Below, piece after piece: positions 1 to 64,000 of a DNA stretch of 64,000 nucleotides. Source of the DNA: a virus (Duplodnaviria; Heunggongvirae; Uroviricota; Caudoviricetes); IMG/VR virus record IMGVR_UViG_3300033069_001798, positions 64,001-128,000 of that record. The stretch is one strand, 5' to 3'. Both the position numbers and the translations under genes were made by a program. The notes below the pieces were generated by a model that saw nothing but the letters and a program-made list of their open reading frames with translations, made no database searches and had not been told where the DNA came from. Positions within the stretch are counted from its first letter, which is position 1. Each line of letters starts with the position of its first letter.

Positions 1-146
1 AAGATAGCTTCTTCATCCGCAATGAACGTTGCACCTATGACCTCAATCATCTTGCAACCTGTTTTGTCGGTCACGTGCTCGCCAGATGCTTTTAGCTCAC
101 GGAACCAACTCCGAACATCGCTGACTCTATGCTCAATTCGTATCAT
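1..146 (-). CDS. 5' part (truncated by window edge) of thymidylate synthase / dCMP-hydroxymethylase-like nucleotide-modifying enzyme
   Basis: Not in the ORF track. ATG at 146-144 gives MIRIEHRVSDVRSWFRELKASGEHVTDKTGCKMIEVIGATFIADEEAI. The DKTG..IE.IGA.F.ADE pattern resembles the N-terminus of phage TS-like base-modifying enzymes (recognised from memory). Confidence 0.55.
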   Translation of the reverse strand, partial: MIRIEHRVSDVRSWFRELKASGEHVTDKTGCKMIEVIGATFIADEEAI

Positions 147-297
147 TCGTCTTCATCTCCAGGTCCAGCACCTTGTCTTCTAGCGTTTGAATTCTCACCT
201 TCATCTCATTGTGTGCCCTAATGTCAACGATCGACAGAACGATTGTGAACAGCAACAGCACCCATAGCATAAAGTGGACATGATGATCTGATTTCAT
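133..297 (-). CDS. small hypothetical protein with hydrophobic N-terminal segment
   Basis: 54-aa ORF (MKSDHHVHFMLWVLLLFTIVLSIVDI...). Its ATG overlaps the TGA of the upstream gene and it overlaps the next start. Confidence 0.5.
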   Translation of the reverse strand: MKSDHHVHFMLWVLLLFTIVLSIVDIRAHNEMKVRIQTLEDKVLDLEMKTNDTN

Positions 298-1265
298 CAG
301 ACGTTAAGCTTTAGGTTCTTTGCCCAGTCCCAATTGTTGTCGTACCAATCGCATGTGCGAGCAATACCTTCCCAAACAGGAACTTTTACGCTGTACGCAA
401 GGTAAACTGATGCACCGCTGATGTTTGCTAGCGTTCGCTTCACATCACCTGGCCGTGTAGGCGCGACGTTGAGCTTGAACCCGCCGTAACGCTTCAGAAG
501 GTAAAGAATGATGTCGTTGTTGGATACTTCAGTTCCACATGCTACGTTGAATCGATGCGCTTCAGCAGATGGAAGCTGCGCTGTTGCGGCCTTCATGCAT
601 GCATCAACAACGTTGTCAACGTAACACAAGTCTCTTGATTGAGAGCCGTCACCATCGAAGCGAAGCGGTTCACCCTTCTTGATGGCCGTCAACCACGCGG
701 CGAGCGCAGTTGCGTACGGAGAACCACCCAGCGCGTTGGGTCCAAAGACGTTGAAGAACCTCAAGGAGACAGAATCTAGACCGTAGAACGTCTTGTACAA
801 CGTCAAGTAATCTTCGATGATAGATTTCTGAAGCGCGTACGGCGACTTGGGATTCTTCTCTTCGCTCTCATGCGTGGGTAGCTTAAGAGCGCCGCCGTAC
901 ACTGAAGAAGATGAAGCAAAGACGAACCGTGTGATGTTTCCTCTGCATGCTTCCAGCAACTTCAGCGTCTTCGTGACGTTTGCATCGTTCGTTTCAAACG
1001 GATGCTCCACAGAGTACGAAACTCTTGGAACAGCAGCAAGATGGATGACAACGTCAAACTCTTTGTCCCTGATCTTCTGAAGAACTGCTTCATCAGAAAA
1101 ATCACACTTAAATTCACGAATTTCTCGAAGAGTTGAATCGCTCAAAAATTCTGCGTGCCCATTAGAAAAATCATCAGCACCAGTAACTGTCCAACCAGCA
1201 GCTACGCATGCTGCTGTCAAATTTGAACCAATGAACCCTGCGTAGCCAGTTATGAGGACTTTCAT
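297..1265 (-). CDS. NAD-dependent nucleotide-sugar epimerase/dehydratase (extended SDR)
   Basis: GYAGFIG Rossmann motif, ASSSSVYG, catalytic YALQK (YxxxK), LRFFNVFGP. Confidence 0.92.
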   Translation of the reverse strand: MKVLITGYAGFIGSNLTAACVAAGWTVTGADDFSNGHAEFLSDSTLREIREFKCDFSDEAVLQKIRDKEFDVVIHLAAVPRVSYSVEHPFETNDANVTKTLKLLEACRGNITRFVFASSSSVYGGALKLPTHESEEKNPKSPYALQKSIIEDYLTLYKTFYGLDSVSLRFFNVFGPNALGGSPYATALAAWLTAIKKGEPLRFDGDGSQSRDLCYVDNVVDACMKAATAQLPSAEAHRFNVACGTEVSNNDIILYLLKRYGGFKLNVAPTRPGDVKRTLANISGASVYLAYSVKVPVWEGIARTCDWYDNNWDWAKNLKLNV

Positions 1266-1276
1266 GTCTAGGTAAG

Positions 1277-1305
1277 ACTATACCCACCTACAGGGCTAAT
1301 GTACA
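1277..1305 (-). promoter_or_regulatory. sigma70-like promoter
   Basis: Minus strand TGTACA-N17-TATAGT, 11 nt upstream of the ATG at 1265. Confidence 0.55.
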
Positions 1306-1310
1306 GCGTG

Positions 1311-1550
1311 TTAGTCGACGTTGCAGAGCAAGTTCATCTTCCGCATTGCTGAAAGCGTCGTCACCTCGTAAGAGCACCGAGCTCTAACAGCATCACGGAG
1401 ACGTTCACGAAGATCATTCATGTCGACGGTGTGAGCTCTCAGCTCGCTGAACTCATCGAGCAACTTGCTCAGCACGTCTGGTGCATCAGAAAAGTCTGGC
1501 GAGCCCATGAAAGGGTGCCCTCCTGCATCTCGAGCCAGCTTAGAATATTC
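1311..1550 (-). pseudogene. orphaned duplicate C-terminus of the glycosyltransferase at 2357..3682
   Basis: EYSKLARD...SPDFSD...ERLRDAVRARCSYEVTTLSAMRKMNLL aligns by eye with EYARLLKL...NPDFSD...ERLKTVVQQRCSYEETTLSSMKRMDLL. Confidence 0.8.
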
Positions 1551-1554
1551 GAAA

Positions 1555-2329
1555 TAATTGGTCAATGAGATACCGGTATATATTTCCCGCAATTATTCCC
1601 TTAACTTGGCTAATACGAAGATCGTATTTCTTGGCAAGATCTTTTTGAGTATACAATCCAGTTTGATAATCACTTCTAAGATCATTTACTGTCGCTCGTA
1701 GATGATCATTTCTTTTGATTCTAGCTGCGGCTATTTTTTGTTTAACTTCAACTCTTTGTTGAACTTCTTTTTGCTTTATGGAAGCTTTCAATCTAAATTC
1801 ATCACTTCTGAAGATTTCTCGCAAGTTCTCGATTCGTTGTTTTGCTTTTTCTTCATCACTAGCCCAATTTTTCTTAAGTGATGAAGAAATACGCTGTTTG
1901 GTTTCTTCTGTTTGATGACCACGCAATTTTCTTACTTTGCTTTTCATCTTAAGTCTAAAACTAGGATCCTTCCACAATGCTTTAAATCGATCACTTATCA
2001 ATTTTTTCTGGTGTGCTGTAATACCACGCACGCCCTCGCCACCAGAAGTAAGATTTAGCAACATTACGCCACTTTTCTTAAGAGACGAGATGGTTTCAAT
2101 TTCGTGTGCGTATGAATCTTCTTCATTACTAGTGTGATAAACACACTTAAATTCAAACGCGTCTAGACCATAAGTTCGCATGTTCGCATACAAATGACTT
2201 CTACCCCCTAAATTGACCCGTAGAACCAAAATAACGATGTATTCGCCAGCGACAAGCTAGATCATTAGTTTTTCCGACATAAACTTCTGACGTAATCGTA
2301 TTTGTAATAGTGTATACAAAGAATCCCAT
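1555..2329 (-). CDS. GIY-YIG homing endonuclease, interrupted by a +1 frameshift at a G5 run (2204-2208); ends at TTA 1555-1557
   Basis: ATG 2329 gives MGFFVYTITNTITSEVYVGKTND (GIY-YIG motif), then TAG at 2201-2203. It continues in the +1 frame as RSHLYANMRTYG...LNLTSGGEG. Confidence 0.8.
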
Positions 2330-2356
2330 GATCTAACTATAGTGGCACACATACTT

Positions 2357-3682
2357 TTACAATAGATCCATACGTTTCATCGAACTCAACGTTGTTTCTT
2401 CGTATGAACATCTTTGTTGAACGACTGTTTTCAGTCTTTCATGTGACTTTTTACAATCATCAGTGCCAACATAATCGATCAGATCGCTAGCTTTATCAAC
2501 AATGTCAGAAAAATCAGGATTGCAATAAATTGGAAATGATGACAATTTAAGCAATCTTGCATATTCATTACAGTTCAATGTCAATGGAACACATCCCAAT
2601 TCTGTGCATTCTCTAGCAGCCGTTCCACCGTACGTGTCCTGATCGTACAACCCAACAGATATCTCAGCTCTGGAGGCTATGTACTTGAATTCATCTCTGT
2701 TAAGCGGGCCAGAGACAAGAGACACGTAGCCGTGACGGCCGCAGCGATCTTGCAAGCTAGAGTTAGAGATCTTCTGGCTGGGATTTCCAGCAATGACAAC
2801 GAAGTCTTGGCGACGATTGTGAAGCTTTGGCAAGATGTCAAACATGAACTTGCCGCAGTTCGTGTAGTCGCTAGACACCCCTGCTTCACCGATACGGTTC
2901 GGGACAAAGATGATCTTCTTGCCGGCTGATTGCAGCTTCTCGACCAGGTTGACATCAAACCTAAGATTGTCGAAGTTGACTGGTGATGTGATCTCTTCTC
3001 GAGAGTATCCGTCATCCCACGGTGAAGACTTTTCGAGGATCTTTTGAACAACTTCATCTCTGTAAAGCTTCCTGGCTTCAACTTCAAACTCTGCCAACGC
3101 AGATTCGCACTGCCAGAAGTTCCAATCGGCTTTCATCGCTGCTTCGCATTGACCGAGCCACAGCGACGCTTCGGCTGGAAACTTTGGACATGATGGCACA
3201 TCCACGAAGTGGGAATGCACGAAAAACTTGGGTTGGTATCCACCAACAACGTGGAACATCGCCTTGAAAGCTCTTAGATGCATTGGATCGTTGATGTAAA
3301 CTGCGTCCCACTTGGGAGCGCGGCTCAACTTCTGCATCCCGAGATTTAGACCGACAGCTAGACCCGTCCAGTCAAAATCATAACGAGTCACAAGAGCATT
3401 TCCGATGATGTTGTGCTCAAAGAACGCTAGACGATTATCACCATCTGCACCGTAACGATCCCAAAGATCTGGGTACACATCCCAGGGATCAGTTACAACT
3501 TGTCTCTTTCTGCCGTCATCACCAAGCTGCGGGATCATCACTGTGATGTGCAGCTCTGGGTTCAGCTGAAGCATCACCCTTACGCGACCCATGACCATAT
3601 TCCACCCTGAATCACATTCTAGGATAAATTTCCCATTCACATCATAATTTGACAACTGCGTCTCTATCAGGAGTCTTTTCAT
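2357..3682 (-). CDS. GT-B fold glycosyltransferase-like protein, possibly DNA-modifying
   Basis: 441 aa. C-terminal half has a GT-B-like pattern (KKIIFVPNR, IAGNP, LNRDEFKYIASRAEISVG..DTYGGTAARECTELG). Sits next to nucleotide-sugar enzymes. Confidence 0.55.
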   Translation of the reverse strand: MKRLLIETQLSNYDVNGKFILECDSGWNMVMGRVRVMLQLNPELHITVMIPQLGDDGRKRQVVTDPWDVYPDLWDRYGADGDNRLAFFEHNIIGNALVTRYDFDWTGLAVGLNLGMQKLSRAPKWDAVYINDPMHLRAFKAMFHVVGGYQPKFFVHSHFVDVPSCPKFPAEASLWLGQCEAAMKADWNFWQCESALAEFEVEARKLYRDEVVQKILEKSSPWDDGYSREEITSPVNFDNLRFDVNLVEKLQSAGKKIIFVPNRIGEAGVSSDYTNCGKFMFDILPKLHNRRQDFVVIAGNPSQKISNSSLQDRCGRHGYVSLVSGPLNRDEFKYIASRAEISVGLYDQDTYGGTAARECTELGCVPLTLNCNEYARLLKLSSFPIYCNPDFSDIVDKASDLIDYVGTDDCKKSHERLKTVVQQRCSYEETTLSSMKRMDLL

Positions 3683-3720
3683 GCATATACTCTATATTGT
3701 AAACGACATAGGTACATATA

Positions 3721-4638
3721 ATGATTCTTACAGTGACATCTAAACAAGCGAAAAACGGAAGCGTAAAGATCGTGTCTATAAAACTACGTTGCGATGCATG
3801 CAGCGCAGAATATGAAAGTAAAAGAAGATCACGTGATATCAATAGAACAACTCATTGGTGCTCTAGAAGCTGCTTCGGTGTTGGCATGCAATCAGGTGGA
3901 TTGATCAGGGTGCTAGCTGAACAGACGTGGGTATCACGTTGGGGAACTGTGCGCCCCTCACAACATCCAGATGTCGAAGCAAAACGACGTGCTACGTCTC
4001 TTAAGAAATTCGGTTCTGTTAGTCCTATGCAAGTAGAAGAACATAAAAAACTACGACGTAAAAATAATGTTGAAAAATATGGCGTTGAAAATGTGATTCA
4101 AATTGCAGCAGTAAAAACAAAGCGAATAGAAACATTCATGAAACGTTATGGCGTTAAGAGTGCTTTGGCAATACCAGAAGTATATGCTCGTGTTAACTGG
4201 CAAGAAGCTGTCCGTAAGAACCATGAATCTATGAAGCGTAATAATTCGTATCGAAAATCAAAAGCAGAAGATCGCATGCACGAACTTCTTGTTGAACTAT
4301 TTGGTGTCAATGACATCGAACGTCAACACAAACCCATAGGAACAAACTGGCCTATTGACTTCTACGTTAAATCAATTGATGTCTGGATTCAAGTTGATGG
4401 CGTCTATTGGCATGGACTAGATCGACCTCTCGAAGAACATATCAAATCTGGTTCGCCTCGATCTGAGAGCATCGTTGGAAAATGGCATGTCGATCGTGCT
4501 CAGGAACACTGGTTTGCAAAGCATAACATGAAGTTGCTGCGAATCACAGACAAAGAGTCACTAACGATGACATCAGCAGCACTTGTGTCGTTGCTCACTA
4601 TCAAGTTTGAATCAAAAGTCGTTTTTGTCCCATTATAA
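3721..4638 (+). CDS. VSR/DUF559-like PD-(D/E)xK homing endonuclease with Zn-finger N-terminus (ends TTA TAA)
   Basis: CxxC/C motifs, KYGVEN repeats, WPIDFYV..VWIQVDGVYWHG..DRAQ. AT-rich and on the opposite strand to its neighbours. Confidence 0.8.
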   Translation: MILTVTSKQAKNGSVKIVSIKLRCDACSAEYESKRRSRDINRTTHWCSRSCFGVGMQSGGLIRVLAEQTWVSRWGTVRPSQHPDVEAKRRATSLKKFGSVSPMQVEEHKKLRRKNNVEKYGVENVIQIAAVKTKRIETFMKRYGVKSALAIPEVYARVNWQEAVRKNHESMKRNNSYRKSKAEDRMHELLVELFGVNDIERQHKPIGTNWPIDFYVKSIDVWIQVDGVYWHGLDRPLEEHIKSGSPRSESIVGKWHVDRAQEHWFAKHNMKLLRITDKESLTMTSAALVSLLTIKFESKVVFVPL

Positions 4639-4995
4639 TCAATGTCCTTTTCTGCCCGGATTGCTCTGCTTCCTGTACTCTTGGTGTTCTGCGTCGCAGT
4701 GAGCCTTGGCTTGATCGAACATCCGACCAACCATTGACTTCAACAGATTCTCACCATAATCAGAAGCAATCTCTTCTCTGATTTGATCAACAGTATGTTG
4801 AACGCATGCTTCACGATCGTACGAACCATCTAGTTCATCAAAAGTCCATGACGCCGGAGCTTTAATCCTTGTTGAAGCACGACCGGTCTTGAAGAATATG
4901 TGCCCATTTGTCCATCCTATCGACTCGGGAACGCACTCTTCGCGGCCATCGAGCATAGCATAATGCAGCTCGATCCAAATTTTGCTTCTGCTCAT
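4639..4995 (-). CDS. hypothetical protein
   Basis: 118-aa ORF in a coupled operon. Confidence 0.6.
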   Translation of the reverse strand: MSRSKIWIELHYAMLDGREECVPESIGWTNGHIFFKTGRASTRIKAPASWTFDELDGSYDREACVQHTVDQIREEIASDYGENLLKSMVGRMFDQAKAHCDAEHQEYRKQSNPGRKGH

Positions 4996-5510
4996 CTTTT
5001 CAACACCTTTATCTTTTCAATCGAAGCCTCTGAAAGCCTCCACTCAGGTTTCTTCCAGTAACGTTGATCGCAGATTGGTTTGCCGCCATCTTCAAGGAGC
5101 CACAGAGCGTACGTGTACTCGTAGAGCGTCAATGCAACGATGCCGTCAGTGTAAACTAGCGCATGTACCTCACCCAACGTGGCTCTAACCTCTGCCTCGT
5201 CAAAAGTTTCGAGCGTTAGATTTTGCTCTTCAACGTCAGACGAAATCATGGTAGCATAGTCTGACACGTGACCTATCTTCAGAGGTCCAATGTACTCAAC
5301 GTTAACAGGGAACTTGTAATCTGGATGATCCCCATGCTCGTGTTCAAACATGTTCCCGTCAGCTTTGATGCAACCAACAGGCAGCTCGTTTGGGCAGTAA
5401 AACTTGCCTCCAGCTTCTATTGCGTTGGCTATGCCGCAATCCCAGCATCTATTCACGCACGTTGGAATTTCGATCGAACACCCTGGGCATGGTTTAGTGT
5501 TCGTCGTCAT
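4992..5510 (-). CDS. hypothetical protein with N-terminal CxxC-CxxC zinc ribbon
   Basis: CPGC...CWDC. ATGA overlap with the next gene. Confidence 0.6.
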   Translation of the reverse strand: MTTNTKPCPGCSIEIPTCVNRCWDCGIANAIEAGGKFYCPNELPVGCIKADGNMFEHEHGDHPDYKFPVNVEYIGPLKIGHVSDYATMISSDVEEQNLTLETFDEAEVRATLGEVHALVYTDGIVALTLYEYTYALWLLEDGGKPICDQRYWKKPEWRLSEASIEKIKVLKR

Positions 5511-5796
5511 TGCAATCCGGTGAAGCTGTGATCAAGTTTGGTATGCGACGTGGCGTTGTTAGATCATGAGCAGCAATTGAGTAAAATGTGCTGTTGACGT
5601 ATTCATCGGCAGCTTGAACGTTGCCAGAAGATATCAGCCCATGAATGTTCATCAGATCAGTAGCCGTTGTCATCCTTTCAGAGCTCATCACCCTGATCGC
5701 AGCAATGTCTCGTCGTATGTCTCCGATGATGAAACCAATCACGAAGACGGGTACGACAGCTATAATGTACGTTAGAACAGCTATGACAATGCTCAT
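5494..5796 (-). CDS. hypothetical membrane-anchored protein
   Basis: Hydrophobic N-terminal 25 aa, overlapping its neighbours. Confidence 0.55.
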   Translation of the reverse strand: MSIVIAVLTYIIAVVPVFVIGFIIGDIRRDIAAIRVMSSERMTTATDLMNIHGLISSGNVQAADEYVNSTFYSIAAHDLTTPRRIPNLITASPDCNDDEH

Positions 5797-6476
5797 TGGG
5801 AAGCCTTTACGTAAACTCGAGTGTTCTTCCTGTAGAAAGAAGCGAACGCAAAGCGACCCTTCTTGTTGCGCCCTGGAACTCTCAAGTTGGAGAACTTTGA
5901 TGTCAGAACGGGATCTACAACATATCCTCTCTTCAGCATCTTTCCCTCAACGACAGAGACTGGTTGGCAGTTCACGTGGTGACGTCCGAACTGCGGCAGC
6001 CAATCAGGTCCACCCGGGACGAATTCGCCCAAACGATTGATCTTTCCTTGGTTGGGATCGTAAGTGCCACGACCAGACGCAACACCAAAGACAACGATGC
6101 GAGGATTGGGCAGCAGCATGCAGTCCAAAAAGTTGCCTTCATGAACGTTGCAAACGTGCTCCATCGCTTCAAGCGACATGACAACGTCACGTGGGCCAAC
6201 ATCAAGCGTGCTAGGCTTCACAGTTCCGATGTCTATCTTTCTGAAGTTTGATTGGTTGACTCTCAATGCTGTCATGTCAGCATAACCGTCGCAGCACCAG
6301 ATCGGGATGATGCCTTCAAGAGGTTCGAGCCAATCACCTTGACCGCAGCCAAAATCGGCAATCGACGTGGCTTTCAAATCCTTCAAGACGAAGTCCTTCC
6401 ATGCCGGAAGGCCGCGAGCGAAGTACTTCCTGCCGTCGTCAAAAAATTCAGAATCGTAGTTTATGATCTTTGCCAT
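5793..6476 (-). CDS. class I SAM-dependent methyltransferase
   Basis: SIADFGCGQG motif I and DVVMSLEAMEHV. Confidence 0.8.
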   Translation of the reverse strand: MAKIINYDSEFFDDGRKYFARGLPAWKDFVLKDLKATSIADFGCGQGDWLEPLEGIIPIWCCDGYADMTALRVNQSNFRKIDIGTVKPSTLDVGPRDVVMSLEAMEHVCNVHEGNFLDCMLLPNPRIVVFGVASGRGTYDPNQGKINRLGEFVPGGPDWLPQFGRHHVNCQPVSVVEGKMLKRGYVVDPVLTSKFSNLRVPGRNKKGRFAFASFYRKNTRVYVKASQ

Positions 6477-7021
6477 TATAATCCCTTGATGAATGCAAGA
6501 ACCTCTCGCATCTCACGCTCTAGATCTTCATCATCAACGTTAAGCTTCAGAAGCTTCGTCTTCGTCCATGATGCAAAAGTGAAGTACTCATCGTGAAGCT
6601 TTTGAAGAACCTCAGCGTTGATAGTTGGATCCAAGTCATCTTCAATGCCAACGTACGATGATCGATGACACAGAACGACGCGGGCGCCAATGTTAGCCCA
6701 TGCTTCGTCAACGTGGTAGAGCATCTTCATGTCAGTTTCACGGCCCAACACCTTGGAGTACGAATACTCGCAAGGATACGCGCGATCAAATATGACGCTG
6801 TGTCCCGTTTGCCGCAGCAAGTCAAGGACTCGTGGATCTGCAAATCGTAGCTGGTTCAAAAACTGATCGTTCTTTGAAACTCTTGAAGACAAGAATGAAG
6901 TGTGCTCTGACGTTGCCTTGAAGTACGGAAGCCCTGTTCGACGCGACAACTCTTGCGCAATTTGAGTTTTTCCCGTCATATCAGGTCCGACTACCATGAT
7001 TATTTTTTGCTCTGACGTCAC
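6476..7021 (-). CDS. nucleoside monophosphate (thymidylate-kinase-like) kinase
   Basis: P-loop GPDMTGKT and IFDRAYPCE. Confidence 0.75.
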   Translation of the reverse strand: MTSEQKIIMVVGPDMTGKTQIAQELSRRTGLPYFKATSEHTSFLSSRVSKNDQFLNQLRFADPRVLDLLRQTGHSVIFDRAYPCEYSYSKVLGRETDMKMLYHVDEAWANIGARVVLCHRSSYVGIEDDLDPTINAEVLQKLHDEYFTFASWTKTKLLKLNVDDEDLEREMREVLAFIKGL

Positions 7022-7045
7022 GTTTCCTTCTTTCGGATCATACTA

Positions 7046-7237
7046 CTACGTAGCATCATTCCTGTTCACAGAAAAATGACTCAAGCTTTCAAGCAACGAT
7101 TCAATGAACGCTGGTTTCGCTAGCTTCCAGCACCGTGAACAAACCTTCCTATTGACAGTCCATTTTTCTGGGTTGAACGACCAGAATAGACACCCGCAAA
7201 TTGGACAATCGATCTGAACAAGATCCTCAGACGTCAT
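7046..7237 (-). CDS. small zinc-finger hypothetical protein
   Basis: Start at ATG 7237 overlapping the upstream gene end; CPICGC...CSRC. Confidence 0.45.
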   Translation of the reverse strand: MTSEDLVQIDCPICGCLFWSFNPEKWTVNRKVCSRCWKLAKPAFIESLLESLSHFSVNRNDAT

Positions 7238-7790
7238 TCTCTCTAGACCCAACGCCCGGAGAAACGACGCTAAAATTCGACCGGCGCTCTTCTTGGACGA
7301 GAGCCAAATCTTCGGCAGCGATAACAAGGCCGTGCGTTACGACACCAGACCTCACATGACCTTCACTTTCGCAGTAGACAGTGTATGAAGCACGATCCTC
7401 ATGCAGCTTGATCACCTCACCCTCAACCTGGGTCCCGTTAGGCTTCTTGAAGGTCACTCGTTGACCCACAGAATATTCGAGATTAATCGAATGCTGTTTC
7501 ACCCATTCCTTTTCTTCAGTATAATGGTGCTTTGTGCGCAAGTATGCAACCTTGCTCATGATATCGTACAACGCTGAATCAACTTCCCACGTTGAACGCT
7601 CTAGGTTCCTACAGATGCGATACTCGTCATCTTCGAGATCAATAGCTCTGAGCAGATCTTCTTTCATGTCATCTACGTACTGCTGATCTTCTTTTGCATC
7701 TTCTCCGACCAGCTTGAAGATGTCGGGCATGAGAGATTCAACCACTTTTTCCGCAACTGACTTAGACCAATAGGATGGACGCTTGTTCAT
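7227..7790 (-). CDS. hypothetical protein
   Basis: 187-aa ORF with an SH3-like beta-rich C-terminus. Promoter-like GTGTAA-N17-TAAACT at 7798-7826. Confidence 0.65.
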   Translation of the reverse strand: MNKRPSYWSKSVAEKVVESLMPDIFKLVGEDAKEDQQYVDDMKEDLLRAIDLEDDEYRICRNLERSTWEVDSALYDIMSKVAYLRTKHHYTEEKEWVKQHSINLEYSVGQRVTFKKPNGTQVEGEVIKLHEDRASYTVYCESEGHVRSGVVTHGLVIAAEDLALVQEERRSNFSVVSPGVGSRENDV

Positions 7791-7816
7791 GTTTACCAGT
7801 TTAACACATTAACGCG

Positions 7817-7823
7817 ATATTTA
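7817..7823 (+). promoter_or_regulatory. putative late-promoter motif ATA(C/T)TTA
   Basis: ATATTTA 6 nt before ATG 7830. The same motif occurs before several other putative virion genes. Confidence 0.45.
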
Positions 7824-7829
7824 CACAGC

Positions 7830-8333
7830 ATGAAGCTGCAACTAGGTGCCTTGAGACGTTTGATATCAGAAGTGCTTGAGGATGATCTTGACGAAGAAAT
7901 CAACGAATTGCGAGAAAATCCTGAGTACATGTCGTTGGAGGCTTTCATAGAGAGCAAGCTAGATGATGACAACTATGAATACAACTTCATCGATTTGCAT
8001 GCTCTAGGGCGCAACATGACGCAAGCAAAGTATGGTTCAAAGATGGAAGTCTCTGAAGCTGGTGCTAGCGATCTTGCGCACATCAAGAAAGAACTTGGCG
8101 ATCTTGGGTTCAAGTTTGTTGGCAGAAACGTGACAAAGAGCGTCAGAGGATTTAGAGCTGGAGCGCACGGCAGGAATCCGTTCGCAGGCTCGGGCGGCGG
8201 TGGAACCGGCATGGGATCTGCGTGGGGAAATCCAACTGGATTCTCTCATGGTGGTGGACCCGGTGCTGTCGGCGGTGGATACAACTGGAGCGCTGGTGAT
8301 TCCAAGAATCTGAAGATGGGCAGCAAGCGCTAA
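7830..8333 (+). CDS. putative virion (head-internal) protein with shared N-terminal MKxxxxxLRxLIxE motif and Gly-rich C-terminus
   Basis: MKLQLGALRRLISEVLE; GSGGGGTG/GGGPGAVGGG tail. Confidence 0.65.
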   Translation: MKLQLGALRRLISEVLEDDLDEEINELRENPEYMSLEAFIESKLDDDNYEYNFIDLHALGRNMTQAKYGSKMEVSEAGASDLAHIKKELGDLGFKFVGRNVTKSVRGFRAGAHGRNPFAGSGGGGTGMGSAWGNPTGFSHGGGPGAVGGGYNWSAGDSKNLKMGSKR

Positions 8334-11300
8334 TCCCAATTTTCTCATCTTGAACACCGCCGTCGACATTCCAAACTCGTTCCTCTCAACTTCAGCGCAG
8401 TACAACGTGAACGGTTGAAGCAGCTCTTTGCAACCCCACACGCTGATGCGATTTGGCTTGCCTGTCGGACCAGTTGCAAAGATCTGAACGTACTCTTTTC
8501 CGTTCTTTGTCTTGCGCTTCACACCAGTCACGGGCTTTGCACCCTTCTTGGGTGAAGTAGGAGTGACGACGAACCAGCAAACTTTTATCTCGCCGAGCTC
8601 AACATCTTCGACTGGAACTACTCCCTTCCCGTCTAGGGCATCGAGCAACCGAGGATCAATCATCGCTGTCACATCCAAAGTGCCGAACACTTCAACCATG
8701 TTCTGAGCCTTCTCGATAGAAGACCAATCAGGTTGCCCAGCGTACTTTCGAACAAGCTCAAAGAAGTTCTTCAAACCTTCAGTTGGATCGCTCTTGGGAT
8801 GTCGCTTTATCAGAGCATTATGATCTATCTCAGCTTCGAACGTTGAAACTTCACCTTTCCTCTTCTTCGTCACTGTCTCAACGTGAGATCCAACGATGAC
8901 ATCGTGCATGTGCTTGTAGCTGCTGAACAGCTTTCCTTCACCAACGATGTTCATTGAACCAAAAGCACCAATCTTGATGAGAGCTTCTAGAGCCCTCTTG
9001 TTGAACTTGCTGTGCCTCCAGTTGAATTCATCATCCCACAGCAGATCTTCAATTGCCTCGTAAGGTCTGTTTTCCATGATCTCTTCAACTGCTGAATCAC
9101 CAACACCCTTGCAGCTTGTCATCGATGGCATCAATTTCTTGCCGGGCAGCACAGTCCAACCAAGCGCAGCTTGGTTGATATCGATTGGGACGATCTGGTA
9201 GCCCAAAGCCTTCACTTCGCTGAAAGCTTTTGCTCGCTGCTCTGGGGTGTTTGACATGGACTCGAGATAAGCGCACAACCACTGCTCTTCGTAGTGCGTT
9301 AGCAACCAGGCACACCAGTACGAGTCGATTGCGTAAGCAACTGCATGGCTCTTGTTGAAACCGTAACCGCTCATGAAACAGATCGTTTCATACATCTTGC
9401 GAGCAGTTGCTTCCGGAACGCCGTTCTTCACAGCACCAGCAACGATGCTGTCTTCAAGTTCCTTCATCTTCTTCTTCGCAGCTTCACCGCCTGAGATGCT
9501 GCGCTTCATGATAGCACGTCGAACCTCGTCAGTTTCTGACAGCGGAAAGCCAGAGACTTTGTTGACAAGAGCCATGACGCCCTCTTGGAACACCAGCAAC
9601 CCACGTGTTTCTTTCAACGTAGAGTTGATGAGCGGGTGACCCCAGTCGTACGGTTCAACTTCATGCTTCAACCACAACTTGTCAACGTGAGCCGCTAGCG
9701 GACCCGGTCGATAAATGGACGTCAAAGCTGCGATATCGATGATGCTCTTTGGCCGAGCCTTCTTGAAAAGTTGCTGAGCGCCTTTTCCTGTACATTGAAA
9801 TACGCCAGCCCAACGCCCTTCGCAGTAAGTTTCGTATGCCTTCTGATCGTCAAGATCGATGACATCAGGTGACATGTTGTTTTCATACCAAGTCTTGATG
9901 TCATCGAACGTTGGTGCTGCATTTCCCTCTTTGATGAGGATCAGTTCGATCGTTCTTTCGATCAACCTCAACGTTTCAAGGCCAAGAATGTCGTACTTGA
10001 TGAAATTTCCGATCTTCTCAAGGTGTTTGAAGTTGACACCTTCTACCCAAGGACTCTGCGGTTCACCCTTGCTGGTGATCAGGGGCATCTTGTTTGGAAG
10101 ATCGTCAGCAATTAGAACACCACCTGCGTGACGTCCAAGAGAACGATTCTGCTTGAACAGAACGTTCATAGATTCGCCAACTTCAGGGTGCCGTGCAATG
10201 AAGTCTGAGAAAGCTTTGTCGTACTTCAAACCCTCATCGTACGTGAGCACGAATAGGTTCTTGTCATCACCTTCCTTCATCGTTGCGCGGCGAACAGAGT
10301 CTTCGACAGTTCTAGTCGCGGCGTTGACTTCATCGAAGGGAATGCCATAGAACTTGCTGACATCCTTCAAGAGACTCTTCACCTTGAAAGCATTGTAGTT
10401 CGAGATTGGAACGACGTTCTCGTAACCAAAGAAATTTCGCAGCTGATCAAGAACTTTATCGCGGTCAGAGACGTCGCTATCAATGTCTGGCGCACCTTGA
10501 CGATGCACGGAGAGGAATCGAGAGAAAGGTAGGTCCCACTTGATCGGATCTAGGTCGGTGATGTACAGCACGTACGCAACAAGAGATCCGGCGCCACTGC
10601 CTCGCCCAGGTCCTACCAAAACTACTTTCCGCGCCAGCTCGATGATCTTTTGGTACGAGATGAAGTAATCCGCATTCTTCATCTGCTTGATGACGCCGAG
10701 CTCTTCTTTCAAACGATCAAGATATTCATCCTTGCCATCGAGCCCACGCTTCACCATCCCATCCTTGCACAACTTCACGAGATGGTTGAATGACTTCTCA
10801 CCTGGTGGGATGAGGCGCTCAGTTGGAAACTTTTGCGATCGATCTGGTTTAACCTCACCAATGAGGTGATGCGCGATGTCATGGGTTCGCTCAATTGCAT
10901 CACAGATGATCTGATCATCGTAAAAAGACGTATCGACCTTCGACTTCAAGTACTCATCCCACATCTGAGGCGCGTTCTTTGGGTAAAGTTCGCACTTCAG
11001 CTCGTCTCGAGATTTTGGAAGTGAATTGGGATCGATCGTCTGGTAGTTCATCCAACCCAACTTCTTGTAGAGCTCACGCTCCTTCCAGACGTCTGGATTG
11101 TAGTAGTGTGCATCTCCAGTGACAACAAGTTGTTTTTGCAAACCATTTCTGGTTGCAAACTCAATGATTGCACGGTTGACAAGGTTCTGCGCCGGCAGAC
11201 GGTTGAACTGCAGCTCGAGGAAGTAATTTCCTTCACCAACCGCAGACACCATCATGTCGTACGTATTTCCGACAGCATCAACGCACTTATCAAGAAGAGC

Positions 11301-11510
11301 CTTGTCGTCAAGGAGCGACTGGTTGAGATTATCGAACGAAATTCCCTGAAGCACTTGGAATACGCTCCAAGAGGGAAACCCGCCGATGCAATTATGGACT
11401 AGCGAACCATCAGCAAAAAAACAATGTGTATCTTCAACTGTTATGTCATATACGTCAGGTGTTTCTTCGTCAATGGAAATGCTGTCAATTTCAACGAATT
11501 CAGTTGTCAT
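8331..11510 (-). CDS. dnaE: DNA polymerase III alpha, C-terminal fragment with split-intein C-part; ends at TTA 8331-8333
   Basis: MTTEFVEI...YDITVEDTHCFFADGSLVHN|CIGG (intein C plus Cys+1), GRGSGAGS, PDIDSD, GRHAGGV, KYDILGL, YGFNKSHA. The track extension past FKMRKLG is an antisense overlap with 7830..8333. Confidence 0.93.
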
Positions 11511-12459
11511 CTGCATAGCTGTCATTGATTGATTTGATGAATTCGTCAAGGTAACCTTCTTTTTTCAAGTCCGCTTCCCACAACACACAAACATTATAGC
11601 CAATTGATCTGGCATAAGCCAACTTTATCTCATCTTTTGACCATTTTTCACTTGCCTTAACTTGCCCGTACGGAAATTGAATTAGATCATCAGCGTTATA
11701 AACGCGTGGATCTGCGTGCCAGTACGTTCCATTTACTTCAATGATCAGATTGAATCTTGGTACAAAAACATCATATGCAAATTTGCCCAAAATTTTCTGT
11801 GTTTCACAATGAATATCTTTGTTTAGCAATTCAGATACAACTCGCAATTCGAGTTTCGAATTGCGAGCACGCATACTAACAAGCCCTTTAAGCCCTCTAT
11901 TTCTTGAGAGTTCACGAATTAGTTCTAGAACGTCATCAGCAGCAAGCTGTTGATAGTTCGAAAATGATCTTGAGAATGGAGACTTACTTTTTCGAAAGGC
12001 TGACGATTTAACATTTGCTTCGTCAAGAGAATATCCTTTATTGAGATAATATTCAGTATTATTTTTGGGCGTGTATGCATCCCATGCCTTTCTAATACGA
12101 TGAGTAGTCTTAGCACCTTTTGAAGATTGTTGTGAACAGATCTTTTTTATCTCTTCAAGAGAAGTTCCCTTAGGATATTTGAACTGCAACTTAACTTCTT
12201 GAGGCAATCTCAAGTAAAGTTTATTGTTATGAACTATGCCTAGTTTATGAAACAGATTTACAATTGATCGTTTTGAAAAACGAAAACGTGTAACAATATC
12301 ATTGTGATCTCTCACAATTAGATCATAAATCATAGACAAACTATAATGTAGGTCTGATGCCAGGCGCTTCAATTCAACCGTCGTCAGACCTACATGAGTT
12401 AGAGAGTCAAGAAATTCTTGACGAGCTAGTGCTTTCTTTTTAGAATCAAATTTTCTCAT
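11500..12459 (-). CDS. free-standing VSR/DUF559-like homing endonuclease between split-intein halves of dnaE
   Basis: FAYDVFV..LIIEVNGTYWHAD..DEIK..GYNVCVLWE; AT-rich. Confidence 0.88.
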   Translation of the reverse strand: MRKFDSKKKALARQEFLDSLTHVGLTTVELKRLASDLHYSLSMIYDLIVRDHNDIVTRFRFSKRSIVNLFHKLGIVHNNKLYLRLPQEVKLQFKYPKGTSLEEIKKICSQQSSKGAKTTHRIRKAWDAYTPKNNTEYYLNKGYSLDEANVKSSAFRKSKSPFSRSFSNYQQLAADDVLELIRELSRNRGLKGLVSMRARNSKLELRVVSELLNKDIHCETQKILGKFAYDVFVPRFNLIIEVNGTYWHADPRVYNADDLIQFPYGQVKASEKWSKDEIKLAYARSIGYNVCVLWEADLKKEGYLDEFIKSINDSYADDN

Positions 12460-12475
12460 AGTTGTCCACCAATAA

Positions 12476-13477
12476 CTATTGGTGGATTGACAGTATATGA
12501 TCTGTTTTCAGAAGTTCTTGTGCTTCTACCCAACCACGTTTAGTATAGACTTTGTGATCAGGCGTTACCCGCAATGTTGCACCATTTTTAAGCTTAATTC
12601 GAACAATTTTTGCTTGTTCTCTTGTTTTATCAGCCCAAGTAACTTTCTTAAAAACAAGTTGGTTTGTGTCATGATCATATGACAACACCGAAATTTCAGT
12701 GCCATTTTTTACATGTTCAACTAGATTAACAATCTTCATTGAACCACAATTGGTGATCACAATTGAATCTGGATGAATGCATGCAGAAGTGACAACGATG
12801 TTACGATCTTTTCCTGCTTCCTTCAGCATCTCCAAGTCGATGCGAGGGAATCTGTAAAAACCCTGCATGTACGCTTTCGAGCACGCAGAGAAAATGGACA
12901 GCAAGCCCTGCTGGTTCTTTGGCAGAACAACAAGGTGATGACGACGGTTGACGGGATTGAAGTGCTTCGTTGACTTTGACTCGTCTTCATTTTCAACTGT
13001 CAGAGCATTGGTCATCTCGATGTCTTCGGTTTCATCCGCTTCATCGACGACAGCAATGATCTTTGTCTGCAGCTTTTCCTGCTCCTTCAGGAGCTTCGCT
13101 GCTGCTTTCTTATCGACCAGGGCTTCTTCAGCACGAAGCTTGTCAACTTCCCACTGCTTCAAGCTTGGGTGAAAGTACATTTCACAACCCGGAATGTACT
13201 TGAAAGGAAGTTTTGGGTTTGCTTTATTCCAATCTTCAACTGCGAGTTGAGCATGAGCGTAACTGTTCATGTTACCGTGCTCAGTAATTGCGTGAGCATC
13301 AAGACCATTCTCACGACAAAAATCGAAATGTTCGTTCGGGTATCCGAGGCCGTCAAAGGGTGATTAAATCCCCTACGAAAACCCTGTGTGATTATGCAAA
13401 CCAACAAATCGCTTCGGAGTGCGCACAGAGTTTTCTAGGGATACCTCCTTTCTGTTGTTTGAATCGTTAATTTTCAT
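12476..13477 (-). CDS. dnaE: DNA polymerase III alpha, N-terminal (PHP) fragment plus split-intein N-part, interrupted by a 15-nt in-frame gap at 13361-13375
   Basis: ATG 13477 (or GTG 13426) gives RTPKRFVGLHNHTGFS-[TAG GGG ATT TAA TCA]-PFDGLGYP..AITEHGNMNS..PGCEMY..HLVVL..TSA|CIHPDS..TPDHKV (intein N). Confidence 0.88.
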
Positions 13478-14235
13478 TCCCATTCCTTAATCAATGACGC
13501 GTATTGTTGTCGAAGGCTATAATATTCCTTCGGACCAACAATTTGCAACCTCTCGTTTGGATACTCAATTGTAAATTCGTCGAGTTGACGTTTCGACCGA
13601 TCATCCATCCAGCCTTTGATTTCAATGAAACAACCATCAACATAGAAATCTGGCGTGTAAGAAATCCCACTTGCGAGCTCGAACGTTTTCGGTTCATATA
13701 GCCAAGATTTTCCCTGGTGGATAAGAATTCGTGCGTAATTTGCCTCCCATGAACTGCGATAAAATCCAGGAAGATCATCTCGCTTCCCGGCCTTTCCTCG
13801 TGATTTGAGACCACCTTTCATTTGTTTTCGAGCATTATCACTATGTTTTCGACGTTCTTCTCGCGAACGAATTCGTTTCTTATTGAACGTAATAGTTCTT
13901 TCACGACCCTCTTTCGTCTGTCTCCAGTTCGAAACACCAAACTTTTTAAGGTTCGTCTGACGAATTTTTTCTTTGACCTCATTACGAGACCACGGATTTT
14001 CTACTTTTCCTGAAAGTAGATTCTGTTTGGTTATTTCACCAATTTTCTTACGTCGTTCTTCATCCCATTCAAATGCGCCACCTTTTCTCATATTTTGCGT
14101 TCGAAGTTGATTACGACAGTTTTTTGAACATGTGCGGCACCAATTACCTTTTGATTTATCAATAAAAGGATTATGGCACCAGTCACAAACTTTTTCTCTT
14201 GATTTCATGGCTTCAACACCATGAATATACTTCAC
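13474..14235 (-). CDS. PD-(D/E)xK homing endonuclease with Zn-finger
   Basis: CDWC..CRTC, RSSWEANYAR, YTPDFYV..IEIKG. Confidence 0.8.
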   Translation of the reverse strand: MKYIHGVEAMKSREKVCDWCHNPFIDKSKGNWCRTCSKNCRNQLRTQNMRKGGAFEWDEERRKKIGEITKQNLLSGKVENPWSRNEVKEKIRQTNLKKFGVSNWRQTKEGRERTITFNKKRIRSREERRKHSDNARKQMKGGLKSRGKAGKRDDLPGFYRSSWEANYARILIHQGKSWLYEPKTFELASGISYTPDFYVDGCFIEIKGWMDDRSKRQLDEFTIEYPNERLQIVGPKEYYSLRQQYASLIKEWE

Positions 14236-14273
14236 TTTAATTTAGATGACCACCTAATAATCCATAGGAGCCA

Positions 14274-14324
14274 CTAAGAAAAGCACGTGTGATTATGAAG
14301 ACCAACAAATCGTTTCGGTGTCAT
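14274..14324 (-). pseudogene. duplicate 5' end of dnaE (MTPKRFVGLHNHTCFS-TAG)
   Basis: Near-identical to 13376-13423 (TPKRFVGLHNHTGFS). Has its own SD-like AAGGTAAG and lies upstream of the endonuclease. Confidence 0.85.
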
Positions 14325-14401
14325 GTAATTCGTCTTACCTTACATTGTAAGGCTCGTGACAGCGCAAGTTCACACTAAGTTTTCGTTAAATGTCGATAAA
14401 T

Positions 14402-15130
14402 TTACTGATTTACAGTATCATCATTAATTTTGGCACGACGTGTTATCCAACCCAATTTAGCAGCTTCTTTTGCCTCGATAGTTCCTTTCATATTTCTTCT
14501 TGCTATAGCCATTTCTGGTGGTATACTACGTCCTGTCTTTTTTCCAAGCTTCGCCTGGCGTAGCTTTTCACGATGATCATCAGTAAATTTACGACCTTTT
14601 TGTGAATCACTCATTTTTTGCTTAGTTTCATCACTTTTATGTTTACCAAAATTTGCATTATTAGCACCAGAGCTAGCTATTGACAATAGACGCTTTGTTT
14701 CTTCAGTGTGTTTACGACCCTTCATTGAAGGTTCACGCAATTTCATTCTATGACGTACTTGATCTGACACTCTACATCCACCACGACCACCACTAGTCAA
14801 GTTATAACCTACACGTGGATCACATAGATTCCACTCAGTTACTATTCTTTTTTCTTCAAGAAAAGCAGCGTCTTCACTATCACACCACGTCAATATTTCA
14901 AATTTGAACTGTTCAACGCCATGTTTTCGCATCGAACAATACAATCTTCTTAGATCACCACGTCGGGCATAAGATTTGTGCCCAAGCCAACGTCTAGTTG
15001 GCTGAACAGATTTCCCAACATATCGTTTGTTATTAACATTGTTAGTGATCACGTAAATTGCACATTCACGTTCTGAATGTAGTGTATCGTCTTCTGAAGA
15101 CCTTCCAGCAATTGCACACTCGGTTGCCAT
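14402..15130 (-). CDS. GIY-YIG homing endonuclease with NUMOD3-like repeats (start uncertain)
   Basis: AIYVITN..RYVGKS, GYNLTSGG, KHTEETK / KHKSDETK repeats. Confidence 0.88.
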   Translation of the reverse strand: MATECAIAGRSSEDDTLHSERECAIYVITNNVNNKRYVGKSVQPTRRWLGHKSYARRGDLRRLYCSMRKHGVEQFKFEILTWCDSEDAAFLEEKRIVTEWNLCDPRVGYNLTSGGRGGCRVSDQVRHRMKLREPSMKGRKHTEETKRLLSIASSGANNANFGKHKSDETKQKMSDSQKGRKFTDDHREKLRQAKLGKKTGRSIPPEMAIARRNMKGTIEAKEAAKLGWITRRAKINDDTVNQ

Positions 15131-16059
15131 TTAAGAATTTCTTTCGCTATAGTAATATCTGGTTTTCTCTGAAGTGGATCATCAATAGGTATGGACTGCC
15201 ATACAAATTTTGATTTGCTACTTGGAATCAAAGACATAACAACATCTGCAAGTTCTTTAATGGTAAACTCATTTGGATTTCCCAAATTAATGGGCGTTTT
15301 TGGATTGTAGCTCAAGGCTCCCAAAGAAACAATTCCACGTATCAGATCATCTACGTAACAAAATGACCTTGTTTGAGAACCATCACCATAGATTGTGATA
15401 TCTTTGTTGTACAAGGCTTGAGTTATAAAGTTTGAAACTACACGTCCGTCTGTTACATCAAGATGAGGGCCATACGTGTTGAATATTCTAACGAGACGTA
15501 CGTCTACGCCGTACTTGAAAAGAGAATCGTAGCACAACGCTTCTGCTGCGCGCTTGCCTTCATCGTAGCATGCTCGGGGACCGTAAGGGTTCACGCAACC
15601 CCTATAAGATTCAACTTGAGGAGTGATATCCGGATCGCCGTACACTTCAGACGTTGAGGCGTGCACAACTACAGAATTGTTACACATAGCAACGTCGATG
15701 ATGTTGTTAGTTCCGGCCACGCATGTCATCATCGTCTTCGTTGGAATCTGTTGGTATCGAGGCGGTGAAGCAGGGCAAGCGAAGTTATAGATCAGATCAA
15801 TTCCCGCTGGTGACTTTTTCATTGCGTGCTTCTGCAAGCAGTAATGAACCTGCTTCTGCTCTGCAATGTCGCACTCATAGACTTCCCCCAACTTCTTCTC
15901 TGCCATGAGGCGCTTGATCGTAGCAAGATGAAGAGAATCTCTCTTCGACGAAGAGAAATCATCCAGACCGATCACCTCATCACCGGCTGCGATGTGATGC
16001 AACGCAAGATGCGAACCAAGAAAACCAGCGATACCCGTGATCAGAACTTTCTTCGACAT
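15049..16059 (-). CDS. UDP-glucuronate decarboxylase (UDP-xylose synthase)-like SDR
   Basis: GIAGFLGSH, ACPASP, STSEVYGDP, CYDEGKR, RIFNTYGP, DDPLQRKPDI. Confidence 0.9.
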   Translation of the reverse strand: MSKKVLITGIAGFLGSHLALHHIAAGDEVIGLDDFSSSKRDSLHLATIKRLMAEKKLGEVYECDIAEQKQVHYCLQKHAMKKSPAGIDLIYNFACPASPPRYQQIPTKTMMTCVAGTNNIIDVAMCNNSVVVHASTSEVYGDPDITPQVESYRGCVNPYGPRACYDEGKRAAEALCYDSLFKYGVDVRLVRIFNTYGPHLDVTDGRVVSNFITQALYNKDITIYGDGSQTRSFCYVDDLIRGIVSLGALSYNPKTPINLGNPNEFTIKELADVVMSLIPSSKSKFVWQSIPIDDPLQRKPDITIAKEILKWQPSVQLLEGLQKTIHYIQNVNVQFT

Positions 16060-16066
16060 TGCTGCT

Positions 16067-16095
16067 ATCGTACTACACTAAGCCCTCATCTACAC
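16067..16095 (-). promoter_or_regulatory. sigma70-like promoter, likely leaderless transcript
   Basis: GTGTAG-N17-TACGAT, with the -10 box 7 nt before ATG 16059. Confidence 0.45.
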
Positions 16096-16420
16096 TTGTT
16101 CTGATCCAAGAGTTATAGTACGCTTCTACGAGCGCTGCTGAACACTTGTTGATTTTGTCTCTGTGCTGGTGTGCAGTGTCTGTGAACCAAAAGTTCAGAA
16201 CGCTGAGCACGATGCTGCTAGCCAGCTCGCCGATCGAGTCTTTTTCAGCCAGGTGAAACCCAGCTTCTGAAAATCTTGCAAGGATAGACAGAGCCTCAGA
16301 CTGGTATTCGTCTGCGCTAACTTCGTTCAGACACATCGGATTATGCTCGCACAATATCTGGTTGAACTCTTCTAGAAGCTTTACCCTCAAGAAATTCTGC
16401 TGTTGGCTCATGAGGTGCAT
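16073..16420 (-). CDS. hypothetical protein
   Basis: 115-aa ORF. Confidence 0.55.
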   Translation of the reverse strand: MHLMSQQQNFLRVKLLEEFNQILCEHNPMCLNEVSADEYQSEALSILARFSEAGFHLAEKDSIGELASSIVLSVLNFWFTDTAHQHRDKINKCSAALVEAYYNSWIRTSVDEGLV

Positions 16421-16462
16421 ACTATATCACTTGTTGCTTCAGATTTTCACATACTTAGTAAC

Positions 16463-16897
16463 ATGCTTAAGACCAACATCTTTGAATCAGCGAACAAGAT
16501 CTTGACAGAGCGCTTCGGTGAACCGTTGAGCATGGAAGAAACGCGGGTTCGAATCTCTCCTCAAGAAGTCATCACAACGTGGGAAGACTTGTACAGAGAA
16601 GAAGGAATCGTATCACTCGAGGCACTTGCGAGCTGGCTGGCAACAACCGAAGAAGCTGTCGTTGCAGCGCTGCCGAGCTACTTGATTGTCAATGATGAGG
16701 GTGACGTTGTCGAAAACAACGTTGCAGAAGCAAAGAAGCGCGGGCCTTCGAAAGCCGCTGCAAAATCGTGGGTCAAGGGCACCAAGAAGTTCAAAGACAA
16801 GGTGAAGAAAGCAAAGAGTGCTGGCATGGAAAATCCTGAAGGATTCGCAGCTTGGATGACTCATAAAGCAACGGGTGCCTGGCCGAGCGCTAAATGA
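16463..16897 (+). CDS. hypothetical putative virion protein (start revised to ATG 16463)
   Basis: ATACTTA motif at 16451-16457, 5 nt before the ATG; basic C-terminal segment. Confidence 0.6.
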   Translation: MLKTNIFESANKILTERFGEPLSMEETRVRISPQEVITTWEDLYREEGIVSLEALASWLATTEEAVVAALPSYLIVNDEGDVVENNVAEAKKRGPSKAAAKSWVKGTKKFKDKVKKAKSAGMENPEGFAAWMTHKATGAWPSAK

Positions 16898-16971
16898 ACA
16901 AAAGAGGCAGCATAAAACTACCTCTTTTATTAGAAGATTAAATCTGTGGGCCTTGGTGGGCCCTTAAGTGG

Positions 16972-17625
16972 TAAAGAAACCCTCGTTACCGTGTATCCGT
17001 TACCGTGGAATCCGCCACCAGTGTGCCACGACTCACCAGGCTTTAGATTTATGATTTGCTTCTGCTCGGCCTCGTCGTCATCCATGACTTCAATGTTATC
17101 GTACCAGAAACGATTGTTGATGACTACTGGCCTTGGCTTAAGATGACCGTCATCAAACGACTCTTCGTATTTGGCACCCGGAGGTGGGTTAGGACCCCAG
17201 CGGCGTTTCGCATCGTAGGAACCGTTGCCGTCACGACGGTTAACCCAAAAATTTTCTGGCGTTGGGTACGGACCAGGATCAGCGCCCGTACGACCGTACT
17301 CACTTTCTTTTTCTGTAGCTTCAGTCACTGGACCATTCATCATAGCGCTGTACACGGCATCGACAACTGCTTGAGCCATGTCTTCACGTGACATTCCAGT
17401 TCCAATCGACCACTTCTGCCAGCCCGGGTTGTCGTAAAAGAAACCATCAGCCGCAGCTTCAGCAGCCTCGACTGGATCAACTTCTGGTGTCTCACGAGTA
17501 AAGTTCTTCCAGTCGTTTGCGTAAGCAGCGAGAGCTGCGTCAAACTCAGCGGCGTCATCCTGACCAGCAACAGTCTCAAGAACTTCCTTGATCACGTTCC
17601 GGAGAGTCGAAATTTTCATCTTCAT
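16972..17625 (-). CDS. putative virion protein with shared N-terminal motif; ends at TTA 16972-16974
   Basis: MKMKISTLRNVIKEVLE. TTA is followed by a GGGCC-N6-GGCCC hairpin, and ATACTTA lies upstream at 17644-17650. Confidence 0.65.
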
Positions 17626-17630
17626 TGGTT

Positions 17631-18044
17631 TAACTTCCAAGTGTAAGTATCTCTACCACGATTCAAATTCTTCGAAGGAACTGATGCAACAAGCTTCGTT
17701 TCTTCGATCCTCTTCTTTGTTTCTGTTATCTTAAAACCGTCTGTCTTGTAGGCGTTGATACCAAACATAGCAAACATCTGGTTGGACAATGCATGCTGGA
17801 CGAGCTCAACCCTTGTTTCTTCATTGCTGATCACGTAGCGTTTGAAGACCACAGAATCACAATCTGGTTTGTACTCGAACGGTTCAGAACCCAACGTCAC
17901 GAGCCATGTTTTTCTCGTGATAGGGCGACCTTTCTTTATAGATTGTGGTGGAACGTCCACCGTATACTTTAGCGTGATATACACTTTGCCGAAGTGAGGA
18001 TCTTTAGTGCACCAACATGTCAATGCTTCCGAGCTCTTTGGCAT
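17631..18044 (-). CDS. hypothetical protein; ends at TTA 17631-17633
   Basis: SD GGAGG before ATG 18044. Confidence 0.55.
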
Positions 18045-18154
18045 GCGCCTCCACTTAGTGATCAAGTACGGTCGTCGAGAATGACAGACTACTTTTAGAT
18101 GGAAAGACTTAGCAGCTGCAAATTCAAGCGGAGACAGGCTTCGTTGAACTTTTT

Positions 18155-18709
18155 TCAACCTAAAGAGCACCTTTGCTTCAGCAAGTAGCAATTTCCTTCG
18201 TGCTGATCTTCTATGCCAGCGATCAAGTTGTCTAGACCTCGAGTCAACGTTCCAGACTCTTTCATGAGCTCGACAAGTTTTGCGACGACGGCAAGAAAAT
18301 TATACTCTGCCATCAACGACCTTCGTGCTAGGTCAGATTCAGTTGGAATCATCTGTGACATGCCGTAATTCTGAACTAGCTTGTTCAACTGCATCGTCTG
18401 AAGCGCAACGTCGACATTTGCAGTCGTGCCCAGCCCAATAGCTTTCTCAGCTACTGAATCAATCTCTGGTGTTACTGAGTTGTAGAGGCGCTCAAACAGC
18501 AAGTGATCACCGTAGAATGGATCACCCTTCGCAGTCCAGTGATGCGTCTGGTGTAGCAGAGCAAGATGCCTCAAGTGAACTAGCATGACTGAAAGTTCAG
18601 GGTACGTTACAGATCCCCACTCAGCACACATGTTCTCTGTGACAAACCCTGCGTTGTTATCAGCAAGGACAATCTGAACTTCTAGAGTTTCTACTAGGCG
18701 TCGCTTCAT
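18155..18709 (-). CDS. dps: Dps/ferritin-like DNA-protection protein
   Basis: HQTHHWTAKGDPFYGDHLLFERLY...IDSVAEK (Dps ferroxidase signature). Confidence 0.8.
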   Translation of the reverse strand: MKRRLVETLEVQIVLADNNAGFVTENMCAEWGSVTYPELSVMLVHLRHLALLHQTHHWTAKGDPFYGDHLLFERLYNSVTPEIDSVAEKAIGLGTTANVDVALQTMQLNKLVQNYGMSQMIPTESDLARRSLMAEYNFLAVVAKLVELMKESGTLTRGLDNLIAGIEDQHEGNCYLLKQRCSLG

Positions 18710-19836
18710 AACTTTTCCACAATCTTTAGCGTAAATCTTCCACGCTGCGCAGCAGACGGCGACCACGTGAGCTTCACAATGTCACCCTTGCTCTCTTGGA
18801 TCGTGTTCCAAGAATCAACGTAACGCTGAACTGCACGTTCATCAACGTTGCGGAATTCACCCTTTGAAGGCAAGCGTCCAGAGAAAGGAACAACGTTGCT
18901 GATGTCTAGGCCTTCGTTGAGCCTGCCGTTACGAACGCTGTGCGACGCAATTGTCTCAGAGATCTTAAACACGCTTTTTGCTAGAGCCACGTACTGCGAT
19001 GCAGAGCAGTTTGTATGCAACAGTTCTTTCACTGGATCTTTGGATTCAACGTACTCAGGCAGCATGTGTGAAACACGCCTGGAAGCAGATTCCTTAAGCT
19101 CGTTCCTCTTTAGGTGAAGCTCTTCTCTTTCTTCAAGCAAGTCTTTAACACACTTCAGAAGTTTTTCTATGTCAACTTCAACGCCAGACGTTGCTTTAAC
19201 AGAAGAGCAGTATCTCTTCACAAGAAGCTCTTCCCACTGCCCCTCAAGGTTCGTTCCATAATCTTGGATGAACTTCCTTGCAAGAGATTCGTACCATTGA
19301 TCAGACAGTTCAATATCATCACGTTGCTTCACAGCATCGCCAAGAGCTTCTTCGCCGTACATGTCAAACTGTTCGTCATCAACCTTTGGCTTCGGCAAAC
19401 CAGCTTCGTTTAGCTTCCTGCTCTCAAAGATGACGTTTAGCTCGTCGTCATTCCTGTACTTCTTCTTCATCTCAACGAGAACCTTGAAAGGAACTCGACG
19501 TGCCACGCTGTGACGAACTGCTGGCGATGGATCAGTAGCAAGCTTCAAAAGCTTGCGTTCTGGCAACATTCGAGCTGCAAGATCACGTGCAGCAGATGAT
19601 TTCATCGTCGATAGCTTTGCGCTAAGCTGCTCATCAAAGATTTCATGCTTGCGACCGGTTCTAGCAAGCACATCCAACCTGTAGATGGCTTCTTCAGCAA
19701 CTTGCTGGAGCGAACCAGCAGTGTTGACTGATGGACCCAGCTTCGATGCAACTTCTTCTCGCAGTTCCTTAAGAACAGTTTCCTCATTAAGAACCTTGCT
19801 TACGAGGTTCTGCAGATCTTTCAACCTAACGTGCAT
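18706..19836 (-). CDS. putative virion protein with N-terminal motif and leucine-rich-variant/HEAT-like repeat (ends TTA TGA)
   Basis: MHVRLKDLQNLVSKVLNEE; LATDPSPAVRHSVARR; ATACTTA at 19855-19861. Confidence 0.7.
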   Translation of the reverse strand: MHVRLKDLQNLVSKVLNEETVLKELREEVASKLGPSVNTAGSLQQVAEEAIYRLDVLARTGRKHEIFDEQLSAKLSTMKSSAARDLAARMLPERKLLKLATDPSPAVRHSVARRVPFKVLVEMKKKYRNDDELNVIFESRKLNEAGLPKPKVDDEQFDMYGEEALGDAVKQRDDIELSDQWYESLARKFIQDYGTNLEGQWEELLVKRYCSSVKATSGVEVDIEKLLKCVKDLLEEREELHLKRNELKESASRRVSHMLPEYVESKDPVKELLHTNCSASQYVALAKSVFKISETIASHSVRNGRLNEGLDISNVVPFSGRLPSKGEFRNVDERAVQRYVDSWNTIQESKGDIVKLTWSPSAAQRGRFTLKIVEKL

Positions 19837-19866
19837 AAAGCTTCTCCTACGTTCTAAGTATTGTAC

Positions 19867-20094
19867 TCAACTTGAACCGTGAGATCTGCTATTACTTAGG
19901 CCCATCAGCTCTAGGTACTTTTTTATCAGAACCTTCGTCGAATCTGGAACAAGCATAGATTCTTCATTGAATGCTGGATCATCTAGCAAATCATGATCGT
20001 AGGCTTCATTCAAGAGCCTAAATTGGCTGCGGACCACAGATCGAATCTCTCCGACCGTGGTCCGCAGCGTTTCTGCTTTTTTCTTACCGCTCAC
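19867..20094 (-). CDS. small putative virion protein
   Basis: TTVGEIRSVVRSQFRLLNE resembles the shared motif; ATACTTA at 20101-20107. Confidence 0.55.
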   Translation of the reverse strand: MSGKKKAETLRTTVGEIRSVVRSQFRLLNEAYDHDLLDDPAFNEESMLVPDSTKVLIKKYLELMGLSNSRSHGSS

Positions 20095-20106
20095 ATAGCG
20101 TAAGTA

Positions 20107-20634
20107 TTACATCTTTGGGATAAATGCCTCCCAGTCAGGGTGGTCTGCGGAGGTTTTAGAGATGTCCCAAAAGTGCAACGGCGTTGGGTTCACTGGTGCC
20201 TTCAGGAGGCGCATGTTCGCTTCATCAGGAGTCCTGTTCGCCTTCTTGCGATTGCAAGGCTTGCATGCCGCGACGCAGTTCTTCCACGAAGTGTCTCCAC
20301 CTCGTGAACTTGGATGAACGTGGTCCATCGTGACGGAAGACCAATTAAGCTCTTCAGAGCAATACTGACACTTCCACCCGTCGCGGTTGAACAAGACCTT
20401 TCGCCTGAATCGAGGCTGCTTCCACTTCTTGGTGATTCTTGAAGTCAGCCTGACGGTTGCTGGCACCGCTATCTTCGTGGAAGGCGAAACAAAGTACTCA
20501 CCCGACCACACAGATGGTGCACCGTTCATCTCGACGACTTCGGCATGGCCGATGTACACGAGAACGATTGCACGTTCATCGCTAATGAAATGCAACGGTG
20601 AATAGTCTGCGTTGAGCAACAGGGCGCGGTTCAT
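20107..20634 (-). CDS. HNH endonuclease (McrA-like family)
   Basis: LLLNADYSPL, RDGWKCQYC, TMDHVHPSSRGG.TSWKNCVAACKPCNRKK. Confidence 0.92.
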   Translation of the reverse strand: MNRALLLNADYSPLHFISDERAIVLVYIGHAEVVEMNGAPSVWSGEYFVSPSTKIAVPATVRLTSRITKKWKQPRFRRKVLFNRDGWKCQYCSEELNWSSVTMDHVHPSSRGGDTSWKNCVAACKPCNRKKANRTPDEANMRLLKAPVNPTPLHFWDISKTSADHPDWEAFIPKM

Positions 20635-20652
20635 GGAGTCCTTCCTAAGACA

Positions 20653-20682
20653 ATTGTACTACATAGTTATTGTTTATTGCAC
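20653..20682 (-). promoter_or_regulatory. sigma70-like promoter
   Basis: GTGCAA-N18-TACAAT upstream of ATG 20634. Confidence 0.5.
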
Positions 20683-21633
20683 TTCTTTTGTACTACGATA
20701 AATCAACTCATTGATGAAAGGGTTGAAATATTCTTTGTAGTTGTCTTTTTGACCACCAACTGGGACAAAATTGAGGATGATTTCGATCGGAAGAAGCGTC
20801 CTGATTGGCATCGTCCATCTCTTCAGAAAGTCTGGCATGTTCCATGTAACTCCGGGCTTGTAGCGCGGGATCTTTGAGTTCAAGATGTCTTCAATGAGTT
20901 TAGGTTGTGCCTCTTTCAAGATCTCAATTGCACCCGGCGTGAAACCACCAACGTAACCGTGTTTTTGCGCCCATTTGGTAATTCGTTGGAATGTATACTT
21001 CTCATTGAAATGTTGAAGGTGCAAGATTCCCTTGGCGTTGAGATCTTCCCAGCCTTCTGGAACCAATACTTGGCAGTCTTTTGTGATGCAAACGGCTGCA
21101 TTGTATATGTCAAACTTCTCCATGATTTCTTCTGGTTCACCCCACACAGCCGTCATGATCTGAACGACCTGCCCGTGAAAATTCTTACGAGGTTCAGGTG
21201 CAGGATCTGGATGCTTCCAACACTTCACTTCGATACCAAATCCTGACGTCATGGGCGTCCGATCTTTCATCGAATTTTCAAAATTCCCGTTCAGCTCAAG
21301 AAGAAACGCGTCTAGACCTTCTTTCGTCCGGAACCAAACGTCAATGTCTCCACCACAAACTTTGTAAGCATACGGATGTCTCAGTTCGTAGTTCGTATAC
21401 ATCAAAAACTCTCTCATCGTATCTTCGTCAGGGTCGCCGGCGCGATACTTACCGCAGTTAAGAACTGTGGCAACTTTGTTAGCAAACCCACCGGCAATGT
21501 AAGCGCCGTGCTTGAACGCCATGTCAAGCAAGTTCCATGTTGCATTTGTGAGGAATCCGTTCATTTCAAACCAGCGAATAAAATCACCAGGCGGAATCGA
21601 ACGACTATTGTTGGTAAGAACGTGCAGCTTCAT
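20674..21633 (-). CDS. hypothetical protein with nucleotidyltransferase-like motif
   Basis: GAYIAGGFA...GGDIDVWF (GG...DxD). Confidence 0.45.
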   Translation of the reverse strand: MKLHVLTNNSRSIPPGDFIRWFEMNGFLTNATWNLLDMAFKHGAYIAGGFANKVATVLNCGKYRAGDPDEDTMREFLMYTNYELRHPYAYKVCGGDIDVWFRTKEGLDAFLLELNGNFENSMKDRTPMTSGFGIEVKCWKHPDPAPEPRKNFHGQVVQIMTAVWGEPEEIMEKFDIYNAAVCITKDCQVLVPEGWEDLNAKGILHLQHFNEKYTFQRITKWAQKHGYVGGFTPGAIEILKEAQPKLIEDILNSKIPRYKPGVTWNMPDFLKRWTMPIRTLLPIEIILNFVPVGGQKDNYKEYFNPFINELIYRSTKEVQ

Positions 21634-21813
21634 CTAATCATCATAATCCAGCCCAGCATGCCTCTACAAGGCCCATAGTTTGCACAGGAGCTGCACAGAA
21701 TATTCTTTAAGAATCATTTGATGGATCCACTGCGTCTATACATTCATTCTCTAGAAAGCACTGTGGGCCCAGTTTCCCAGGCCCACGTTAACTTACGTTG
21801 TAGTTTATCTACG

Positions 21814-22092
21814 TAACTTCTTTTCGCTCTTCATCTCAAGAAGCTTTGCATCGATCATGATCAACGCTTGGTTTCCAGCATCGATGATGCGATCAGTTGC
21901 AACAAGGCGCCTGATCATCTTCGTGGCTTTTTCTGCCTTCCACTTTGCTGAAGACTTCCGTGAAACGAGGTTCTGCAACCTCTTTCGCCTGTCTTCGGCA
22001 AATGAGATGCTTCGTGACACTGCATGTCGATCTGCTCGAAGATTCTCTTCGCTGATCTCTATGCCTTCAAGGTTCATCTGTTGATCGTTCAT
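21814..22092 (-). CDS. hypothetical coiled-coil protein; ends at TTA 21814-21816
   Basis: MNDQQMNLEG..., TTA three codons before TAA. Confidence 0.5.
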
Positions 22093-22894
22093 CTGTGCTC
22101 TCTTCCTTTGCGTTGTGTCCGTGGAGGCGGCGGACCGTGGAATCAAAGTACGCCGGGTCTGATTCAATGATCACAAATTTTCTTCCCAATTTTCTAGCTG
22201 CAAAAGCTGTGACGCCCGATCCAGCGAACGGATCGACGACCCACTCATCTGGATCTGTGTGGACTTCTATCATGATCTCGTGCAATCTTTGCTTCTTCTC
22301 TGTGGGATGAAACTTTCCATGCATGATCTCATTGATGTCAGTCCACACGTTTGACCTGCGGTAGAACTCGCTCTTTGCTGGGTACTTCTTGTTGTATCCA
22401 CTGTAGCCCCTCTTCTCGTCAAGAAGCGGGATGTTAAACTTTCGAGGTGCTTTTGACGTGCCGTTGACAAAGTACGCGCACTCTTCTCGCGTGAAGAGGT
22501 AGTTGTACTTCAACCCGTACGCACGGCGCTTCTTCCAAGTTATCAAGTTAGCTAGCTCAAACTTGCCCTCAACCTCTGCTTTCATGACGTAAGCAAAGAA
22601 AGGCCTGAAACCTGGTGATCCTATTCCGCCCCACACGTAGAAAGCTGCTCCCGGAGCGAGGCATGCATCTTTCCATGCATGCGTCCAAGAAGTCATCCAA
22701 CCTGCAAAAGCATCAGCTGTGTCATCAACTCGATCCCACTTGTCTTTCACGACATTTCCGTACGGTGGATCAGCGATGATCAATGGAACTGGTCCAGCTA
22801 GCTCTTTGACGTAATCCATCAAGGCCGGCTGCGTTGAATCTGCTCTTATTGCAACGCCGTCGTTGAATGTTTCAACGTGCCATGGCGAGCTCAT
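22067..22894 (-). CDS. DNA N6-adenine/N4-cytosine methyltransferase (beta class)
   Basis: IADPPY catalytic motif, HPTEK, VVDPFAGSG. Confidence 0.9.
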   Translation of the reverse strand: MSSPWHVETFNDGVAIRADSTQPALMDYVKELAGPVPLIIADPPYGNVVKDKWDRVDDTADAFAGWMTSWTHAWKDACLAPGAAFYVWGGIGSPGFRPFFAYVMKAEVEGKFELANLITWKKRRAYGLKYNYLFTREECAYFVNGTSKAPRKFNIPLLDEKRGYSGYNKKYPAKSEFYRRSNVWTDINEIMHGKFHPTEKKQRLHEIMIEVHTDPDEWVVDPFAGSGVTAFAARKLGRKFVIIESDPAYFDSTVRRLHGHNAKEESTDERSTDEP

Positions 22895-23742
22895 AAAGGC
22901 ACCGTGATGACATTCTGCAAACGTGGTTGCTTGTACTCGGCTTCGCCAACGTGAACAAACAAGTTGTCGCTGATCTGCATGTCACACTTCCCATGAGTGT
23001 GACCAGCAAAGACCTCAAACCTGACCTTTGGAAGCTGTGATGCTGCTTGACGAAGCACGTCACCGAGCATCTTGTTCGTGTACCATGGCTGTGCAGCTGC
23101 ATCGCCAACTTTACCATTGTAGAGATGAGTCTCTTGGAATGGTGGAAAGTGTGTGGCAATCATGATCACTTTGTGATACTTTGCTGCTGCTTTGATGCCA
23201 TTGATGATGTGCGCTGTACCTTCAGACGCTAGCTTCTTCGAGATCTCGATGACCTTAGGTTTGTTAGTCTTATATGAACCGTACGTATCTCCGTATGTGA
23301 CGCAGTGCTCTACGGCAAAATCTTTCACTCTGATCCAGTCATTCATGATCATCGTGCTTGTCATCGGTGATCCGTAACCAGCATCGTACCAACAATCATG
23401 ACCAACAAGAGCTGTTGTTGGTGACAACGTCACGTACGGAGTGTTCGGCAAGTATCGCAAGAACTGCGACATGTTGCTGAGGTTCTTCATCTCAAGACGA
23501 ACATCAGAGACGCCGCCACCCCAGAAATCATGATTTCCAAGGACAAAGTAAACCGGTCGCTGGACAACACGTTCGATGATAGACAAGTGGTACGTTAGAT
23601 CGGCGTACGTTGAAAGATCACCAGTCAAAACGATTGCATCTGGTTGATCGACGATCAACGATTCTGCGAACTGAACGATCTTCTCTGGCGTTTTCTCCAG
23701 AGTGTCAAGATGGATATCTGTGGCCCATGCAATTTTTGGCAT
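22891..23742 (-). CDS. calcineurin-like metallophosphoesterase (ends TTA TGA)
   Basis: TDIH, TGD, GNHD, THFPP, GHTH motifs. Confidence 0.9.
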   Translation of the reverse strand: MPKIAWATDIHLDTLEKTPEKIVQFAESLIVDQPDAIVLTGDLSTYADLTYHLSIIERVVQRPVYFVLGNHDFWGGGVSDVRLEMKNLSNMSQFLRYLPNTPYVTLSPTTALVGHDCWYDAGYGSPMTSTMIMNDWIRVKDFAVEHCVTYGDTYGSYKTNKPKVIEISKKLASEGTAHIINGIKAAAKYHKVIMIATHFPPFQETHLYNGKVGDAAAQPWYTNKMLGDVLRQAASQLPKVRFEVFAGHTHGKCDMQISDNLFVHVGEAEYKQPRLQNVITVPL

Positions 23743-23759
23743 GCGTGAATAATACTCCG

Positions 23760-24545
23760 TTATTCAAACATTTTTTCCAACGCTAGCGGCGTCAGCCAAT
23801 TCGGAACAATTGGTCTGTCATGCCAATGTTCTTCTTGACCCGCAATAGACGAGATGAATGATTCACGAACAAACTTGTAACGTCCACGGACATAACCTCC
23901 TTCTTCCCATTTCACGTAGAGGCCCTCCATCGTGTCGTTCTTGTCAAGTTTCGCTAGGATCTCTTCGTCTGTTTTTTCTGGGTACGCTGCCCTGGCAGAC
24001 TTCACGTAATTTTCATTACGTTGATCAGTCACGAAGTTTGATCTGATGATGAGAGACTGAAGCTCCTTCAACTTCGAGAACTTTCCACTCTTCAAGACCA
24101 ACACAGACTGCAAGTTCAGCGGTGCCAAAAGCTGCATTCTGGACGGCGTATCAAGGTAGAGATTTGTGTCTCGATCGTACACGTCAAACTCCATGAAATA
24201 GTGAGGCAATGCATCGTAAAACATGGTGTGACATGCATACATCCACTCACCGAACATAACGTAACGATCTTCGAGAATGCAGTACAGATCTTCTGTTTTT
24301 GAAGTTGCCCATTGCTTCAAAAGGTTGAATTGAATCTCACGAGGACCACCTCTAAGGTAATGCCCTCGTGATTGCAGCATCAAGCGTTGATCTTCAAAGC
24401 TGATACCAATTTGTGAACCATCAACTTTTTCTTCTACGACAAGATTCTTGCCAGCAAGATCTTCCCACGGAACAGCTTCAAGATCATCGTCTCCGTGTTG
24501 GAAACGACTTCCTCGAATGTGTCGGGTACGATCGTATTTTTTCAC
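23760..24545 (-). CDS. ATP-dependent RNA ligase
   Basis: Motif I EEKVDG, FGEW, FMEFDV, EGLYVK, RYKFV. Confidence 0.85.
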   Translation of the reverse strand: MKKYDRTRHIRGSRFQHGDDDLEAVPWEDLAGKNLVVEEKVDGSQIGISFEDQRLMLQSRGHYLRGGPREIQFNLLKQWATSKTEDLYCILEDRYVMFGEWMYACHTMFYDALPHYFMEFDVYDRDTNLYLDTPSRMQLLAPLNLQSVLVLKSGKFSKLKELQSLIIRSNFVTDQRNENYVKSARAAYPEKTDEEILAKLDKNDTMEGLYVKWEEGGYVRGRYKFVRESFISSIAGQEEHWHDRPIVPNWLTPLALEKMFE

Positions 24546-24546
24546 G

Positions 24547-24804
24547 TTACGCTCTCTTTCTTACCACTCTCTGCGCTGGAATTATGATGTCACAAACGTT
24601 GGATGAACTCTTAAGTTCATCCAAGATGGCATCATGGCAGCTTTCGTTAACTTGAACGTAGCACCGAGATGCCAGCTCTACAGAGTTAGTGTCCCTGTAG
24701 AGCTGATCTACAGCCTCAGCACCCAGTTCGTACAATCGATCAGCGACTTTTTGAAAGTCTTCCACCACAGCGAGGCCGAACATGATGTGCTTCACAGCAC
24801 TCAT
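24547..24804 (-). CDS. hypothetical protein
   Basis: 85-aa ORF in operon. Confidence 0.5.
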   Translation of the reverse strand: MSAVKHIMFGLAVVEDFQKVADRLYELGAEAVDQLYRDTNSVELASRCYVQVNESCHDAILDELKSSSNVCDIIIPAQRVVRKRA

Positions 24805-24840
24805 CGTTGCTGAACCCTTTTCGTGTCAGACAGCAACATG

Positions 24841-25821
24841 CTAAAAATCACCTTCTGCTACTTGAAAAACTGTCAGACCCAATTCACGCCATTTTCTACA
24901 AACCTGATTCCGATCGTCAAGAACGAACAGAACGTTGTACTTCCCACGAACATGAGCATCAAAGAGTTCTTCCTTGATGATGCTGTCCTTTCGCTGATCA
25001 ACTTTAGTCAGATCCAGTTCACCGCGCATGTGCAGCTCGTACGGGATTGCTCTGCCATCCGGCCCCCAGAGCTTCAGATCGATCTCACGGCAGTACTTCT
25101 CGATGAACCTCACAGTTTCTGGACGATACTTCACGTCGCGGCCGCTCATGAAGATGATCTTCACGCCTTGAGCATACATCGCCAGGACCGTTTTGATGAC
25201 AGGCCAGTTCGGCAAATCTTTTTCGTCGCAATCAGTCGCATCGTAAGGCGAACGATCGCCGATGAGAGCAAGCGTACCGTCCAAGTCAACCATGATAGCC
25301 GTTGGAAGATCTGGATTGATCGTCAGTGGATCGCCGCAGCCGATCGGCGGGTAATAAACTTCACGATCAGGCAGCTTTCGTCGACCTTCCAACCCGGCTC
25401 CACGTGCCATGTCACGGATGACCTTCTCACCCACGTGAGCAAAACCTGAGCGCTTCGCATCACGGGCAATTGCCTCTTCTACATCAACGTTGAAAGACTT
25501 CTCGATGACTTTCACGTTGCCGATCGATTCCACGAACGTGTGCAGCTTCTTCACAGTCTGCGGCACAAGGTGCGTGTCGTCCAAGATGACATCGTAACCG
25601 GACTTCAACGCAGCAGACAGCAGGTTGTTCTTCGCCTCACGAACAAACTCTTCACGAGTCTTGTCACCGGTGTGCGGGTTGTTTGCTGGTCCCACTGACA
25701 TAGACCTTAGATCATCTCTATTGATGCGAACCCAGCGTTTTGGCTCCTTTGCAACGAGGCTCGCTGCGAAAGTCGACTTTCCACACCCCGGCAACCCACG
25801 CAAGATGAAAACGGTTCTCAT
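24841..25821 (-). CDS. pseT: polynucleotide 5'-kinase / 3'-phosphatase (T4 PseT-like)
   Basis: GLPGCGKST P-loop, RINRDD, HAD motif VDLDGTLA, FVLDDR. Confidence 0.92.
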   Translation of the reverse strand: MRTVFILRGLPGCGKSTFAASLVAKEPKRWVRINRDDLRSMSVGPANNPHTGDKTREEFVREAKNNLLSAALKSGYDVILDDTHLVPQTVKKLHTFVESIGNVKVIEKSFNVDVEEAIARDAKRSGFAHVGEKVIRDMARGAGLEGRRKLPDREVYYPPIGCGDPLTINPDLPTAIMVDLDGTLALIGDRSPYDATDCDEKDLPNWPVIKTVLAMYAQGVKIIFMSGRDVKYRPETVRFIEKYCREIDLKLWGPDGRAIPYELHMRGELDLTKVDQRKDSIIKEELFDAHVRGKYNVLFVLDDRNQVCRKWRELGLTVFQVAEGDF

Positions 25822-25827
25822 TCTTTT

Positions 25828-25857
25828 ATCCTAACACTGTTAGTGCAATAAGTGCAC
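25828..25857 (-). promoter_or_regulatory. sigma70-like promoter, likely leaderless transcript
   Basis: GTGCAC-N18-TAGGAT, with the -10 box 6 nt before ATG 25821. Confidence 0.5.
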
Positions 25858-25875
25858 TGTCCCAAAATTAGCGAC

Positions 25876-25900
25876 GGCCCGGGTGTATCCTACCCGGGCC
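25876..25900 (-). terminator. GC-rich hairpin downstream of the Y-like RNAs
   Basis: GGCCCGGGT-N7-ACCCGGGCC perfect 9-bp inverted repeat. Confidence 0.55.
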
Positions 25901-25964
25901 ATCTAGAGTTAGTCAACTTATCGTGTTGACGTCGATTTTTTACAGAAAGGGATCACACGTTTAA

Positions 25965-26105
25965 GTTCACCAGTCAGTCCTTAGACGACCTCGCTCTGCC
26001 ATTAAGCTACCGCGCCTTATTTACTGCTTCAGCTGTTCCTGTTGGAACATGGAGGCGCGGGTGAGATTTGAACTCACACTAGTTCGCAATATTCAGCCGG
26101 TGAAC
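25965..26105 (-). ncRNA. Y-RNA (YrlA)-like circularly permuted tRNA mimic #2
   Basis: T-arm GTGAGTTCAAATCTCAC plus CCGCGCCTCCA (26050-26079) precedes GGCGCGG plus D-arm GCTTAATGGCAGAGC (25993-26016). The ends pair GTTCACCGG/CTGGTGAAC. No anticodon arm. Confidence 0.75.
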
Positions 26106-26159
26106 GATTGATTGATCCTTGCATCCTTTATCGACTAAGTGAACCTGTTGCGATAGCTT

Positions 26160-26345
26160 CAGGTTGAGTTGAGATCACCAGTGCGTCTGCCAGTTCCGCC
26201 ACCCCTCCTCATTGATTCGTTCCAAGCATAACTTGAGGTGAATCACTCCTTGACTGTGAGTCAGTGGAGGGGGTAGGATTTGAACCTACAATTTTGCTAG
26301 CTCTCTCTGTTAGCGTAAGGCTGATTTTCAGCTTGCGCAAACCTG
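26160..26345 (-). ncRNA. Y-RNA (YrlA)-like circularly permuted tRNA mimic #1
   Basis: T-arm GTAGGTTCAAATCCTAC plus CCCCTCCA (26265-26290) precedes GGAGGGG plus D-arm GCGGAACTGGCAGACGC (26181-26208). The ends pair CAGGTT/AACCTG. Confidence 0.75.
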
Positions 26346-26352
26346 TTACGGA

Positions 26353-27084
26353 TAAACCGAACAGGTAATCGAAAACGCGGGCTCCAACCTGGACTGGTGG
26401 TGCCTCACGAGCGTTGCATTCCTCACGAGCGAACTTCACTGCACGTTGCAGCTTCTCGACTCGAGCCAGAAGCTCAGCAACTCGCTGAGCCGGAAGAGCT
26501 CCAGAGAACTTCACAGTCTTCCAGAAACCCACGACCTGATCCTCGTAGCCCTCCTTGACTTGGGCTGCGTGCTTGTCAGTCGCCGGAGCAAGGACAAGCG
26601 GGACAAAGACCTTCTTCGTACGAGTCGTCTCGGACGGCTTCGTAGCGTAGCAGTTCACGTTCGGATCCAGAGTCCATTCCTCCGAAGAATCAAGGACGGG
26701 AAGCTTGCTGACGAACGTGTGCAGATCAACCAGCTTCTTCTCGAGGAAGAGAAGGTACGTAACCGGCACGTTCTTCGCAAGAACCACATCACCGACCGTA
26801 AGATCAGTGCGAGCCTCGCAGTTCGCGAAATCCTTCGTCGCAGTGACGTCAAAGAGATCCGTCAAGGTCGACGAGAGCTCCTTGAGGAAATCCGTAGCAT
26901 TCAGCTGAACACGGGACGACTCAGACGGAAGAGCCTCACCAAGCTCGTCCTTCGGACGGTACGTCCGCGAAATTCCCTGCAGGAGGGGAGCCTTCTGCAT
27001 CTTCTGGTAGATCTCAGTGATCGCAGCATGCGCCTTGTTCTTCACCGACTTTTCAACTGCAATGACTTGATTGAGCTTTCCCAT
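26353..27084 (-). CDS. coiled-coil RNA-repair-associated protein (Rot/DUF7873-like); ends at TTA 26353-26355
   Basis: MGKLNQVIAVEK...VPVTYLLFLEKKL...KFSGALP...VFDYLFG. Readthrough of TTA would run through the adjacent RNA. Family recognised from memory. Confidence 0.7.
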
Positions 27085-27151
27085 TTTCTTTCTCCGTCTC
27101 CGTTAGATGTGCTTACTTTACCTTCTGTGCGCCCCATGTTCAAACTAATTT

Positions 27152-28105
27152 TCAGCCATGAATTGCAAGGTAACGCTCAGTGAAATCCACGAGCCATGCA
27201 TTGATCTTCTCCCGATCTGGCTCTTTGCGCACTGTAGAAGTCTTGTACAGCTCTTCACAATCGCTCTCAAGCCTCTCAGCTTCCTCGATGAGGCTATCGT
27301 AGGGACGATGACCGTTACGAATCTCCAGAAGTTCCTCTCTATCGAATCGACGCTTCACGTTAACCTTGCCAGTCTCAAGGATCTCCTTGCACATGCGCAT
27401 CAACCTCATGAGATGCGCGCCATGTTTACTATCATATCCAATCTTTGCTTCGAGCTCTGCTCGAGCAGGATTGCGAGACTTCTTCCAGTGAACGTACTGG
27501 TCATAGTGCGTCTTTGCTGCGGCGTACTGCTTTTCCCTTGTGAACAGAGTCAGGACGCTCTTCGGCACGTCGAGAGCAATACCGCTCTCGATCGCAGAAT
27601 CGTAAGCGCCGAGCTCACTCTTCGAAACACGAGACACGTCGGACAGCCCAAAATCGGATCGTGCTGGGGCGCTCGCGGGAGGGTTCAGCAACCATGCACG
27701 GTGATTCTTGATGCGATGAAGCTGAGAATGAGCGTAGCCCGAGAAAGTGTGCTTCGCCTTCCTGGATATGAAATTGTCTTTGAACTCACGGAGCTCTTCA
27801 CCCCAAGAATTGATGTCGAGGACGTCGCTGTCATCAACGAACAGGATCTCTATGATGTTTGGGTTGCAGTCAGCAGCGAGCCGCACGAACTTATCAAGTG
27901 CAAAGGTCACAGAGTCAACACCACCTGTTTTTGATGCCATCATCTCAGCCTGTTCAAAGTTGTTCAAAAATCCAAAATACCGCTCTTTTGTAGGTACACA
28001 AACAGCCTTGTAATCGATATCTGAACCTGCAATGTTGAGTCCATATGCATATGAACCATGAATTACACGAATGATTGTTCGTGTATCGATATCAAATGTT
28101 GACAT
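27152..28105 (-). CDS. Pol-beta-superfamily nucleotidyltransferase (RlaP-like)
   Basis: HGSYAYGLNIAGSDIDY, NPNIIEILF, GYDSKHGAHLMRL. Confidence 0.85.
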   Translation of the reverse strand: MSTFDIDTRTIIRVIHGSYAYGLNIAGSDIDYKAVCVPTKERYFGFLNNFEQAEMMASKTGGVDSVTFALDKFVRLAADCNPNIIEILFVDDSDVLDINSWGEELREFKDNFISRKAKHTFSGYAHSQLHRIKNHRAWLLNPPASAPARSDFGLSDVSRVSKSELGAYDSAIESGIALDVPKSVLTLFTREKQYAAAKTHYDQYVHWKKSRNPARAELEAKIGYDSKHGAHLMRLMRMCKEILETGKVNVKRRFDREELLEIRNGHRPYDSLIEEAERLESDCEELYKTSTVRKEPDREKINAWLVDFTERYLAIHG

Positions 28106-28769
28106 AAGTTGCTACTTTTTCCAAAAAGTGTGGAATATACTCTACCACACCCAAGCTACGATTGCACCGCATACACAATATGCCACGAATTTTATTTGTA
28201 GTATGATCATGATCTACATGAATTTCTTTTGAATTCAAATTACTGAATGAAATTTCGCACAGTGCGCAACAATTTCCCTGTTGACTTAGCAACATTTCGT
28301 ACATTGGTTGAGTCAATTTATACGAATTCCAACGTGATTTTGCTGAATTATTTGGAACGCATGTAGTGCAGCACAACTGTTTAACACCAGTTGGTTTGAA
28401 TTCTGTCTGACAAGCAACACACGTGCTGTTGGAAAAATTTCGATTTACGTTAAAAGCTGGGTTGTTAATAACGCAACGACGAGAACAGTACTTCTTAGTT
28501 TTTGCAACTGTTGCATTAACCTTACATTCTTTTCCACACGTCAGACACGTTATAGTCACTCGCTTTTGTTCAAATCTTTTCTTTCGTTCATTGTGTTTTA
28601 TTCGTTGTTTTTCACAATAATCCGGATCAGACCACAATTTACTTGAGCTTTTAGAACGCTTAAGTTTTGATTCAATCGACGCTTTTCCGTCTTTAGATGC
28701 TGCGATAATTTTTTCACGAAATTCTGGTGTTTGCCACAACTTTTTAACTTGATCAGATCTATTTCCCAT
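28092..28769 (-). CDS. endonuclease VII-like HNH homing endonuclease
   Basis: Q.NCCALC...VDHDH.T.KIRGILC.RCN.SLG. Confidence 0.88.
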   Translation of the reverse strand: MGNRSDQVKKLWQTPEFREKIIAASKDGKASIESKLKRSKSSSKLWSDPDYCEKQRIKHNERKKRFEQKRVTITCLTCGKECKVNATVAKTKKYCSRRCVINNPAFNVNRNFSNSTCVACQTEFKPTGVKQLCCTTCVPNNSAKSRWNSYKLTQPMYEMLLSQQGNCCALCEISFSNLNSKEIHVDHDHTTNKIRGILCMRCNRSLGVVEYIPHFLEKVATYVNI

Positions 28770-28932
28770 GTCATAATTATCTCGTCAAGTTAGTAACTCA
28801 TATAGAATAATTCTCACACTCGATAGTCGCAGCTTTGCACACCAATATTGCAACAATGCAAGGGTGGATAACCACATCAAATTACCGAGATATATTCGTG
28901 GGCCCTCACGTGATCACTAACCCCTAAACGTG

Positions 28933-28957
28933 CAACGCGCGGGGTTACCGCGCGTTG
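28933..28957 (-). terminator. hairpin after Hsp20 gene
   Basis: CAACGCGCGG-GGTTA-CCGCGCGTTG 10-bp inverted repeat; weak U-tract. Confidence 0.5.
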
Positions 28958-28982
28958 AGTACCAGGTAGGTGCCGTACTTGC

Positions 28983-29414
28983 TTACTCGATCTTTATGCT
29001 GAGTGCTTCTTCAGGTGGTGGTTGTTTACTCTTCAATCCTATCGTAAGGATGCCATCAGCTAGCTTCGCAAACGTTGGATTGGACTCGTACGTATCCTGA
29101 ATGCGCCAGCTCCACGAGACAGTCTTCGCACCGCCGGGCATCTTACGTTCAGCCTTGACAACAAGAGTCTTGTCTTGCAGCGTTATCGATACGTCTTCTT
29201 TCTTGTATCCCGGTAGTTCAACGTGAAGAGCAGAACCTTCTTCAGTCTTCTCATGCCAAAACGTTGGTTCTGGTAGATTGTTCATGATCTTCTTCGTCCA
29301 GATAGAAGATTCTGACTTAAATGGATCAATTGAAAGCATGTCATCAAAGATTGCGTTAAAGTCACCGAACTTGTAGGTTGGATTTCTCATCGTATCATAG
29401 TAACGAGTTAGCAT
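28983..29414 (-). CDS. small heat-shock protein (Hsp20/alpha-crystallin); start revised to ATG 29414
   Basis: LHVELPGYKKEDVSITLQDKTLVVKAER...AKLADGILTI. The upstream part of the track ORF contains three TTA codons. Confidence 0.88.
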   Translation of the reverse strand: MLTRYYDTMRNPTYKFGDFNAIFDDMLSIDPFKSESSIWTKKIMNNLPEPTFWHEKTEEGSALHVELPGYKKEDVSITLQDKTLVVKAERKMPGGAKTVSWSWRIQDTYESNPTFAKLADGILTIGLKSKQPPPEEALSIKIE

Positions 29415-29489
29415 AGCAGTGTTTTCCTTTCCACGAGAACCAATCTCGTGAAAACATGATAAAACACTCCTTAAGCAATGTACAGGGGC

Positions 29490-29582
29490 TAAGTACCCTG
29501 ATTCGATCCTTTTTCGGTTGACTTCACCTTTTTTCATGTACGCTTCGTGCATCTCATCAAGCGTTACACCTGATGCAATCAA
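29490..29582 (-). pseudogene. orphaned duplicate C-terminus of the NTP pyrophosphatase domain; ends at TTA 29490-29492
   Basis: IASGVTLDEMHEAYMKKGEVNRKRIESGY aligns with ILSGITSKDLYKAYMKKGTINFARILSNY of 29579..30754. Confidence 0.8.
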
Positions 29583-30754
29583 TAATTGCTCAATATTCTA
29601 GCAAAATTGATTGTTCCTTTTTTCATATATGCTTTGTACAAATCTTTGCTAGTAATACCACTCAAGATAAACAATTCCATCAGATAATGCAACGTATCTG
29701 ACAACTCTTCCAAAAAGGCCTCTTTATCAAAATCTTGCACATCAGATATTCTGTGTGATTTTGAATTACGAAGCAAATGCACAGATTCAAACAATTCATG
29801 CATGCATTCATGTGCAACTTCTTTAAGAAGTTTCTGACCAGGTTTTGAAGAAACATCAACTGGAAATTCTGGGAAATTTCTTTCCTGACGCAGGAGTTTC
29901 ATGAACTTCATTTGTTCAACGAACATGTGTTCAAGTCGATCATCAGTCGATTTAGATGTTGACAACAAAAATACACACTTATCATGCTTAATCAAAGTTA
30001 TGTCTGATTTCAATTCTGGCAATGTATCTTCTGTTATGATTTGATAAGTCAATTGCTTGTCTTTACAGAAATCTTCTGCTGCAACAGCTTTTGCAAGAAC
30101 TTTTGGATCATTTTTACACGCATAAGAACTTTTAACTTCAAACAACGTTCTCCATTTTTCAACGTAAAAATCTGGGATATATGTGTGACCACGACCGTCA
30201 AACTCATATTGAATAGTAGGTACTTTTTTCAAATCTGTCTGCAAATTGACTTGTTTTGTTTCGAGCCACTTAAGAAAGTGATATTCATACGAACTTCTAA
30301 AGAAGTTACCTTTGTACCATCCTTTAATTGTATTCCAAGAATACAAATTCTCTGGTTGCTCTAGCAACTTAGCCGTAGCTCTTTCGCTCATAGCTTTACG
30401 ATGTACAGCGTTAATCGTTGGTTTACGACCATGAACTGCTGTAAATTGCGTTGAACACTTTCGATTGCAAAATCTTGGCAAAGGAGATCTTTTACGCTTT
30501 GTAACGTTAGCATTGCAGTATTCGCATGTAAATGTGTAATACTGCAATTTTTCGAGTTCATGAACTCTTTCTACGCCATGTTGGTGAATTTTGAATTCAC
30601 GTGAAGCAGTTTTAATTCGACCATGTGCATATGACCAAATTTGACTACATGAAGTATCGCAAAAATTTGGTTGTTTTCCACTACGGTTAGACTTTTCACA
30701 CTTTTTACCGCATTGCTTGCAATTAAATTGATATGTTCGTAGTATACGCGCCAT
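29579..30754 (-). CDS. TnsA-N-like endonuclease fused to MazG-like (all-alpha) dNTP pyrophosphatase
   Basis: Zn-finger repeats, FRSSYE..YIPDFYV..FEVKS, then HELFE...EELSDTLHY. Confidence 0.75.
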   Translation of the reverse strand: MARILRTYQFNCKQCGKKCEKSNRSGKQPNFCDTSCSQIWSYAHGRIKTASREFKIHQHGVERVHELEKLQYYTFTCEYCNANVTKRKRSPLPRFCNRKCSTQFTAVHGRKPTINAVHRKAMSERATAKLLEQPENLYSWNTIKGWYKGNFFRSSYEYHFLKWLETKQVNLQTDLKKVPTIQYEFDGRGHTYIPDFYVEKWRTLFEVKSSYACKNDPKVLAKAVAAEDFCKDKQLTYQIITEDTLPELKSDITLIKHDKCVFLLSTSKSTDDRLEHMFVEQMKFMKLLRQERNFPEFPVDVSSKPGQKLLKEVAHECMHELFESVHLLRNSKSHRISDVQDFDKEAFLEELSDTLHYLMELFILSGITSKDLYKAYMKKGTINFARILSNY

Positions 30755-30860
30755 TTTTTCCTAAACGATCAACGTTCTTTTTCATGTTTCCTTTTTAGCT
30801 CACCGATAAAAAAGCAAAGAGTTAGCAGAAGAATTGCAACGGCACCTTCAAACACAGACA

Positions 30861-31109
30861 TAAGTCACCGATAACTACTCTGCTCTTATTTCTCTCAGAC
30901 TTAAGCTGTTCAACCTTTGCAAGTGCATCATCATGAGATGCCTTCACTCGTTCAACGTAACCCTTCGTCAAGACGAGCTCTTCGCCAAACGTTTCAACTT
31001 CAACCATTCGAAGAAGATCAACGATGTCAACGCCCATCAAGATTCCCTCTTGAAGAATTTGTGCAATGCGTGCGATAACTGAATCTGATAGCTTGTATGT
31101 TTTATCCAT
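30861..31109 (-). CDS. hypothetical protein; ends at TTA 30861-30863
   Basis: YKLSDSVIARIAQILQEGILMGVDIVDLLR. Confidence 0.6.
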
Positions 31110-31115
31110 CTTAGT

Positions 31116-31144
31116 ATCCTACTACAGGTTTGCGTTCTGTTCAA
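31116..31144 (-). promoter_or_regulatory. sigma70-like promoter, likely leaderless transcript
   Basis: TTGAAC-N17-TAGGAT, with the -10 box 6 nt before ATG 31109. Confidence 0.55.
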
Positions 31145-31145
31145 C

Positions 31146-31733
31146 TCAAATTAGGCCAGATTCTCTGACAGCAACGATGACCTTCTCGTGGACCTCATGA
31201 CGAGATCCTGCGTTTGAAACCTTTGCGCAAGCAAGGTGAGCATCGGCCCAATCAACGTAACGATTGTTGACGATCCTCTGGAATACTTCATCAGCTTCAT
31301 AAGCATCGTCACCGCGCTTGCCAAATGACTTACCGTGAATCACGATTGTCAGATCGGCTCGGCGCAGCTTAGATATCCTCTCTCTTGTTTTCTCAGCATC
31401 TGCGTACGTCAGATCACCATAGATGATCGACGACAACGTCCAACGATCGAACACTACGTAATCATTTTCACGCTCTAGCTTCGGAAGCGTGAACGTCTGG
31501 AACGCTAGTCGATTAGCATGTTGGATCGCCTGGAATAGGTTTGGGTAAGAATTTGCCCATCCATTCTTCAACATCTTGTAGATTAGCGGGTAAGTGAAGT
31601 GATCTCGAACTGGCACTTCAACTCGTGTAGCTCTGTAACCTTGGCTCATGAGCCAAGCTACTAGCATCCTAGATTGTGTCTCTTTCCCAAGCTGATCTGC
31701 ACCTTCAACGACGATGATCTTTGCCATTTTCAA
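31146..31733 (-). CDS. tmk: thymidylate kinase
   Basis: VEGADQLGKETQ P-loop variant, FDRW..S. Confidence 0.85.
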   Translation of the reverse strand: MKMAKIIVVEGADQLGKETQSRMLVAWLMSQGYRATRVEVPVRDHFTYPLIYKMLKNGWANSYPNLFQAIQHANRLAFQTFTLPKLERENDYVVFDRWTLSSIIYGDLTYADAEKTRERISKLRRADLTIVIHGKSFGKRGDDAYEADEVFQRIVNNRYVDWADAHLACAKVSNAGSRHEVHEKVIVAVRESGLI

Positions 31734-32392
31734 TCTCCCGGTTCTAGAACGTTACCCATCTCGTCGATGAATCCAAATGCCAAGAAGCTCTTGTTGAAGC
31801 GGCCGTCCGCGACGACTGAACGAAGCATTGCATCAGCAACGTTGTAGATCTCTGCTTGAGCATGCTTGGACCTTCTGAGCTCCAAGAAGTGAACGAAGCT
31901 TCTGAAGTTAAACATCACGTCTGCGGTGATCTGATTGCCGTACGGCAGGTAAAATCTTGCAGATTCTTTTGCTCGCTTCCTTGACATGCCTTTCTTCACA
32001 AGACGTTCTAGAACTTCATGGTACTGTGCCAACGAAGATTCAAGGTGTTGAATGTATTGAGCTCGTTCTTCAACATCCCAGTCAAATGGAACGTAATACT
32101 TGTCATCTTTCAATTCTTTGTACCGCGCAGATTCAGCGTTGATAGAAACACCGATGCGATGCTTGAGAAGATGAATGTGTGATGCAACTTCTGTTGTCAC
32201 AAGAAAGTGAATCGAGCTCTTTTCGAACGGCGTACCATGCTCTTCAGACGCTAGTCTTTGAAGCAACGATCCGATCCTGCCACGCTTATCATCCGTTAGA
32301 TCTCTTGACGTTGAAGTCCATGCACTTAGCGCATGCGTTTCATCCGAACCATACAACCCAACAAGCTCAACTGTGTTCTTATTCTCGCTCAT
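31730..32392 (-). CDS. thyX: flavin-dependent thymidylate synthase
   Basis: HGTPFE, KHRIGVSINAESARY, ARFYLP, NFRSFVHFLELR. Confidence 0.92.
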   Translation of the reverse strand: MSENKNTVELVGLYGSDETHALSAWTSTSRDLTDDKRGRIGSLLQRLASEEHGTPFEKSSIHFLVTTEVASHIHLLKHRIGVSINAESARYKELKDDKYYVPFDWDVEERAQYIQHLESSLAQYHEVLERLVKKGMSRKRAKESARFYLPYGNQITADVMFNFRSFVHFLELRRSKHAQAEIYNVADAMLRSVVADGRFNKSFLAFGFIDEMGNVLEPGD

Positions 32393-32688
32393 TTACCATC
32401 ACCATAGTCGTAATTTAGAAGATACGTTCTTCTGCGCTCATGTGCTACTTCGTTGAACAACTTTATGATCTTATTCTGAGCGTCCCAATCAAGAATGCTA
32501 CAATCGTACAAATTTTGTCCTACGTCAAAGCCCAAAATGTAACGAATGCCGTGATAAATTCTCTTATACCACGGCAAGTAACCCTTCAGAAGGTACTCTA
32601 CTTCAACTGATCCATCATCTGCCACGTAAAAACGAAGCAAGTGCGGAAATGAACCACACTTGCATTCTACGTATTCCGTGTTATCCAT
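32389..32688 (-). CDS. hypothetical protein
   Basis: ECKCGS..H; promoter immediately upstream. Confidence 0.6.
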   Translation of the reverse strand: MDNTEYVECKCGSFPHLLRFYVADDGSVEVEYLLKGYLPWYKRIYHGIRYILGFDVGQNLYDCSILDWDAQNKIIKLFNEVAHERRRTYLLNYDYGDGK

Positions 32689-32694
32689 GCAGCC

Positions 32695-32724
32695 ATTCTA
32701 CTGCATGCCAAGCTAGCTGTTCAA
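32695..32724 (-). promoter_or_regulatory. sigma70-like promoter, likely leaderless transcript
   Basis: TTGAAC-N18-TAGAAT, with the -10 box 6 nt before ATG 32688. Confidence 0.6.
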
Positions 32725-32725
32725 G

Positions 32726-32989
32726 CTATGTTCTTTGAACGAAAGCTAGAAGCTTGTCTTCGATCAGATCGTACATCTCGTCCTCAAGCTCTTCAAGCAG
32801 CTGGTTTGCTAGCTTTGTTAGCTCGCGAGCGTGTGTCTGATTCTCTGCTCTTTGCTGGATGAACCGAGTTACGTGCTGTCGAACACGATCGACGCAATCG
32901 CTTGAAGCCTGACGTATGACAAACTCAGGAACACCTCTCAAAAGTTCTTCTGAGATGATCTTCCTGAGATCTGCTTCTGTTATCTTCAC
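32726..32989 (-). CDS. putative virion protein with shared N-terminal motif
   Basis: MKITEADLRKIISEELL. Confidence 0.7.
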   Translation of the reverse strand: MKITEADLRKIISEELLRGVPEFVIRQASSDCVDRVRQHVTRFIQQRAENQTHARELTKLANQLLEELEDEMYDLIEDKLLAFVQRT

Positions 32990-32991
32990 TT

Positions 32992-33333
32992 TAAGTGATT
33001 TACCTTAGAGTTTTTGTGTGCAGCAACCCATGCAGTCTGAACTGCATCATTGATCTTTGATGCTACTTGTTCAGATGCTGAGGCCGCTGTTGTCTTAAGA
33101 GATTCGTACATCTGATCATCAAATTCTCTCGAGGATTCATCGTACTTCTCTGGGTTCGCAAGAACAAGGTTGCTTAGAAGCGCTGATTCGAACGCTGTCT
33201 TCAAATCAGAGACCGCTTTGACAATGTTCTTCTTCTCCATCGGATCTTTTGCAGGTTGGCTGCTCTTGAAGACAGCAGGTGAAACTGCAACTTCTCTGAT
33301 GATCTTTCGCAGATCACTTAGCTTTATCTTCAT
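32992..33333 (-). CDS. putative virion protein with shared N-terminal motif (hidden in the track's RNR ORF); ends at TTA
   Basis: ATG 33333 gives MKIKLSDLRKIIREVA, preceded by in-frame TTA 33346 and GAGG SD. Confidence 0.75.
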
Positions 33334-33345
33334 GACGTTAACCTC

Positions 33346-33729
33346 TAAAAGACCAAAATTTTCAGACGCATTCTTCATGTGTTGAGCAATGACCTTCAAA
33401 AGATCTTCTTTGAGGTCTTCACCGAAGCTGTTGTATTCATCGCTACCAATATCTTGCGCAGACATGTTAGCATCTGGTGGCGAAGCTCTTTCAACGATCT
33501 CGGCCAAAGACTCCATGAACTCATTGATGACTGGTTCAAGCGCCTGAGCAAACAGTTCCCTGTGTGACTCTTCAAAGTTCCACGGTTGCATGCCGTATTC
33601 CTTATCATCATACTCGCCAGTGGCATCATATGGTCCAAAGGCTTCCTTCAAAGTTCCCTTGCGCTTCACGTTCAGAACTTCTTCGTTAACAAGCTGCCTC
33701 AGCATCTGCGGTGTGATCTTGATTTTCAC
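33346..33729 (-). CDS. putative virion protein with shared N-terminal motif (hidden in the track's RNR ORF); ends at TTA
   Basis: GTG 33729 gives MKIKITPQMLRQLVNEEVL, with ATACTTA at 33754-33760. Confidence 0.75.
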
Positions 33730-33759
33730 GTCATCAACCTTTCGTCTTGGAGTTAAGTA

Positions 33760-36366
33760 TAAGGAACACTTGCTACTTCCACAGTTCATGCACGTCTGGC
33801 AACCTTCCATGTACGCTAGCTGATCAGAACCGCAACTTGAGCACTGCTTTTCTTGAGTTGCTTTCGTTCCATCGACGATGTAACCCTTGCTCAAGACCCT
33901 AGCAATGACAGTTGAAAATGACATCATGTCGCTGTGCTTGTCTTTGCGAAGCTGCTCTACGATGTACTGAAGCGGGATGCCATGCCTCAACGTTAGAGAC
34001 AACGTTCTGGTGAACGAACCGTAAGTTGGGTTGTCAAACAAGTTAACAACGTCTTTGAACGTCACAAAATCATCATCTCCTACAGGAATCTTCAGGTTGT
34101 ACGTTGCAACACCGTCTTTCTTGCCATTCTTGATCAAGATTCCCTTCTTAACCTTCTTTGGCACTTCAACGTGTTCTGACAGACCAGCAAAGACTTCGTA
34201 TGGAACACCGTTCAGCAATCCGACGAAGACAAGATACTGTTCACCTTTGATGTTGACTCGATGGATATCACACTCTAGCTCCTTTGGACGCTTTGGTGCA
34301 TGAACTTCGACGACCTTTTCTGGTTGAGTCGGCTCTCTCCTCGTGAGCTCTTCTTCAATCAATTTTTTGTACAAATCAGCTGATGGAATGCTACCAGCGT
34401 TCTTAGTTACAATGTCAAGAAGGGCTTTCAAGCCATCGGTCGACGCTCCTTGAATACTTGGCTTTTTCTCTTCTGTCGATAGAACGCCTGCTCTGCAACC
34501 ATCACGATACACTGTGATTCCCTTGCACCCAGATTCCCAACCTCGCATGTAGATGTTTTTAACTGTCTCAACTGACGTATCTGATGGCAAGTTGACAGTG
34601 CTGGAAATTGCATGGCAGATCCATCTTTGGGCTGCGGCTTGAAGGTCAACACGAGCATGCCAATCGATCTCAGAGCTAGAAGAACCCTTGTAAGGCGATT
34701 CATCAATATCAGCCTCTGTCTTTCCAGTCACATCCATCCACATCTTCAATCCATGATGGTAGACAGTATACTCTTGCCAACGATCTCCAAGATCATCAAC
34801 AAAGTTGGCAGTGGTCGTGACGTCGTTCGAATTGATCTTCTTCTTGCGCTTGTAGCTAACTGCAAAAACAGGTTCGCAACCAGACGTTGTTTGAGTCAGG
34901 ATTGAAACTGATCCAGCGGGCGCAGTTGTTGTCAAGGCAATGTTACGACGACCGTGAACCTTGTATGCAGCCTTGAGCTCATCATCATGTGCCAAGATCT
35001 TTTCAATGAACGGATGACCAGCTTCAACGTTGTGAGAAAACGCAGGAAATGCTCCACGTTCTGCCGCCATGTCAACTGACGAACGGTACGCAGAAAGAGC
35101 CAACATTCTATACAGATCTTCCGTAAAATCGATAGATTCCCTTGATCCGTACTTCAACCCAACGTACGCAATGGCATCACCAAGACCAGTGATTCCCAAA
35201 CCAGTGCGACGGCCCGAGGCACCTTTTTCCCTGATCTTCAACCAAAGATCTAGCTCGTTCTTCTTTACGTCGTCTGGTTCTGGATCTGAGTTGATCTTGT
35301 CGATGATCCTATCGACGGCTTCGAGCTCAAGATCAACCAAGTCGTCCATCAAGCGTTGAGCAACGTACGCAGCTCTCTTGAACTCTTTGATGTTGAAATT
35401 TGCTCTGTCAGTGAAAGGATTCTCTACGAACTTTGAAACGTTGAGAAGCAGCAATCTGCACGAATCGTAAGCGCAAAGAGCGATCTCAGAGCAGGGATTC
35501 GTAGAGATAGACTTGAAGCCGGGATATGCATCTGCTGGACCATTATTAACAACGTTGTCCCAAAATAGCAAGCCGGGTTCAGCTGACGCATGAGCAGCCT
35601 CAATGATCTCACTCCACAGTTCACCAGCGTCGACATCTTCTTTGATCGTATGCTGTGCATTTGCTTCAACTGGGAACCTTAGCTGGAACTTCTCGCCAGC
35701 CTTCACTGCTCGCATGAACTCATCAGTCAACCTGATCGAGATGTTTGCGCCTGTAACTTTTTCAACGTTCTTCTTGATGTTGATGAACGTGCGAATCTCT
35801 GGGTGATGAACAGAGATTGTCATCATCAAAGCACCACGGCGACCGCCTTGCGCAACTTCCCTGCAAGTGTTGCTGAAGCGCTCCATGAAAACACCGATGC
35901 CATCGGTCGTACGAGCAGCGTTAGTTGTGACCAATCCCTTTGGTCTGATTGACGAGATGTCGAATCCAACACCGCCGCGGCGCTTCATGATCTGAGCTTG
36001 CTCTTGGTCGGTCTTCATGATTCCGCCGTAAGAATCGTACGGCGATTCAATGACAAAGCAATTTGACAGAGACTGGATCTGCTTCGTGTTTCCAATCGCA
36101 GACATCGGCGATCCTTGAGGCACGATCTTCCAAGAGCTGAAATACTCCATGATCTCTTCGAACGAAATAGAGTTTTTGTAGTTCAACTCTATCCTAGCGA
36201 ACTCCTTCGCCAAGCGACGATGCATGGCTTCTGGTGTGCTCTCTAGAACTTGATCATTTGAATCACGCAACGCATATTTGGACACAAAAACATCAGCAGC
36301 TAGAGTGTCACCAGAAAAATAGTCAACCGATGCATCACGAGCTTCTTGGTACGTAAATGTCTTCAT
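33760..36366 (-). CDS. nrdJ: class II (B12-dependent) ribonucleotide reductase; ends at TTA 33760-33762
   Basis: SNCFV, RRGGVG, GGRRGA, TNPCSE, APAGS, terminal CSSC...CMNCGSSKCS zinc ribbon; no ATP cone. Confidence 0.88.
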
Positions 36367-36426
36367 TCTTGCTTTCTTTCCACTCTACAGCAGTTCGCTA
36401 AGGGGTGCTTCATAACTATACGCACT

Positions 36427-37668
36427 TCAAGAACCCGTGTCATCGCTAGAATCGCTTCCTCTTTTTAGATTTTCGCCGATGATTGGATCATTTCTCATCT
36501 CGTTCCACTTTGAACGAAGAACTTTCTTGATGTCAGATTCGTTCTCCTTCATGGCGACGTCCAAAGAACCCGGTCCACCCAAGATCTCAAAGTTGCTCTT
36601 TGAGGTGTCAATGTGCAACGGATAAACAAGACCATCGCGCCCGGCGCGATTCTTTGCAACGTACAATCGACCTTGACCCGTTGACTTCTCGTGAGCACGC
36701 CTAGAGATGCTGACGATCACGTCAGCGATCATCGCTTTGCCGTAAGCTTCAGACATGTTTCCCATGTCGATGATCTCGCTTGTCGCTCCCTCTTTGTTGC
36801 TCTGGCTCGCTGTCCACACTGGGATTCCTAGCTCACCAGCCATTCCTCTTAGTTCTTCGTAAACGAGCTTAAGCTCGTGTCTCAAAGAATCGAACTGACG
36901 AGTTGATCTCATGATGTCAGCATAGTCGATGATAATCAATCCTGGCCTGAAACCCTTCGTTCCGAGGCGCTCGATGTGACTTCGAAGCGTGTAGATGCTA
37001 GCTGTGTTCGTCGGAAAGTACTTGATGATCAAGCGTCCCAGCTTTTGCTCTGCGTACTTAGTAAGAATACGATCCTTGCTGTCAATGACAGCATTCGAAT
37101 CAATGTCACACAAGTTAGAATCATACCTGATACCAACTTGAGTCTCTGATAGCTCAAACGTGTAGTGAAGAACATCAACGTTGTTCCTCAGCGCCATTGC
37201 ACCCAAGAACGTAAGAAAGTGAGAATTATGTGACAACACACCGTCAGCATAGTAAGAATGTGCAATTGATACTTGAAGGTCGCAAAGACGATCAAGTTCC
37301 TCTAGATTATCAATCGAATCAATCATGCATATGCCATTAACAGTGACAATGTCATCACCAGGCGATAGATCACTAACTTTTGTCCATTGAGTTTCTGTAG
37401 AAGAATACTTCAAAACAATGTGTTCTGGTGAACACTGCAAAGAAGATTCTTTGCCATATGTCAATTTCACCTGCTGCTCTGGTTTTGTCCAACGAAAACC
37501 ATCTACAGGATAGAAAGTGTCAAGTGATCTGACTTCTATTGACCATTCATTCGGAATAAATGAATCACCAGAATCATCAGCAACTGAATCATCATTAAAT
37601 CCAATGCTAGCAAACAGATCACCAACTTTAACAACTTCAACAACTTCACAATGTTCTATTGAAAGCAT
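36427..37668 (-). CDS. dnaB: replicative DnaB-family helicase, C-terminal fragment with long split-intein C-part (148 aa)
   Basis: SPEH block B, ..YYADGVLSHN|SHFL, FELSE, IIIDYAD, TASQ, KNRAG. Confidence 0.9.
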   Translation of the reverse strand: MLSIEHCEVVEVVKVGDLFASIGFNDDSVADDSGDSFIPNEWSIEVRSLDTFYPVDGFRWTKPEQQVKLTYGKESSLQCSPEHIVLKYSSTETQWTKVSDLSPGDDIVTVNGICMIDSIDNLEELDRLCDLQVSIAHSYYADGVLSHNSHFLTFLGAMALRNNVDVLHYTFELSETQVGIRYDSNLCDIDSNAVIDSKDRILTKYAEQKLGRLIIKYFPTNTASIYTLRSHIERLGTKGFRPGLIIIDYADIMRSTRQFDSLRHELKLVYEELRGMAGELGIPVWTASQSNKEGATSEIIDMGNMSEAYGKAMIADVIVSISRRAHEKSTGQGRLYVAKNRAGRDGLVYPLHIDTSKSNFEILGGPGSLDVAMKENESDIKKVLRSKWNEMRNDPIIGENLKRGSDSSDDTGS

Positions 37669-38749
37669 CTTTTATCCTGTTCAAACTGTCTTCTTTTTTG
37701 TTTCGCCAATCAGATTCCCATATCACAACAACGTTAAAGCCGCTCTCTCTAAGTTCATTCAATTTGCGTGCATCACGCAACCAAACTTCTTCAGATGAAC
37801 GTTTAGTAAAGTTGTTGACAAAATTTCTATCATATTTTTCCGGATTGTGATGCCAATAATCACCAAAAAATTCAACTATAATCTGACGATCGTGATTAAC
37901 GTAATCACAGCACCAACCATTTACTCCTACGTTCTTTAGACCACCATACAATGAAATGATCAGATCAGACATTTCGTGTTCGATTTTCGAACGTCCGGTG
38001 TGATTAATGTGTTGACCAATTTTGTTCAAAGCTTCAATACTGTGTTTTTTACCAAACATCGGATGTTTGATGCCTGATCTTCCATAACACGGTGTCAATT
38101 TGCTTGCGTCATCCTTCGAAACGTTAAGACGTTTCGAAATTGATGTCAATGACATTGGGTTATTTTGACCAGAATTTCTAATTGACTGTTTTGCCTTCGT
38201 TTTTTCATTATTACCTTTAAGCGCAATCGCTTGTTGAAATTCAGCAACTTTTTTCTTTGCTTCGTCTGATGAAAATCCCTTATTGATCCAGTGTTTCATC
38301 TCAGAAGGAAAAGATCTTCGTTTTAGAAAATTCGCTTTCTTGATAGGATCTGAAAGATGCAACGTTGCATTCTTTCTATTTTTTTCTCTGACATCTGATG
38401 TAACTTGCTGTACAACTGCTGAAGGGAAATTTGATCGATATTCATTCATAGCCACACCGTGTTTTCTTACGATGTGCGATATCAAACTGTAGTAAGATTC
38501 ATAATTGCAAATTTCACACTTCAAAACTTGAAGTCCATCATCAATAGCTTTTTCATCACGTTTACGTCTAGCTAGTTCATTTAGACTAAGTTTTTTTTCT
38601 CTTTTTTCAACTTTGTAAAGATGAGAAAATTTCAACTTGTAATCTGTGAATGTTGTTGAATGCTTGCGTCGAATATGCGTGATCAACCCAGATTGATTGT
38701 TGTATTGCTGACAACAATATTGACACTTGAATTTATCACTCAAGTTCAT
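37646..38749 (-). CDS. free-standing VSR-like homing endonuclease (C2H2 fingers) between dnaB intein halves; start uncertain (track 38830)
   Basis: CQYC..HIRRKH, CEIC..HIVRKH, IIVEFFGDYWHH..RD..K..GFNVVVIWE. Confidence 0.85.
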   Translation of the reverse strand: MNLSDKFKCQYCCQQYNNQSGLITHIRRKHSTTFTDYKLKFSHLYKVEKREKKLSLNELARRKRDEKAIDDGLQVLKCEICNYESYYSLISHIVRKHGVAMNEYRSNFPSAVVQQVTSDVREKNRKNATLHLSDPIKKANFLKRRSFPSEMKHWINKGFSSDEAKKKVAEFQQAIALKGNNEKTKAKQSIRNSGQNNPMSLTSISKRLNVSKDDASKLTPCYGRSGIKHPMFGKKHSIEALNKIGQHINHTGRSKIEHEMSDLIISLYGGLKNVGVNGWCCDYVNHDRQIIVEFFGDYWHHNPEKYDRNFVNNFTKRSSEEVWLRDARKLNELRESGFNVVVIWESDWRNKKEDSLNRIKDAFNRTL

Positions 38750-39524
38750 CTGATTCGACGACGTCTCTAGCAAAGATGATTCCACGCCTTGTTGCAATTC
38801 GATCCCAAGGCTTGTATAGTTTTCCATCAATTCTCACTCCAGTATATTTTACCTGAATGTAAGTATCACGATGTACACACTTTCCTGTTCCAGTCGCACC
38901 AACAACGCAACCTAGCTCACCTGATCCCAACCCACCGTTCAAGATGTCTTTCTTATCTAGCTCTGGAAGACCTGTAGCAATTGCATTCCTCGACAGCTTG
39001 GTGAAGCGACTCTCGTAATCGGCAAAGAAGTCATGACCCAACTGCGGAGCAGTTCCGACCATCACTGCTTTCTTGATGCCTTCAACGATCGATTCATACT
39101 TCTCTGCCTGTATCTGATCAACCGCTTCTTCAAGAGCGCTGCGCAACGCTTGCTTCCTGCAGAAATCTAGCGCCTTTTCCTTGACGTACTGAAGATCTCC
39201 AACGTCAGGATTAGAGCGCATGCGTTGCAAGTAATCTACTATCTGATCTCTGATGACAACGTCAGTTCCAATCTTTAGCTCGTCTCTGATGATCGTGATG
39301 AGCAACTGCATCGTTGGAAACACCTTGTACTTCTGAGCGTACGAAAAATAACGTTCAGCAAGAAACACCAAGTATTTTGGCTCTAGGTACGTTACGTTAA
39401 AGACCTCCAGCATCTGCTCAGCAAACTGCTTGTCAACGAGCAGCGCTTGGCACAGCTTTTCTTGGAAGGACTTTCCATACTGTGCGAATGAAGCTTGCGT
39501 TGTCGGCTTGATGTCATCGTTCAT
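38736..39524 (-). CDS. dnaB: DnaB-family helicase, N-terminal fragment plus short (47 aa) split-intein N-part
   Basis: TGLPELD..LNGGLGSGELGCVVGATGTGK|CVHRDT (Walker A split at K). Confidence 0.9.
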   Translation of the reverse strand: MNDDIKPTTQASFAQYGKSFQEKLCQALLVDKQFAEQMLEVFNVTYLEPKYLVFLAERYFSYAQKYKVFPTMQLLITIIRDELKIGTDVVIRDQIVDYLQRMRSNPDVGDLQYVKEKALDFCRKQALRSALEEAVDQIQAEKYESIVEGIKKAVMVGTAPQLGHDFFADYESRFTKLSRNAIATGLPELDKKDILNGGLGSGELGCVVGATGTGKCVHRDTYIQVKYTGVRIDGKLYKPWDRIATRRGIIFARDVVESDELE

Positions 39525-40504
39525 TTTTCTTTAGTCCTATTTTCCACGTTCTCGATGCAGTTGAAGGTCATGAAGAAATCAGCAACATCAAAATCATTGA
39601 TGCCTTCCTTCATAAGCCCTCGAGTAAAGCTGATCCTATCACTACGTGGGACGTATGTACTGATCAATTGATCTACTTTGGAAGCCTGAGCAGCGGACAG
39701 CATGCTGCCATCTAGATGAACAAGGCGCCAATTTCTCTTCAAAAGATCCTGATTCTCGACAACACGTTGGTACAACTTTGACTCGTCATAGTGTGAATTG
39801 CAGTAGTCGATCACATCGCTGACAAGAATGTCATCTTGAAGCTGCAAGAATGGAAGAACGCGAGATGCTGTCTTGAACCCAAATCCCTTCAATCCAGGGA
39901 TGTTGTCAGACGGATCACCGCACAGCGCTTTCGCTAGACCAAAGTTTCCCGGCTTGATCTTGTACTCATTCAAGATGTCATCACCAGTGATTATGATCTT
40001 CTTGTGAAAACTGTAAATCTTCGTCCGCTCATCAAGGAGCTGGTACATATCTTTGTCAGATGAAGCGATGATCTTGTCAACGTTCTTAAACTTTTGCCGC
40101 GCAAGGTAAGCTACAAGATCATCGCCTTCACAATCAGAGACGTAAAGTTGACACGCTGGGATGAACTTCATCAAACCCAGCAGCACTATCAACTGGTGTT
40201 GGCGATTCTCTTCAGAGTCAGGCAAATCATCTTCATAGAATCGATTCAACTTCTCTGGTCGTCGATTCATCTTGTATTCTGAGAACAGAGCTCTTCTTCT
40301 CTGCGATCCACCACCTTCCCATGCAAGGTATACAGCTGATGGTGAATACTCATTGACAAGCTTGCGAAGCGTTTTCAAGAATCCAACGCACCCTCCAGTG
40401 GCTTCACCATTGACGTTCATTGCAGGAAACGCAACGTATGAACGCACGAAGAGATTGAGAGAATCCACAATCAAAATGGGTCTTTGCGTTGATTTTTCGT
40501 CCAT
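39521..40504 (-). CDS. 5'-3' exonuclease / flap endonuclease (T4 RNase H, PolA N-domain-like)
   Basis: [37 protein letters not shown]. Confidence 0.9.
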
Positions 40505-40565
40505 TTAACACCTTATGTAGAGATGTTGAACTGTAATCAACGCAAAGACCCAAGTACAGATCAGT

Positions 40566-40859
40566 TAACGTACCAGTTGAACCAAACCCACCGGCTCCAC
40601 GAGCGGTTTCTGGCAGCTCACGAGAGTGCGAGAATGACGCTCGAATAATCGGCGTAATTACAAGCTGGGCTATCCTATCTCCTTTGTTGACAGTAAATGT
40701 CGATGACCCTACGTTGTGCAATATGACTTTCACAACGCCTCTGTAATCACAGTTATGAATCAGAACATCATTACAGAAAAAATTATGATTGTTTTCAACG
40801 GTCAAATCATAACAACGATCAGTAGAACGCTCAATATTAACAATTTTTGCTAGTTTCAT
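40566..40859 (-). CDS. dut: dUTPase C-terminal fragment with split-intein C-part; ends at TTA 40566-40568
   Basis: [20 protein letters not shown]|[26 protein letters not shown]. Confidence 0.9.
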
Positions 40860-41772
40860 TTGCCTCCGTCATAAATTTACAAATGACATCTTTTGCTTCG
40901 TTTACGCTATGACACAGTGAAAAACACATGTTTTGTTTCTCTGACCAAATTTTAGCTGCTTGAGTTTTTTCATCAAGTTCAATCTGTGATGAAACATAAC
41001 CCTTCAATTCAAGCAGCAAATTTTTACCACGCCAAGATATCAAAAAATCAGGAATGTATCTTCTATTACCATTAAATTGATAATCAATCGTAATTCGATG
41101 TGCTTTTGTCCACGTAACATTCAATGATTCCAAGAATTCCATCAAAGAAAGTTCCCATGATGAATCATAATGTTCTCTTTTAGAATCTTTCGTTTCGAAC
41201 CAACCTTTGATATATCGATATGAACTGCCACATCTGCCATCATGGTAAGCTTCACAAACTGATGAACTTATTTTTTCCTTCCATTCTTTTATTCGTTCTT
41301 CTGACCAATTAATTCTATTATGAACAAAGACACCGGGATTATCCTCATGAAATTTCTTCATGAAAACACTTTTTCCTTTAAGATAATCATGTGTATCTTT
41401 TGTTCTGCCTGTCAAATGTTCTGAATTCTTTTTTCCAATCAAAGACAGTCTTTCATCCGAATCTTTTGTCAGACCATCATTCCAAGTTCTATGCCCATGG
41501 GCGTATGTACTTTTAATGATATCAGATTGTTTTTTACGAAATTCATCTGTACGATGCGTGCGTTGTCGAGACGCACGCATCTTTTGCTTGTATGATTCAT
41601 CTTGCCAAACAAGCTTATGTTGCTTAGAAATGGCTTCAATTGCCAACGCAGATTTCACTTCTGCGTTGGCAAATTGTTTACGATAAGCTTCAACTGACAA
41701 TTTGTGCTTACAACGTAGATGTTCAACGATAGAATAGGGTTTTTCAACGTTGCATATCAAACATTTGACCAT
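40837..41772 (-). CDS. free-standing TnsA-N-like endonuclease between dUTPase intein halves
   Basis: [29 protein letters not shown]. Confidence 0.82.
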
Positions 41773-41777
41773 GATAA

Positions 41778-42299
41778 CTAACTATCATGGTCAACCAGTA
41801 TTTCATCAGATGACGTCAATTGATCAGCTCTCTTCAAGCCGGCGCTAGTATATACAAGCGTTCCAGGTGTCAAAGACATTGTAGTATTATCATCTAGGCG
41901 AAAAATGATAACATCTCTTACGCCCACATCAACAATGGCAGTGACAATATCACTTTCTATTTCATGCGTTGATTCATTGAATGAATGAATATGATCATTG
42001 ATTCGAAGATCATGTATGCTCATTTTTCCATTAAGAGTACTAATCTTCGAATCACCCGAAAAACAATCAATGCAACCAGGAGAGTTCAGAACGAACACGC
42101 CTTTCGTTGCAAGACCTGATCTTGACCTGACTTGACCTTCGTATCCTTCTGGGATCGCTAGCCGAAGTCCCGTAGAGATGATCGTCGTCTTTCCAGCGAG
42201 GACGATCTGGTGTTCGTCAGCGTACAGATCACACCCAGCCGCTCCGAGCGTCTTGTACTCTGGGGCGGCTGGGCCATCGTAGAGAACTTCAACTTTCAT
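41778..42299 (-). CDS. dut: dUTPase N-terminal fragment plus split-intein N-part
   Basis: AAGCDL, STGL, RSRSGLA, NSPGCID|CFSGDS. Confidence 0.9.
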   Translation of the reverse strand: MKVEVLYDGPAAPEYKTLGAAGCDLYADEHQIVLAGKTTIISTGLRLAIPEGYEGQVRSRSGLATKGVFVLNSPGCIDCFSGDSKISTLNGKMSIHDLRINDHIHSFNESTHEIESDIVTAIVDVGVRDVIIFRLDDNTTMSLTPGTLVYTSAGLKRADQLTSSDEILVDHDS

Positions 42300-43521
42300 C
42301 GAGGACCTCTTCTTCCGAAGGTGATTCACCAGACGAATCTGGATCACCACCATGGATGATGTACGCGTCTTCTATAGCTTTGTCAATGAATGGCTTATAC
42401 ACTGGATCTGCCATTATCTCATCAAAATTGTTCTTTTGGAACTTCTTCTCGATGAGAACTTCTCCAGTCACGGTGCTGAAAACCTTCAACGTTCTCCAGG
42501 CGGAGACGCCTTCAATTGAGATCTGAAGCTTTTCAACGTTTCCTTTGCTGTCCTTGTGATCGATCGTCACGGCGTTCTTTTCACAGTGTGATCGAAGTTC
42601 GTCAAAGATGTAAGTGTGCTCAGAAATTCCTCTGCCAAAGATGACATCAAATTCGTACTTCCTGAAAGGAGGTGCGACTTTGTTCTTCTTTGTTGTCATG
42701 ATAACATGGATGCCTATGACATTGCCGCTGTTATCCTTAACTTGCGTTCCGGAAGAAAGCCTGATTCTGAGCGTTGCATGGTAAGGAATCGATTTTCCGC
42801 CCGGAGTGATGTCTGGATCTCCATGCGTCACGCCGATAGCAGTTCGAAGTTGGTTGAGGCACAGCAGGGTCACGTTATTCTGACCGATCACACCAGTGAT
42901 CTTTCTCATGCCTTTGCTGATGACCCTGGCTTGCAAACCAACAGTGTTCTGATCGTAATCACCATCTAGCTCGGCCTTTGGTGACGTAGCCGCTACTGAG
43001 TCCCATATGACAAGAATTGGAACATTCTTGTCCATGACTTGCTTTGCCTTCAAGATAGTTGATTCGATGATCGAAAATACTTCTTCAGTGCAATGTGCAT
43101 CGCAGTACACGAACCTCTTTGCAACGTTGATGCCAACGTTCTTAAGCTTCTCAACTGGCGTTGCATTCTCAGTATCGATGTAAACTACTAGTCCACCCAT
43201 TCCCTGGACGATAGCAGCAGCGTGGTACGCTAGGTGTGATTTTCCTATCGATGGCGGTCCAGAAATCTCGATGACTCGACCTTCAGGATAACCACCTCCA
43301 GCAGCATTTCTGATAGCATAGTTCAGTTGAATAGAGCCAGTGTCCAACCAGCGCTTCACGTTAGTAGGCGCTTCGTCTACTGACAGGTTGTACGCTACTC
43401 GTTGACCGAATTCTTTGTTGATGGACTTGATGATCTCAGTCGTAAGATCGTCAACGTCACTGTTTGCAGCTTTCTTCTTTGCAGGTTCTTCACCCGCAAC
43501 AACCTTAGCAGGTTTAGCCAC
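42289..43521 (-). CDS. recA: RecA/UvsX recombinase
   Basis: GPPSIGKS, YIDTENA, IWDSVAA, GLQAR, PGGKSIPYHA, KNKVAPPF. Confidence 0.93.
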   Translation of the reverse strand: MAKPAKVVAGEEPAKKKAANSDVDDLTTEIIKSINKEFGQRVAYNLSVDEAPTNVKRWLDTGSIQLNYAIRNAAGGGYPEGRVIEISGPPSIGKSHLAYHAAAIVQGMGGLVVYIDTENATPVEKLKNVGINVAKRFVYCDAHCTEEVFSIIESTILKAKQVMDKNVPILVIWDSVAATSPKAELDGDYDQNTVGLQARVISKGMRKITGVIGQNNVTLLCLNQLRTAIGVTHGDPDITPGGKSIPYHATLRIRLSSGTQVKDNSGNVIGIHVIMTTKKNKVAPPFRKYEFDVIFGRGISEHTYIFDELRSHCEKNAVTIDHKDSKGNVEKLQISIEGVSAWRTLKVFSTVTGEVLIEKKFQKNNFDEIMADPVYKPFIDKAIEDAYIIHGGDPDSSGESPSEEEVLDES

Positions 43522-43522
43522 G

Positions 43523-44404
43523 TAATGTCTCCATCAGCTCGTTGAATGCATCGTCAAGCGTTTGCTTCTTCTTTGGTGCATCATCATCATCGTCAGACGA
43601 TGCTGCCTTTTTCTTGTTCTGCTTCTTTGGTTCTTCTGCCGGCGCAGAAGCAGGTTGTGCCTTCGCCGCAGTTGCAACTTCATTTACAAGTGCATCGAGC
43701 GCATCATTAGCAGGAGCACCCTTCTCGGTGCCGTCTTCTGACGCAGCGACGTCGCTGTTCAACCAATCGTTCAAGACCTTCTCGATCTCTTCCTTCGATT
43801 TCTGACGATACATGTCATCTAGGTTTGGCGTTGACGCCAGCAACTTCTCGATCTGTGCAGGATCTTCCATCAACTTCGACGGCCTGCGAGCAGCATCAAC
43901 GGTCGTATCTGGGTACTGCTTTCCGGGCGTCTGAGTGATAGTCACCTTCAGGTCAAAACCAACGAGGGGATCAAGAAAATCTCCCACCTCTTCGTCAGAG
44001 AAAAATCCAAGCAAGCGATTGTAGATTCCCTTGCCAATGCTCCAAACCTGGACGCCTTTGTCTTCCTGACCCCTGACAACGACAGCAACGTACGCTCTCA
44101 TCTTCGGATGAAGCTGCTTTGCCATCGCACGATCTTCTGGTTTCCCAGAAGAATACAGCTTCCTGATGAGGTCATCGATCGGATCCGGCTTACCGAACTG
44201 CTTCGGCGAAAGGATTCCTTGTGCATTTCCGATGTAGTAGAACCACCTCTCGAGGAAAGGTAGGTCATCTGTCGAGTTCTTCCAAGGAACTGCACGAATT
44301 TTATACTCGCCCGGCGTTGGCTTCCAAAGTTGAACAGAAGACGTCTTCTTCTGCCCGTTAAGTTCTGCCATGCGCTTACGAATTGCTTCTAGATTTATCG
44401 CCAT
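43523..44404 (-). CDS. T4 gp32-like single-stranded DNA-binding protein; ends at TTA 43523-43525
   Basis: LWKP..GEYKIR..P, CP replaced by DPIDD, GFDLKV, acidic tail LDDAFNELM. Confidence 0.8.
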
Positions 44405-44517
44405 GTTTATTTCCTCATTCCTTACGAGCAATTGTGTACTGCTCAAACCGCAGAATGCGATTAATGTTACAGTACACTCCCATGCTGGGGAAGTTCAAAA
44501 TCCTCAGATCACTTCAG

Positions 44518-44760
44518 TTAACGCTTCTTGTTCTTCTTCCTGCCCAGCTTATCTGGTGACATTCCTAGAGGTGCTGTGTAACCAGCTACAGCACCAGAAA
44601 ATTCGTCAACTTGGTCCAAGTTCCTCTTGTCGTTATCATCCACAGAATCAGGTTCGATGAGCTGCGTAGGAACGTTTGCGTTCCTTGACTCACCTATCGC
44701 TAGCCTCAAATACCTCACGAGCAGTTCTCTACTCATGATCTTAAATATGGCGTTGTCCAA
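44518..44760 (-). CDS. small hypothetical putative virion protein
   Basis: LLVRYLRLAIGE N-terminal segment; EFSGAVAGYTAPLG. Confidence 0.6.
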   Translation of the reverse strand: MDNAIFKIMSRELLVRYLRLAIGESRNANVPTQLIEPDSVDDNDKRNLDQVDEFSGAVAGYTAPLGMSPDKLGRKKNKKR

Positions 44761-44784
44761 AACTAGTTATCATAATGGCGTACA

Positions 44785-44976
44785 TAAAGCAGTGTTCTCT
44801 GGTGCGCTGTACAAGTGCAGTTCTCCTTTCTTCACGGCCCACGCCACTGCTTTCTTGTCGCCAGAAAATGCTATAGCCATTGCTGCGTACATGTGCAGCT
44901 CGATGTTAGAAACAACGTGCACTTGAAAATTACCAGCGCAGATCGATCCTTTCGTAAGATCAGAGATGTAATTCAC
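44785..44976 (-). CDS. small hypothetical protein; ends at TTA 44785-44787
   Basis: Short ORF coupled to the HD gene end. Confidence 0.4.
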
Positions 44977-45589
44977 TTGGGAACATACCTTTTTCTACCA
45001 TCGTAGACACGTAATCTGCAGTCATGACCACGTGAGCAAGTAGCGGTTCTTTCAAGCAGTACGTCTTATTCTCTTCAACGACGTAACCATCGTTGAGCCT
45101 GATTGCCAGGTGCTCATCCTGAGTCAACTTCACGCCGTAGTGCTGAAGCAAGAAGATGCTTCTGTCTGGATTGCTCATGTGCTGCATGTCGTAGTTGTAC
45201 GTGTACAGCTCGCCAAGCTTCTGAGCACGCCACTCTTCTGCAGCAATGTAGTATTCGTTGTCCACATCACCTACTTTACCAAGATCGTGGCACAAGCACG
45301 ACAAGATCAACGAATCTTTAGGAAGCTTCCAACCGAAAGCTTTGCTGTACGTAAGAGCGTTTGTCAAGACTCTTAGCGAATGGTCTACCAAACCTCCAGC
45401 GCACGCTCTATGAAAGTCTTTCTTAGCAGAAGCTGGACATAGTGCCAGTCGTTCACCTAGCGCTTCTGCCATATTAACCGCTGCAGTCGATCGATCACCA
45501 ATCTTTCCCAATAGCGAAACATATCTAAGCCAATTTTGTTCAATTTCTTCAGCAGTAAGATTAGGTAGTTGAGCTTTCATCTTGATCAA
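44969..45589 (-). CDS. HD-domain phosphohydrolase; ends at TTA 44969-44971
   Basis: GGLVDHSLRV, CHDLGK, AD. Confidence 0.88.
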
Positions 45590-45590
45590 G

Positions 45591-45620
45591 ATTACACTCT
45601 ACGTTGGTTTGAATGTTCAA
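45591..45620 (-). promoter_or_regulatory. sigma70-like promoter
   Basis: TTGAAC-N18-TGTAAT. Confidence 0.45.
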
Positions 45621-45628
45621 TTACTTAT

Positions 45629-46837
45629 TCACATCATCTGAACCTTTAGCTTAAAGTTTTGAACGTAACCAGGAACTTTTACAGATTCGATCTGCATCAC
45701 TTCGTCAACTGATTCTTCCGGAACATCTATGATGAGAGCATCGTGAAGAACGAACAGCGGGCGGCACTTCGTGTGCTTAAGACCCTTCAGCAGCTCGTTG
45801 AATCCAAGGAGGCTAACATCAACGCCAGTTGATTGCGCGTACGAATTTACAAAGATCCTGTCGATTGGCTCATCGATCTTCACCATGCGACCGTGCCTGT
45901 TTCGTATGTAACCTAGCTTCACATACTGATCCTTCACCCTTGCTTTTAGATCGTTCGTCTTGAAGAATCCCTTGATCTTTGCTATGAATCTATCGAGAGG
46001 ATCACCAGATATCTGCAACGTCTCTCCAAGCGTGTGCTTCCCAGAACCGTACAACTCAGAGATGACAGCTAGCTTCACAGCATCTCTAGACACAGTGTCG
46101 CCAAACAAGTCTCTTGCTATCATCCTGTAAAGATCTACGTCTGAACACTGACCACCAGCCTCGTAGAGAAGAACTCTAGCTTCCAGCGCAGCAAAATCAA
46201 CGTACATGATCTTACCGTTGGGCGTAGAAGGAACTACCAAGTCCCTGTGCTCTCTCTTCAACGTCAAGATCTGTGGACCTGATTTCACTGTCAAGCGGCC
46301 AGTGCGCGTAGCAAGTCGATCGTAAAGCACTGGTGCTGCGTACCCAGACAGATTTGGTTCAAAGCTTTCAATGGTGTGAACGTTATTCTTCACAGTTGCC
46401 TTGAGCTCGGCATACCTTTTTCTAGACACCATGGCTGGTTTCAAAGCATCCAATACTGCTGTCTCGTTGACCCACGTTGACACGTAATAATCTTTCGAAT
46501 AGTTGTCTATGGTATCCACCGCTTCATTAATCAGTTTTCTGACGTAGCTCCTGTGTTCTTTGCTCGTCATCAGGTGAACCCATGGAAGCTGTTGAGGTCC
46601 ATGATCTGGTGCTACGACTTGCATCATCTTCAAGTACTTCTCATGAGGCAAAAGATCTGCTTCTTTTGAATTTAGCTTCATAACGGTGTCTAGACACCTG
46701 TTCGACGAATGTTTAAGTTCGCCTGACAAGTGCCAAGCAGCTGTCGGGATTTCTTCCACCCACTTGTAACCATCATCAACGTGCAGATGGCGCTCAGTAC
46801 CCATCAGCTTCGCATCGATACAAAATGGCTCTGACAT
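45629..46837 (-). CDS. family A DNA polymerase (polymerase domain only)
   Basis: TRTGRL, motif A YVDFAALEAR, motif B KLAVISELYG, NSYAQSTG, motif C LHDA. Confidence 0.8.
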   Translation of the reverse strand: MSEPFCIDAKLMGTERHLHVDDGYKWVEEIPTAAWHLSGELKHSSNRCLDTVMKLNSKEADLLPHEKYLKMMQVVAPDHGPQQLPWVHLMTSKEHRSYVRKLINEAVDTIDNYSKDYYVSTWVNETAVLDALKPAMVSRKRYAELKATVKNNVHTIESFEPNLSGYAAPVLYDRLATRTGRLTVKSGPQILTLKREHRDLVVPSTPNGKIMYVDFAALEARVLLYEAGGQCSDVDLYRMIARDLFGDTVSRDAVKLAVISELYGSGKHTLGETLQISGDPLDRFIAKIKGFFKTNDLKARVKDQYVKLGYIRNRHGRMVKIDEPIDRIFVNSYAQSTGVDVSLLGFNELLKGLKHTKCRPLFVLHDALIIDVPEESVDEVMQIESVKVPGYVQNFKLKVQMM

Positions 46838-46848
46838 AAGATTGAACA

Positions 46849-46878
46849 ATCTTATGGCTCTGGCAGAGAGATGTGCAA
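46849..46878 (-). promoter_or_regulatory. sigma70-like promoter
   Basis: TTGCAC-N18-TAAGAT, 11 nt before ATG 46837. Confidence 0.5.
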
Positions 46879-46879
46879 C

Positions 46880-49834
46880 TTACTTTTCTGTAGTCTTAAT
46901 GCCGTCTTTCATCTTCTGCACGATCTGCGGAGCACCTTCGTACTTGCCATATGCATCGTAGAACGCCATTGTCAAGCTAGATTCAAACTTTCCAGGCGTC
47001 AGCGTATGGGTCAATCCACAGATTCCATAGATGTTATCGATCGTTGTTCCAGTGTTAAAATCTATGAAGAACAACTGCGAATAATTCAATATTGGGCAGC
47101 CAAGCGTTCGAAGGGTCAAGGCAGCGGGAATGACTTTAAGCGGCAAACCACCACCGCCACCGCCAGCGGGCGTTGCTGAAACTTTCTTACCTGAGTTTAG
47201 ACCCAATAGTTGTGCTGCTGTCAAGTTTGAATCTTGCTTCGTCGAGAGGCTAGCTTCCATGACAGCAGACGAATTCATGCCGTAGATGATGCTTGGAACT
47301 AGCTTTGACACCATGTGCTTCACCTTTTGGTTGTTAGCATCGGTCGTCATCGTTCCAACAGTCAGCTTGATGCCAGTGTCGCCAGTGTTCGTTGCAATCT
47401 CGTACAGATCTTTGAAGATGTTCTTCACTATCTGCGTGCGATCTTCAGTGTGACGCTTAACCCATGGGTCTGGGTCGACTTCCATGAACGTCGTACCGTT
47501 CGGCGTGTCGGACCTGAGTATTGACGCAGCAGTCTTGTACGGATTGACTGTCTTGTCGTAAACGTGAATCTTCGAGATCTTTCTGAAAGTCTTGCCCAGC
47601 TCGTCAGGTTTTGCTGACACAGAATTAGCTGGATCGTTGAAGTACTGCAGTAGATCAACCGGTACTGATTTTCCTGACTTGCTGTCGTACCTTTCGTGCG
47701 TCATCTCAACGTAAACTTCGATCTGCGGCATCTGAAACGTGCCGCGGCGTCCATTGACAGAAGATAGCAACGATTCATACTGCTCTCCTTTCTTCTTGTC
47801 TTTGTAATCTGGATCTCTGTTCTTAGGATCCCAAGGTTTGAAGACACCAGCAGAGCGAAAGCCGTAACCGATAGCTCTTGAATCGTTGATCTGCGCATCG
47901 ACAGCAAGCTTCACAAACTGCTCAACTGTCATAGCTTCAGTGCCGTTCTTCTCTATCACTTCTTTGTACTGTCTCAGGAAGACTGGTATATCGATTGGGA
48001 ACTCAGCTATGTTTGTTGATGAAGCCTTTCCAGCCCTGTCGTTGAGCTGGTAGAACAAGATTTGAAATTCATCTACTGTCTGTATCGAAAACAGAGCTGG
48101 TGCCATGAACACCATGAACAGCTTACCAAAAGACACCACGGCTTTGCGGAAGTTTGTTCCTTCCTTTAGTTCTTTCGAGATGTCGTCTTCTTTGTTGTAC
48201 GATGACAATTCTTTCAAGAACGGATGATCATCTTCGATGCCAGTTTCCTCCTTCATCGTCTTGTTCTTCTCATCGAAGATCAGAAATGGATCTGGACCAG
48301 CTACAAGAGCATCGAACTTTTGCTTCACGTAATTAGAAGCAATTGTCTTGACTTGCTCTTTGAATTCAAAGTTCTCGTTCTTCTTTCCAGTTGGTTTGTA
48401 CAGCTCTTTCAGCTTGGCTATCAACGGGTCAGACGCACCCTTAGCAATCCTTCCAGTATCTTGAAGCATCTTCTCGAGACCCTTGATTGAATCGATGATC
48501 TCATCTGGTTTCATGTCAGGAAATTGTCCGCCCTCAGCAGCATCAAGGATCATGAATCCCCTTATCTCTTTGTTCAATCCCGTTGGAGGATCTAGCTTGT
48601 AGCTTTTGCGAAGTTCTGCAATCTGCTCTGCGAGCGCATTGATTCTCTCTGATAGCTTCTTGAACGAGTTTGGACCTTCGTTCACTTTGATGTCACGAAG
48701 CTCTGACACAGCTTTGGTGTAAAGTTCAATCGTGATAGAAACTTGACCGGTCTGATCAAAAGAATACGAAGCGTTCTTCACGCCGTATGCTTCTTTTACC
48801 AGCATGTTTCTGTTTATGAAATCAGCGTACGTTTCAGATGCTGAATCGCCAGACGGCTCATAAGGATGGCGCCAACCGTATGTAAGCCAGCAAGTTGTTC
48901 TTGTGTACGTAGTTGGTTGGATCAGATCAGCAACTTCTGCTAGCCTGGAGCGATCATGAAGCTTCATCACAACAGTCGCATGCTTGTAAGACATGATGCC
49001 AACAGTTGGCGCCACGTTGATGCTGACACTCTCGATAGATGCAAATGGCCGAGTAGGATCAAGAACATCAACGTATCGAGCACCAGGTTCAACCGGGTTC
49101 ATATTGATCAACGTCTGCGGAGAAGTGAACAATTCCATGCCAGCTGAAGTCTGGACGCTTTGGTCGTTCTTCTTGGCACGAGCTTTTCTCATGATATCAT
49201 TTGGCGAACCAGGATCGACGTCAACGCCGCCCATCAAGAACTTCAGAAGTCCGGCTGTCTGAAGTTTCTTTACGTCTTTGTTGAATCCTCTGTCAAACAC
49301 AAATTCAAGCTCTAGGTACGGTACACACCTCGATATCACAGTTGATGGCAAGAAGTTCAAGAACAGCTCGGCTTTTTGCGCATCCTTTACAGCTGGTGAC
49401 ACAAAGGGCGTGTTTGAGAGGATTACGCTCATATCGCGGTTTCCTCTTATTTTTTCATCAATGTTAGCAAGCTGATCAAACGTTACGGGCGCAGTAGCAG
49501 TTTTGCCCTTGTTGTCCCTGTACATGTACGGGTACTTCACTTCGGGTATGTTGCCAGCAGTAGAGTAAAAGTTCAGCAGCAGATCGAAATCTTTCTTATC
49601 ACCCTTCAGCTCACCGCCAGAATCTCCTTTTCCACTTCTGTACGACTTTAGTTTTTCTAGCATCTGAGACGCAGAAAATGAACCGCCGTTTCCTGACTCT
49701 AGTAGCAGACGTTGCAACACTCTAGTGAGAGAATTTTGAGCTGATGCATCGCCTATTCCTATCCTCTGCGTCACCAGCAAGTCTGCTGGTTGAACCATGC
49801 GAAATATGTTCTCTAGCTTCGTAAAGTCAGCCAT
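46880..49834 (-). CDS. large putative baseplate hub/tail structural protein
   Basis: 984 aa in the tail operon; WLTYGW, YGVKNASYSFDQTGQV, LRTLGCP (hub-like patterns). Confidence 0.5.
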   Translation of the reverse strand: MADFTKLENIFRMVQPADLLVTQRIGIGDASAQNSLTRVLQRLLLESGNGGSFSASQMLEKLKSYRSGKGDSGGELKGDKKDFDLLLNFYSTAGNIPEVKYPYMYRDNKGKTATAPVTFDQLANIDEKIRGNRDMSVILSNTPFVSPAVKDAQKAELFLNFLPSTVISRCVPYLELEFVFDRGFNKDVKKLQTAGLLKFLMGGVDVDPGSPNDIMRKARAKKNDQSVQTSAGMELFTSPQTLINMNPVEPGARYVDVLDPTRPFASIESVSINVAPTVGIMSYKHATVVMKLHDRSRLAEVADLIQPTTYTRTTCWLTYGWRHPYEPSGDSASETYADFINRNMLVKEAYGVKNASYSFDQTGQVSITIELYTKAVSELRDIKVNEGPNSFKKLSERINALAEQIAELRKSYKLDPPTGLNKEIRGFMILDAAEGGQFPDMKPDEIIDSIKGLEKMLQDTGRIAKGASDPLIAKLKELYKPTGKKNENFEFKEQVKTIASNYVKQKFDALVAGPDPFLIFDEKNKTMKEETGIEDDHPFLKELSSYNKEDDISKELKEGTNFRKAVVSFGKLFMVFMAPALFSIQTVDEFQILFYQLNDRAGKASSTNIAEFPIDIPVFLRQYKEVIEKNGTEAMTVEQFVKLAVDAQINDSRAIGYGFRSAGVFKPWDPKNRDPDYKDKKKGEQYESLLSSVNGRRGTFQMPQIEVYVEMTHERYDSKSGKSVPVDLLQYFNDPANSVSAKPDELGKTFRKISKIHVYDKTVNPYKTAASILRSDTPNGTTFMEVDPDPWVKRHTEDRTQIVKNIFKDLYEIATNTGDTGIKLTVGTMTTDANNQKVKHMVSKLVPSIIYGMNSSAVMEASLSTKQDSNLTAAQLLGLNSGKKVSATPAGGGGGGLPLKVIPAALTLRTLGCPILNYSQLFFIDFNTGTTIDNIYGICGLTHTLTPGKFESSLTMAFYDAYGKYEGAPQIVQKMKDGIKTTEK

Positions 49835-49840
49835 GTTTTA

Positions 49841-50134
49841 TCATCCAACGAGAGCCGAAATATCTGCAAGATCAGGTATGTTGATGACAGTTCCAGGCGG
49901 GATTTGCATGCCCCAACCGATGTTAGATGCCGCGGCTAGAACCCACCAGTACCTGCCATCGCCGTAGATGCTGCCAGCCAGAGTATCTAGCCTTTCTTTG
50001 CCTCTCACAAGAAGTTGTTTGGTGCTGATGGCGCCTGACTTGATGCCATCTCTTATCGTGTTGATGGCAAACGAAGTGCCATATTGACGACCGTAATCTA
50101 TCACTGCTGATCTAGAATACCTGCTAAATGCCAT
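49841..50134 (-). CDS. LysM-like / tail protein X baseplate component
   Basis: ERLDTLAGSIYGDGRYWWVLAAASNI...PGTVINIP. Confidence 0.8.
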   Translation of the reverse strand: MAFSRYSRSAVIDYGRQYGTSFAINTIRDGIKSGAISTKQLLVRGKERLDTLAGSIYGDGRYWWVLAAASNIGWGMQIPPGTVINIPDLADISALVG

Positions 50135-50140
50135 AGAACA

Positions 50141-53100
50141 TCATCCTTGCTTCTTATCAAGATCATTACCATGTGCATGGAATCCGATCGGGTAGATAGG
50201 TGCACGATTGAATCCCTGAGAATCCAGACCGGGTGTGATATCGTGGATTGGGCTAAAAGCAATCGTGACCTTGCACATCAACGGTGCACGAGAACCAGGA
50301 TCAGTTCCCCACATCGTCTTGTCGTACCAATCAAAATTCATAGATTCAATGAATCCTGCAAGACCCTTACCGCCGGCAGACCTGAATGATTTGACGATTG
50401 CATTCTTTTCGATGTCAAGGAACGCTGTCAAATCTTTCACTGCATCATTCTCATCTGCAAACACATCTGCAAACACATCATTAAAGATCTTTTTTGAAGT
50501 TGCTTTAGATGGTCTAAGTTGATCGATTACAAATCCATAAGAAGAGCCAATGATTCTATTTTTTGGATCATCACTGTTATCATGCTTTGACCTGATCTGT
50601 TTTATTATATGGCTTTGCACAGACGGATCGATCACTCCTTGATCGCTCAAAAATGCTGCGTCTGGTATGTTTGGTTTTACCCAAACAACCGTAGTGATTC
50701 CAGCGTCTTCAACTTTATCAATTTTCACAGGTATGTACGCAGCGTTATAGTCAATTTTCCATTCAGGTGCAAAACTATTACCGCCAGATCCCCCGACGCT
50801 AACTGAAAGACCAACTGATTCTTGCTTTTGATCAGATGTATTTCCAGTAACGATCCAAGTATTACCCTTGTCTGCGGTTTTTATTGCTTCTTCTACTTTG
50901 CTTTTTAGATCAAGAATCTTACTGCCATCGAGCTTTAGCTTTTTATTACCAAACTGTGCACCCTTCAAAGTTGCACCGAACAATCTTGCTAGCGCAAATC
51001 TGCTGTAGTTTGAGGCGAATAGATCACCAAGCTTGATTCGAATCAAAGGTGAGGCACCCATCATCTGGCTGAACGGTTGGATGAAACTGTACTTTGCTTT
51101 TTCATCAGTCAACCTTCTGCCTTCAGTGTACTGTGGATAGACGAGCGTGACCAACTTGTTGATCTTGACCCACATGTCGTTGAAATCAGCTGGTGACGTT
51201 GAAACAATGTAAAAGCTCAAGCCAATTTTTCTGTTCGTTCCTTTGTAGATCTTCACAGGCTCAACTCTGCCAAAACCCTCAGAGCTATCGTAATTTGCTG
51301 TGAAATCATCAGTAAGCGAAGCTAGAAATGCATGGAAAGCAATGACTTCGTTCGTTCGAACATCGTGAAAGTAGAATGGAATGTACTCAGAACCATCAAG
51401 AACAGCTTCAATCTTTTTAAGAGTGACAGCGTCTGGTGCATCACCAGAATCGCCGATCGGAATTCGATTGCCGTTTGTCTTTGCATCATCATCGCTAAGA
51501 AGCCTGTAGAACGATCTAGTGTCAGATTCTTGCAAACCCAATCCACTTTGAAACGCGCCCAGTGATTGAGCGACAGGTTGCAACCCGGCAATTGCGTTTG
51601 GTAGCAAGTAAAGAGACGGTGCTCTATTAGATGCCCACGCAAGCTTGAGCTTCGTGCCATTTCCCAACCTTGACTTTAGGGCTGCTGCACCTGGGACGTT
51701 ATCGCCGATCTTGTCAACCTTTGATTTTCTGATCGGCTCTTCTTTGCGACCATCGACGACGTCATCTGGATTTTCTGTCAAAACTGCATCACCCAACGTT
51801 GCGAATATGTTGAGAGCAGAGATCAGCTTCGAAGCCCTCAACGTCTCGATCATTGACAGCAGGTTCTTCACGCCAGAGATCAAGTTTGAGCTCTTGAAAA
51901 CTTTCTTGATTGAGTCGATGATTACTGTGATCGATCTGATGATAGCACGAGCGACGACTGAGTTGTACCCTGGCGCAGATGCAGCGCTCTTCAATCCAGA
52001 CGTAACAACACCAAGGATTCCACCTTCATCTGAAATTCCAAAGAATGCGTAGATGCCAGCATTCAACGCTGAGCTAAACGGCTTAATAGTTGAGCGCAAC
52101 CCAAGCATAGCACCAATGTCTGGAGGTAGACCTGGCGGGAATGCGTTTGGATCAGCTTGCTTCGTTACAGTTGAACGTCCTAGGATGTATCGACCGTCAG
52201 GGTTCTTCTTCGGTTCTGGTGAACCTTTCACAAGCGAGAGGATGAAACCAAGACCTTTGAACAGAAGCGTGACGCCAGCGGTAAGAGCAGTCGACAACGC
52301 AATCATTCCCAAAGATGTAAGACCAGAGTACGTGTCAAGAGCGTTGTTCAACGATCCCCACGAGTCACCACCGATAGAGATGTAATTTCCACCCGGGATC
52401 TCAGAGTTGGTCAATCCATCAAGAACATCGTGAGCTTGAAGCAAGACAACATCAACTTTTGATGCACCCATCTGGTTGAAGCTTGGAAGAATTGCTTTCG
52501 CTTCTTGACCGCCAGAGCTCGGGTTCGAACCGCCAGCAGCTGAATTCAGCTCTCTTGATGCTCTGATAGACAGAGAAACACCGACCTGTGCCAACCTTCC
52601 AGCTGAGATCTCACCGTACTTTGGAGAGTGAAACGTAGGGTTGTAATCTTCTGGTGGGTTTGTCAGATCAACTGGTGCATACGTGTTAGCGTCAGTGAAT
52701 CGATTGTTCTTCAGCACGGCTGAAGTGTAGTTCTTCAACGTTCCGAGGTCACCCTTCTTCACCTGCGGAAGAAGTTCGTTACCGGTGACAGTGCCACCTT
52801 TCGTTGCTTCTTTACCTTTGCGAAGCTTAGCGGTGCTAGCATCTGGTGGTGAGTAAGGTCTGACATCACCGTGAGCTGGACTGTTCATCCAACCCTTTAG
52901 GTCTGGCGTGATATCTGTCGTGCCGCGGTAAGTCGCTTTGCCAGACTCAACTTTCGGAAGTGGAAAGTGCTTCGCATTACCAGTTGTCTGCTCGTCTGCA
53001 GGAATGACAGGCGTTCCACCTTCAACAGTGATGCTGCCAGGATTTGCAGTAGCATCGACTGGATAGTAGTTTACAGCAGTCTTCTTACCAAGGTAATCAG

Positions 53101-53308
53101 CTAGGGTCTTCTTAGTTACCTTGCTAAGATCTTTTCTTGGAGGATCATTCTGCTCAACGGTCATATCACCGTTGTCAGTCTGCAACGGGTAGTTTGGATC
53201 TGGCGGTGCGTTAGGATCACCAACGTCGTACGTATACGACTTTCCGTCGATGTCAAACCCTGGTGTACCTGTTTTAGTTCCCATCTTATCCCGTAGAGCC
53301 CGATGCAA
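50141..53308 (-). CDS. large putative baseplate/tail structural protein
   Basis: 1055 aa; YIPFYFHDVRT..FHAFL..LTDDF..GR.EPVKIYKGT.RKI (tube-initiator-like domain). Confidence 0.55.
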   Translation of the reverse strand: MHRALRDKMGTKTGTPGFDIDGKSYTYDVGDPNAPPDPNYPLQTDNGDMTVEQNDPPRKDLSKVTKKTLADYLGKKTAVNYYPVDATANPGSITVEGGTPVIPADEQTTGNAKHFPLPKVESGKATYRGTTDITPDLKGWMNSPAHGDVRPYSPPDASTAKLRKGKEATKGGTVTGNELLPQVKKGDLGTLKNYTSAVLKNNRFTDANTYAPVDLTNPPEDYNPTFHSPKYGEISAGRLAQVGVSLSIRASRELNSAAGGSNPSSGGQEAKAILPSFNQMGASKVDVVLLQAHDVLDGLTNSEIPGGNYISIGGDSWGSLNNALDTYSGLTSLGMIALSTALTAGVTLLFKGLGFILSLVKGSPEPKKNPDGRYILGRSTVTKQADPNAFPPGLPPDIGAMLGLRSTIKPFSSALNAGIYAFFGISDEGGILGVVTSGLKSAASAPGYNSVVARAIIRSITVIIDSIKKVFKSSNLISGVKNLLSMIETLRASKLISALNIFATLGDAVLTENPDDVVDGRKEEPIRKSKVDKIGDNVPGAAALKSRLGNGTKLKLAWASNRAPSLYLLPNAIAGLQPVAQSLGAFQSGLGLQESDTRSFYRLLSDDDAKTNGNRIPIGDSGDAPDAVTLKKIEAVLDGSEYIPFYFHDVRTNEVIAFHAFLASLTDDFTANYDSSEGFGRVEPVKIYKGTNRKIGLSFYIVSTSPADFNDMWVKINKLVTLVYPQYTEGRRLTDEKAKYSFIQPFSQMMGASPLIRIKLGDLFASNYSRFALARLFGATLKGAQFGNKKLKLDGSKILDLKSKVEEAIKTADKGNTWIVTGNTSDQKQESVGLSVSVGGSGGNSFAPEWKIDYNAAYIPVKIDKVEDAGITTVVWVKPNIPDAAFLSDQGVIDPSVQSHIIKQIRSKHDNSDDPKNRIIGSSYGFVIDQLRPSKATSKKIFNDVFADVFADENDAVKDLTAFLDIEKNAIVKSFRSAGGKGLAGFIESMNFDWYDKTMWGTDPGSRAPLMCKVTIAFSPIHDITPGLDSQGFNRAPIYPIGFHAHGNDLDKKQG

Positions 53309-53561
53309 CTGGCTCTGAGTTAACTACTTGCTTCTCACCAGTTAGACCCCTAGACAGTTCAGCGATTGCTTCAGGATCTGCCTTCAAAGCATCCATGAAT
53401 TCATCCATCGATGAGATCAGATCTATCAGCAACGGTTCAACTGCACCGACGATCTTTTTCTTTTCTTCTTCATCAACGCTGTTCAGCGCAGATTGCCAGA
53501 TAGGATCGTTCACCAGCTCATCTCTAATTTCTTTTTTTGTGCGCATGGTGGATTCTACCAT
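53286..53561 (-). CDS. hypothetical protein
   Basis: 91-aa ORF in the tail operon. Confidence 0.6.
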   Translation of the reverse strand: MVESTMRTKKEIRDELVNDPIWQSALNSVDEEEKKKIVGAVEPLLIDLISSMDEFMDALKADPEAIAELSRGLTGEKQVVNSEPVASGSTG

Positions 53562-53600
53562 CTTTTTTCAAAGAATATTCTCGTGCCATCGTGGCTTCAC

Positions 53601-56600
53601 TAATTTAGCCGTAGCAGGGAAGGCGTAGACACCAGACGGGCTGTTTGGTAGGACGTCGGTAGACTCCTTACCAGCAGTTCCTGGACCGGTTGCAAAGTTC
53701 AATCGATTGCGGATGACAGACTTCTCTCTGAGAACAAGAGACTTCTCAAGGTCAGCAGCGTTCATCTCAACTTGCAGATTGACATTGATGATGACGTCCT
53801 TGCTCTTCACTTGGTAGTTGAACTTTCCGCCGATTCCCAACCCAGACGCAAGCGTCTTCAACTTGGCGTTCAGCTTTAGGTCTGGAAGCGAGCCCATTGC
53901 ATCGTTCAATGAATTAGCTTTCTCAACCAAATTGCTGATAGCAAGAAGCGCTTGCTTGATGCCACCATTCATTATCATTTCGGCTGAAGATGTCATCGTA
54001 GTACCAGCTTCATTTGAAACAGTTGCAAGACTAGAAAGTTGTGCAGCAGAAGATTCAACAAATTTTGCTTGCGCAGCTGACATTGATTGAATCGCAGAAT
54101 TCATCTTTCCGATGATTTCATTTTCAATCGCTGAAGTAAGTTTTTCTATCTTTGAAACCGTGGATCTTAGTTGATCAACAGAAGTTGACGCTGCGGATAC
54201 ATCAGGCAATTTTGCAGACGTTGCAGCGGCTTGCTTAGATGATGTTGCTTGAGCAGAAATTGACTCAGATTTGCTTTTAGCAATTTTTGCTGCATCGCCC
54301 ATCTTTTTTTCCATTGATTTTGGAAGATCGTCAATGCCATTATTGAATCCAGCTACGATATCATCGCCAATGTCTTCAAACACTTTCGAAGGTGAGCTGA
54401 TCTTAAATGCTTTCTTAGCAACGGCAATCAGATCTTTGAAAACACCGATATCAAGCAATTTATTCAGTGCGTTAGAAATTCCTTCGACGACCGCACCGAA
54501 CAGCTCACCAATTTTAGACATACTAAAGATATCGACTATGATATCCCATGCCTTTTGAAAAGCAGACCCAATGACATCTTTAACGGTTCCAAATGCAGAT
54601 TTAACAGGATCGATTACGTTCGAACTAAACCAATTTGAAACTGTGTTCCAAACCATCTTTACTAGTTCCCAAGTATTTGCAAATTCAGTAGTGATTGAAT
54701 TTGCAATCTTTGAAAACAAATTGCCGAGCGGGATGATGACTTCATTCATCATCCAATCTGGCAAGGCATCCCAAACTTCCAATATAAATTCGTACGCACC
54801 AACGATCAAATTCTTAGTTTCTTCTATTTGGCCCATAATAGCGCCAACTACAAAAGTAACGATCTTCCCAATATTCTTAAATGCCAACTGCACCAAGTAT
54901 ACAGCACCCTTTAGCAGCAAAAAGACCGGGATTGTGTGCAATACAACTTTCATGATAGACATCATTGTATCACGATGACTTCTGAACAAGTATTGCAATG
55001 TCTTCAAAACAGCAACAATCGGTAGCCAAAGTGGCGCCGTCGCACGACCAAAAACGTAAAGCAATGCCTTACCAACCGACATCAAAATAGAACCCAAAGG
55101 AGCTAGCGCCTCTAGCCAGGCTTGTATGCTAGCTACTACTCCACTCTCTTTGAAGTACGCTGATATATCACCAAACAAGTCTGATATCTTACCCATAACG
55201 TTACTCAACAACGTAAAATACTCAGATATCAACCAAAATACCGGGCCTACGATTGGAATATCTTCGCCTTTCTTAAACAAATCAGCTAGAACACCCCAGA
55301 ACATAGAAAGCAGCTTTGTTCCGAATTGAAATGCCATCACATACAACGTTGGAATCTGCTCAACCATCCACAAGAACCAGTTGCCAACGAAACTCAACAA
55401 TTTGCCACCAAGATCTTGAAGCGCGCCGGATATATCGCCCTCTTTTCCTTTGAAGATCTCAGAGATCAAGTTACCGAAGCTGCCAAAGACATCAAGCGCA
55501 GAACCAATATATGCCTTCAACCTTCCAGTGAAAGAAGCACCAAAAACATCTTGAATTGCACCAAATATCATCTCTGACATTGACGCAAATTGTTCAGCAA
55601 CAATTTCTTGAATTGAGTCTGGCAGCAATCCGAACGTAAAAGCATTAATAATACCAGCCGCAGCTGCACCCATCTTTGCTTCAGTTCTACCGAACGTTGG
55701 TGCAAGCTTGTCTTCAAACTTCTTCATTGCATCGTTAACATTGACAGCAAGATCACCGATAGCAACTGCGATTGCTGCAGGTCCCAAGAATTTGCCAAGT
55801 CCGCCAAAAATTTTCCTAAATAGACCTCCAAACCCTCGAGTTCCAGCTCTTTCTGCAGCACCAGCTGCAGGTCCCAAGAATGCTCCTTTAATTGCGTTAG
55901 CTATCAATGAACCAACGCTAGAAGTCATAATTCCCAACAGTGATCTGACTATGGCAGGACCAAACAAGATTCCAAACACGTATGGCAATGCCGGCTTCAC
56001 AAGATTGATAAAGTCGTCAGACGTGAAGTACTCAAACAGTTTTTCACCAACTACCTTAACCAAGTCAAAAATTGCTGGTTTTAGAATATTCCACGAATCT
56101 CTAAGAGAATCAATCAGAGGTTGAATCATCTCGAACGCAGCAGCAGCACCGTCTCCACCTGCTTCCTTGACTGCATCTTTTGCAGATTTTGGATCAAGAA
56201 TCAATTTTGTGATGCTTTTCAAAACTTCAGCAATTTTTGTTGAAGCCCATCTTATGCCATCCGCAATCACATTGATGATGATCTTAAAGATCTTTCGAAA
56301 TCCCTTGATGGTTTTCTGTCCAGCGGGTGTCTGATCATTGAAGAAATCAAAGAAATGCTTCTGGATGTTCTCCATCAGTTTTGGGAATGAATGTTCACCG
56401 TGCGTTGCATCTTCAAAGAATGCAACGATTTCTTCGCCAAAAGCATTAAACAGCTTAGAAAATTTTCCTGGTTTGAAAAATTCAGCAAGACCGCCCAAGA
56501 ACTCTTGGATCGGCGTAAGCTGGGCGAACAATTTACCAGCTTTCACACCTGCCATCTCGACAAGTTGCAAACCTCGTCGGATATTCATAATAGTATCTCT

Positions 56601-58238
56601 GAACTCCTTCGAGGCTTGGATTCCTCCCAAGAACCCTCTGAAGAAACGCTCAAAGTAACCACCAGAACCCTGACCACCTGCCTGAACTAGTCTCTCAATC
56701 GAGTCAGCAAGAGCCTTCATGGCTTCTGCCTGGCTCATCTGCTTCTTCTCAGCGCCTTCGCTCTTCTTCTTGATGTCATCAAGAGAAGCGCCTTGGTTCT
56801 TCAAAGAAAAAACTTGACGTGCAGTTGCTTCATCAAGACCGGTCGTTGAAGCAAGAAGCTTCATCTGCTGACGATTGAAAGAAGATGCATCCTGACCAGC
56901 GGCAGCAAACTGCTTGCGCAGCATGTCAATCTGCGTTGCTGGATCTTGAGCTTCCATCAGCTTAAAAGCATCGACGTTCAAACCGAACGATTGCGACAGC
57001 TTTGCTGCGTTCTCAGCAGCTGAGTCAAAAGTATCAAACGCATCTAGCGTGCCAGTGATCTTGTCAAGCTCTAGGCCCAACTTCCTAGCGTATACAGACG
57101 CCGTCGCGATCTCTTTGACAGTTGCGCCAGCAAAGTGCTTCACGTCAGCGAAGGCTTTTGCCATGTCCCTAGAGATCAACTTTGAATCAATCTGGAATGC
57201 TTTGCCAAGACCCTGAGCTTGCTTCTGAACCTCGTACAGCTGCTTCGCCATGTTGGTTCCGAGAGATTTTGCTCTCTCGCTCATGGTCCTCATCATCTCA
57301 CCAGATAGACCAAGACCCTTCTGCCAGGCGAGCAGAGCACCACCATTCTCCTTGAATTCATCAGCAAAGTTCTGGAAGTTTGGTCCCATCTCCTGAGCCA
57401 ACTTCAAAAATTCTTCTAGTCGATGTGCCAGGTTACCAAAGATCCTGTATGCAGATAGGCCAGTATCTGAGAATCCCTTCAACTGGATGGACATGTCCAT
57501 GATCACCTTTGGTGATCCAGTTCCCAAAGCTCCAAATTCTTTTCTGAGGTTTTCGATAGCTTGTGCTAGCTCAGTTGATCCAGCGCCAGCATTATTTGCG
57601 ATATCGATCAATCCCTTGAACATCTTGAACGGGATTGCAAGGATCGCACCACCAATGTTAAACAACGCAGACGTCAAACCTTCAAGCATTCCAAGTGAAG
57701 CTTTACCGACAGCGATGACATTTTCAATGCCTTGTGCAAAACCCGACGCAGCCGCTGATGCAACCAGCATGCCTTCAGGAAACTTCTTTGACACAGTTAT
57801 GCCAAGCTTGCCAAGTTGCTTGTTCAAGACACCTGCGGCGCCACCCGGTTCTGACAATGCCTCATGAAGCTTATCAAGGGGTGTCTTATTCATTCCTTCT
57901 ATGAGCTTCGTCGACTCTTTGATTCGACCGCTAAGCGACGTCACTGACGTTCCAGCATCACCAGCCTTCTTCGCCATCTCTTCAAACGTTTGTTGGTTGA
58001 TGTTCTTGGCCTTGGATAGGCTTTCAGCCATCTGCTTCAGATCTTTGTTGATCTTTCCTATCTCGCCGATGACGTTCTTAACATCAACTTGGCCCATCGT
58101 AGTAGCCAACTGCTTCATTGACTCTACTTGCGTAGCGTAAGCCGCGTCAATCTTCGCAGACGACACCGCCATGCGATCCATCAAAGCAGCTAGCTTTGTC
58201 GCAATATCAACCTGGTCTTTATCTACTGGGCCCGCCAC
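53601..58238 (-). CDS. tape measure protein; ends at TTA 53601-53603
   Basis: 1545 aa, Ala/Gly-rich and helical, with W/F-rich repeats and C-terminal FKISSPSKVF. Confidence 0.85.
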
Positions 58239-58353
58239 TTAGACCTCAACCTACAAGTAGGTTTCTTATTTCGTTATCAGTCATGTTCTTTACCAGTTGT
58301 TTCGGAAGTGATTTGCGACGCGAAGTTTCAAAAGTGATAAAAGTAGCATAAAA

Positions 58354-59067
58354 TAACAACGGGAACGGAATGTTAAATTGCTTCTCGAACTCTTGAGCAG
58401 TCATGTGTTTCACGCTAAGTTTGTTCATGACAGATTCAACCGTTGCACCTGGGTGCTTCAGCTCATCCTGAAACTTCTTTGACGCTAGCAACGCGTTGGC
58501 CACGGTTTGGACTTGCTCATTAGTACCGCGAAGTTTGACGTTGACAGCTTTACCCACCAACCACGCTCCAACCGTAGCAAAGAAGATCTTACCGAGCAAA
58601 TTTGTCTTCAATTCGTTGATAACTTTTGACTCAGACATCTTCTCTTTTCCTTTAACGTTCTTCTCTATGTATGCAGCTGCTCGATTAAGGATACCAACAT
58701 CTCTGCTGTTACCGTCTGATACAAACAGTTCTTGCGCTTCATCAAGAGTGCAGCATCTCACTTCTTCCATCTCATAATCATGAGCACCGACCGGACCGGT
58801 TCTGACCATCATGAAGTAGTGCGTGATGCTGTACGACCCAACACCAGTTCCAAGCGAACCGTTCGGAAGCATCTTGGCTGGAACGCCTGCCTCTTCTTGA
58901 ACTTCGCGGAGCGCAGTTTCTTCTAGACCTTCGCCAGCATCAACTCTTCCTTTTGGAAAAGTCCACGGACCGTAATTGTTAGACGGCTTGCAAACGTACA
59001 CTCGATACGGTTCTTCAAGCGAATCTAGAACAACACCGCCTGCAGACGTCCACTTCTCGTTCGGCAT
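58354..59067 (-). CDS. NUDIX hydrolase fused to a small phage-conserved domain; ends at TTA 58354-58356
   Basis: Nudix box GRVDAGEGLEETALREVQEEAG; C-domain ends EFEKQFNIPFPL. Confidence 0.8.
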
Positions 59068-59080
59068 GATGTAAGTATCA

Positions 59081-59360
59081 TCAAGTGAAACGTCTGAGCC
59101 TTGAAGGTACCTGCGCACGCTGACGACCTTGCATCGCCCTTACTTCTGGCGTGTTCTGGTGCAAAGCTTTTGTGGGTGGTGGTTCATCGTCACCGCCCTT
59201 ATTGATCTCTTTAACGATCCTCTCGATCAGCCATCTCTTGTAGGCGACTGGCATGTTGTACGTTTCCGTCCACGTGCAGCCGCCGTAGTAAAGACACAAG
59301 AACGCAGGCTCAAGTATGAGCTGTTCTTTATCTTCCGGCCGAAGGCCAAAGAAAGTTGAC
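59081..59360 (-). CDS. tail assembly chaperone second (frameshift) segment
   Basis: Open frame FFGLRPEDKEQLILEPAFLCLYYGG..YNMPVAYKRWLIERI overlapping the end of 59328..60191, with no good own start. Confidence 0.6.
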
Positions 59361-60191
59361 GCCTAGCGGCATCTGTACCTCCTCTTCGTGATCGCATGAA
59401 GGGCAAGAAGTTTCTTGCCTCATCTCAATGCCTGGCTCGTGATCCTTGATGTAATTACGAAGCGTCAAGGAATCTCGTGCTGGCATTGACCTGACAAACC
59501 CTGCGATCTTGGAACGATCATCGATGCCATCAATCGAGACGATAGAGTACAGCAAGTTGCTGGTGACAGTTGCATCAGACGCAAGACCAAGCTTCTTCTG
59601 CTTCTCAGCAGTTGCTGACATGTCTTCTTCATCCTTACCGGTGATGAACTTGAAGTGAACCATCTTCCTGCTGACTGGTAGGAGGCATGCAAACAAGTTC
59701 GTTCCTTGAACGACTGGTTCGATCGTCAACCTCTTGATCGGAAGACGAGAAAGATCAAACTGGCGAGAAGCCTTCGTGCCGCATTCCGGACACTCTAGCT
59801 CTGCATCGTACTCAGCGCCATAACCAGTGATTCTGATCGCGACCATCAACGCATTGCGGTCACCAGACAACATGTCACGTGGATCGACAGACTTGTCAAC
59901 AAGGCATGACTTGATCAGTTCAGTGATCACAGTTCCCTTCTTCAAGAGAGCTTTGCTAGTGAGAATATCCTCTTCCCGAGCCGTCATCGACTTGATATCA
60001 ACAGTCTCTTTGCCGTGCAAAGGTGATGACGTTGGGTACGTCAGGCCGGCGCTGGGCAGGGGCACTGTTTCAACTGGAATGTCTAGACCGAAATCCGCCT
60101 TCACCTTTTCGGCAGCAGTCGTCGTAGGAATTCGTGGATCTACAGCGGCGCCTCTAAAAATTTCGTTCTTTACTTCGCGATCTTCTGACAT
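59328..60191 (-). CDS. T4 gp26-like baseplate hub / tail assembly chaperone
   Basis: LPSAGLTY, MTAREEDIL, GDRNALMVAIR..GYG, CPEC, CPSC, NFLWP. Confidence 0.75.
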   Translation of the reverse strand: MSEDREVKNEIFRGAAVDPRIPTTTAAEKVKADFGLDIPVETVPLPSAGLTYPTSSPLHGKETVDIKSMTAREEDILTSKALLKKGTVITELIKSCLVDKSVDPRDMLSGDRNALMVAIRITGYGAEYDAELECPECGTKASRQFDLSRLPIKRLTIEPVVQGTNLFACLLPVSRKMVHFKFITGKDEEDMSATAEKQKKLGLASDATVTSNLLYSIVSIDGIDDRSKIAGFVRSMPARDSLTLRNYIKDHEPGIEMRQETSCPSCDHEEEVQMPLGVNFLWPSAGR

Positions 60192-60261
60192 GTGTTATTC
60201 CTTCGTCTTATTCTACTTTGCAATACTTGCAGCGTAAATAAAGACGTGGCACACGTTCAAC

Positions 60262-60555
60262 CTATTCTAGGTACGCGAACTTCAAATCTGAACTTCCAGA
60301 CAGCACAAAGACCACGGACGATTCATCTGATCCCAACTTTTTCAGCGTCTCTTTTGGTGCTGGTTTGATGAGCTGAGCTTCAACGAAGCATTGCAGCAAC
60401 TCTTCTGTCTTCTTCAACGACAGACCGGTCTCTATCGAGATCTCGCCGAGGTACACTGGCCTTGACTTACGGTGAAAGTAACGCATGATGCGATCAATCA
60501 ACGCTTGAGAATCACTGTAACACTTAGCCCAACCCGGCAGCACAACATCACTCAT
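60262..60555 (-). CDS. small winged-helix-like protein
   Basis: LGEISIETGLSLKKTEELLQ HTH-like segment. Confidence 0.45.
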   Translation of the reverse strand: MSDVVLPGWAKCYSDSQALIDRIMRYFHRKSRPVYLGEISIETGLSLKKTEELLQCFVEAQLIKPAPKETLKKLGSDESSVVFVLSGSSDLKFAYLE

Positions 60556-62213
60556 TCATTCTTCTCCTCAATTTTCAGCTCTAGTATTTGATTACCACAT
60601 CCCCAAATCGCTACAACGCCAGCGTTCTTCGCTGCATCTATTTGTGTCAAACCCGAAGATGCATCAGCTTTTACAGCAAAACGATTCAAGCGATTCTTGT
60701 AGTCTGTCCACCAAAATCTTGGACTTGAACTGGAGATGAGCTTAAAGCCGGCTTTTTCGTATCCAGAACCATCCCCTATGCGAAGATCAACGTAAGACAG
60801 CAGGCGAGCAGCACCTTTGCTTTTCGCCCACGTTATAGCAACTTTAAGCAACTTAGAAAGAGCTCCTGGAACGGTTATGTTCATCAGGTTGCAGAACCTG
60901 CCAACTTCGTATGCATCTCTATAACGTGCATGAAAAGGTCGACGAAGTGATAGCGCGGAAACAAGCTCACCATTGTAAAACAATCCCCACGAAGCAGAAG
61001 AATTGCAATCATTTTCAAGGTGATTAGCATTCATGAATTGCTTTCTTTGTTGAACTGTAAGTGCTTTCACTTCACACTTACGTGCACCAATTACTTTTGA
61101 AGATGTTCCAAGCCTGTAAGCTATCATTGATTTCACAAGTTCTTGCTTGTCTCGCCATTCATCTTCAAATATGTGAAGAAGCTTTACTCCAACATTCAAT
61201 GCAGCATCATGCTTCTTTTGGCTTCTTTTCTTGTCGCTATCGATAATTTCACTGTGCCAATAAAGACCATCATACTCAATTCCGAACTTCTTCGAAGGAA
61301 CAAACACATCAATCTCTTTTGGTGAGATTACAGTTCTATCAGAAAGCACTGCATCAGGCGCCAAGGATCGAACGTAATCGTATATTTCGATCTGTGCTTT
61401 GGATTCCTTAGGATGACAGTTAAAGCAAACAGGAACGCTCTTTATCATCATCAAGTTCTTTTTTGATATTTTTCCGCAGGTATTGCACTTAAAGTCAAAT
61501 TTTACATATTTGTTTTTATATGTTGAAGGATCAGACACCAAAGAAAAAGTCTTTTGTTTCGAAATCAATGACAAAAATTCATCAGATGACAATCTTTTTG
61601 AAGGAATAACATGACCCGCTTCAATTTGATGCTTTATTGTGTTTGAAACTGATGCAACTCTTTCATCTGATTCTTTAGTCATACCTTTGTTCCAGACGTT
61701 CAGTTCACCAGTTTGAAATTTCTTCTTTTTTGTGCTTGAGATTTTCGTGGCTGCGGCGACGGCCGCTGCAGGATCTTTTTTGTGCCAATCAATGATCGTT
61801 CCTGACTTATATCCTTCTTTCAAGGAAGTTGATATCTTCTGAGAAGTTATCGCAACTTTCTCAGACGTTTCTTTCGTCAGGCCTTTGTTCCAAGTGCTGT
61901 ACTGGCCACTAGCATAACCATCATGTCTTTTCCTTGCAAATTCCACTTGCTTCTCTGGATTTAGATACACGGAATCGACAACGGCATTGTGTCCACGTTT
62001 GAACTTTGACGTGTAACCCTTCTTCCAACTAGACCAGTTAACGTGTTCGTTGCAACCACAACCACATGTCGGTTTGATCCCACTCAAAATAACATCAACG
62101 TAATGTTGTTCATGGTCAGTGATCCCATGCACATCTGTTAGATGATCTAGGAAACGAAGCTCTTGCCCAAAATCAAGAGAACAGTTCGGACACTTGATAC
62201 GATCGTAGGCCAT
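60552..62213 (-). CDS. Hef/VSR-like homing endonuclease
   Basis: C2H2 finger, CGCGC, WNKGLTKE repeats, EIDVFV..GIEYDGLYWHS, HIFEDEW, RFCN. Confidence 0.85.
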   Translation of the reverse strand: MAYDRIKCPNCSLDFGQELRFLDHLTDVHGITDHEQHYVDVILSGIKPTCGCGCNEHVNWSSWKKGYTSKFKRGHNAVVDSVYLNPEKQVEFARKRHDGYASGQYSTWNKGLTKETSEKVAITSQKISTSLKEGYKSGTIIDWHKKDPAAAVAAATKISSTKKKKFQTGELNVWNKGMTKESDERVASVSNTIKHQIEAGHVIPSKRLSSDEFLSLISKQKTFSLVSDPSTYKNKYVKFDFKCNTCGKISKKNLMMIKSVPVCFNCHPKESKAQIEIYDYVRSLAPDAVLSDRTVISPKEIDVFVPSKKFGIEYDGLYWHSEIIDSDKKRSQKKHDAALNVGVKLLHIFEDEWRDKQELVKSMIAYRLGTSSKVIGARKCEVKALTVQQRKQFMNANHLENDCNSSASWGLFYNGELVSALSLRRPFHARYRDAYEVGRFCNLMNITVPGALSKLLKVAITWAKSKGAARLLSYVDLRIGDGSGYEKAGFKLISSSSPRFWWTDYKNRLNRFAVKADASSGLTQIDAAKNAGVVAIWGCGNQILELKIEEKNE

Positions 62214-62279
62214 GGCATAACTATACCACAGCCTACAAAGTTGTATATTCCAGTTGCAACTGATGTTGCAATCTGTGCT

Positions 62280-62771
62280 TCAGAACTGTAGAACGAAGTT
62301 ATCAGCTCTGATCGTTAGAGAAATTTCTCCTGGTCCACCGTCTTCATATGTCAATTCACCGAAGTTGACTTCAGTGCAGAATGCACCTTTGACATCCCAT
62401 AGTTCGACTACTGTACCGACAGGATCCAACATCTTAAGCTGGATATCTCTCTTGTAGAAGTCAGCGTAACCAGCACGGCCGGACACGCTCTCGTAGCACG
62501 TTCTGATCCACTCCATGACCTGCTGCGCGCCGGATGGTGCGATCGGATCATAGAGAGTCACAGCGATCGTGTTAAACTTCGTCTTGCCGGCGAGGTAACG
62601 GTGAGAGTTGATGAATGGAATCTCAACTTCTTCCGTCGTCACCGTCGGACGAGCTGCTGTTTTAATCAGGTATGCATCGATACCTTCGATCATCAAGACG
62701 AAACGATTTTTACGCTTTGGCTCGAATTTGTTCGGAATCATTGACGAAACGTCTAGTGTCTCTGCTGGCAT
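62280..62771 (-). CDS. tail tube protein (T4 gp19-like)
   Basis: FEPKRKNRF, ARP, YLAGK..F..I.VTLYDPI, QQVMEW, YKRDI, W.VKGAF. Confidence 0.88.
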   Translation of the reverse strand: MPAETLDVSSMIPNKFEPKRKNRFVLMIEGIDAYLIKTAARPTVTTEEVEIPFINSHRYLAGKTKFNTIAVTLYDPIAPSGAQQVMEWIRTCYESVSGRAGYADFYKRDIQLKMLDPVGTVVELWDVKGAFCTEVNFGELTYEDGGPGEISLTIRADNFVLQF

Positions 62772-62878
62772 GGTACTTTCCTTCTAAACCACTGTTGGTG
62801 TTAAACAAATATCAGCATGGATAACTTTAGAACAAACTAAAAATTACTTTCTGTTGAGCAATGGATACTATAGAATAG

Positions 62879-64000
62879 ATGAAACCTAATGAACGAACAT
62901 GTCCGTCATGTTCACAAATCATAGAACATGCAAATGATGCTGCAGCCCGAGGCGCAGCCAAGAAGAACAAACCATGCAGAGCTTGCATGTACGCTATTAG
63001 AAAGAATCCAGCTGCGGCTAACTGTCCGTTCTGCGAATTCACCACAAAGAAGCTAACTGCGTTCGATGAACACATGAAGTCATTGCACTCTATGACGACA
63101 AAAGATGCTTGGGATAAGGTCAACAACGGACCGATCAAGTGTAAGTGCGGTTGCGGAGCAGAAACAACTTGGATATCTTGGCACAGCGGTTATAACGGAA
63201 CGTTGAAGGGACACAGTTCGAACATATACGCAGTATACTCCCCAGAAAAAGCTGCTCAAATCTCAGAAAGCAGAAAGAACAAGCTTAGAGGCAAGACAGG
63301 TTGGGCGAAAGGTCTCACTAAAGAAACAGACCCAAGGGTCGCATCAAGAGCAGCATCAACAAGCGCCGGAAGAAAAGCAGCATTTGAAGAAGGTAAGATA
63401 AAGATCTGGTCGAAGGGTCTCACTAAAGAAACAGACGATAGGCTTAAAGCAACTAGCGATAATCTTTCTAGGATGTTTCAAGAAGGACAGTTGGTTCCTT
63501 GGGCAAAAGGTCTCAACAAAGCAAGCAGCGAAAAGATCGCTGCGATGGCAGCAAAAGTTGCTATAACGCACTCAAATAAAAACTTGAGAGAGAAGCTTGA
63601 TGCATCAAAGAGATTGATGTACGAAGAGATAAAAGAGCGAGTTGAATCTCATGGAACGCTTGCGTTGAACATGCCTGATGCATCTTGCTACATCAATGAC
63701 AACGTTCCTAACATAAGCGTGAAGTGCACGCGGTGCTCAAAAGAATGGAACAGCTCGCTGCGGCGCCTTCAATCTGGAAGATGCTGGTCTTGCGATTCGA
63801 CTGGTTCAGTTGCGCAATCTGAAATATATCAGTACGTAAAGAGCAAGAATGTTGCTGTTGATTCTTGTAGGAGAGACGTTCTGCAAGGTCTGGAAATTGA
63901 CATCTACGTTCCGGAACATCGCTTTGGGATCGAGTACAATGGGTTGTACTGGCACAGCGTCATAAACAAGTCTTCTATCTATCACAACAACAAGTCAATC
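62879..64000 (+). CDS. Hef/VSR-like homing endonuclease, paralog of 60552..62213 (truncated at window end; not in track)
   Basis: ATG 62879, frame open to the window end; CPFC..HMKSLH, CKCGCG, WAKGLTKETD repeats, LEIDIYVPE..GIEYNGLYWHS. Confidence 0.85.
   Translation, partial: MKPNERTCPSCSQIIEHANDAAARGAAKKNKPCRACMYAIRKNPAAANCPFCEFTTKKLTAFDEHMKSLHSMTTKDAWDKVNNGPIKCKCGCGAETTWISWHSGYNGTLKGHSSNIYAVYSPEKAAQISESRKNKLRGKTGWAKGLTKETDPRVASRAASTSAGRKAAFEEGKIKIWSKGLTKETDDRLKATSDNLSRMFQEGQLVPWAKGLNKASSEKIAAMAAKVAITHSNKNLREKLDASKRLMYEEIKERVESHGTLALNMPDASCYINDNVPNISVKCTRCSKEWNSSLRRLQSGRCWSCDSTGSVAQSEIYQYVKSKNVAVDSCRRDVLQGLEIDIYVPEHRFGIEYNGLYWHSVINKSSIYHNNKSI

What the first reader, a model, noticed from the sequence alone, without database searches (positions are those of the whole stretch)
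1555..58356. TTA (UUA) behaves as a fourth stop codon in this phage: candidate undescribed genetic code
Seen in sequence, part 1: a manual frame-by-frame scan of about 20 genes (roughly 10,000 codons, including the 1545-aa TMP, DnaE, RNR, RecA and ten AT-rich endonucleases where TTA would normally be a top Leu codon) found no internal in-frame TTA, although the trinucleotide is common in the other two frames. Isolated misses are possible. Seen in sequence, part 2: in-frame TTA sits at or near the expected C-terminus again and again: DnaE KMRKLG-TTA (8331), NrdJ CGSSKCS-TTA (33760), dUTPase GFGSTGT-TTA (40566), Rot-like VFDYLFG-TTA (26353), NUDIX fusion PFPL-TTA (58354), TMP (53601), SSB (43523), HD (44969), plus 30861, 33346, 32992, 21814, 17631, 16972 and 1555. 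It also appears as TTA-TAA/TTA-TGA doublets (4633, 18709, 22894). TAA, TAG and TGA are all still used as stops. Established knowledge: UUA=stop is NCBI table 23 (Thraustochytrium mitochondria), while known phage and bacterial recodings reassign stops to sense; I know of no sense-to-stop UUA case in phages or bacteria. Inference: either a host or phage release factor reads UUA, or tRNA-Leu(UAA) is absent or destroyed and stalled ribosomes are released.
Basis: partly seen in the sequence, partly recalled or inferred. Interest (0 to 1): 0.97.

Follow-up and report, generated by a model that had tools for sequence, protein, structure and literature searches.

The report
Phage genes that end at TTA
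In this uncultivated giant wastewater phage the leucine codon TTA never occurs inside genes and sits exactly where about a quarter of its genes should end, so it most likely acts as a fourth stop codon, a genetic-code change described so far only in mitochondria and plastids.

Summary
Nearly all genes lie on the minus strand, so the listed sites read TAA on the plus strand and TTA in the genes. The window holds 72 genes (20,055 codons). Twenty end at TTA, and none of their 1,709 leucine codons is TTA. TTA occurs 482 times in the other two frames. In standard-code relatives, TAA, TAG or TGA align with these TTA codons. The C-terminal offset has median 0, the same as for ordinary stops. Related phages of equal GC use TTA 9-16 times per 1,000 codons. 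The trait recurs in at least five independent assemblies. The phage itself turns up in at least 12 wastewater, river and sludge studies. New here: I walked a 313,755-bp contig of the same lineage. It carries 39 tRNA genes with four leucine isoacceptors but no tRNA-Leu(UAA). I found no release-factor gene in about 300 kb. A standard-code relative has both. Best reading: TTA ends translation, probably through a host release factor in cells that lack tRNA-Leu(UAA). The host and the mechanism are not shown. This scan reached the same conclusion before, on this genome and on other phages. I found no published report outside organelles.

The parts
1555..1557 (-). TTA ending the 212-aa ORF 1555..2193
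   Evidence: TTA lies 5 codons before the next standard stop. No usable ortholog.
4633..4635 (+). TTA ending the 304-aa DUF7487 endonuclease-like gene 3721..4635, followed directly by TAA
   Evidence: The G003 ortholog ends 1 residue away.
6479..6481 (-). TTA ending the 180-aa gene 6479..7021
   Evidence: Orthologs in G008, G007 and G002 end at offsets 0, +1 and -1 with TGA, TGA and TAA.
8331..8333 (-). TTA ending the DnaE polymerase core (1072 aa). The same three bases are the TAA stop of plus-strand ORF 7830..8333.
   Evidence: G002 and G007 orthologs end at offset 0 with TGA. Read-through would add 98 residues.
16079..16081 (-). TTA ending the 113-aa ORF 16079..16420
   Evidence: TTA is at codon 115 of a 117-codon stop-to-stop frame. 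No ortholog.
16972..16974 (-). TTA ending the 222-aa ORF 16972..17640
   Evidence: TTA at frame codons 226 and 237 of 240. Only a partial homolog, so not informative.
17631..17633 (-). TTA ending the 186-aa ORF 17631..18191
   Evidence: TTA is at codon 222 of a 225-codon frame.
18161..18163 (-). TTA ending the 201-aa gene 18161..18766
   Evidence: Orthologs end at offsets 0, -2, -2 and -6, all with TGA.
18709..18711 (-). TTA ending the 375-aa gene 18709..19836, followed directly by a standard stop
   Evidence: Orthologs end at offsets 0, 0 and +2 with TGA.
21814..21816 (-). TTA ending the 117-aa ORF 21814..22167
   Evidence: TTA is at codon 118 of a 121-codon frame. Only a weak partial homolog.
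22894..22896 (-). TTA ending the metallophosphatase gene (282 aa), followed directly by a standard stop
   Evidence: Orthologs end at offsets 0, 0, 0 and -4 with TGA.
26353..26355 (-). TTA ending the DUF7873 gene (243 aa)
   Evidence: The Pfam profile is matched at 1-242 of 244. G002 (TAA) and G003 (TGA) end at offset 0. Read-through would add 48 residues.
30861..30863 (-). TTA ending the 82-aa gene 30861..31109
   Evidence: Orthologs end at offsets +4, -3 and -6 with TGA.
32992..32994 (-). TTA ending the 113-aa gene 32992..33333
   Evidence: This is the third gene of a 1126-aa table-11 'fusion'. The next standard stop is 1 codon later.
33346..33348 (-). TTA ending the 127-aa gene 33346..33729
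   Evidence: In G002 this is a separate gene that ends 2 residues away with TAA.
33760..33762 (-). TTA ending the ribonucleotide reductase gene (868 aa). A second in-frame TTA follows at 33754-33756.
   Evidence: Orthologs in G008, G002, G007 and G003 end at offsets 0, +1, 0 and +1 with TGA. Read-through would add 258 residues.
40566..40568 (-). TTA ending the dUTPase C-terminal piece (97 aa)
   Evidence: The Pfam dUTPase profile ends at 129/129 at residue 96. Orthologs end at offsets 0, -1 and -2 with TGA.
43523..43525 (-).
   Evidence: Orthologs end at offsets -1 and -5 with TGA.
44969..44971 (-). TTA ending the HD-domain gene (206 aa)
   Evidence: Orthologs end at offsets +3, +2, -4 and -1 with TAA, TAG, TGA and TGA.
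53601..53603 (-). TTA ending the 1545-aa tape-measure-like gene
   Evidence: This is the only in-frame TTA in 1556 codons, 11 codons before the standard stop. Homolog alignments do not reach the C-terminus.
58354..58356 (-). TTA ending the NUDIX gene (254 aa)
   Evidence: The G008 ortholog ends at offset 0 with TGA. Read-through would add 36 residues.

Best explanation
In this lineage of uncultivated T4-like giant phages, UUA no longer codes for leucine and serves as a fourth translation-termination signal beside UAA, UAG and UGA. SHOWN from sequence: TTA has been purged from every reading frame. It stands where relatives have standard stops. It swaps with standard stops between relatives. It takes part in stop-start overlaps (TTATG) as TGA does (TGATG). 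The lineage's own 39-gene tRNA set decodes every leucine codon except UUA. INFERRED: no tRNA-Leu(UAA) is active in infected cells. UUA in the ribosomal A site is then read by a class-I release factor with relaxed reading of the second codon base. This is most likely a host RF2-type factor, as in the organelles where UUA is a stop. The phage would have adapted to, or drifted into, that code after losing the tRNA-Leu(UAA) gene that a standard-code relative (G007) keeps in the same array.
For: (1) The window has 72 genes and 20,055 codons. Twenty genes end at TTA, 0 of 1,709 Leu codons is TTA, and there are 482 out-of-frame TTA triplets. The whole contig has 205 genes ending in TGA 99, TTA 57, TAA 32 and TAG 17. 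(2) Of 35 TTA-ended genes with usable orthologs in four standard-code relatives, 27 end within 3 residues and 34 within 10, with median offset 0. For standard-ended genes the figures are 41 and 50 of 56. TTA aligns with TAA, TAG or TGA in 20, 7, 13 and 12 ortholog pairs. Pfam profiles of DUF7873 and dUTPase end at the TTA. (3) I read through TTA and aligned 225 kb of the lineage to standard-code relatives. TTA has 10 aligned cells against 1,031-2,338 for each other Leu codon. Nine of the 10 lie within four positions of an alignment end. The single internal one aligns to Phe/Tyr and is TTC in four other assemblies. (4) Relatives of the same GC (43-48%) use TTA 9-16 times per 1,000 codons. (5) The trait is present in independent assemblies. 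G004 has 37 of 103 genes ending in TTA, and 9 of 9 TTA ends are conserved. G014 has 9 of 39. The 314-kb JGI contig has 41 of 114, with 15 of 15 within 3 residues of orthologs. L035 shows TGA and TTA swapped in both directions. (6) The distance from TTA to the next in-frame standard stop has median 10 codons, as after ordinary stops (10-13). TTATG overlaps occur at 7/57 and 7/37 TTA ends, against TGATG at 13/99 and 6/45 TGA ends. (7) The 314-kb genome has 39 tRNAs including Leu-GAG, Leu-CAG, Leu-CAA and Leu-UAG but no Leu-UAA. The syntenic array of standard-code G007 has Leu-UAA. (8) No RF-1 or PCRF domain was found in about 300 of 314 kb (and the gene tables). (9) There is a precedent: UUA termination through altered RF2 or RF1 in organelles (PMC12574857).
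Against: There is no protein, ribosome-profiling or reporter evidence, so termination is inferred. The host is unknown, so neither its release factors, its tRNA-Leu(UAA) nor its own TTA use could be examined. About 15 kb of the 314-kb genome was not seen. The phage tRNA set also lacks nine other anticodons that G007 has. At least one standard-code phage (G009) also lacks tRNA-Leu(UAA). So the missing tRNA is necessary for this reading but not specific to it. One assembly has a single internal TTA in a glycosyltransferase gene, though other strains have TTC there. Low-level read-through cannot be excluded.
Confidence: 0.7

Rival explanations
1. The phage imposes the code. It removes or inactivates the host's tRNA-Leu(UAA) and supplies its own, unrecognised factor that releases peptides at UUA. 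Host and competitor messages that contain UUA are then cut short, while phage messages are immune.
For: Relatives encode much translation machinery: up to 59 tRNAs, a tmRNA and a short RF1-type factor. The lineage keeps 39 tRNAs but not Leu-UAA. RNA-repair genes (PNKP, RlaP, Rnl1-type ligase) show that tRNA cleavage and repair are part of this phage's biology. On a RecA tree the trait sits in two clades separated by standard-code phages.
Against: No release-factor-like gene was found in about 300 of 314 kb. The slot where relatives keep their short RF holds an unrelated 194-aa protein. Genes in every module I looked at end at TTA, including four of the 49 ORFs called on the plus strand in the 12-kb mini-gene array. 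A factor made only after infection would therefore leave the first phage proteins extended. No anticodon nuclease was identified.
Confidence: 0.13
2. UUA is an unassigned codon with no tRNA and no release factor. Ribosomes stall there and are freed by a rescue pathway (tmRNA, ArfB/PrfH-type factors or peptidyl-tRNA drop-off), which happens to give proteins of the right length.
For: tRNA-Leu(UAA) is absent from the phage set. Relatives carry tmRNA and PrfH-like factors.
Against: Twenty-eight percent of genes end this way, among them the tail sheath, the tape-measure-like gene, DnaE and RNR. Stalling and tagging would be slow and would mark these proteins for degradation (established knowledge of trans-translation). 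Backup stops are not enriched after TTA, and TTATG overlaps match TGATG. Both fit efficient termination. In Micrococcus and Mycoplasma, unassigned codons are avoided and are not used as gene ends (own knowledge).
Confidence: 0.1
3. TTA is still a very rare leucine codon, and the C-terminal tails and gene fusions it creates are real.
For: Under table 11 all frames stay open. Automatic gene callers produced such products (gene tables).
Against: It does not explain zero TTA among 1,709 Leu codons at 45% GC, nor why TTA stands exactly at ortholog stops in 27 of 35 genes. It would also require tails of 1-258 unrelated residues, including fusions such as RNR with the two genes that follow it.
Confidence: 0.04
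4. It is a sequencing, assembly or base-modification artefact, or RNA editing, and the true codons are TAA.
For: Earlier notes of this scan (not checked here) predict that the phage modifies its DNA (hydroxymethylcytosine).
Against: The pattern follows the coding strand on both DNA strands. An artefact cannot remove TTA from gene interiors. The pattern is identical in assemblies from different samples and studies. Contigs from an RNA library cover the region at 95-99% identity, and none of the differences listed falls on a TTA site. That list was cut short, so this point is weak.
Confidence: 0.01

Closest known systems
NCBI translation table 23: labyrinthulean (Thraustochytrium) mitochondria, UUA = stop
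   Same: The same codon undergoes the same sense-to-stop change. UUA is absent from gene interiors and present at gene ends beside the standard stops.
   Different: That is an organelle with a few dozen genes. There the change goes with a substitution of the Ser of the SPF motif in mtRF2a (PMC12574857). Here it is a roughly 314-kb phage of an unknown bacterium, and no release factor could be examined.
peDinoflagellate plastids: UUA and UCA as stops with a modified plastid RF2 (PMC12574857, 2025)
   Same: The evidence is of the same kind: codons occur only at homolog-defined 3' ends, and over a third of genes end that way. That paper called it the first sense-to-stop case outside mitochondria.
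   Different: Here only UUA is affected. TCA is the commonest Ser codon in the AT-rich genes. No RNA editing is involved. The system is bacterial and viral, not organellar.
Marsupiomonadales and Pseudoscourfieldia mitochondria: UUA and UUG as stops with altered mtRF1a (PMC12574857)
   Same: This is a leucine-to-stop change.
   Different: Here UUG is the most used Leu codon (536 in the window), and the phage carries tRNA-Leu(CAA).
Stop-codon recoding in phages: TAG to Gln and TGA to Trp with phage suppressor tRNAs (bioRxiv 10.1101/2021.08.26.457843)
   Same: It is a phage lineage whose code differs from table 11, with the phage's own tRNA set involved.
   Different: The direction is opposite. 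Those phages gain a sense codon and a tRNA. This one loses a sense codon and a tRNA and gains a terminator.
Unassigned codons in bacteria (Micrococcus luteus AGA/AUA, Mycoplasma capricolum CGG; own knowledge) and the rare, bldA-dependent TTA of Streptomyces
   Same: A codon is avoided because its tRNA is missing or scarce.
   Different: Those codons are not used as gene ends, and they follow extreme base composition. Here GC is 45-47% and TTA ends 28% of genes.

Membership tests
UUA-as-stop genetic code (table 23 type) | UUA is absent from conserved sense positions | tested here: met
   0 of 1,709 Leu codons in the window is TTA. In 225 kb read through TTA there are 10 aligned TTA cells against over 1,000 for each other Leu codon. 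None sits at a conserved internal Leu. The one internal cell is TTC in other strains.
UUA-as-stop genetic code (table 23 type) | UUA stands at homolog-defined C-termini | tested here: met
   27 of 35 TTA-ended genes end within 3 residues of orthologs, with median offset 0, the same as for standard stops. In the 314-kb relative the figure is 15 of 15. Two Pfam profile ends coincide with TTA.
UUA-as-stop genetic code (table 23 type) | No cognate tRNA-Leu(UAA) is present | tested here: inconclusive
   The phage tRNA array (39 genes) lacks it, and the syntenic array of a standard-code relative has it. The host is unknown and about 15 kb of the phage was not seen.
UUA-as-stop genetic code (table 23 type) | A release factor has an altered codon-reading region (RF2 SPF Ser, or RF1) | not testable with these tools
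   No phage release factor was found. No host genome was identified.
UUA-as-stop genetic code (table 23 type) | Proteins end at UUA (direct evidence) | not testable with these tools
   This needs proteomics or ribosome profiling.
Phage stop-codon recoding (TAG or TGA read as sense) | Standard stops occur in frame inside genes, together with a suppressor tRNA | tested here: not met
   Long open frames under table 11 give 94% coding density, and TAA, TAG and TGA end genes at ortholog ends. No suppressor tRNA is among the 39.
Merely unassigned or rare codon | The codon is avoided everywhere and has no role at gene ends | tested here: not met
   57 of 205 genes end at TTA, aligned to the stops of relatives.

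The most novel reading that the evidence does not exclude
UUA is a true stop codon, read by a release factor, in a bacterium-phage system. An unidentified wastewater or freshwater bacterium, or the phage acting on it, uses a four-stop code. This would be the first sense-to-stop reassignment outside organelles. Current code screens cannot see such a change, because they do not model stop codons.
Probability: 0.6. Interest if true: 0.95.

Novelty: new variant of a known kind. Interest (0 to 1): 0.9.

Why it matters
[quoted passage not shown] The largest screen of prokaryotic genomes states that it cannot detect new stop codons (PMC8629427, PMC9825746). If TTA is a terminator here, sense-to-stop reassignment is not confined to tiny organelle genomes. 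It would also mean that standard pipelines give about a quarter of this lineage's proteins wrong C-termini or false fusions. Examples are DnaE with 98 extra residues and RNR fused to the two genes that follow it. The system also sets up a direct test of how a codon is captured by a release factor. Sister phages exist with and without the change, and with and without tRNA-Leu(UAA). The phage is common in wastewater, so its host should be findable. Such a code would also act as a natural barrier to gene exchange.

Tried and rejected
(1) Near-identity search of 12 kb against cultured phages found nothing. The best protein match to a cultured phage is 39% (Microcystis phage Mel-JY01), so no host can be inferred.

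(2) Hunt for a phage release factor:
- Pfam RF-1 and PCRF six-frame searches of G000, and RF-1 of G004, were negative. PCRF was also negative on four smaller trait contigs.
- The short RF1-type factor of relative G007, and an alignment of 16 such factors, were used to scan viral and metagenome contigs. No hit lies on a trait-bearing contig.
- Candidates G009 and G010 use TTA as sense.
- An HMM of these factors found only a 19.8-bit antisense ORF in G000 with no Pfam match, which I treat as spurious.

(3) Host hunt: the phage's vault-protein homolog finds Sericytochromatia, Polyangiaceae and Planctomycetota MAGs at about 50% identity. None of the moderate-GC ones shows the TTA pattern.

(4) Contigs L432 and L433 have low TTA and carry tRNAs, but their TTA aligns to Leu/Ile/Met inside conserved proteins. 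They use the standard code.

(5) Laid contigs of four runs: the difference table was cut short, so conservation of each TTA site could not be read off.

(6) A G007 gene next to its tRNA array had no relatives.

(7) The 109-nt spacer at the slot of Leu-UAA resembles a tRNA only in its T arm. Neither ARAGORN nor Rfam calls it. I do not claim it as a remnant.

(8) The 93-nt tRNA with anticodon UAU raised the idea of ATA read as Leu. ATA aligns to Ile just as ATT and ATC do, so I rejected that idea.


Full report
What the window is. The window is bases 64,001-128,000 of a 140,366-bp IMG/VR virus record (G000). CheckV rates the record 42% complete. GC is 47% and it has no tRNA gene. Nearly all genes lie on the minus strand. 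Pfam identifies the following genes, among others:
- DnaE, in pieces
- a ribonucleotide reductase
- dUTPase
- RecA
- a DnaB-like helicase
- a 5'-3' exonuclease
- a family-A polymerase
- PNKP, RlaP, DUF7873, NUDIX and HD proteins
- sugar epimerases
- a T4-type baseplate protein
- several homing-endonuclease genes

Checking the observation. In table-11 stop-to-stop frames of 100 codons or more, in-frame TTA lies either in the first few codons, before the start, or in the last few. Examples are codon 1545 of 1556, 209 of 212, 289 of 290 and 385 of 386. In a few cases it lies at the point where a conserved protein should end but the frame runs on: DnaE at 1077 of 1175 and RNR at 874 of 1132. The same holds over the whole contig, where TTA is the rarest codon (82 of 38,095). 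I then called genes with TTA as a terminator. The window gives 72 genes and 20,055 codons, ending in TGA 30, TTA 20, TAA 15 and TAG 7. There are 280 and 202 TTA triplets in the other two frames of these gene bodies. The contig gives 205 genes ending in TGA 99, TTA 57, TAA 32 and TAG 17. None of the window's 1,709 Leu codons is TTA. In the 16 AT-richest genes (GC 35-44%, mostly endonucleases) there are 332 Leu codons, all non-TTA, although AAA, AGA and TCA are preferred there. So the avoidance is specific to this codon and is not an effect of base composition.

Homolog-anchored test. The search for related loci gave relatives that use TTA as an ordinary codon:
- G002: GC 35%, 30 TTA per 1,000 codons
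- G003: GC 50%
- G007: 340 kb, 99% complete, GC 59%
- G008: GC 59%. It has only 3 interior TTA in 26,407 codons, so its standard-code status is assumed, not shown.

Thirty-five TTA-ended genes have a usable ortholog. The TTA-defined C-terminus is within 1 residue of the ortholog's in 18 of them, within 3 in 27 and within 10 in 34, with median offset 0. The 56 standard-ended genes give 28, 41 and 50. In the window, 15 of 16 testable TTA ends have an ortholog that ends within 3 residues. They include DnaE (offset 0), RNR (0 to +1 in four relatives), dUTPase, DUF7873, the metallophosphatase, and the HD and NUDIX proteins. The aligned stop in the relative is TAA, TAG or TGA in 20, 7, 13 and 12 ortholog pairs. 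The Pfam profiles of DUF7873 (242 of 244) and dUTPase (129 of 129) end at the TTA. As the converse test, I read through TTA and aligned 225 kb of the lineage to the four relatives. TTA has 10 aligned cells, against 1,031-2,338 for each other Leu codon. Nine of the 10 lie within four positions of an alignment end. The single internal one aligns to Phe/Tyr and is TTC in four other assemblies of the same gene.

Behaviour like a stop. The distance from TTA to the next in-frame standard stop has median 10 codons. After TAA, TAG and TGA it is 10-13, so the sequence behind TTA looks like the sequence behind any stop. TTATG stop-start overlaps occur at 7 of 57 (G000) and 7 of 37 (G004) TTA ends. TGATG overlaps occur at 13 of 99 and 6 of 45 TGA ends. 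Chance expectation is 1 in 16. At 8331-8333 the TTA of DnaE and the TAA of a convergent plus-strand gene are the same three bases.

Not an artefact, and not one assembly. The pattern follows the coding strand on both DNA strands. It is shared by other assemblies:
- G004, from another sample, is 97% identical at the nucleotide level. Thirty-seven of its 103 genes end in TTA. All nine TTA ends compared in the region it shares with G000 are conserved.
- In G014, 9 of 39 genes end at TTA.
- L035 shows TGA and TTA interchanged in both directions.
- In 85 kb of a 313,755-bp JGI contig, 41 of 114 genes end at TTA, and 15 of 15 testable ends lie within 3 residues of orthologs.

Word matches place the phage in at least 12 studies of wastewater, river and sludge. 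Contigs of four runs, one of them a metatranscriptome, cover 20 kb of the window at 95-99% identity. Relatives of similar GC (43-48%) carry 9-16 TTA per 1,000 codons. On a RecA tree the trait appears in two clades, (G000, L030, L031) and (L032, L035), with standard-code phages between them. Backbone support is moderate.

Mechanism: what could be learned. No tRNA and no RF-1 or PCRF domain lies in G000, and no tRNA or RF-1 domain in G004. A protein at the end of G004 led to the 313,755-bp contig of the same lineage (97% protein identity). I walked it in 10-kb steps and extended past the left end of G000 through other assemblies. About 300 of 314 kb were seen in this way. The contig carries 39 tRNA genes in two clusters that are syntenic with those of G007. 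They include Leu-GAG, Leu-CAG, Leu-CAA and Leu-UAG, which together read every leucine codon except UUA. G007 has Leu-UAA between Gly-UCC and Thr-UGU. The TTA lineage has a 109-nt spacer there instead, which no tool calls as a tRNA. The set also lacks nine other anticodons present in G007. Some standard-code phages also lack Leu-UAA. So the loss is necessary for the stop reading but does not prove it. Standard-code relatives encode a short RF1-type factor (motif PPT or PPN) just after tRNA-Met. In the TTA lineage that slot holds an unrelated 194-aa protein with a signal-peptide-like start and no family match. No called gene on the walked stretches has a release-factor domain. It follows that termination at UUA is done either by a host factor or by a phage protein of no known family.

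Comparison with what is known. UUA is a stop in labyrinthulean mitochondria (table 23) and in peDinoflagellate plastids, in both cases with a changed RF2. UUA and UUG are stops in two green-algal mitochondrial lineages, with a changed RF1 (PMC12574857). I found no report for bacteria or phages in four full-text searches. The main screens state that they cannot detect new stop codons. Known phage recoding goes the opposite way, from stop to sense.

Relation to earlier notes of this scan. Two earlier follow-ups on this same genome (e1-1601973, e1-1619902) and others on different phages reached the same reading. My tests were run independently and agree with them. New here are:
- the window-wide tally
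- the read-through codon table
- the 314-kb genome with its tRNA set lacking Leu-UAA
- the empty release-factor slot

Verdict. I put about 0.85 on TTA being a termination signal in this lineage. I put about 0.7 on the fuller statement, which adds release-factor reading and absence of tRNA-Leu(UAA) in infected cells. Host-encoded and phage-imposed mechanisms stay open, as does all direct protein evidence.

Noticed in passing
window 8331-13270; 36427-41772: These are 'fractured' genes. DnaE is in three ORFs: 12476-13270 (PHP domain plus intein N-part), 11500-12459 (no family match) and 8331-11549 (intein C-part plus polymerase core). The dUTPase C-half with an intein C-part (40566-40859) sits next to a TnsA-like endonuclease gene (40837-41772). 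A DnaB-like helicase (36427-37668) sits next to a NUMOD3 endonuclease gene (37646-38830). This resembles split inteins with free-standing homing endonucleases.
   Followed up: partly
window 8331-8333: The minus-strand TTA that ends DnaE and the plus-strand TAA that ends ORF 7830-8333 are the same three bases. One triplet would stop translation on both strands.
   Followed up: partly
window 29579-30766 and 27923-28831: Contigs of other runs join 29579 to 30766. The 391-aa gene carrying TnsA-like and dUTPase_2 domains is therefore absent in other strains, so it is a mobile endonuclease insertion. A second stretch, 27923-28831, is replaced by about 210 other bases in two runs.
   Followed up: no
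window 22894-28105; L485 7831-9063: There is an RNA-repair gene set: metallophosphatase, PNKP, DUF7873 and RlaP in the window. An Rnl1-type RNA ligase lies beside the tRNA array of the 314-kb relative. This suggests the phage faces tRNA cleavage by its host.
   Followed up: no
L487 2209-2301 (314-kb relative): A 93-nt tRNA with a long variable arm, discriminator A and anticodon UAU sits in the slot where G007 has an odd tRNA called with a four-base anticodon. ATA codons still align to Ile.
   Followed up: partly
L486 10879-10987 (314-kb relative): A 109-nt spacer between tRNA-Gly(GCC) and tRNA-Thr(UGU) contains a T-arm-like GGTTCGAATCC. It sits exactly where G007 has tRNA-Gly(UCC) and tRNA-Leu(UAA). 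It may be a decayed tRNA gene, but no tool calls it.
   Followed up: partly
L110 1453-2076 (G007) and 16 relatives (alignment A1): Standard-code relatives encode a roughly 200-aa release-factor homolog without domain 1. It has GGQ and an RF1-type PPT (or PPN) motif and lies inside the tRNA array next to a NADAR gene. The gene is missing from that slot in the TTA lineage.
   Followed up: partly
L482 7781-7783 (314-kb relative): This is the only internal in-frame TTA found in the lineage. It lies in a GT1 glycosyltransferase. Four other assemblies have TTC (Phe) there, so it is either an assembly error or a nonsense-type variant.
   Followed up: yes
window 16000-35999: A wastewater metatranscriptome library holds contigs of this phage at word depth near 1000, against 4-9 in DNA runs. 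This may mean an active bloom or carried-over DNA. Either way it is a good sample for host and protein work.
   Followed up: no

What the first reader, a model, noticed from the sequence alone, without database searches (positions are those of the whole stretch)
13358..13378. Candidate programmed translational bypass (ribosome hop) inside the dnaE PHP motif
Seen: ...CAT AAT CAC ACA GGG TTT TCG [TAG GGG ATT TAA TCA] CCC TTT GAC GGC. Removing the 15 nt restores the canonical PHP motif HxHTxxSxxDG (HNHTGFSPFDG). The gap is in frame and holds two stops. It starts with TAG right after a Ser codon (TCG), ends with a Ser codon (TCA) readable by the same tRNA-Ser, and can fold as AGGG-GAT/ATC-A-CCCT. 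Established knowledge: T4 gene 60 bypassing uses matched take-off and landing codons, a UAG after take-off, and a stem-loop. Inference: an essential polymerase depends on a 15-nt hop, or on removal of a micro-intron, possibly by the phage RNA ligase. The track start at 13270 would delete metal ligands.
Basis: partly seen in the sequence, partly recalled or inferred. Interest (0 to 1): 0.85.

Follow-up and report, generated by a model that had tools for sequence, protein, structure and literature searches.

The report
Ribosome-hop gap in phage dnaE
The only replicative DNA polymerase gene of this uncultured giant phage is broken in a catalytic motif by 15 real, stop-containing bases that arrived with a selfish nuclease gene, and eleven other 7-16 base versions in related phages indicate that ribosomes hop over the gap, a decoding event known in nature mainly from phage T4 gene 60.

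Summary
On the minus strand, dnaE reads ...HNHTGFS (TCG, 13378-13376), then TAG GGG ATT TAA TCA (13375-13361), then CCC TTT GAC GGC (PFDG).

Among 158 related dnaE loci from other metagenomes, 12 distinct alleles carry a gap in this motif, 11 at the same Ser codon and one at a Ser three codons upstream.
- Gap lengths are 7, 8, 9, 11, 12, 15 and 16 nt. Four are not multiples of three.
- Every gap starts with a stop codon (TAG, TAA or TGA) right after a TCN codon.
- Every gap ends at the first downstream triplet that the same Ser-tRNA could re-pair with.
- Both flanks vary mainly at third codon positions.
- A 91%-complete relative has no other dnaE.

Gaps are scattered on the DnaE tree. They travel with an N-terminal extension and usually with a PD-(D/E)xK homing-type endonuclease gene just upstream. 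The window also keeps a relic of the resident 5' end and a roughly 180-nt co-conversion tract.

Best reading (about 0.78): an obligatory short translational bypass carried by a homing-endonuclease cassette, a short-gap analogue of T4 mobA/gene 60. The micro-intron, artefact, pseudogene and downstream-start readings are disfavoured. No publication describing it was found. This scan has reported the same element before on other DNA. Nothing is shown experimentally.

The parts
14274..14324 (-). Relic of the resident dnaE 5' end: ATG plus 15 codons (MTPKRFVGLHNHTCFS) ending TCT, then TAG. It lies to the left of the inserted cassette.
   Evidence: It resembles the insert-free relative L008 (HNHTCFS) rather than the cassette copy (HNHTGFS).
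13474..14235 (-). Free-standing homing-type endonuclease gene (253 aa, P0001). It has an N-terminal Cys-rich, helical DNA-binding part and a C-terminal PD-(D/E)xK nuclease domain. Its TGA stop overlaps the dnaE start region.
   Evidence: PHROG endonuclease and resolvase families, E 2e-14 to 4e-9. Invariant E181, P195-D196, E205-x-K207 in 10 homologues. The fold model's best PDB matches are all PD-(D/E)xK nucleases, including T7 endo I, Vsr, TnsA and the homing endonuclease I-Bth0305I, but with weak E-values (6e-3 to 0.1). Homologues sit directly upstream of dnaE in relatives.
13376..13483 (-). dnaE ORF1: ATG (13483 or 13477) to the take-off codon TCG (13378-13376), 36 or 34 codons. It comprises a cassette-borne N-terminal extension plus the first PHP motif HNHTGFS.
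   Evidence: Open frame and peptide conservation across gap-bearing alleles. Variable columns by codon position are 6, 8 and 20 of 20.
13361..13375 (-). 15-nt coding gap TAG GGG ATT TAA TCA. The stop codon follows the take-off codon directly. The last triplet TCA (13363-13361) is the predicted landing codon.
   Evidence: TCA is the first TCN triplet in any frame after take-off, and there is no C before it.
12476..13360 (-). dnaE ORF2: resumes at CCC (13360-13358) and encodes PFDG..., the rest of the PHP domain and the N-half of a split intein. The first ~180 nt are a co-conversion tract imported with the cassette.
   Evidence: Pfam PHP and Intein_splicing. WIN versus L008 identity is 62-78% in the first 180 nt and 82-96% beyond, while identity to the cassette-bearing L088 is higher in three of the first four 45-nt windows (0-45, 90-135) and lower in the other two.
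8037..12459 (-). Context: a second free-standing endonuclease gene (11500-12459), followed by the intein C-half plus the rest of DnaE (8037-11549).

Best explanation
The 15 nt are a real, non-coding gap that ribosomes skip by programmed translational bypassing. Translation starts at the ATG that overlaps the stop of the upstream endonuclease gene. It proceeds for 34-36 codons to Ser-TCG, with UAG then in the A site. Because termination is slow, peptidyl-tRNA(Ser) un-pairs and the mRNA slides. The tRNA re-pairs at the first compatible triplet (UCA, 15 nt on), and decoding resumes at CCC. This yields an intact HNHTGFSPFDG metal-binding motif.

The gap, the N-terminal extension and the PD-(D/E)xK endonuclease gene form one mobile cassette that spreads among related jumbo phages by homing. 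The gap most likely persists because it disrupts the endonuclease's target in the conserved PHP-coding DNA without altering the protein.

Shown by sequence comparison: the anatomy, the conservation rules, the scattered distribution and the recombination tract. Inferred, not shown: the hop itself, its efficiency, the endonuclease's cleavage site and the immunity role.
For: 1. Twelve distinct alleles have gaps of 7, 8, 9 (five alleles), 11, 12 (two alleles), 15 and 16 nt inside the same motif. Eleven follow the same Ser codon and one (L079) follows a Ser three codons upstream.
2. All gaps begin with a stop. All three stop codons are used, and four lengths are not multiples of 3, which excludes readthrough or a variant genetic code.
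3. Within one clade the gap is 8 nt (L043) or 9 nt (L113, L049), with no change in the flanks.
4. In 12 of 12 alleles the landing triplet is the first one after take-off, in any frame, that is either TCN or shares positions 2-3 with the take-off codon. Ten of 12 gaps contain no C before it.
5. All gap alleles use TCN at take-off, whereas 58 of 98 insert-free alleles use AGC or AGT there.
6. Both flanks are under protein-level constraint. Variable columns by codon position are 6/8/20 upstream and 2/0/10 downstream, and synonymous pairwise codon differences outnumber nonsynonymous ones 267 to 100.
7. No conserved start codon lies downstream of the gap, and Met 13270 is Cys in L002.
8. The 309-kb, 91%-complete genome of L003 holds only this one, also fractured, dnaE.
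9. On the DnaE tree the gaps need 11 changes, at least 8 of them forced by supported branches, and most gap alleles (WIN, L013, L029, L088, L094) pair with an insert-free sister on a supported branch; L043/L045/L113 form an all-gap clade.
10. An N-terminal extension of at least 15 codons occurs in 13 of 13 gap rows against 13 of 101 others. An upstream endonuclease hit occurs in 7 of 13 against 4 of 101. Decayed or lost endonuclease genes with a retained gap (L003, L013, L094, L043, L113) mirror the decay series described for the T4 MobA element (bioRxiv 10.1101/2022.08.31.505936).
11. The window shows homing footprints: a relic of the resident 5' end and a ~180-nt tract that diverges from its closest relative.
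Against: No RNA structure is shared by all alleles, and local folding energies are unremarkable (z between -1.6 and +1.1). Strong stimulators like those of T4 gene 60 are therefore not evident, and efficiency could be low. Synthetic stop-hops are described as low-efficiency (bioRxiv 10.1101/2022.08.31.505936; PMC5009743). Four alleles would land on a triplet matching only 2 of 3 positions (GCG or ACC). L088 and L079 contain earlier partial matches inside the gap. Two lineages (L026, L034) have an intact endonuclease gene but no gap, so the immunity role is not strict. The alleles share ancestry through the cassette, so the counts are not independent events.
Confidence: 0.78

Rival explanations
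1. The gap is removed from the transcript (a micro-intron or RNA editing, perhaps using the phage RNA-repair enzymes), so the ribosome reads a continuous ORF.
For: The window's 15-nt gap can form a small hairpin. No RNA data exist to exclude this reading.
Against: Relatives have gaps of only 7-9 nt with no shared structure. That is too small for any known self-splicing or bulge-helix-bulge intron (established knowledge). RNA excision does not predict the invariant stop codon right after a TCN codon, or landing on the first tRNA-compatible triplet. A ribosomal mechanism predicts exactly these.
Confidence: 0.05
2. Two polypeptides are made: a 34-36 aa N-terminal peptide carrying the HxH ligands, ending at TAG, and a separately initiated ORF2. 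They assemble non-covalently, as the split Topo2L halves do in T4.
For: Homing-endonuclease insertions are known to split genes into associating halves with added tails (bioRxiv 10.1101/2022.08.31.505936, section 12). Both flanks are under selection, which this model also predicts.
Against: No in-frame ATG, GTG or TTG with a ribosome-binding site is conserved in or after the gap in the 12 alleles. The split would fall between adjacent residues of a single metal-binding loop. The model does not explain why the gap always ends with a take-off-matched triplet.
Confidence: 0.06
3. The gene is broken: an assembly or sequencing artefact, or a pseudogene. The phage either uses another polymerase or uses a truncated DnaE starting at Met 13270.
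For: The window's own reads could not be inspected. The G000 record is only 42% complete, so a second polymerase gene cannot be excluded for this particular phage.
Against: The same kind of gap occurs in 12 alleles from many independent samples, with identical gaps in independent assemblies. Purifying selection acts on both flanks. There are no stops anywhere else in 158 x 194 codons. Met 13270 is not conserved. Only one dnaE is present in a 91%-complete relative.
Confidence: 0.03
4. Different standard recoding events act in different lineages: stop-codon readthrough for gaps that are multiples of 3, and +1 or -1 frameshifting for the others.
For: Each single event type is well known in phages (established knowledge; PMC5009743).
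Against: Several in-frame gaps hold two stops (WIN TAG...TAA; L002 and L094 TAG TGA). Readthrough would add 3-5 residues inside the metal-binding motif. Closely related alleles differ by 8 versus 9 nt, which would demand a switch of mechanism within one clade.
Confidence: 0.03

Closest known systems
Phage T4 gene 60 50-nt translational bypass within the MobA homing-endonuclease element (Huang 1988; Bonocora 2011; Manning & Atkins, bioRxiv 10.1101/2022.08.31.505936)
   Same: A free-standing homing endonuclease gene lies immediately upstream. There is an added N-terminal extension. The coding gap sits a few dozen codons into the downstream ORF (codon 46 in T4; 26-36 here), inside a conserved metal-binding motif of an essential replication enzyme. 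A stop codon follows the take-off codon, and take-off and landing codons match. The same decay series is seen: endonuclease lost with gap kept, then gap lost with extension kept. Phylogenetic distribution is patchy, and flanking sequence is co-converted.
   Different: There is no sequence homology to that element. The gap is 7-16 nt rather than about 50 nt. No conserved take-off stem-loop, in-gap Shine-Dalgarno or forward-slippage barrier was found. The endonuclease is PD-(D/E)xK rather than MobA. The take-off codon is Ser rather than Gly. The host gene is dnaE rather than topoisomerase. In most loci the endonuclease gene lies upstream of the gene instead of splitting it. Nothing has been shown experimentally.
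Synthetic 'stop-hops' in E. coli reporters (Weiss, Dunn, Atkins, Gesteland 1987, as reviewed in PMC5009743)
   Same: A short hop of peptidyl-tRNA over a stop codon between matched codons. It is frame-independent and needs no large structure.
   Different: Those are artificial and described as low-efficiency. The review states that no natural occurrences were known. Here the hop would be obligatory for an essential gene, and the gaps are 7-16 nt rather than 6.
Streptomyces phage phiHau3 terminase 10-nt UUA-triggered bypass (PMC10732093)
   Same: A short (10-nt) frame-breaking block in an essential phage gene that is proposed to be bypassed. A junction peptide was found when it was expressed in E. 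coli.
   Different: It is triggered by a rare sense codon whose tRNA is developmentally limited, and it is proposed to be regulatory. It is not linked to a homing endonuclease.
Magnusiomyces capitatus mitochondrial 'byps' (27-55 nt), as summarised in bioRxiv 10.1101/2022.08.31.505936
   Same: Many mobile, disruptive inserts in essential genes that are rendered harmless by bypassing.
   Different: They are mitochondrial. They are longer GC-cluster-like elements. The A-site codon is an unassigned sense codon. No endonuclease is involved.
'Fractured genes' with split inteins and free-standing endonucleases (Dassa et al. 2009, PMC2677866)
   Same: The same dnaE is also split by a split intein with a free-standing endonuclease gene. 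In their model the invading endonuclease element supplies the downstream gene's start codon through overlapping coding sequence, as is seen here.
   Different: That solution works at the protein level by trans-splicing. The gap described here has no intein and must be resolved at translation.

Membership tests
Programmed translational bypassing (general mechanism class) | Two coding segments of one protein are separated by a non-coding gap, and both are under protein-level selection | tested here: met
   The PHP motif is split HNHTGFS | PFDG. Third-position variation dominates on both sides. Pfam PHP matches downstream.
Programmed translational bypassing (general mechanism class) | Take-off and landing codons are readable by the same peptidyl-tRNA, and decoding resumes at the next codon | tested here: met
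   In 12 of 12 alleles the landing triplet is the first TCN, or the first triplet sharing positions 2-3 with the take-off codon. Four alleles match at only 2 of 3 positions. The tRNA identity itself is inferred.
Programmed translational bypassing (general mechanism class) | A slow-to-decode codon (stop or rare) follows the take-off codon directly | tested here: met
   TAG, TAA or TGA in 12 of 12 alleles.
Programmed translational bypassing (general mechanism class) | A single polypeptide spanning the gap is produced | not testable with these tools
   This needs mass spectrometry or a reporter assay.
T4 gene 60 / MobA bypass cassette (homologous family) | A gap of about 50 nt with a take-off stem-loop, an in-gap SD-like element and a conserved cassette sequence | tested here: not met
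   Gaps are 7-16 nt. No structure is shared across alleles. Only the window allele has a local hairpin, and cluster B has a different helix.
T4 gene 60 / MobA bypass cassette (homologous family) | A MobA-type endonuclease inserted in the topoisomerase II large-subunit gene | tested here: not met
   The host gene is dnaE. The endonuclease has a PD-(D/E)xK motif and fold.
T4 gene 60 / MobA bypass cassette (analogy: works like it) | Endonuclease, N-terminal extension and gap are inherited as one mobile unit, with progressive decay | tested here: met
   Associations. Scattered tree distribution. Decay series. Co-conversion tract and relic 5' end.
T4 gene 60 / MobA bypass cassette (analogy: works like it) | The gap protects the carrier DNA from its own endonuclease | not testable with these tools
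   This is inferred from position only. L026 and L034 carry the endonuclease gene without a gap.
PD-(D/E)xK homing endonucleases | A conserved E...PD...(D/E)xK catalytic motif on a restriction-endonuclease-like fold | tested here: met
   E181, P195-D196 and E205-x-K207 are invariant in 10 homologues. The C-terminal domain has pLDDT of 90 or more. The top fold matches are all PD-(D/E)xK nucleases, though with weak E-values of 6e-3 to 0.1.

The most novel reading that the evidence does not exclude
This is one member of a natural, previously unpublished family of obligatory short 'stop-hops' of 7-16 nt that are frame-independent. Peptidyl-tRNA(Ser) re-pairs at the first compatible triplet. The family is carried by a PD-(D/E)xK homing-endonuclease cassette that invades the PHP-motif DNA of jumbo-phage dnaE. 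The cassette supplies both the gap, as self-immunity, and an N-terminal nascent-peptide extension that enables the hop. It would be a second, independently evolved endonuclease-plus-bypass mobile element after T4 mobA/gene 60.
Probability: 0.6. Interest if true: 0.85.

Novelty: new variant of a known kind. Interest (0 to 1): 0.8.

Why it matters
Programmed bypassing is among the rarest recoding events. The 2016 NAR review (PMC5009743) states that no natural stop-hops were known and that shorter counterparts of gene 60 had long been presumed. The 2022 Manning & Atkins preprint found only homologues of gene 60 itself.

A set of a dozen natural variants at one site offers a ready-made mutational series for asking what a ribosome minimally needs in order to hop. 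The variants differ in gap length (7-16 nt), stop codon, landing match (3 of 3 or 2 of 3) and N-terminal extension.

It would also show that selfish endonucleases repeatedly exploit bypassing to protect their own insertion sites in essential genes. In practical terms, gene callers truncate or split such genes, so phage polymerases are mis-annotated.

Tried and rejected
- DNA search of cultured phage genomes (INPHARED) found no match. The protein search found only distant DnaE below 46% identity. The family therefore seems confined to uncultured phages.
- An exact-pattern scan for the HNHTGFS-TAR junction in IMG/VR returned only the two loci already found.
- No tRNA genes, and so no suppressor or Ser tRNA, were found in the window or in the 140-kb record.
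- RNA structure: single-sequence folds of 12 alleles gave z-scores from -1.6 to +1.1. RNAalifold over 11 alleles anchored at the landing codon gave only a trivial 4-bp helix in coding sequence. I did not build a covariance model.
Read support and RNA evidence are therefore untested.
- Pfam and PDB sequence searches of the endonuclease gave nothing significant. PHROGs, motif conservation and the fold search were needed.
- The two endonucleases of the window are not detectably similar in sequence.
- I first took the GGAGG at 13448-13444 as the ribosome-binding site for a GTG start at 13426, 17 nt away. I rejected that as the main start because four alleles have no start codon at that position, while the frame stays open from the upstream ATG in all 12 alleles.
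- Literature searches found no description of a dnaE bypass.

Full report
**What is there**

The gene lies on the minus strand. From ATG 13483 (or 13477) an open frame runs 36 (or 34) codons to ...CAT AAT CAC ACA GGG TTT TCG. It is followed by TAG GGG ATT TAA TCA (13375-13361) and then by CCC TTT GAC GGC.

The downstream part matches Pfam PHP (E 6e-15) and ends in the N-half of a split intein. A second endonuclease gene (11500-12459) follows, and then the intein C-half plus the rest of DnaE (8037-11549). The window is part of a 140-kb IMG/VR virus record, in which this is the only PF07733 match.

**Relatives**

Cultured phage genomes hold nothing close. Scans of IMG/VR and JGI metagenomes with the PHP-domain protein returned 160 related loci, of which 158 could be analysed.

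Fourteen loci (12 distinct alleles) carry a gap inside the same motif:

| Allele | Take-off, gap, resume | Gap length (nt) |
|---|---|---|
| Window | TCG, TAGGGGATTTAATCA, CCC | 15 |
| L002 | TCG, TAGTGATCT, CCC | 9 |
| L003 | TCG, TAATGCG, CCC | 7 |
| L013 | TCT, TGAAGTGGGTCT, CCA | 12 |
| L028 | TCC, TAGAGATCT, CCT | 9 |
| L029 | TCC, TAGTTGAATCT, CCA | 11 |
| L088 | TCG, TGAAGACACTTAATCT, CCT | 16 |
| L094 | TCC, TAGTGATCC, CCA | 9 |
| L043/L045 | TCC, TGATAACC, ACG | 8 |
| L113 | TCC, TGAATAACC, ACG | 9 |
| L049/L110 | TCC, TAAGTAACC, ACG | 9 |
| L079 (a Ser three codons upstream) | TCG, TGAACCAACTCA, GGA | 12 |

All other loci read straight through, for example HNHTGFSPFDG or HSHSGFSTFDG. 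None of the 158 loci has a stop in the next 194 codons. The interruptions are therefore not random damage.

**Rules shared by the gaps**

- Each gap opens with a stop directly after a TCN Ser codon. TAG, TAA and TGA are all used.
- Four lengths (7, 8, 11, 16) are not multiples of three. Within one clade the gap is 8 or 9 nt. Readthrough, suppression or a variant genetic code therefore cannot explain them.
- In 12 of 12 alleles the last triplet of the gap is the first triplet after take-off, in any frame, that is either TCN or shares positions 2-3 with the take-off codon. Ten of 12 gaps contain no C before it.
- All gap alleles use TCN at take-off, whereas 58 of 98 insert-free alleles use AGC or AGT at that Ser.

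These are the signatures expected if peptidyl-tRNA(Ser) leaves its codon and re-pairs at the first compatible triplet. Which Ser tRNA of the unknown host reads these codons is inference from general wobble rules.

**Both flanks are translated**

Across the gap-bearing alleles, the 20 codons before take-off vary at 6, 8 and 20 columns for codon positions 1, 2 and 3. The 10 codons after the gap vary at 2, 0 and 10 columns. Synonymous pairwise codon differences outnumber nonsynonymous ones 267 to 100.

No in-frame start codon is conserved after the gap. The Met at 13270 proposed as an alternative start is Cys in L002. The genome of L003 (309 kb, 91% complete) contains only this one dnaE, itself fractured. 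Pseudogene, downstream-start and spare-copy explanations therefore fail.

**A mobile cassette**

It encodes a 253-aa protein with PHROG endonuclease and resolvase matches (E 2e-14 to 4e-9). It has an invariant E...PD...ExK motif. Its modelled C-terminal domain finds only PD-(D/E)xK nucleases in the PDB, including T7 endo I, Vsr, TnsA and the homing endonuclease I-Bth0305I, although the E-values are weak.

Homologues sit directly upstream of dnaE, with the stop overlapping or abutting the dnaE ATG. The state of the gene varies across loci:

| Endonuclease gene | Loci with a gap | Loci without a gap |
|---|---|---|
| Intact | Window, L002, L028, L029, L088, L049/L110, L079 | L026, L034 |
| Truncated or frameshifted | L003 | L016, L068 |
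| Absent | L013, L094, L043, L113 | most other loci |

All gap alleles also have an N-terminal extension. The median is 19 codons before the conserved Phe, against 8 in the others. An extension of at least 15 codons is present in 13 of 13 gap rows against 13 of 101 others (Fisher 2e-10). An upstream endonuclease hit is present in 7 of 13 against 4 of 101 (1e-5). These tests ignore relatedness.

On a maximum-likelihood tree of the downstream 194 residues the gap alleles are scattered. They need 11 changes, at least 8 forced by well-supported branches. WIN, L013, L029, L088 and L094 each have an insert-free sister on a supported branch; L043, L045 and L113 form an all-gap clade, and L002, L003, L028, L049 and L079 sit in weakly supported or unresolved positions. 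L012 and L068 keep the extension but have no gap, which looks like secondary loss.

This decay series matches what Manning & Atkins describe for the T4 MobA element.

**Footprints of homing in the window**

To the left of the endonuclease gene lies a 16-codon relic of a dnaE 5' end (14324-14277, MTPKRFVGLHNHTCFS) followed by TAG. It resembles the insert-free relative L008 rather than the cassette copy.

Downstream of the gap, the window is only 62-78% identical to L008 for about 180 nt, and it is closer to cassette-bearing L088 in two of those four 45-nt windows (82 vs 69%, 76 vs 62%) and less close in the other two. Beyond that point it is 82-96% identical to L008.

In L079 the sequence 3' of the gap is almost identical to the insert-free L083, whereas the 5' side differs at many sites.

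These are the co-conversion patterns expected of endonuclease-driven homing. Where the endonuclease cuts, and whether the gap gives immunity, are inferences. L026 and L034 have the endonuclease gene without a gap. They carry unusual substitutions nearby (FISVH and FFGIH), whose meaning is unknown.

**RNA signals**

RNAalifold finds no helix shared by 11 anchored alleles.

The L043/L113/L049 clade has a 7-8 bp helix between the gap end with its landing codon and the downstream GGTTAY. It shows one compensatory change (ATAACCA/TGGTTAT versus GTAACCA/TGGTTAC). That is too little to build on.

Earlier notes of this scan on other genomes report a co-varying hairpin. I could not confirm one shared by all alleles in my set.

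**Comparison with the literature**

- The T4 cassette shares the overall architecture but not the sequence, gap length, structures or endonuclease family.
- The 2016 review by Atkins and colleagues states that natural stop-hops were not known.
- The 10-nt gaps of phiHau3 are the nearest short natural candidate, but they are triggered by a rare UUA codon.
- Dassa et al. 2009 describe the split-intein arrangement that also affects this gene, and mention bypassing only as an unlikely alternative.
- Five full-text searches found no report of a dnaE bypass.
- Within this scan the same element has been reported repeatedly on other DNA, including a near-identical 15-nt allele. Those notes are not independent evidence.

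**Verdict**

The finding is real. It is best explained as an obligatory short translational bypass carried by a homing-endonuclease cassette (confidence about 0.78). It is a new variant of a known kind, and it remains unproven until a junction peptide or a reporter result is obtained.

Noticed in passing
window 13444-13448 (minus strand); the same element in L002, L003, L013, L028, L029, L088, L094, L043, L049, L113, L079: A GGAGG/GGAGA Shine-Dalgarno-like element lies inside the N-terminal extension, 66-71 nt before the usual take-off Ser codon, in every gap allele. It occupies two different codon phases and encodes K-E-V, S-E-G or G-G. This suggests conservation at the RNA level. It may be the ancestral ribosome-binding site, a second initiation signal or a bypass stimulator.
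   Followed up: partly
window 8037-13270 (minus strand): The same dnaE is also fractured by a split intein, with a second, unrelated free-standing endonuclease gene (11500-12459) between the halves. Making one DnaE therefore needs both a ribosome hop and protein trans-splicing.
   Followed up: partly
L026:2207-3040 and L034:1943-3040: Two lineages have an intact endonuclease gene upstream but no gap. Both carry unusual substitutions in the otherwise conserved FVGLH/FFGLH segment (FISVH and FFGIH). These are possibly an alternative way of escaping self-cleavage.
   Followed up: no
L012:180-300 and L068:2900-3040: These alleles retain the cassette-type N-terminal extension but have no gap and no intact endonuclease gene. 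They look like a precise secondary loss of the gap ('hit and run').
   Followed up: partly
L043:2990-3025, L113 and L049 at the same positions: A 7-8 bp helix joins the gap end plus landing codon with the downstream GGTTAY (Gly-Tyr codons). It shows one compensatory A-U to G-C change between L043/L113 and L049.
   Followed up: partly
L003 genome (G001:C1:81210-86538): The DNA_pol3_alpha domain of this 309-kb relative is found in three separate open frames. Its dnaE is therefore fractured even more than the window's. A homologue of the upstream endonuclease's nuclease domain also lies inside the gene (L003:5732-5959).
   Followed up: no
window 14236-14273 (minus strand): A 38-nt linker lies between the relic dnaE 5' end (ending TCT TAG) and the endonuclease ORF. 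The left junction repeats the TCN-TAG of the functional gap. This suggests either that the cassette entered exactly at the Ser codon, or that the donor already carried this junction.
   Followed up: no

Follow-up and report, generated by a model that had tools for sequence, protein, structure and literature searches.

UUA as a probable fourth termination codon in a clade of T4-like phages

In a clade of T4-like phages, UUA almost certainly serves as a fourth stop codon instead of coding for leucine, to judge by where TTA falls within and at the ends of genes; all other codons look standard. The pattern is real and natural, and it is good evidence for an undescribed genetic code in a phage and probably in its host.

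Sequences and records

The DNA studied (the window) was the stretch of 64,000 nt at positions 64,001-128,000 of the IMG/VR record IMGVR_UViG_3300033069_001798 (Caudoviricetes); coordinates given below are those of the window unless another record is named. The window is part of a 140-kb virus record (G000) that is 42% complete and contains T4-like tail tube and sheath genes; the genome's GC content is 47%. Together with 62 kb from a second record (G001), the phage DNA covered came to ~200 kb, roughly 60% of the genome. An independent Logan assembly, L252 (SRR32380203), was 100% identical to the window across 7955 bp, which excludes an assembly error at the locus. An artefact or a planted change was ruled out, the pattern being found again in independent records (L001/L008 and L252), and so was confusion of strands (TTA is the reverse complement of TAA), since TTA lies on the coding strand.

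TTA in gene interiors and at gene ends

TTA is absent from gene interiors. In codons aligned to those of the sister phage G005, TTA was counted 3 times among 18,024 in G000 vs 60 times in the same columns of G005 (Fisher 7e-15), and all three G000 triplets were off-frame or upstream of a start, which leaves no real case. The relative G466 had no real interior TTA in 10,546 aligned codons, and the sister phage had 33. None of ~450 changes of leucine codons between strains was to TTA (73 were TTG>CTG and 27 CTA>CTG; events are shared and not independent). Interior TTG and TCA occurred at 22.8 and 19.8 per 1000 codons and thus keep their standard meaning.

At gene ends the picture is reversed. 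Under table 11, TTA was enriched 21-fold in the last five codons, and every other codon at most 2.6-fold. With TTA taken as a stop, 59 of the 200 genes in G000 end in it (about 30%), as do 28 of the 71 genes in the further 62 kb of G001, the probable major capsid gene among them. Where homologs were available, 14 of 15 TTA-ended genes finished within 3 residues of the homolog ends (13 of 19 for genes ending in TGA). Coding density went from 0.843 to 0.826 with TTA as a stop and collapsed when CTA, ATA, GTA, TCA or TTG was treated in the same way. The next standard stop lies 0-446 codons past a terminal TTA, similar to the distance past TGA, so that there are no back-up stops. TGA is the commonest stop. 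Stop-to-sense recoding is absent: frames are long and intact under table 11, and all three standard stops are used as stops. TTA ends were present in every 20-kb bin and in replication genes, the mini-gene region and structural genes alike. By this distribution UUA behaves as a constitutive stop.

It is hardly credible that TTA is still leucine, as a rare, slow codon of the kind seen under bldA control in Streptomyces, strongly avoided and tolerated only near gene ends. Such a reading would fit the 17 of 46 terminal TTAs that have a standard stop within 3 codons, and ATGA overlaps can generate a TTA before TGA; however, read-through would append up to 446 residues and would fuse ribonucleotide reductase with two other genes, TTA stands exactly at the homolog end and not ahead of it, it exchanges with TGA or TAA in the same column, and the supposed extension differs in length between strains. 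The avoided-leucine reading is already contradicted by these observations.

TTA-ended genes in the window

All genes named in this section are on the minus strand. The gene for ribonucleotide reductase alpha (33760-36366) has TTA where its homologs end; under table 11 it runs on through the two genes that follow, giving a fused product of 1126 aa. Genes of 127 aa (33346-33729), 113 aa (32992-33333) and 82 aa (30861-31109) also end in TTA. The DUF7873 gene (26353-27084) matches 242 of 244 positions of the Pfam model up to its TTA, and all four homologs end exactly there. Homologs also end exactly at the terminal TTA of the C-terminal part of dUTPase (40566-40859; 3 of 3) and of a NUDIX-like gene (58354-59118; 41 of 45). 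TTA further terminates the single-strand DNA-binding protein gene (43523-44446), a DNA polymerase III alpha-type gene (8331-11549), in which the next standard stop is 98 codons on, and a 1545-aa gene (53601-58238) that, from its size and position, probably encodes the tape measure protein.

Several other features of these regions were recorded. The dUTPase gene (40566-41772) is split by a 311-aa Cys-rich insert together with an intein C-terminal remnant; in the near-identical record L001, dUTPase is without the 311-aa insert. An extra DUF7487 gene of 334 aa stands between the NUDIX-like and the 1545-aa genes in L008 (14423-15427) and L255 (6725-7729), and the window retains only its 3' end (58246-58353). 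Convergent genes often share one terminal TTA/TAA triplet, as in the 21 kb region of the window, at genome positions 139872-139874 and at L269:1516-1528; another such region extends over 62879-64000 of the window and beyond (genome 126879-128642 on the plus strand and 129084-129905 on the minus strand).

Relatives and the extent of the clade

The same TTA pattern was found in G466 (70 kb, 40% GC, 57% median protein identity), L045, L009/G002, G468 and G469. Comparison of this phage with G466 gave 42 co-terminal orthologs, of which 11 have TTA in both phages and 14 have it in one and another stop in the other; across orthologs TTA swaps with TGA, TAA and TAG. Stops are also exchanged between strains, at 29579 in L263 (see below) and at a sheath gene in L254.

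A tree was built from four genes (2454 columns, 20 phages; G468 and G469 were outside it). G000, G466, L045 and L009 formed one group with a bootstrap of 99, and these four phages span a GC content of 40-52%. G005 was the sister of the clade and has TTA inside conserved genes, that is, as leucine. A two-gene tree had suggested L043/G005 as a clade member; the assignment was dropped, as on four genes it is a sister with the standard code. L341 and L343/G470 were ruled out as TTA-stop phages, having matched the tube-end pattern by chance with TTA as leucine. Most of the other 80 tail-tube relatives read TTA as leucine.

The two gene ends at 29490-29581

According to the original prediction, two paralogous gene ends, one intact and one a displaced duplicate, align without gaps and finish at the same Tyr, one with TGA and the other with TTA, so that TTA would take the stop position with no outside database needed. 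The intact gene does end in TGA, at 29581-29579 on the minus strand after Tyr391 of a 391-aa product, and the tail does end in TTA, at 29492-29490 after its final Tyr. The tail consists of the last 29 codons (29493-29579, minus strand) of a dUTPase_2/MazG-like nucleotide pyrophosphohydrolase gene and begins on the A of the TGA. The gapless alignment and the common Tyr were confirmed, the two 30-codon ends sharing 45 of 90 bases and 15 of 29 residues. The proposed check against homologs was run: 25 of 27 stop at the equivalent Tyr (GY or NY), and in none does the protein continue with Leu.

The intact gene (29579-30754, minus strand) is a fusion with a GC content of 35% against 47% for the genome, and its 35 Leu codons include no TTA. 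A Cys-rich N-terminus is followed by a predicted TnsA-like/phrog_15427 endonuclease (approximately aa 13-250; PF08722, E 6e-10; phrog_15427, E 1e-12) and by a replacement pyrophosphohydrolase (aa 269-391; PF08761 above cut-off; phrog_12184, E 9e-15). The Glu/Asp columns of the conserved acidic metal-binding residues are invariant in the homolog alignment, and by these sequence features the C-terminal domain is a putative dUTPase_2/MazG-like nucleotide pyrophosphohydrolase. The fusion gene is missing from the TTA-code relative G466 and from L249-L251, all of which have a stand-alone pyrophosphohydrolase of 121-130 aa immediately ahead of Hsp20. In the window the Hsp20 gene (28983-29414, minus strand; 143 aa) is 75 nt from the tail; the distance in G466 is 71 nt. 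Over the shared C-terminal stretch the tail has 44% GC and the fused copy 28%, and the tail is identical to stand-alone homologs at 18-21 of 29 residues, above the 15 of 29 to the fused copy. From its GC content, its likeness to stand-alone proteins and its position beside Hsp20, the tail is the native 3' end. The description of the ends as paralogs born of duplication has accordingly to be replaced by that of a native remnant next to an invading copy.

An endonuclease with its own copy of the enzyme thus appears to have taken over the locus, and it may do so by homing. The endonuclease gene and its pyrophosphatase copy would have replaced the native 5' part, and the native 3' end, TTA stop included, would have stayed in front of Hsp20. 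Traits of a homing element are present: the gene is optional among relatives, is of foreign composition and has a native remnant at its site. T4-like phages carry free-standing homing endonuclease genes (seg/mob) that spread by intronless homing. The locus resembles these in having an AT-rich, optional endonuclease gene at a conserved gene that it partly replaces; it differs in that the predicted nuclease is joined to an entire copy of the target enzyme, with the native 3' end still in place. Elsewhere in strain L263 (1340-2215), endonuclease VII and RlaP genes are absent and a NUMOD3/TnsA-like endonuclease is in their place.

The claim that no outside database is needed was overstated. The overlapping TTG start is absent in strain L263, and the tail is therefore probably untranslated; TAA or TGA becomes TTA by one substitution, and the pair alone is thus weak evidence that could reflect decay. 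Of the intergenic triplets on the minus strand, 1.7% are TTA, so a chance TTA at that exact position is unlikely, but for one site not negligible. That the tail lost its TAA or TGA after translation had ceased, which would make the control a coincidence, was nevertheless rated very improbable. A single substitution would be enough, the tail is without a conserved start, and G466 terminates the native gene with TAA; yet all 7 other strain contigs retain the TTA (8 of 8 sequences with the window), and in them the tail varies by six distinct synonymous changes and one Glu-to-Asp change. Variation that is almost only synonymous indicates that the tail derives from recently functional alleles. Moreover, in strain L263 (SRR26992859; ~90% identity over the stretch) TTA is the final triplet of the intact gene itself, in place of the window's TGA at 29579-29581. 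This swap is the best single piece of evidence, and with the synonymous pattern of the tail it removes the doubt about decay. An uninterrupted native allele of the same species ending in Tyr-TTA was looked for and none was found. That TTA stands at the stop position is supported by the homolog ends together with the much stronger independent evidence from the whole genome and from strains.

NCBI table 23 gives the correct translation of the locus. Table 11 joins the tail and Hsp20 into a false protein of 199-202 aa, and such a protein is already on record (P0030).

Termination machinery and host

A release factor or tRNA was searched for in the ~200 kb of G000 and G001 and in 5 other records, and none was found; tRNA-Leu(UAA) and suppressor tRNAs were equally lacking from the ~60% of the phage genome that was covered, and 37 related records of up to 278 kb yielded no release factor. 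A release-factor-like gene was present on 12 viral contigs, of which the 6 with genes read use TTA as leucine and none belongs to the TTA-stop clade. Large phages (L380-L384, up to 402 kb) were seen to carry a standard RF2 gene, tRNA arrays and TAA/TGA stops.

The lack of a phage release factor or tRNA in these searches, with TTA ends in early and late genes alike, favours host machinery, and on balance the code seems to belong to the host bacterium. Ribosomes of such a host would lack a tRNA for the efficient reading of UUA, and termination there would fall to a release factor of the RF2 type whose second-position pocket is widened to accept U. An ancestor of the phage would have moved onto this host and then purged TTA from its genes, and phage stops would now drift freely among TGA, TAA and TTA. 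In organelles, UUA termination has been linked to changes in RF2 (Ser204) or mtRF1a, and in labyrinthulean mitochondria and peDinoflagellate plastids a change of RF2 Ser204 to Ala, Gly or Cys has been proposed (PMC12574857). Ala or Gly at this 'invariant' position was found to be common in Myxococcota, Thermoleophilia, Acidimicrobiia, Planctomycetota and Thermomicrobiales, and the same allele is widespread in Actinomycetota and Chloroflexota that keep TTA as leucine. Five Ala/Gly204 bacteria clearly read TTA as leucine (L101, L108, L163, L166 and L176; most others are too GC-rich to tell). As several such bacteria keep TTA inside genes, the Ser204 change is insufficient to make UUA a stop. In one myxobacterial group (G209, G263, G296) there is also an Asn after the SPF motif.

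No host with TTA as a stop was found in searches that were each limited to a single gene or to a sampled set of genomes. A search for S9 genes ending in TTA in 301 Myxococcota genomes gave chance matches only. A scan of JGI metagenomes for bacterial L36 genes ending in TTA gave none, the matches being plastid-type contigs, standard-code bacteria and indel errors; the scan was able to pick up plastid-type contigs bearing the UUA-stop pattern already known. Five plastid-type contigs (L367, L371, L372, L375 and L376) have TTA-ended r-protein genes, which fits the published peDinoflagellate code and may add lineages. The r-protein loci of 28 genomes with RF2 Ala/Gly204 had no terminal TTA, and a deformylase search gave no host signal. 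The phage encodes a major vault protein (G000 12034-14697; L303) whose identity to myxobacterial vault proteins reaches 51%, which may hint at a myxobacterial host. Most of 35 vault-bearing Myxococcota keep tRNA-Leu(UAA); the six in which it was not detected had no terminal TTA in the sampled DNA.

An unlikely alternative, ranked after host machinery, is that the host has the standard code and is switched to the new one by the phage, which brings a UUA-reading release factor (or a modifier) and removes the host tRNA-Leu(UAA); UUA-containing host proteins would then also be cut off. The failure to find a TTA-stop host, the standard code of the closest syntenic relative, the presence of other translation genes in the phage (IF-1, deformylase) and the approximately 40% of the genome unseen all speak for it, and some recoded phages bring their own release factors (10.1101/2021.08.26.457843). 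It has to be set against the finding of no release factor in ~200 kb of phage, the 70 kb of G466 and 37 relatives, and of no clade-specific candidate among the genes missing from G005. TTA ends also occur in all gene classes, so that a phage switch would need to act from the start of infection.

More doubtful still is a hybrid, in which the host has a permissive RF2 (Ala/Gly204) and keeps a tRNA-Leu(UAA) that either the phage or a host defence destroys on infection; UUA would be a stop only in infected cells. The permissive-looking allele occurs widely among Myxococcota, Actinomycetota, Planctomycetota and Chloroflexota with TTA as leucine, and the phage has RNA-repair genes and a PhoH-like protein with a PIN-nuclease-like N-terminus, but these RNA genes are also found in standard-code relatives, reading of UUA by a bacterial RF2-Ala204 is an assumption, and immediate-early genes ending in TTA would be read through before the tRNA was lost. 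The RNA-repair cluster in the window (23760-28105) comprises an RNA ligase, a Pnk/HAD phosphatase, an RlaP nucleotidyltransferase and a metallophosphoesterase, a composition that suggests counter-defence against tRNA-cutting host systems.

Discussion

Codes in which UUA is a stop have been described in organelles: NCBI table 23 (Thraustochytrium/labyrinthulean mitochondria), UUA and UUG in mitochondria of Marsupiomonadales and Pseudoscourfieldia, and UUA and UCA in peDinoflagellate plastids, the last called in 2025 the first sense-to-stop change outside mitochondria (PMC12574857). In its sequence-level features the phage code would work like table 23. As in the organelles, UUA is absent from interiors and is found at homolog-defined ends beside the standard stops; unlike them, the genome is that of a giant phage of the T4-like kind, whose translation takes place in a bacterial cell, and only UUA is changed, TTG and TCA being common sense codons.

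Recoding of stop codons in phages is known with TAG as Gln (code 15) and TGA as Trp (code 4) (Borges et al., 10.1101/2021.08.26.457843; PMC13037316). In those phages the recoded codon is biased to late genes, and a survey from 2026, which covered 10,754 jumbo phages, tested for recoding of TAG, TAA and TGA only. The clade described here shares with them a code that departs from that of close relatives, but it is not a member of this stop-to-sense class (codes 15, 4 and 25): the change is from sense to stop, the opposite direction, no suppressor tRNA was found (~60% of the genome), TTA has no bias to late or lysis genes, and the change is invisible to coding-density screens (0.843 to 0.826).

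In Streptomyces, under the control of bldA, TTA is likewise the special, depleted codon. There it still encodes Leu and occurs rarely, within regulatory genes, whereas in the phage it is missing from gene interiors and stands at the ends.

No report of UUA as a stop in a phage or bacterium was found in the literature searched, most subscription journals being outside its coverage. Very probably, either an unrecognised free-living bacterial lineage has reassigned UUA to stop and the phage follows, or the phage itself switches UUA in a standard-code cell; in either case this would be a sense-to-stop change outside organelles for which no published report was found. The finding exposes a blind spot, in that coding-density screens miss UUA as a stop, and standard gene callers already deposit fused, over-long proteins of these phages in databases. 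The proposed role of RF2 Ser204 becomes testable in bacteria, and a natural UUA-reading release factor would be a tool for the genetic isolation of engineered cells. For the phages themselves, a UUA-stop clade would be a sign of either a hitherto unrecognised genetic code in bacteria or a novel viral means of rewriting host translation.
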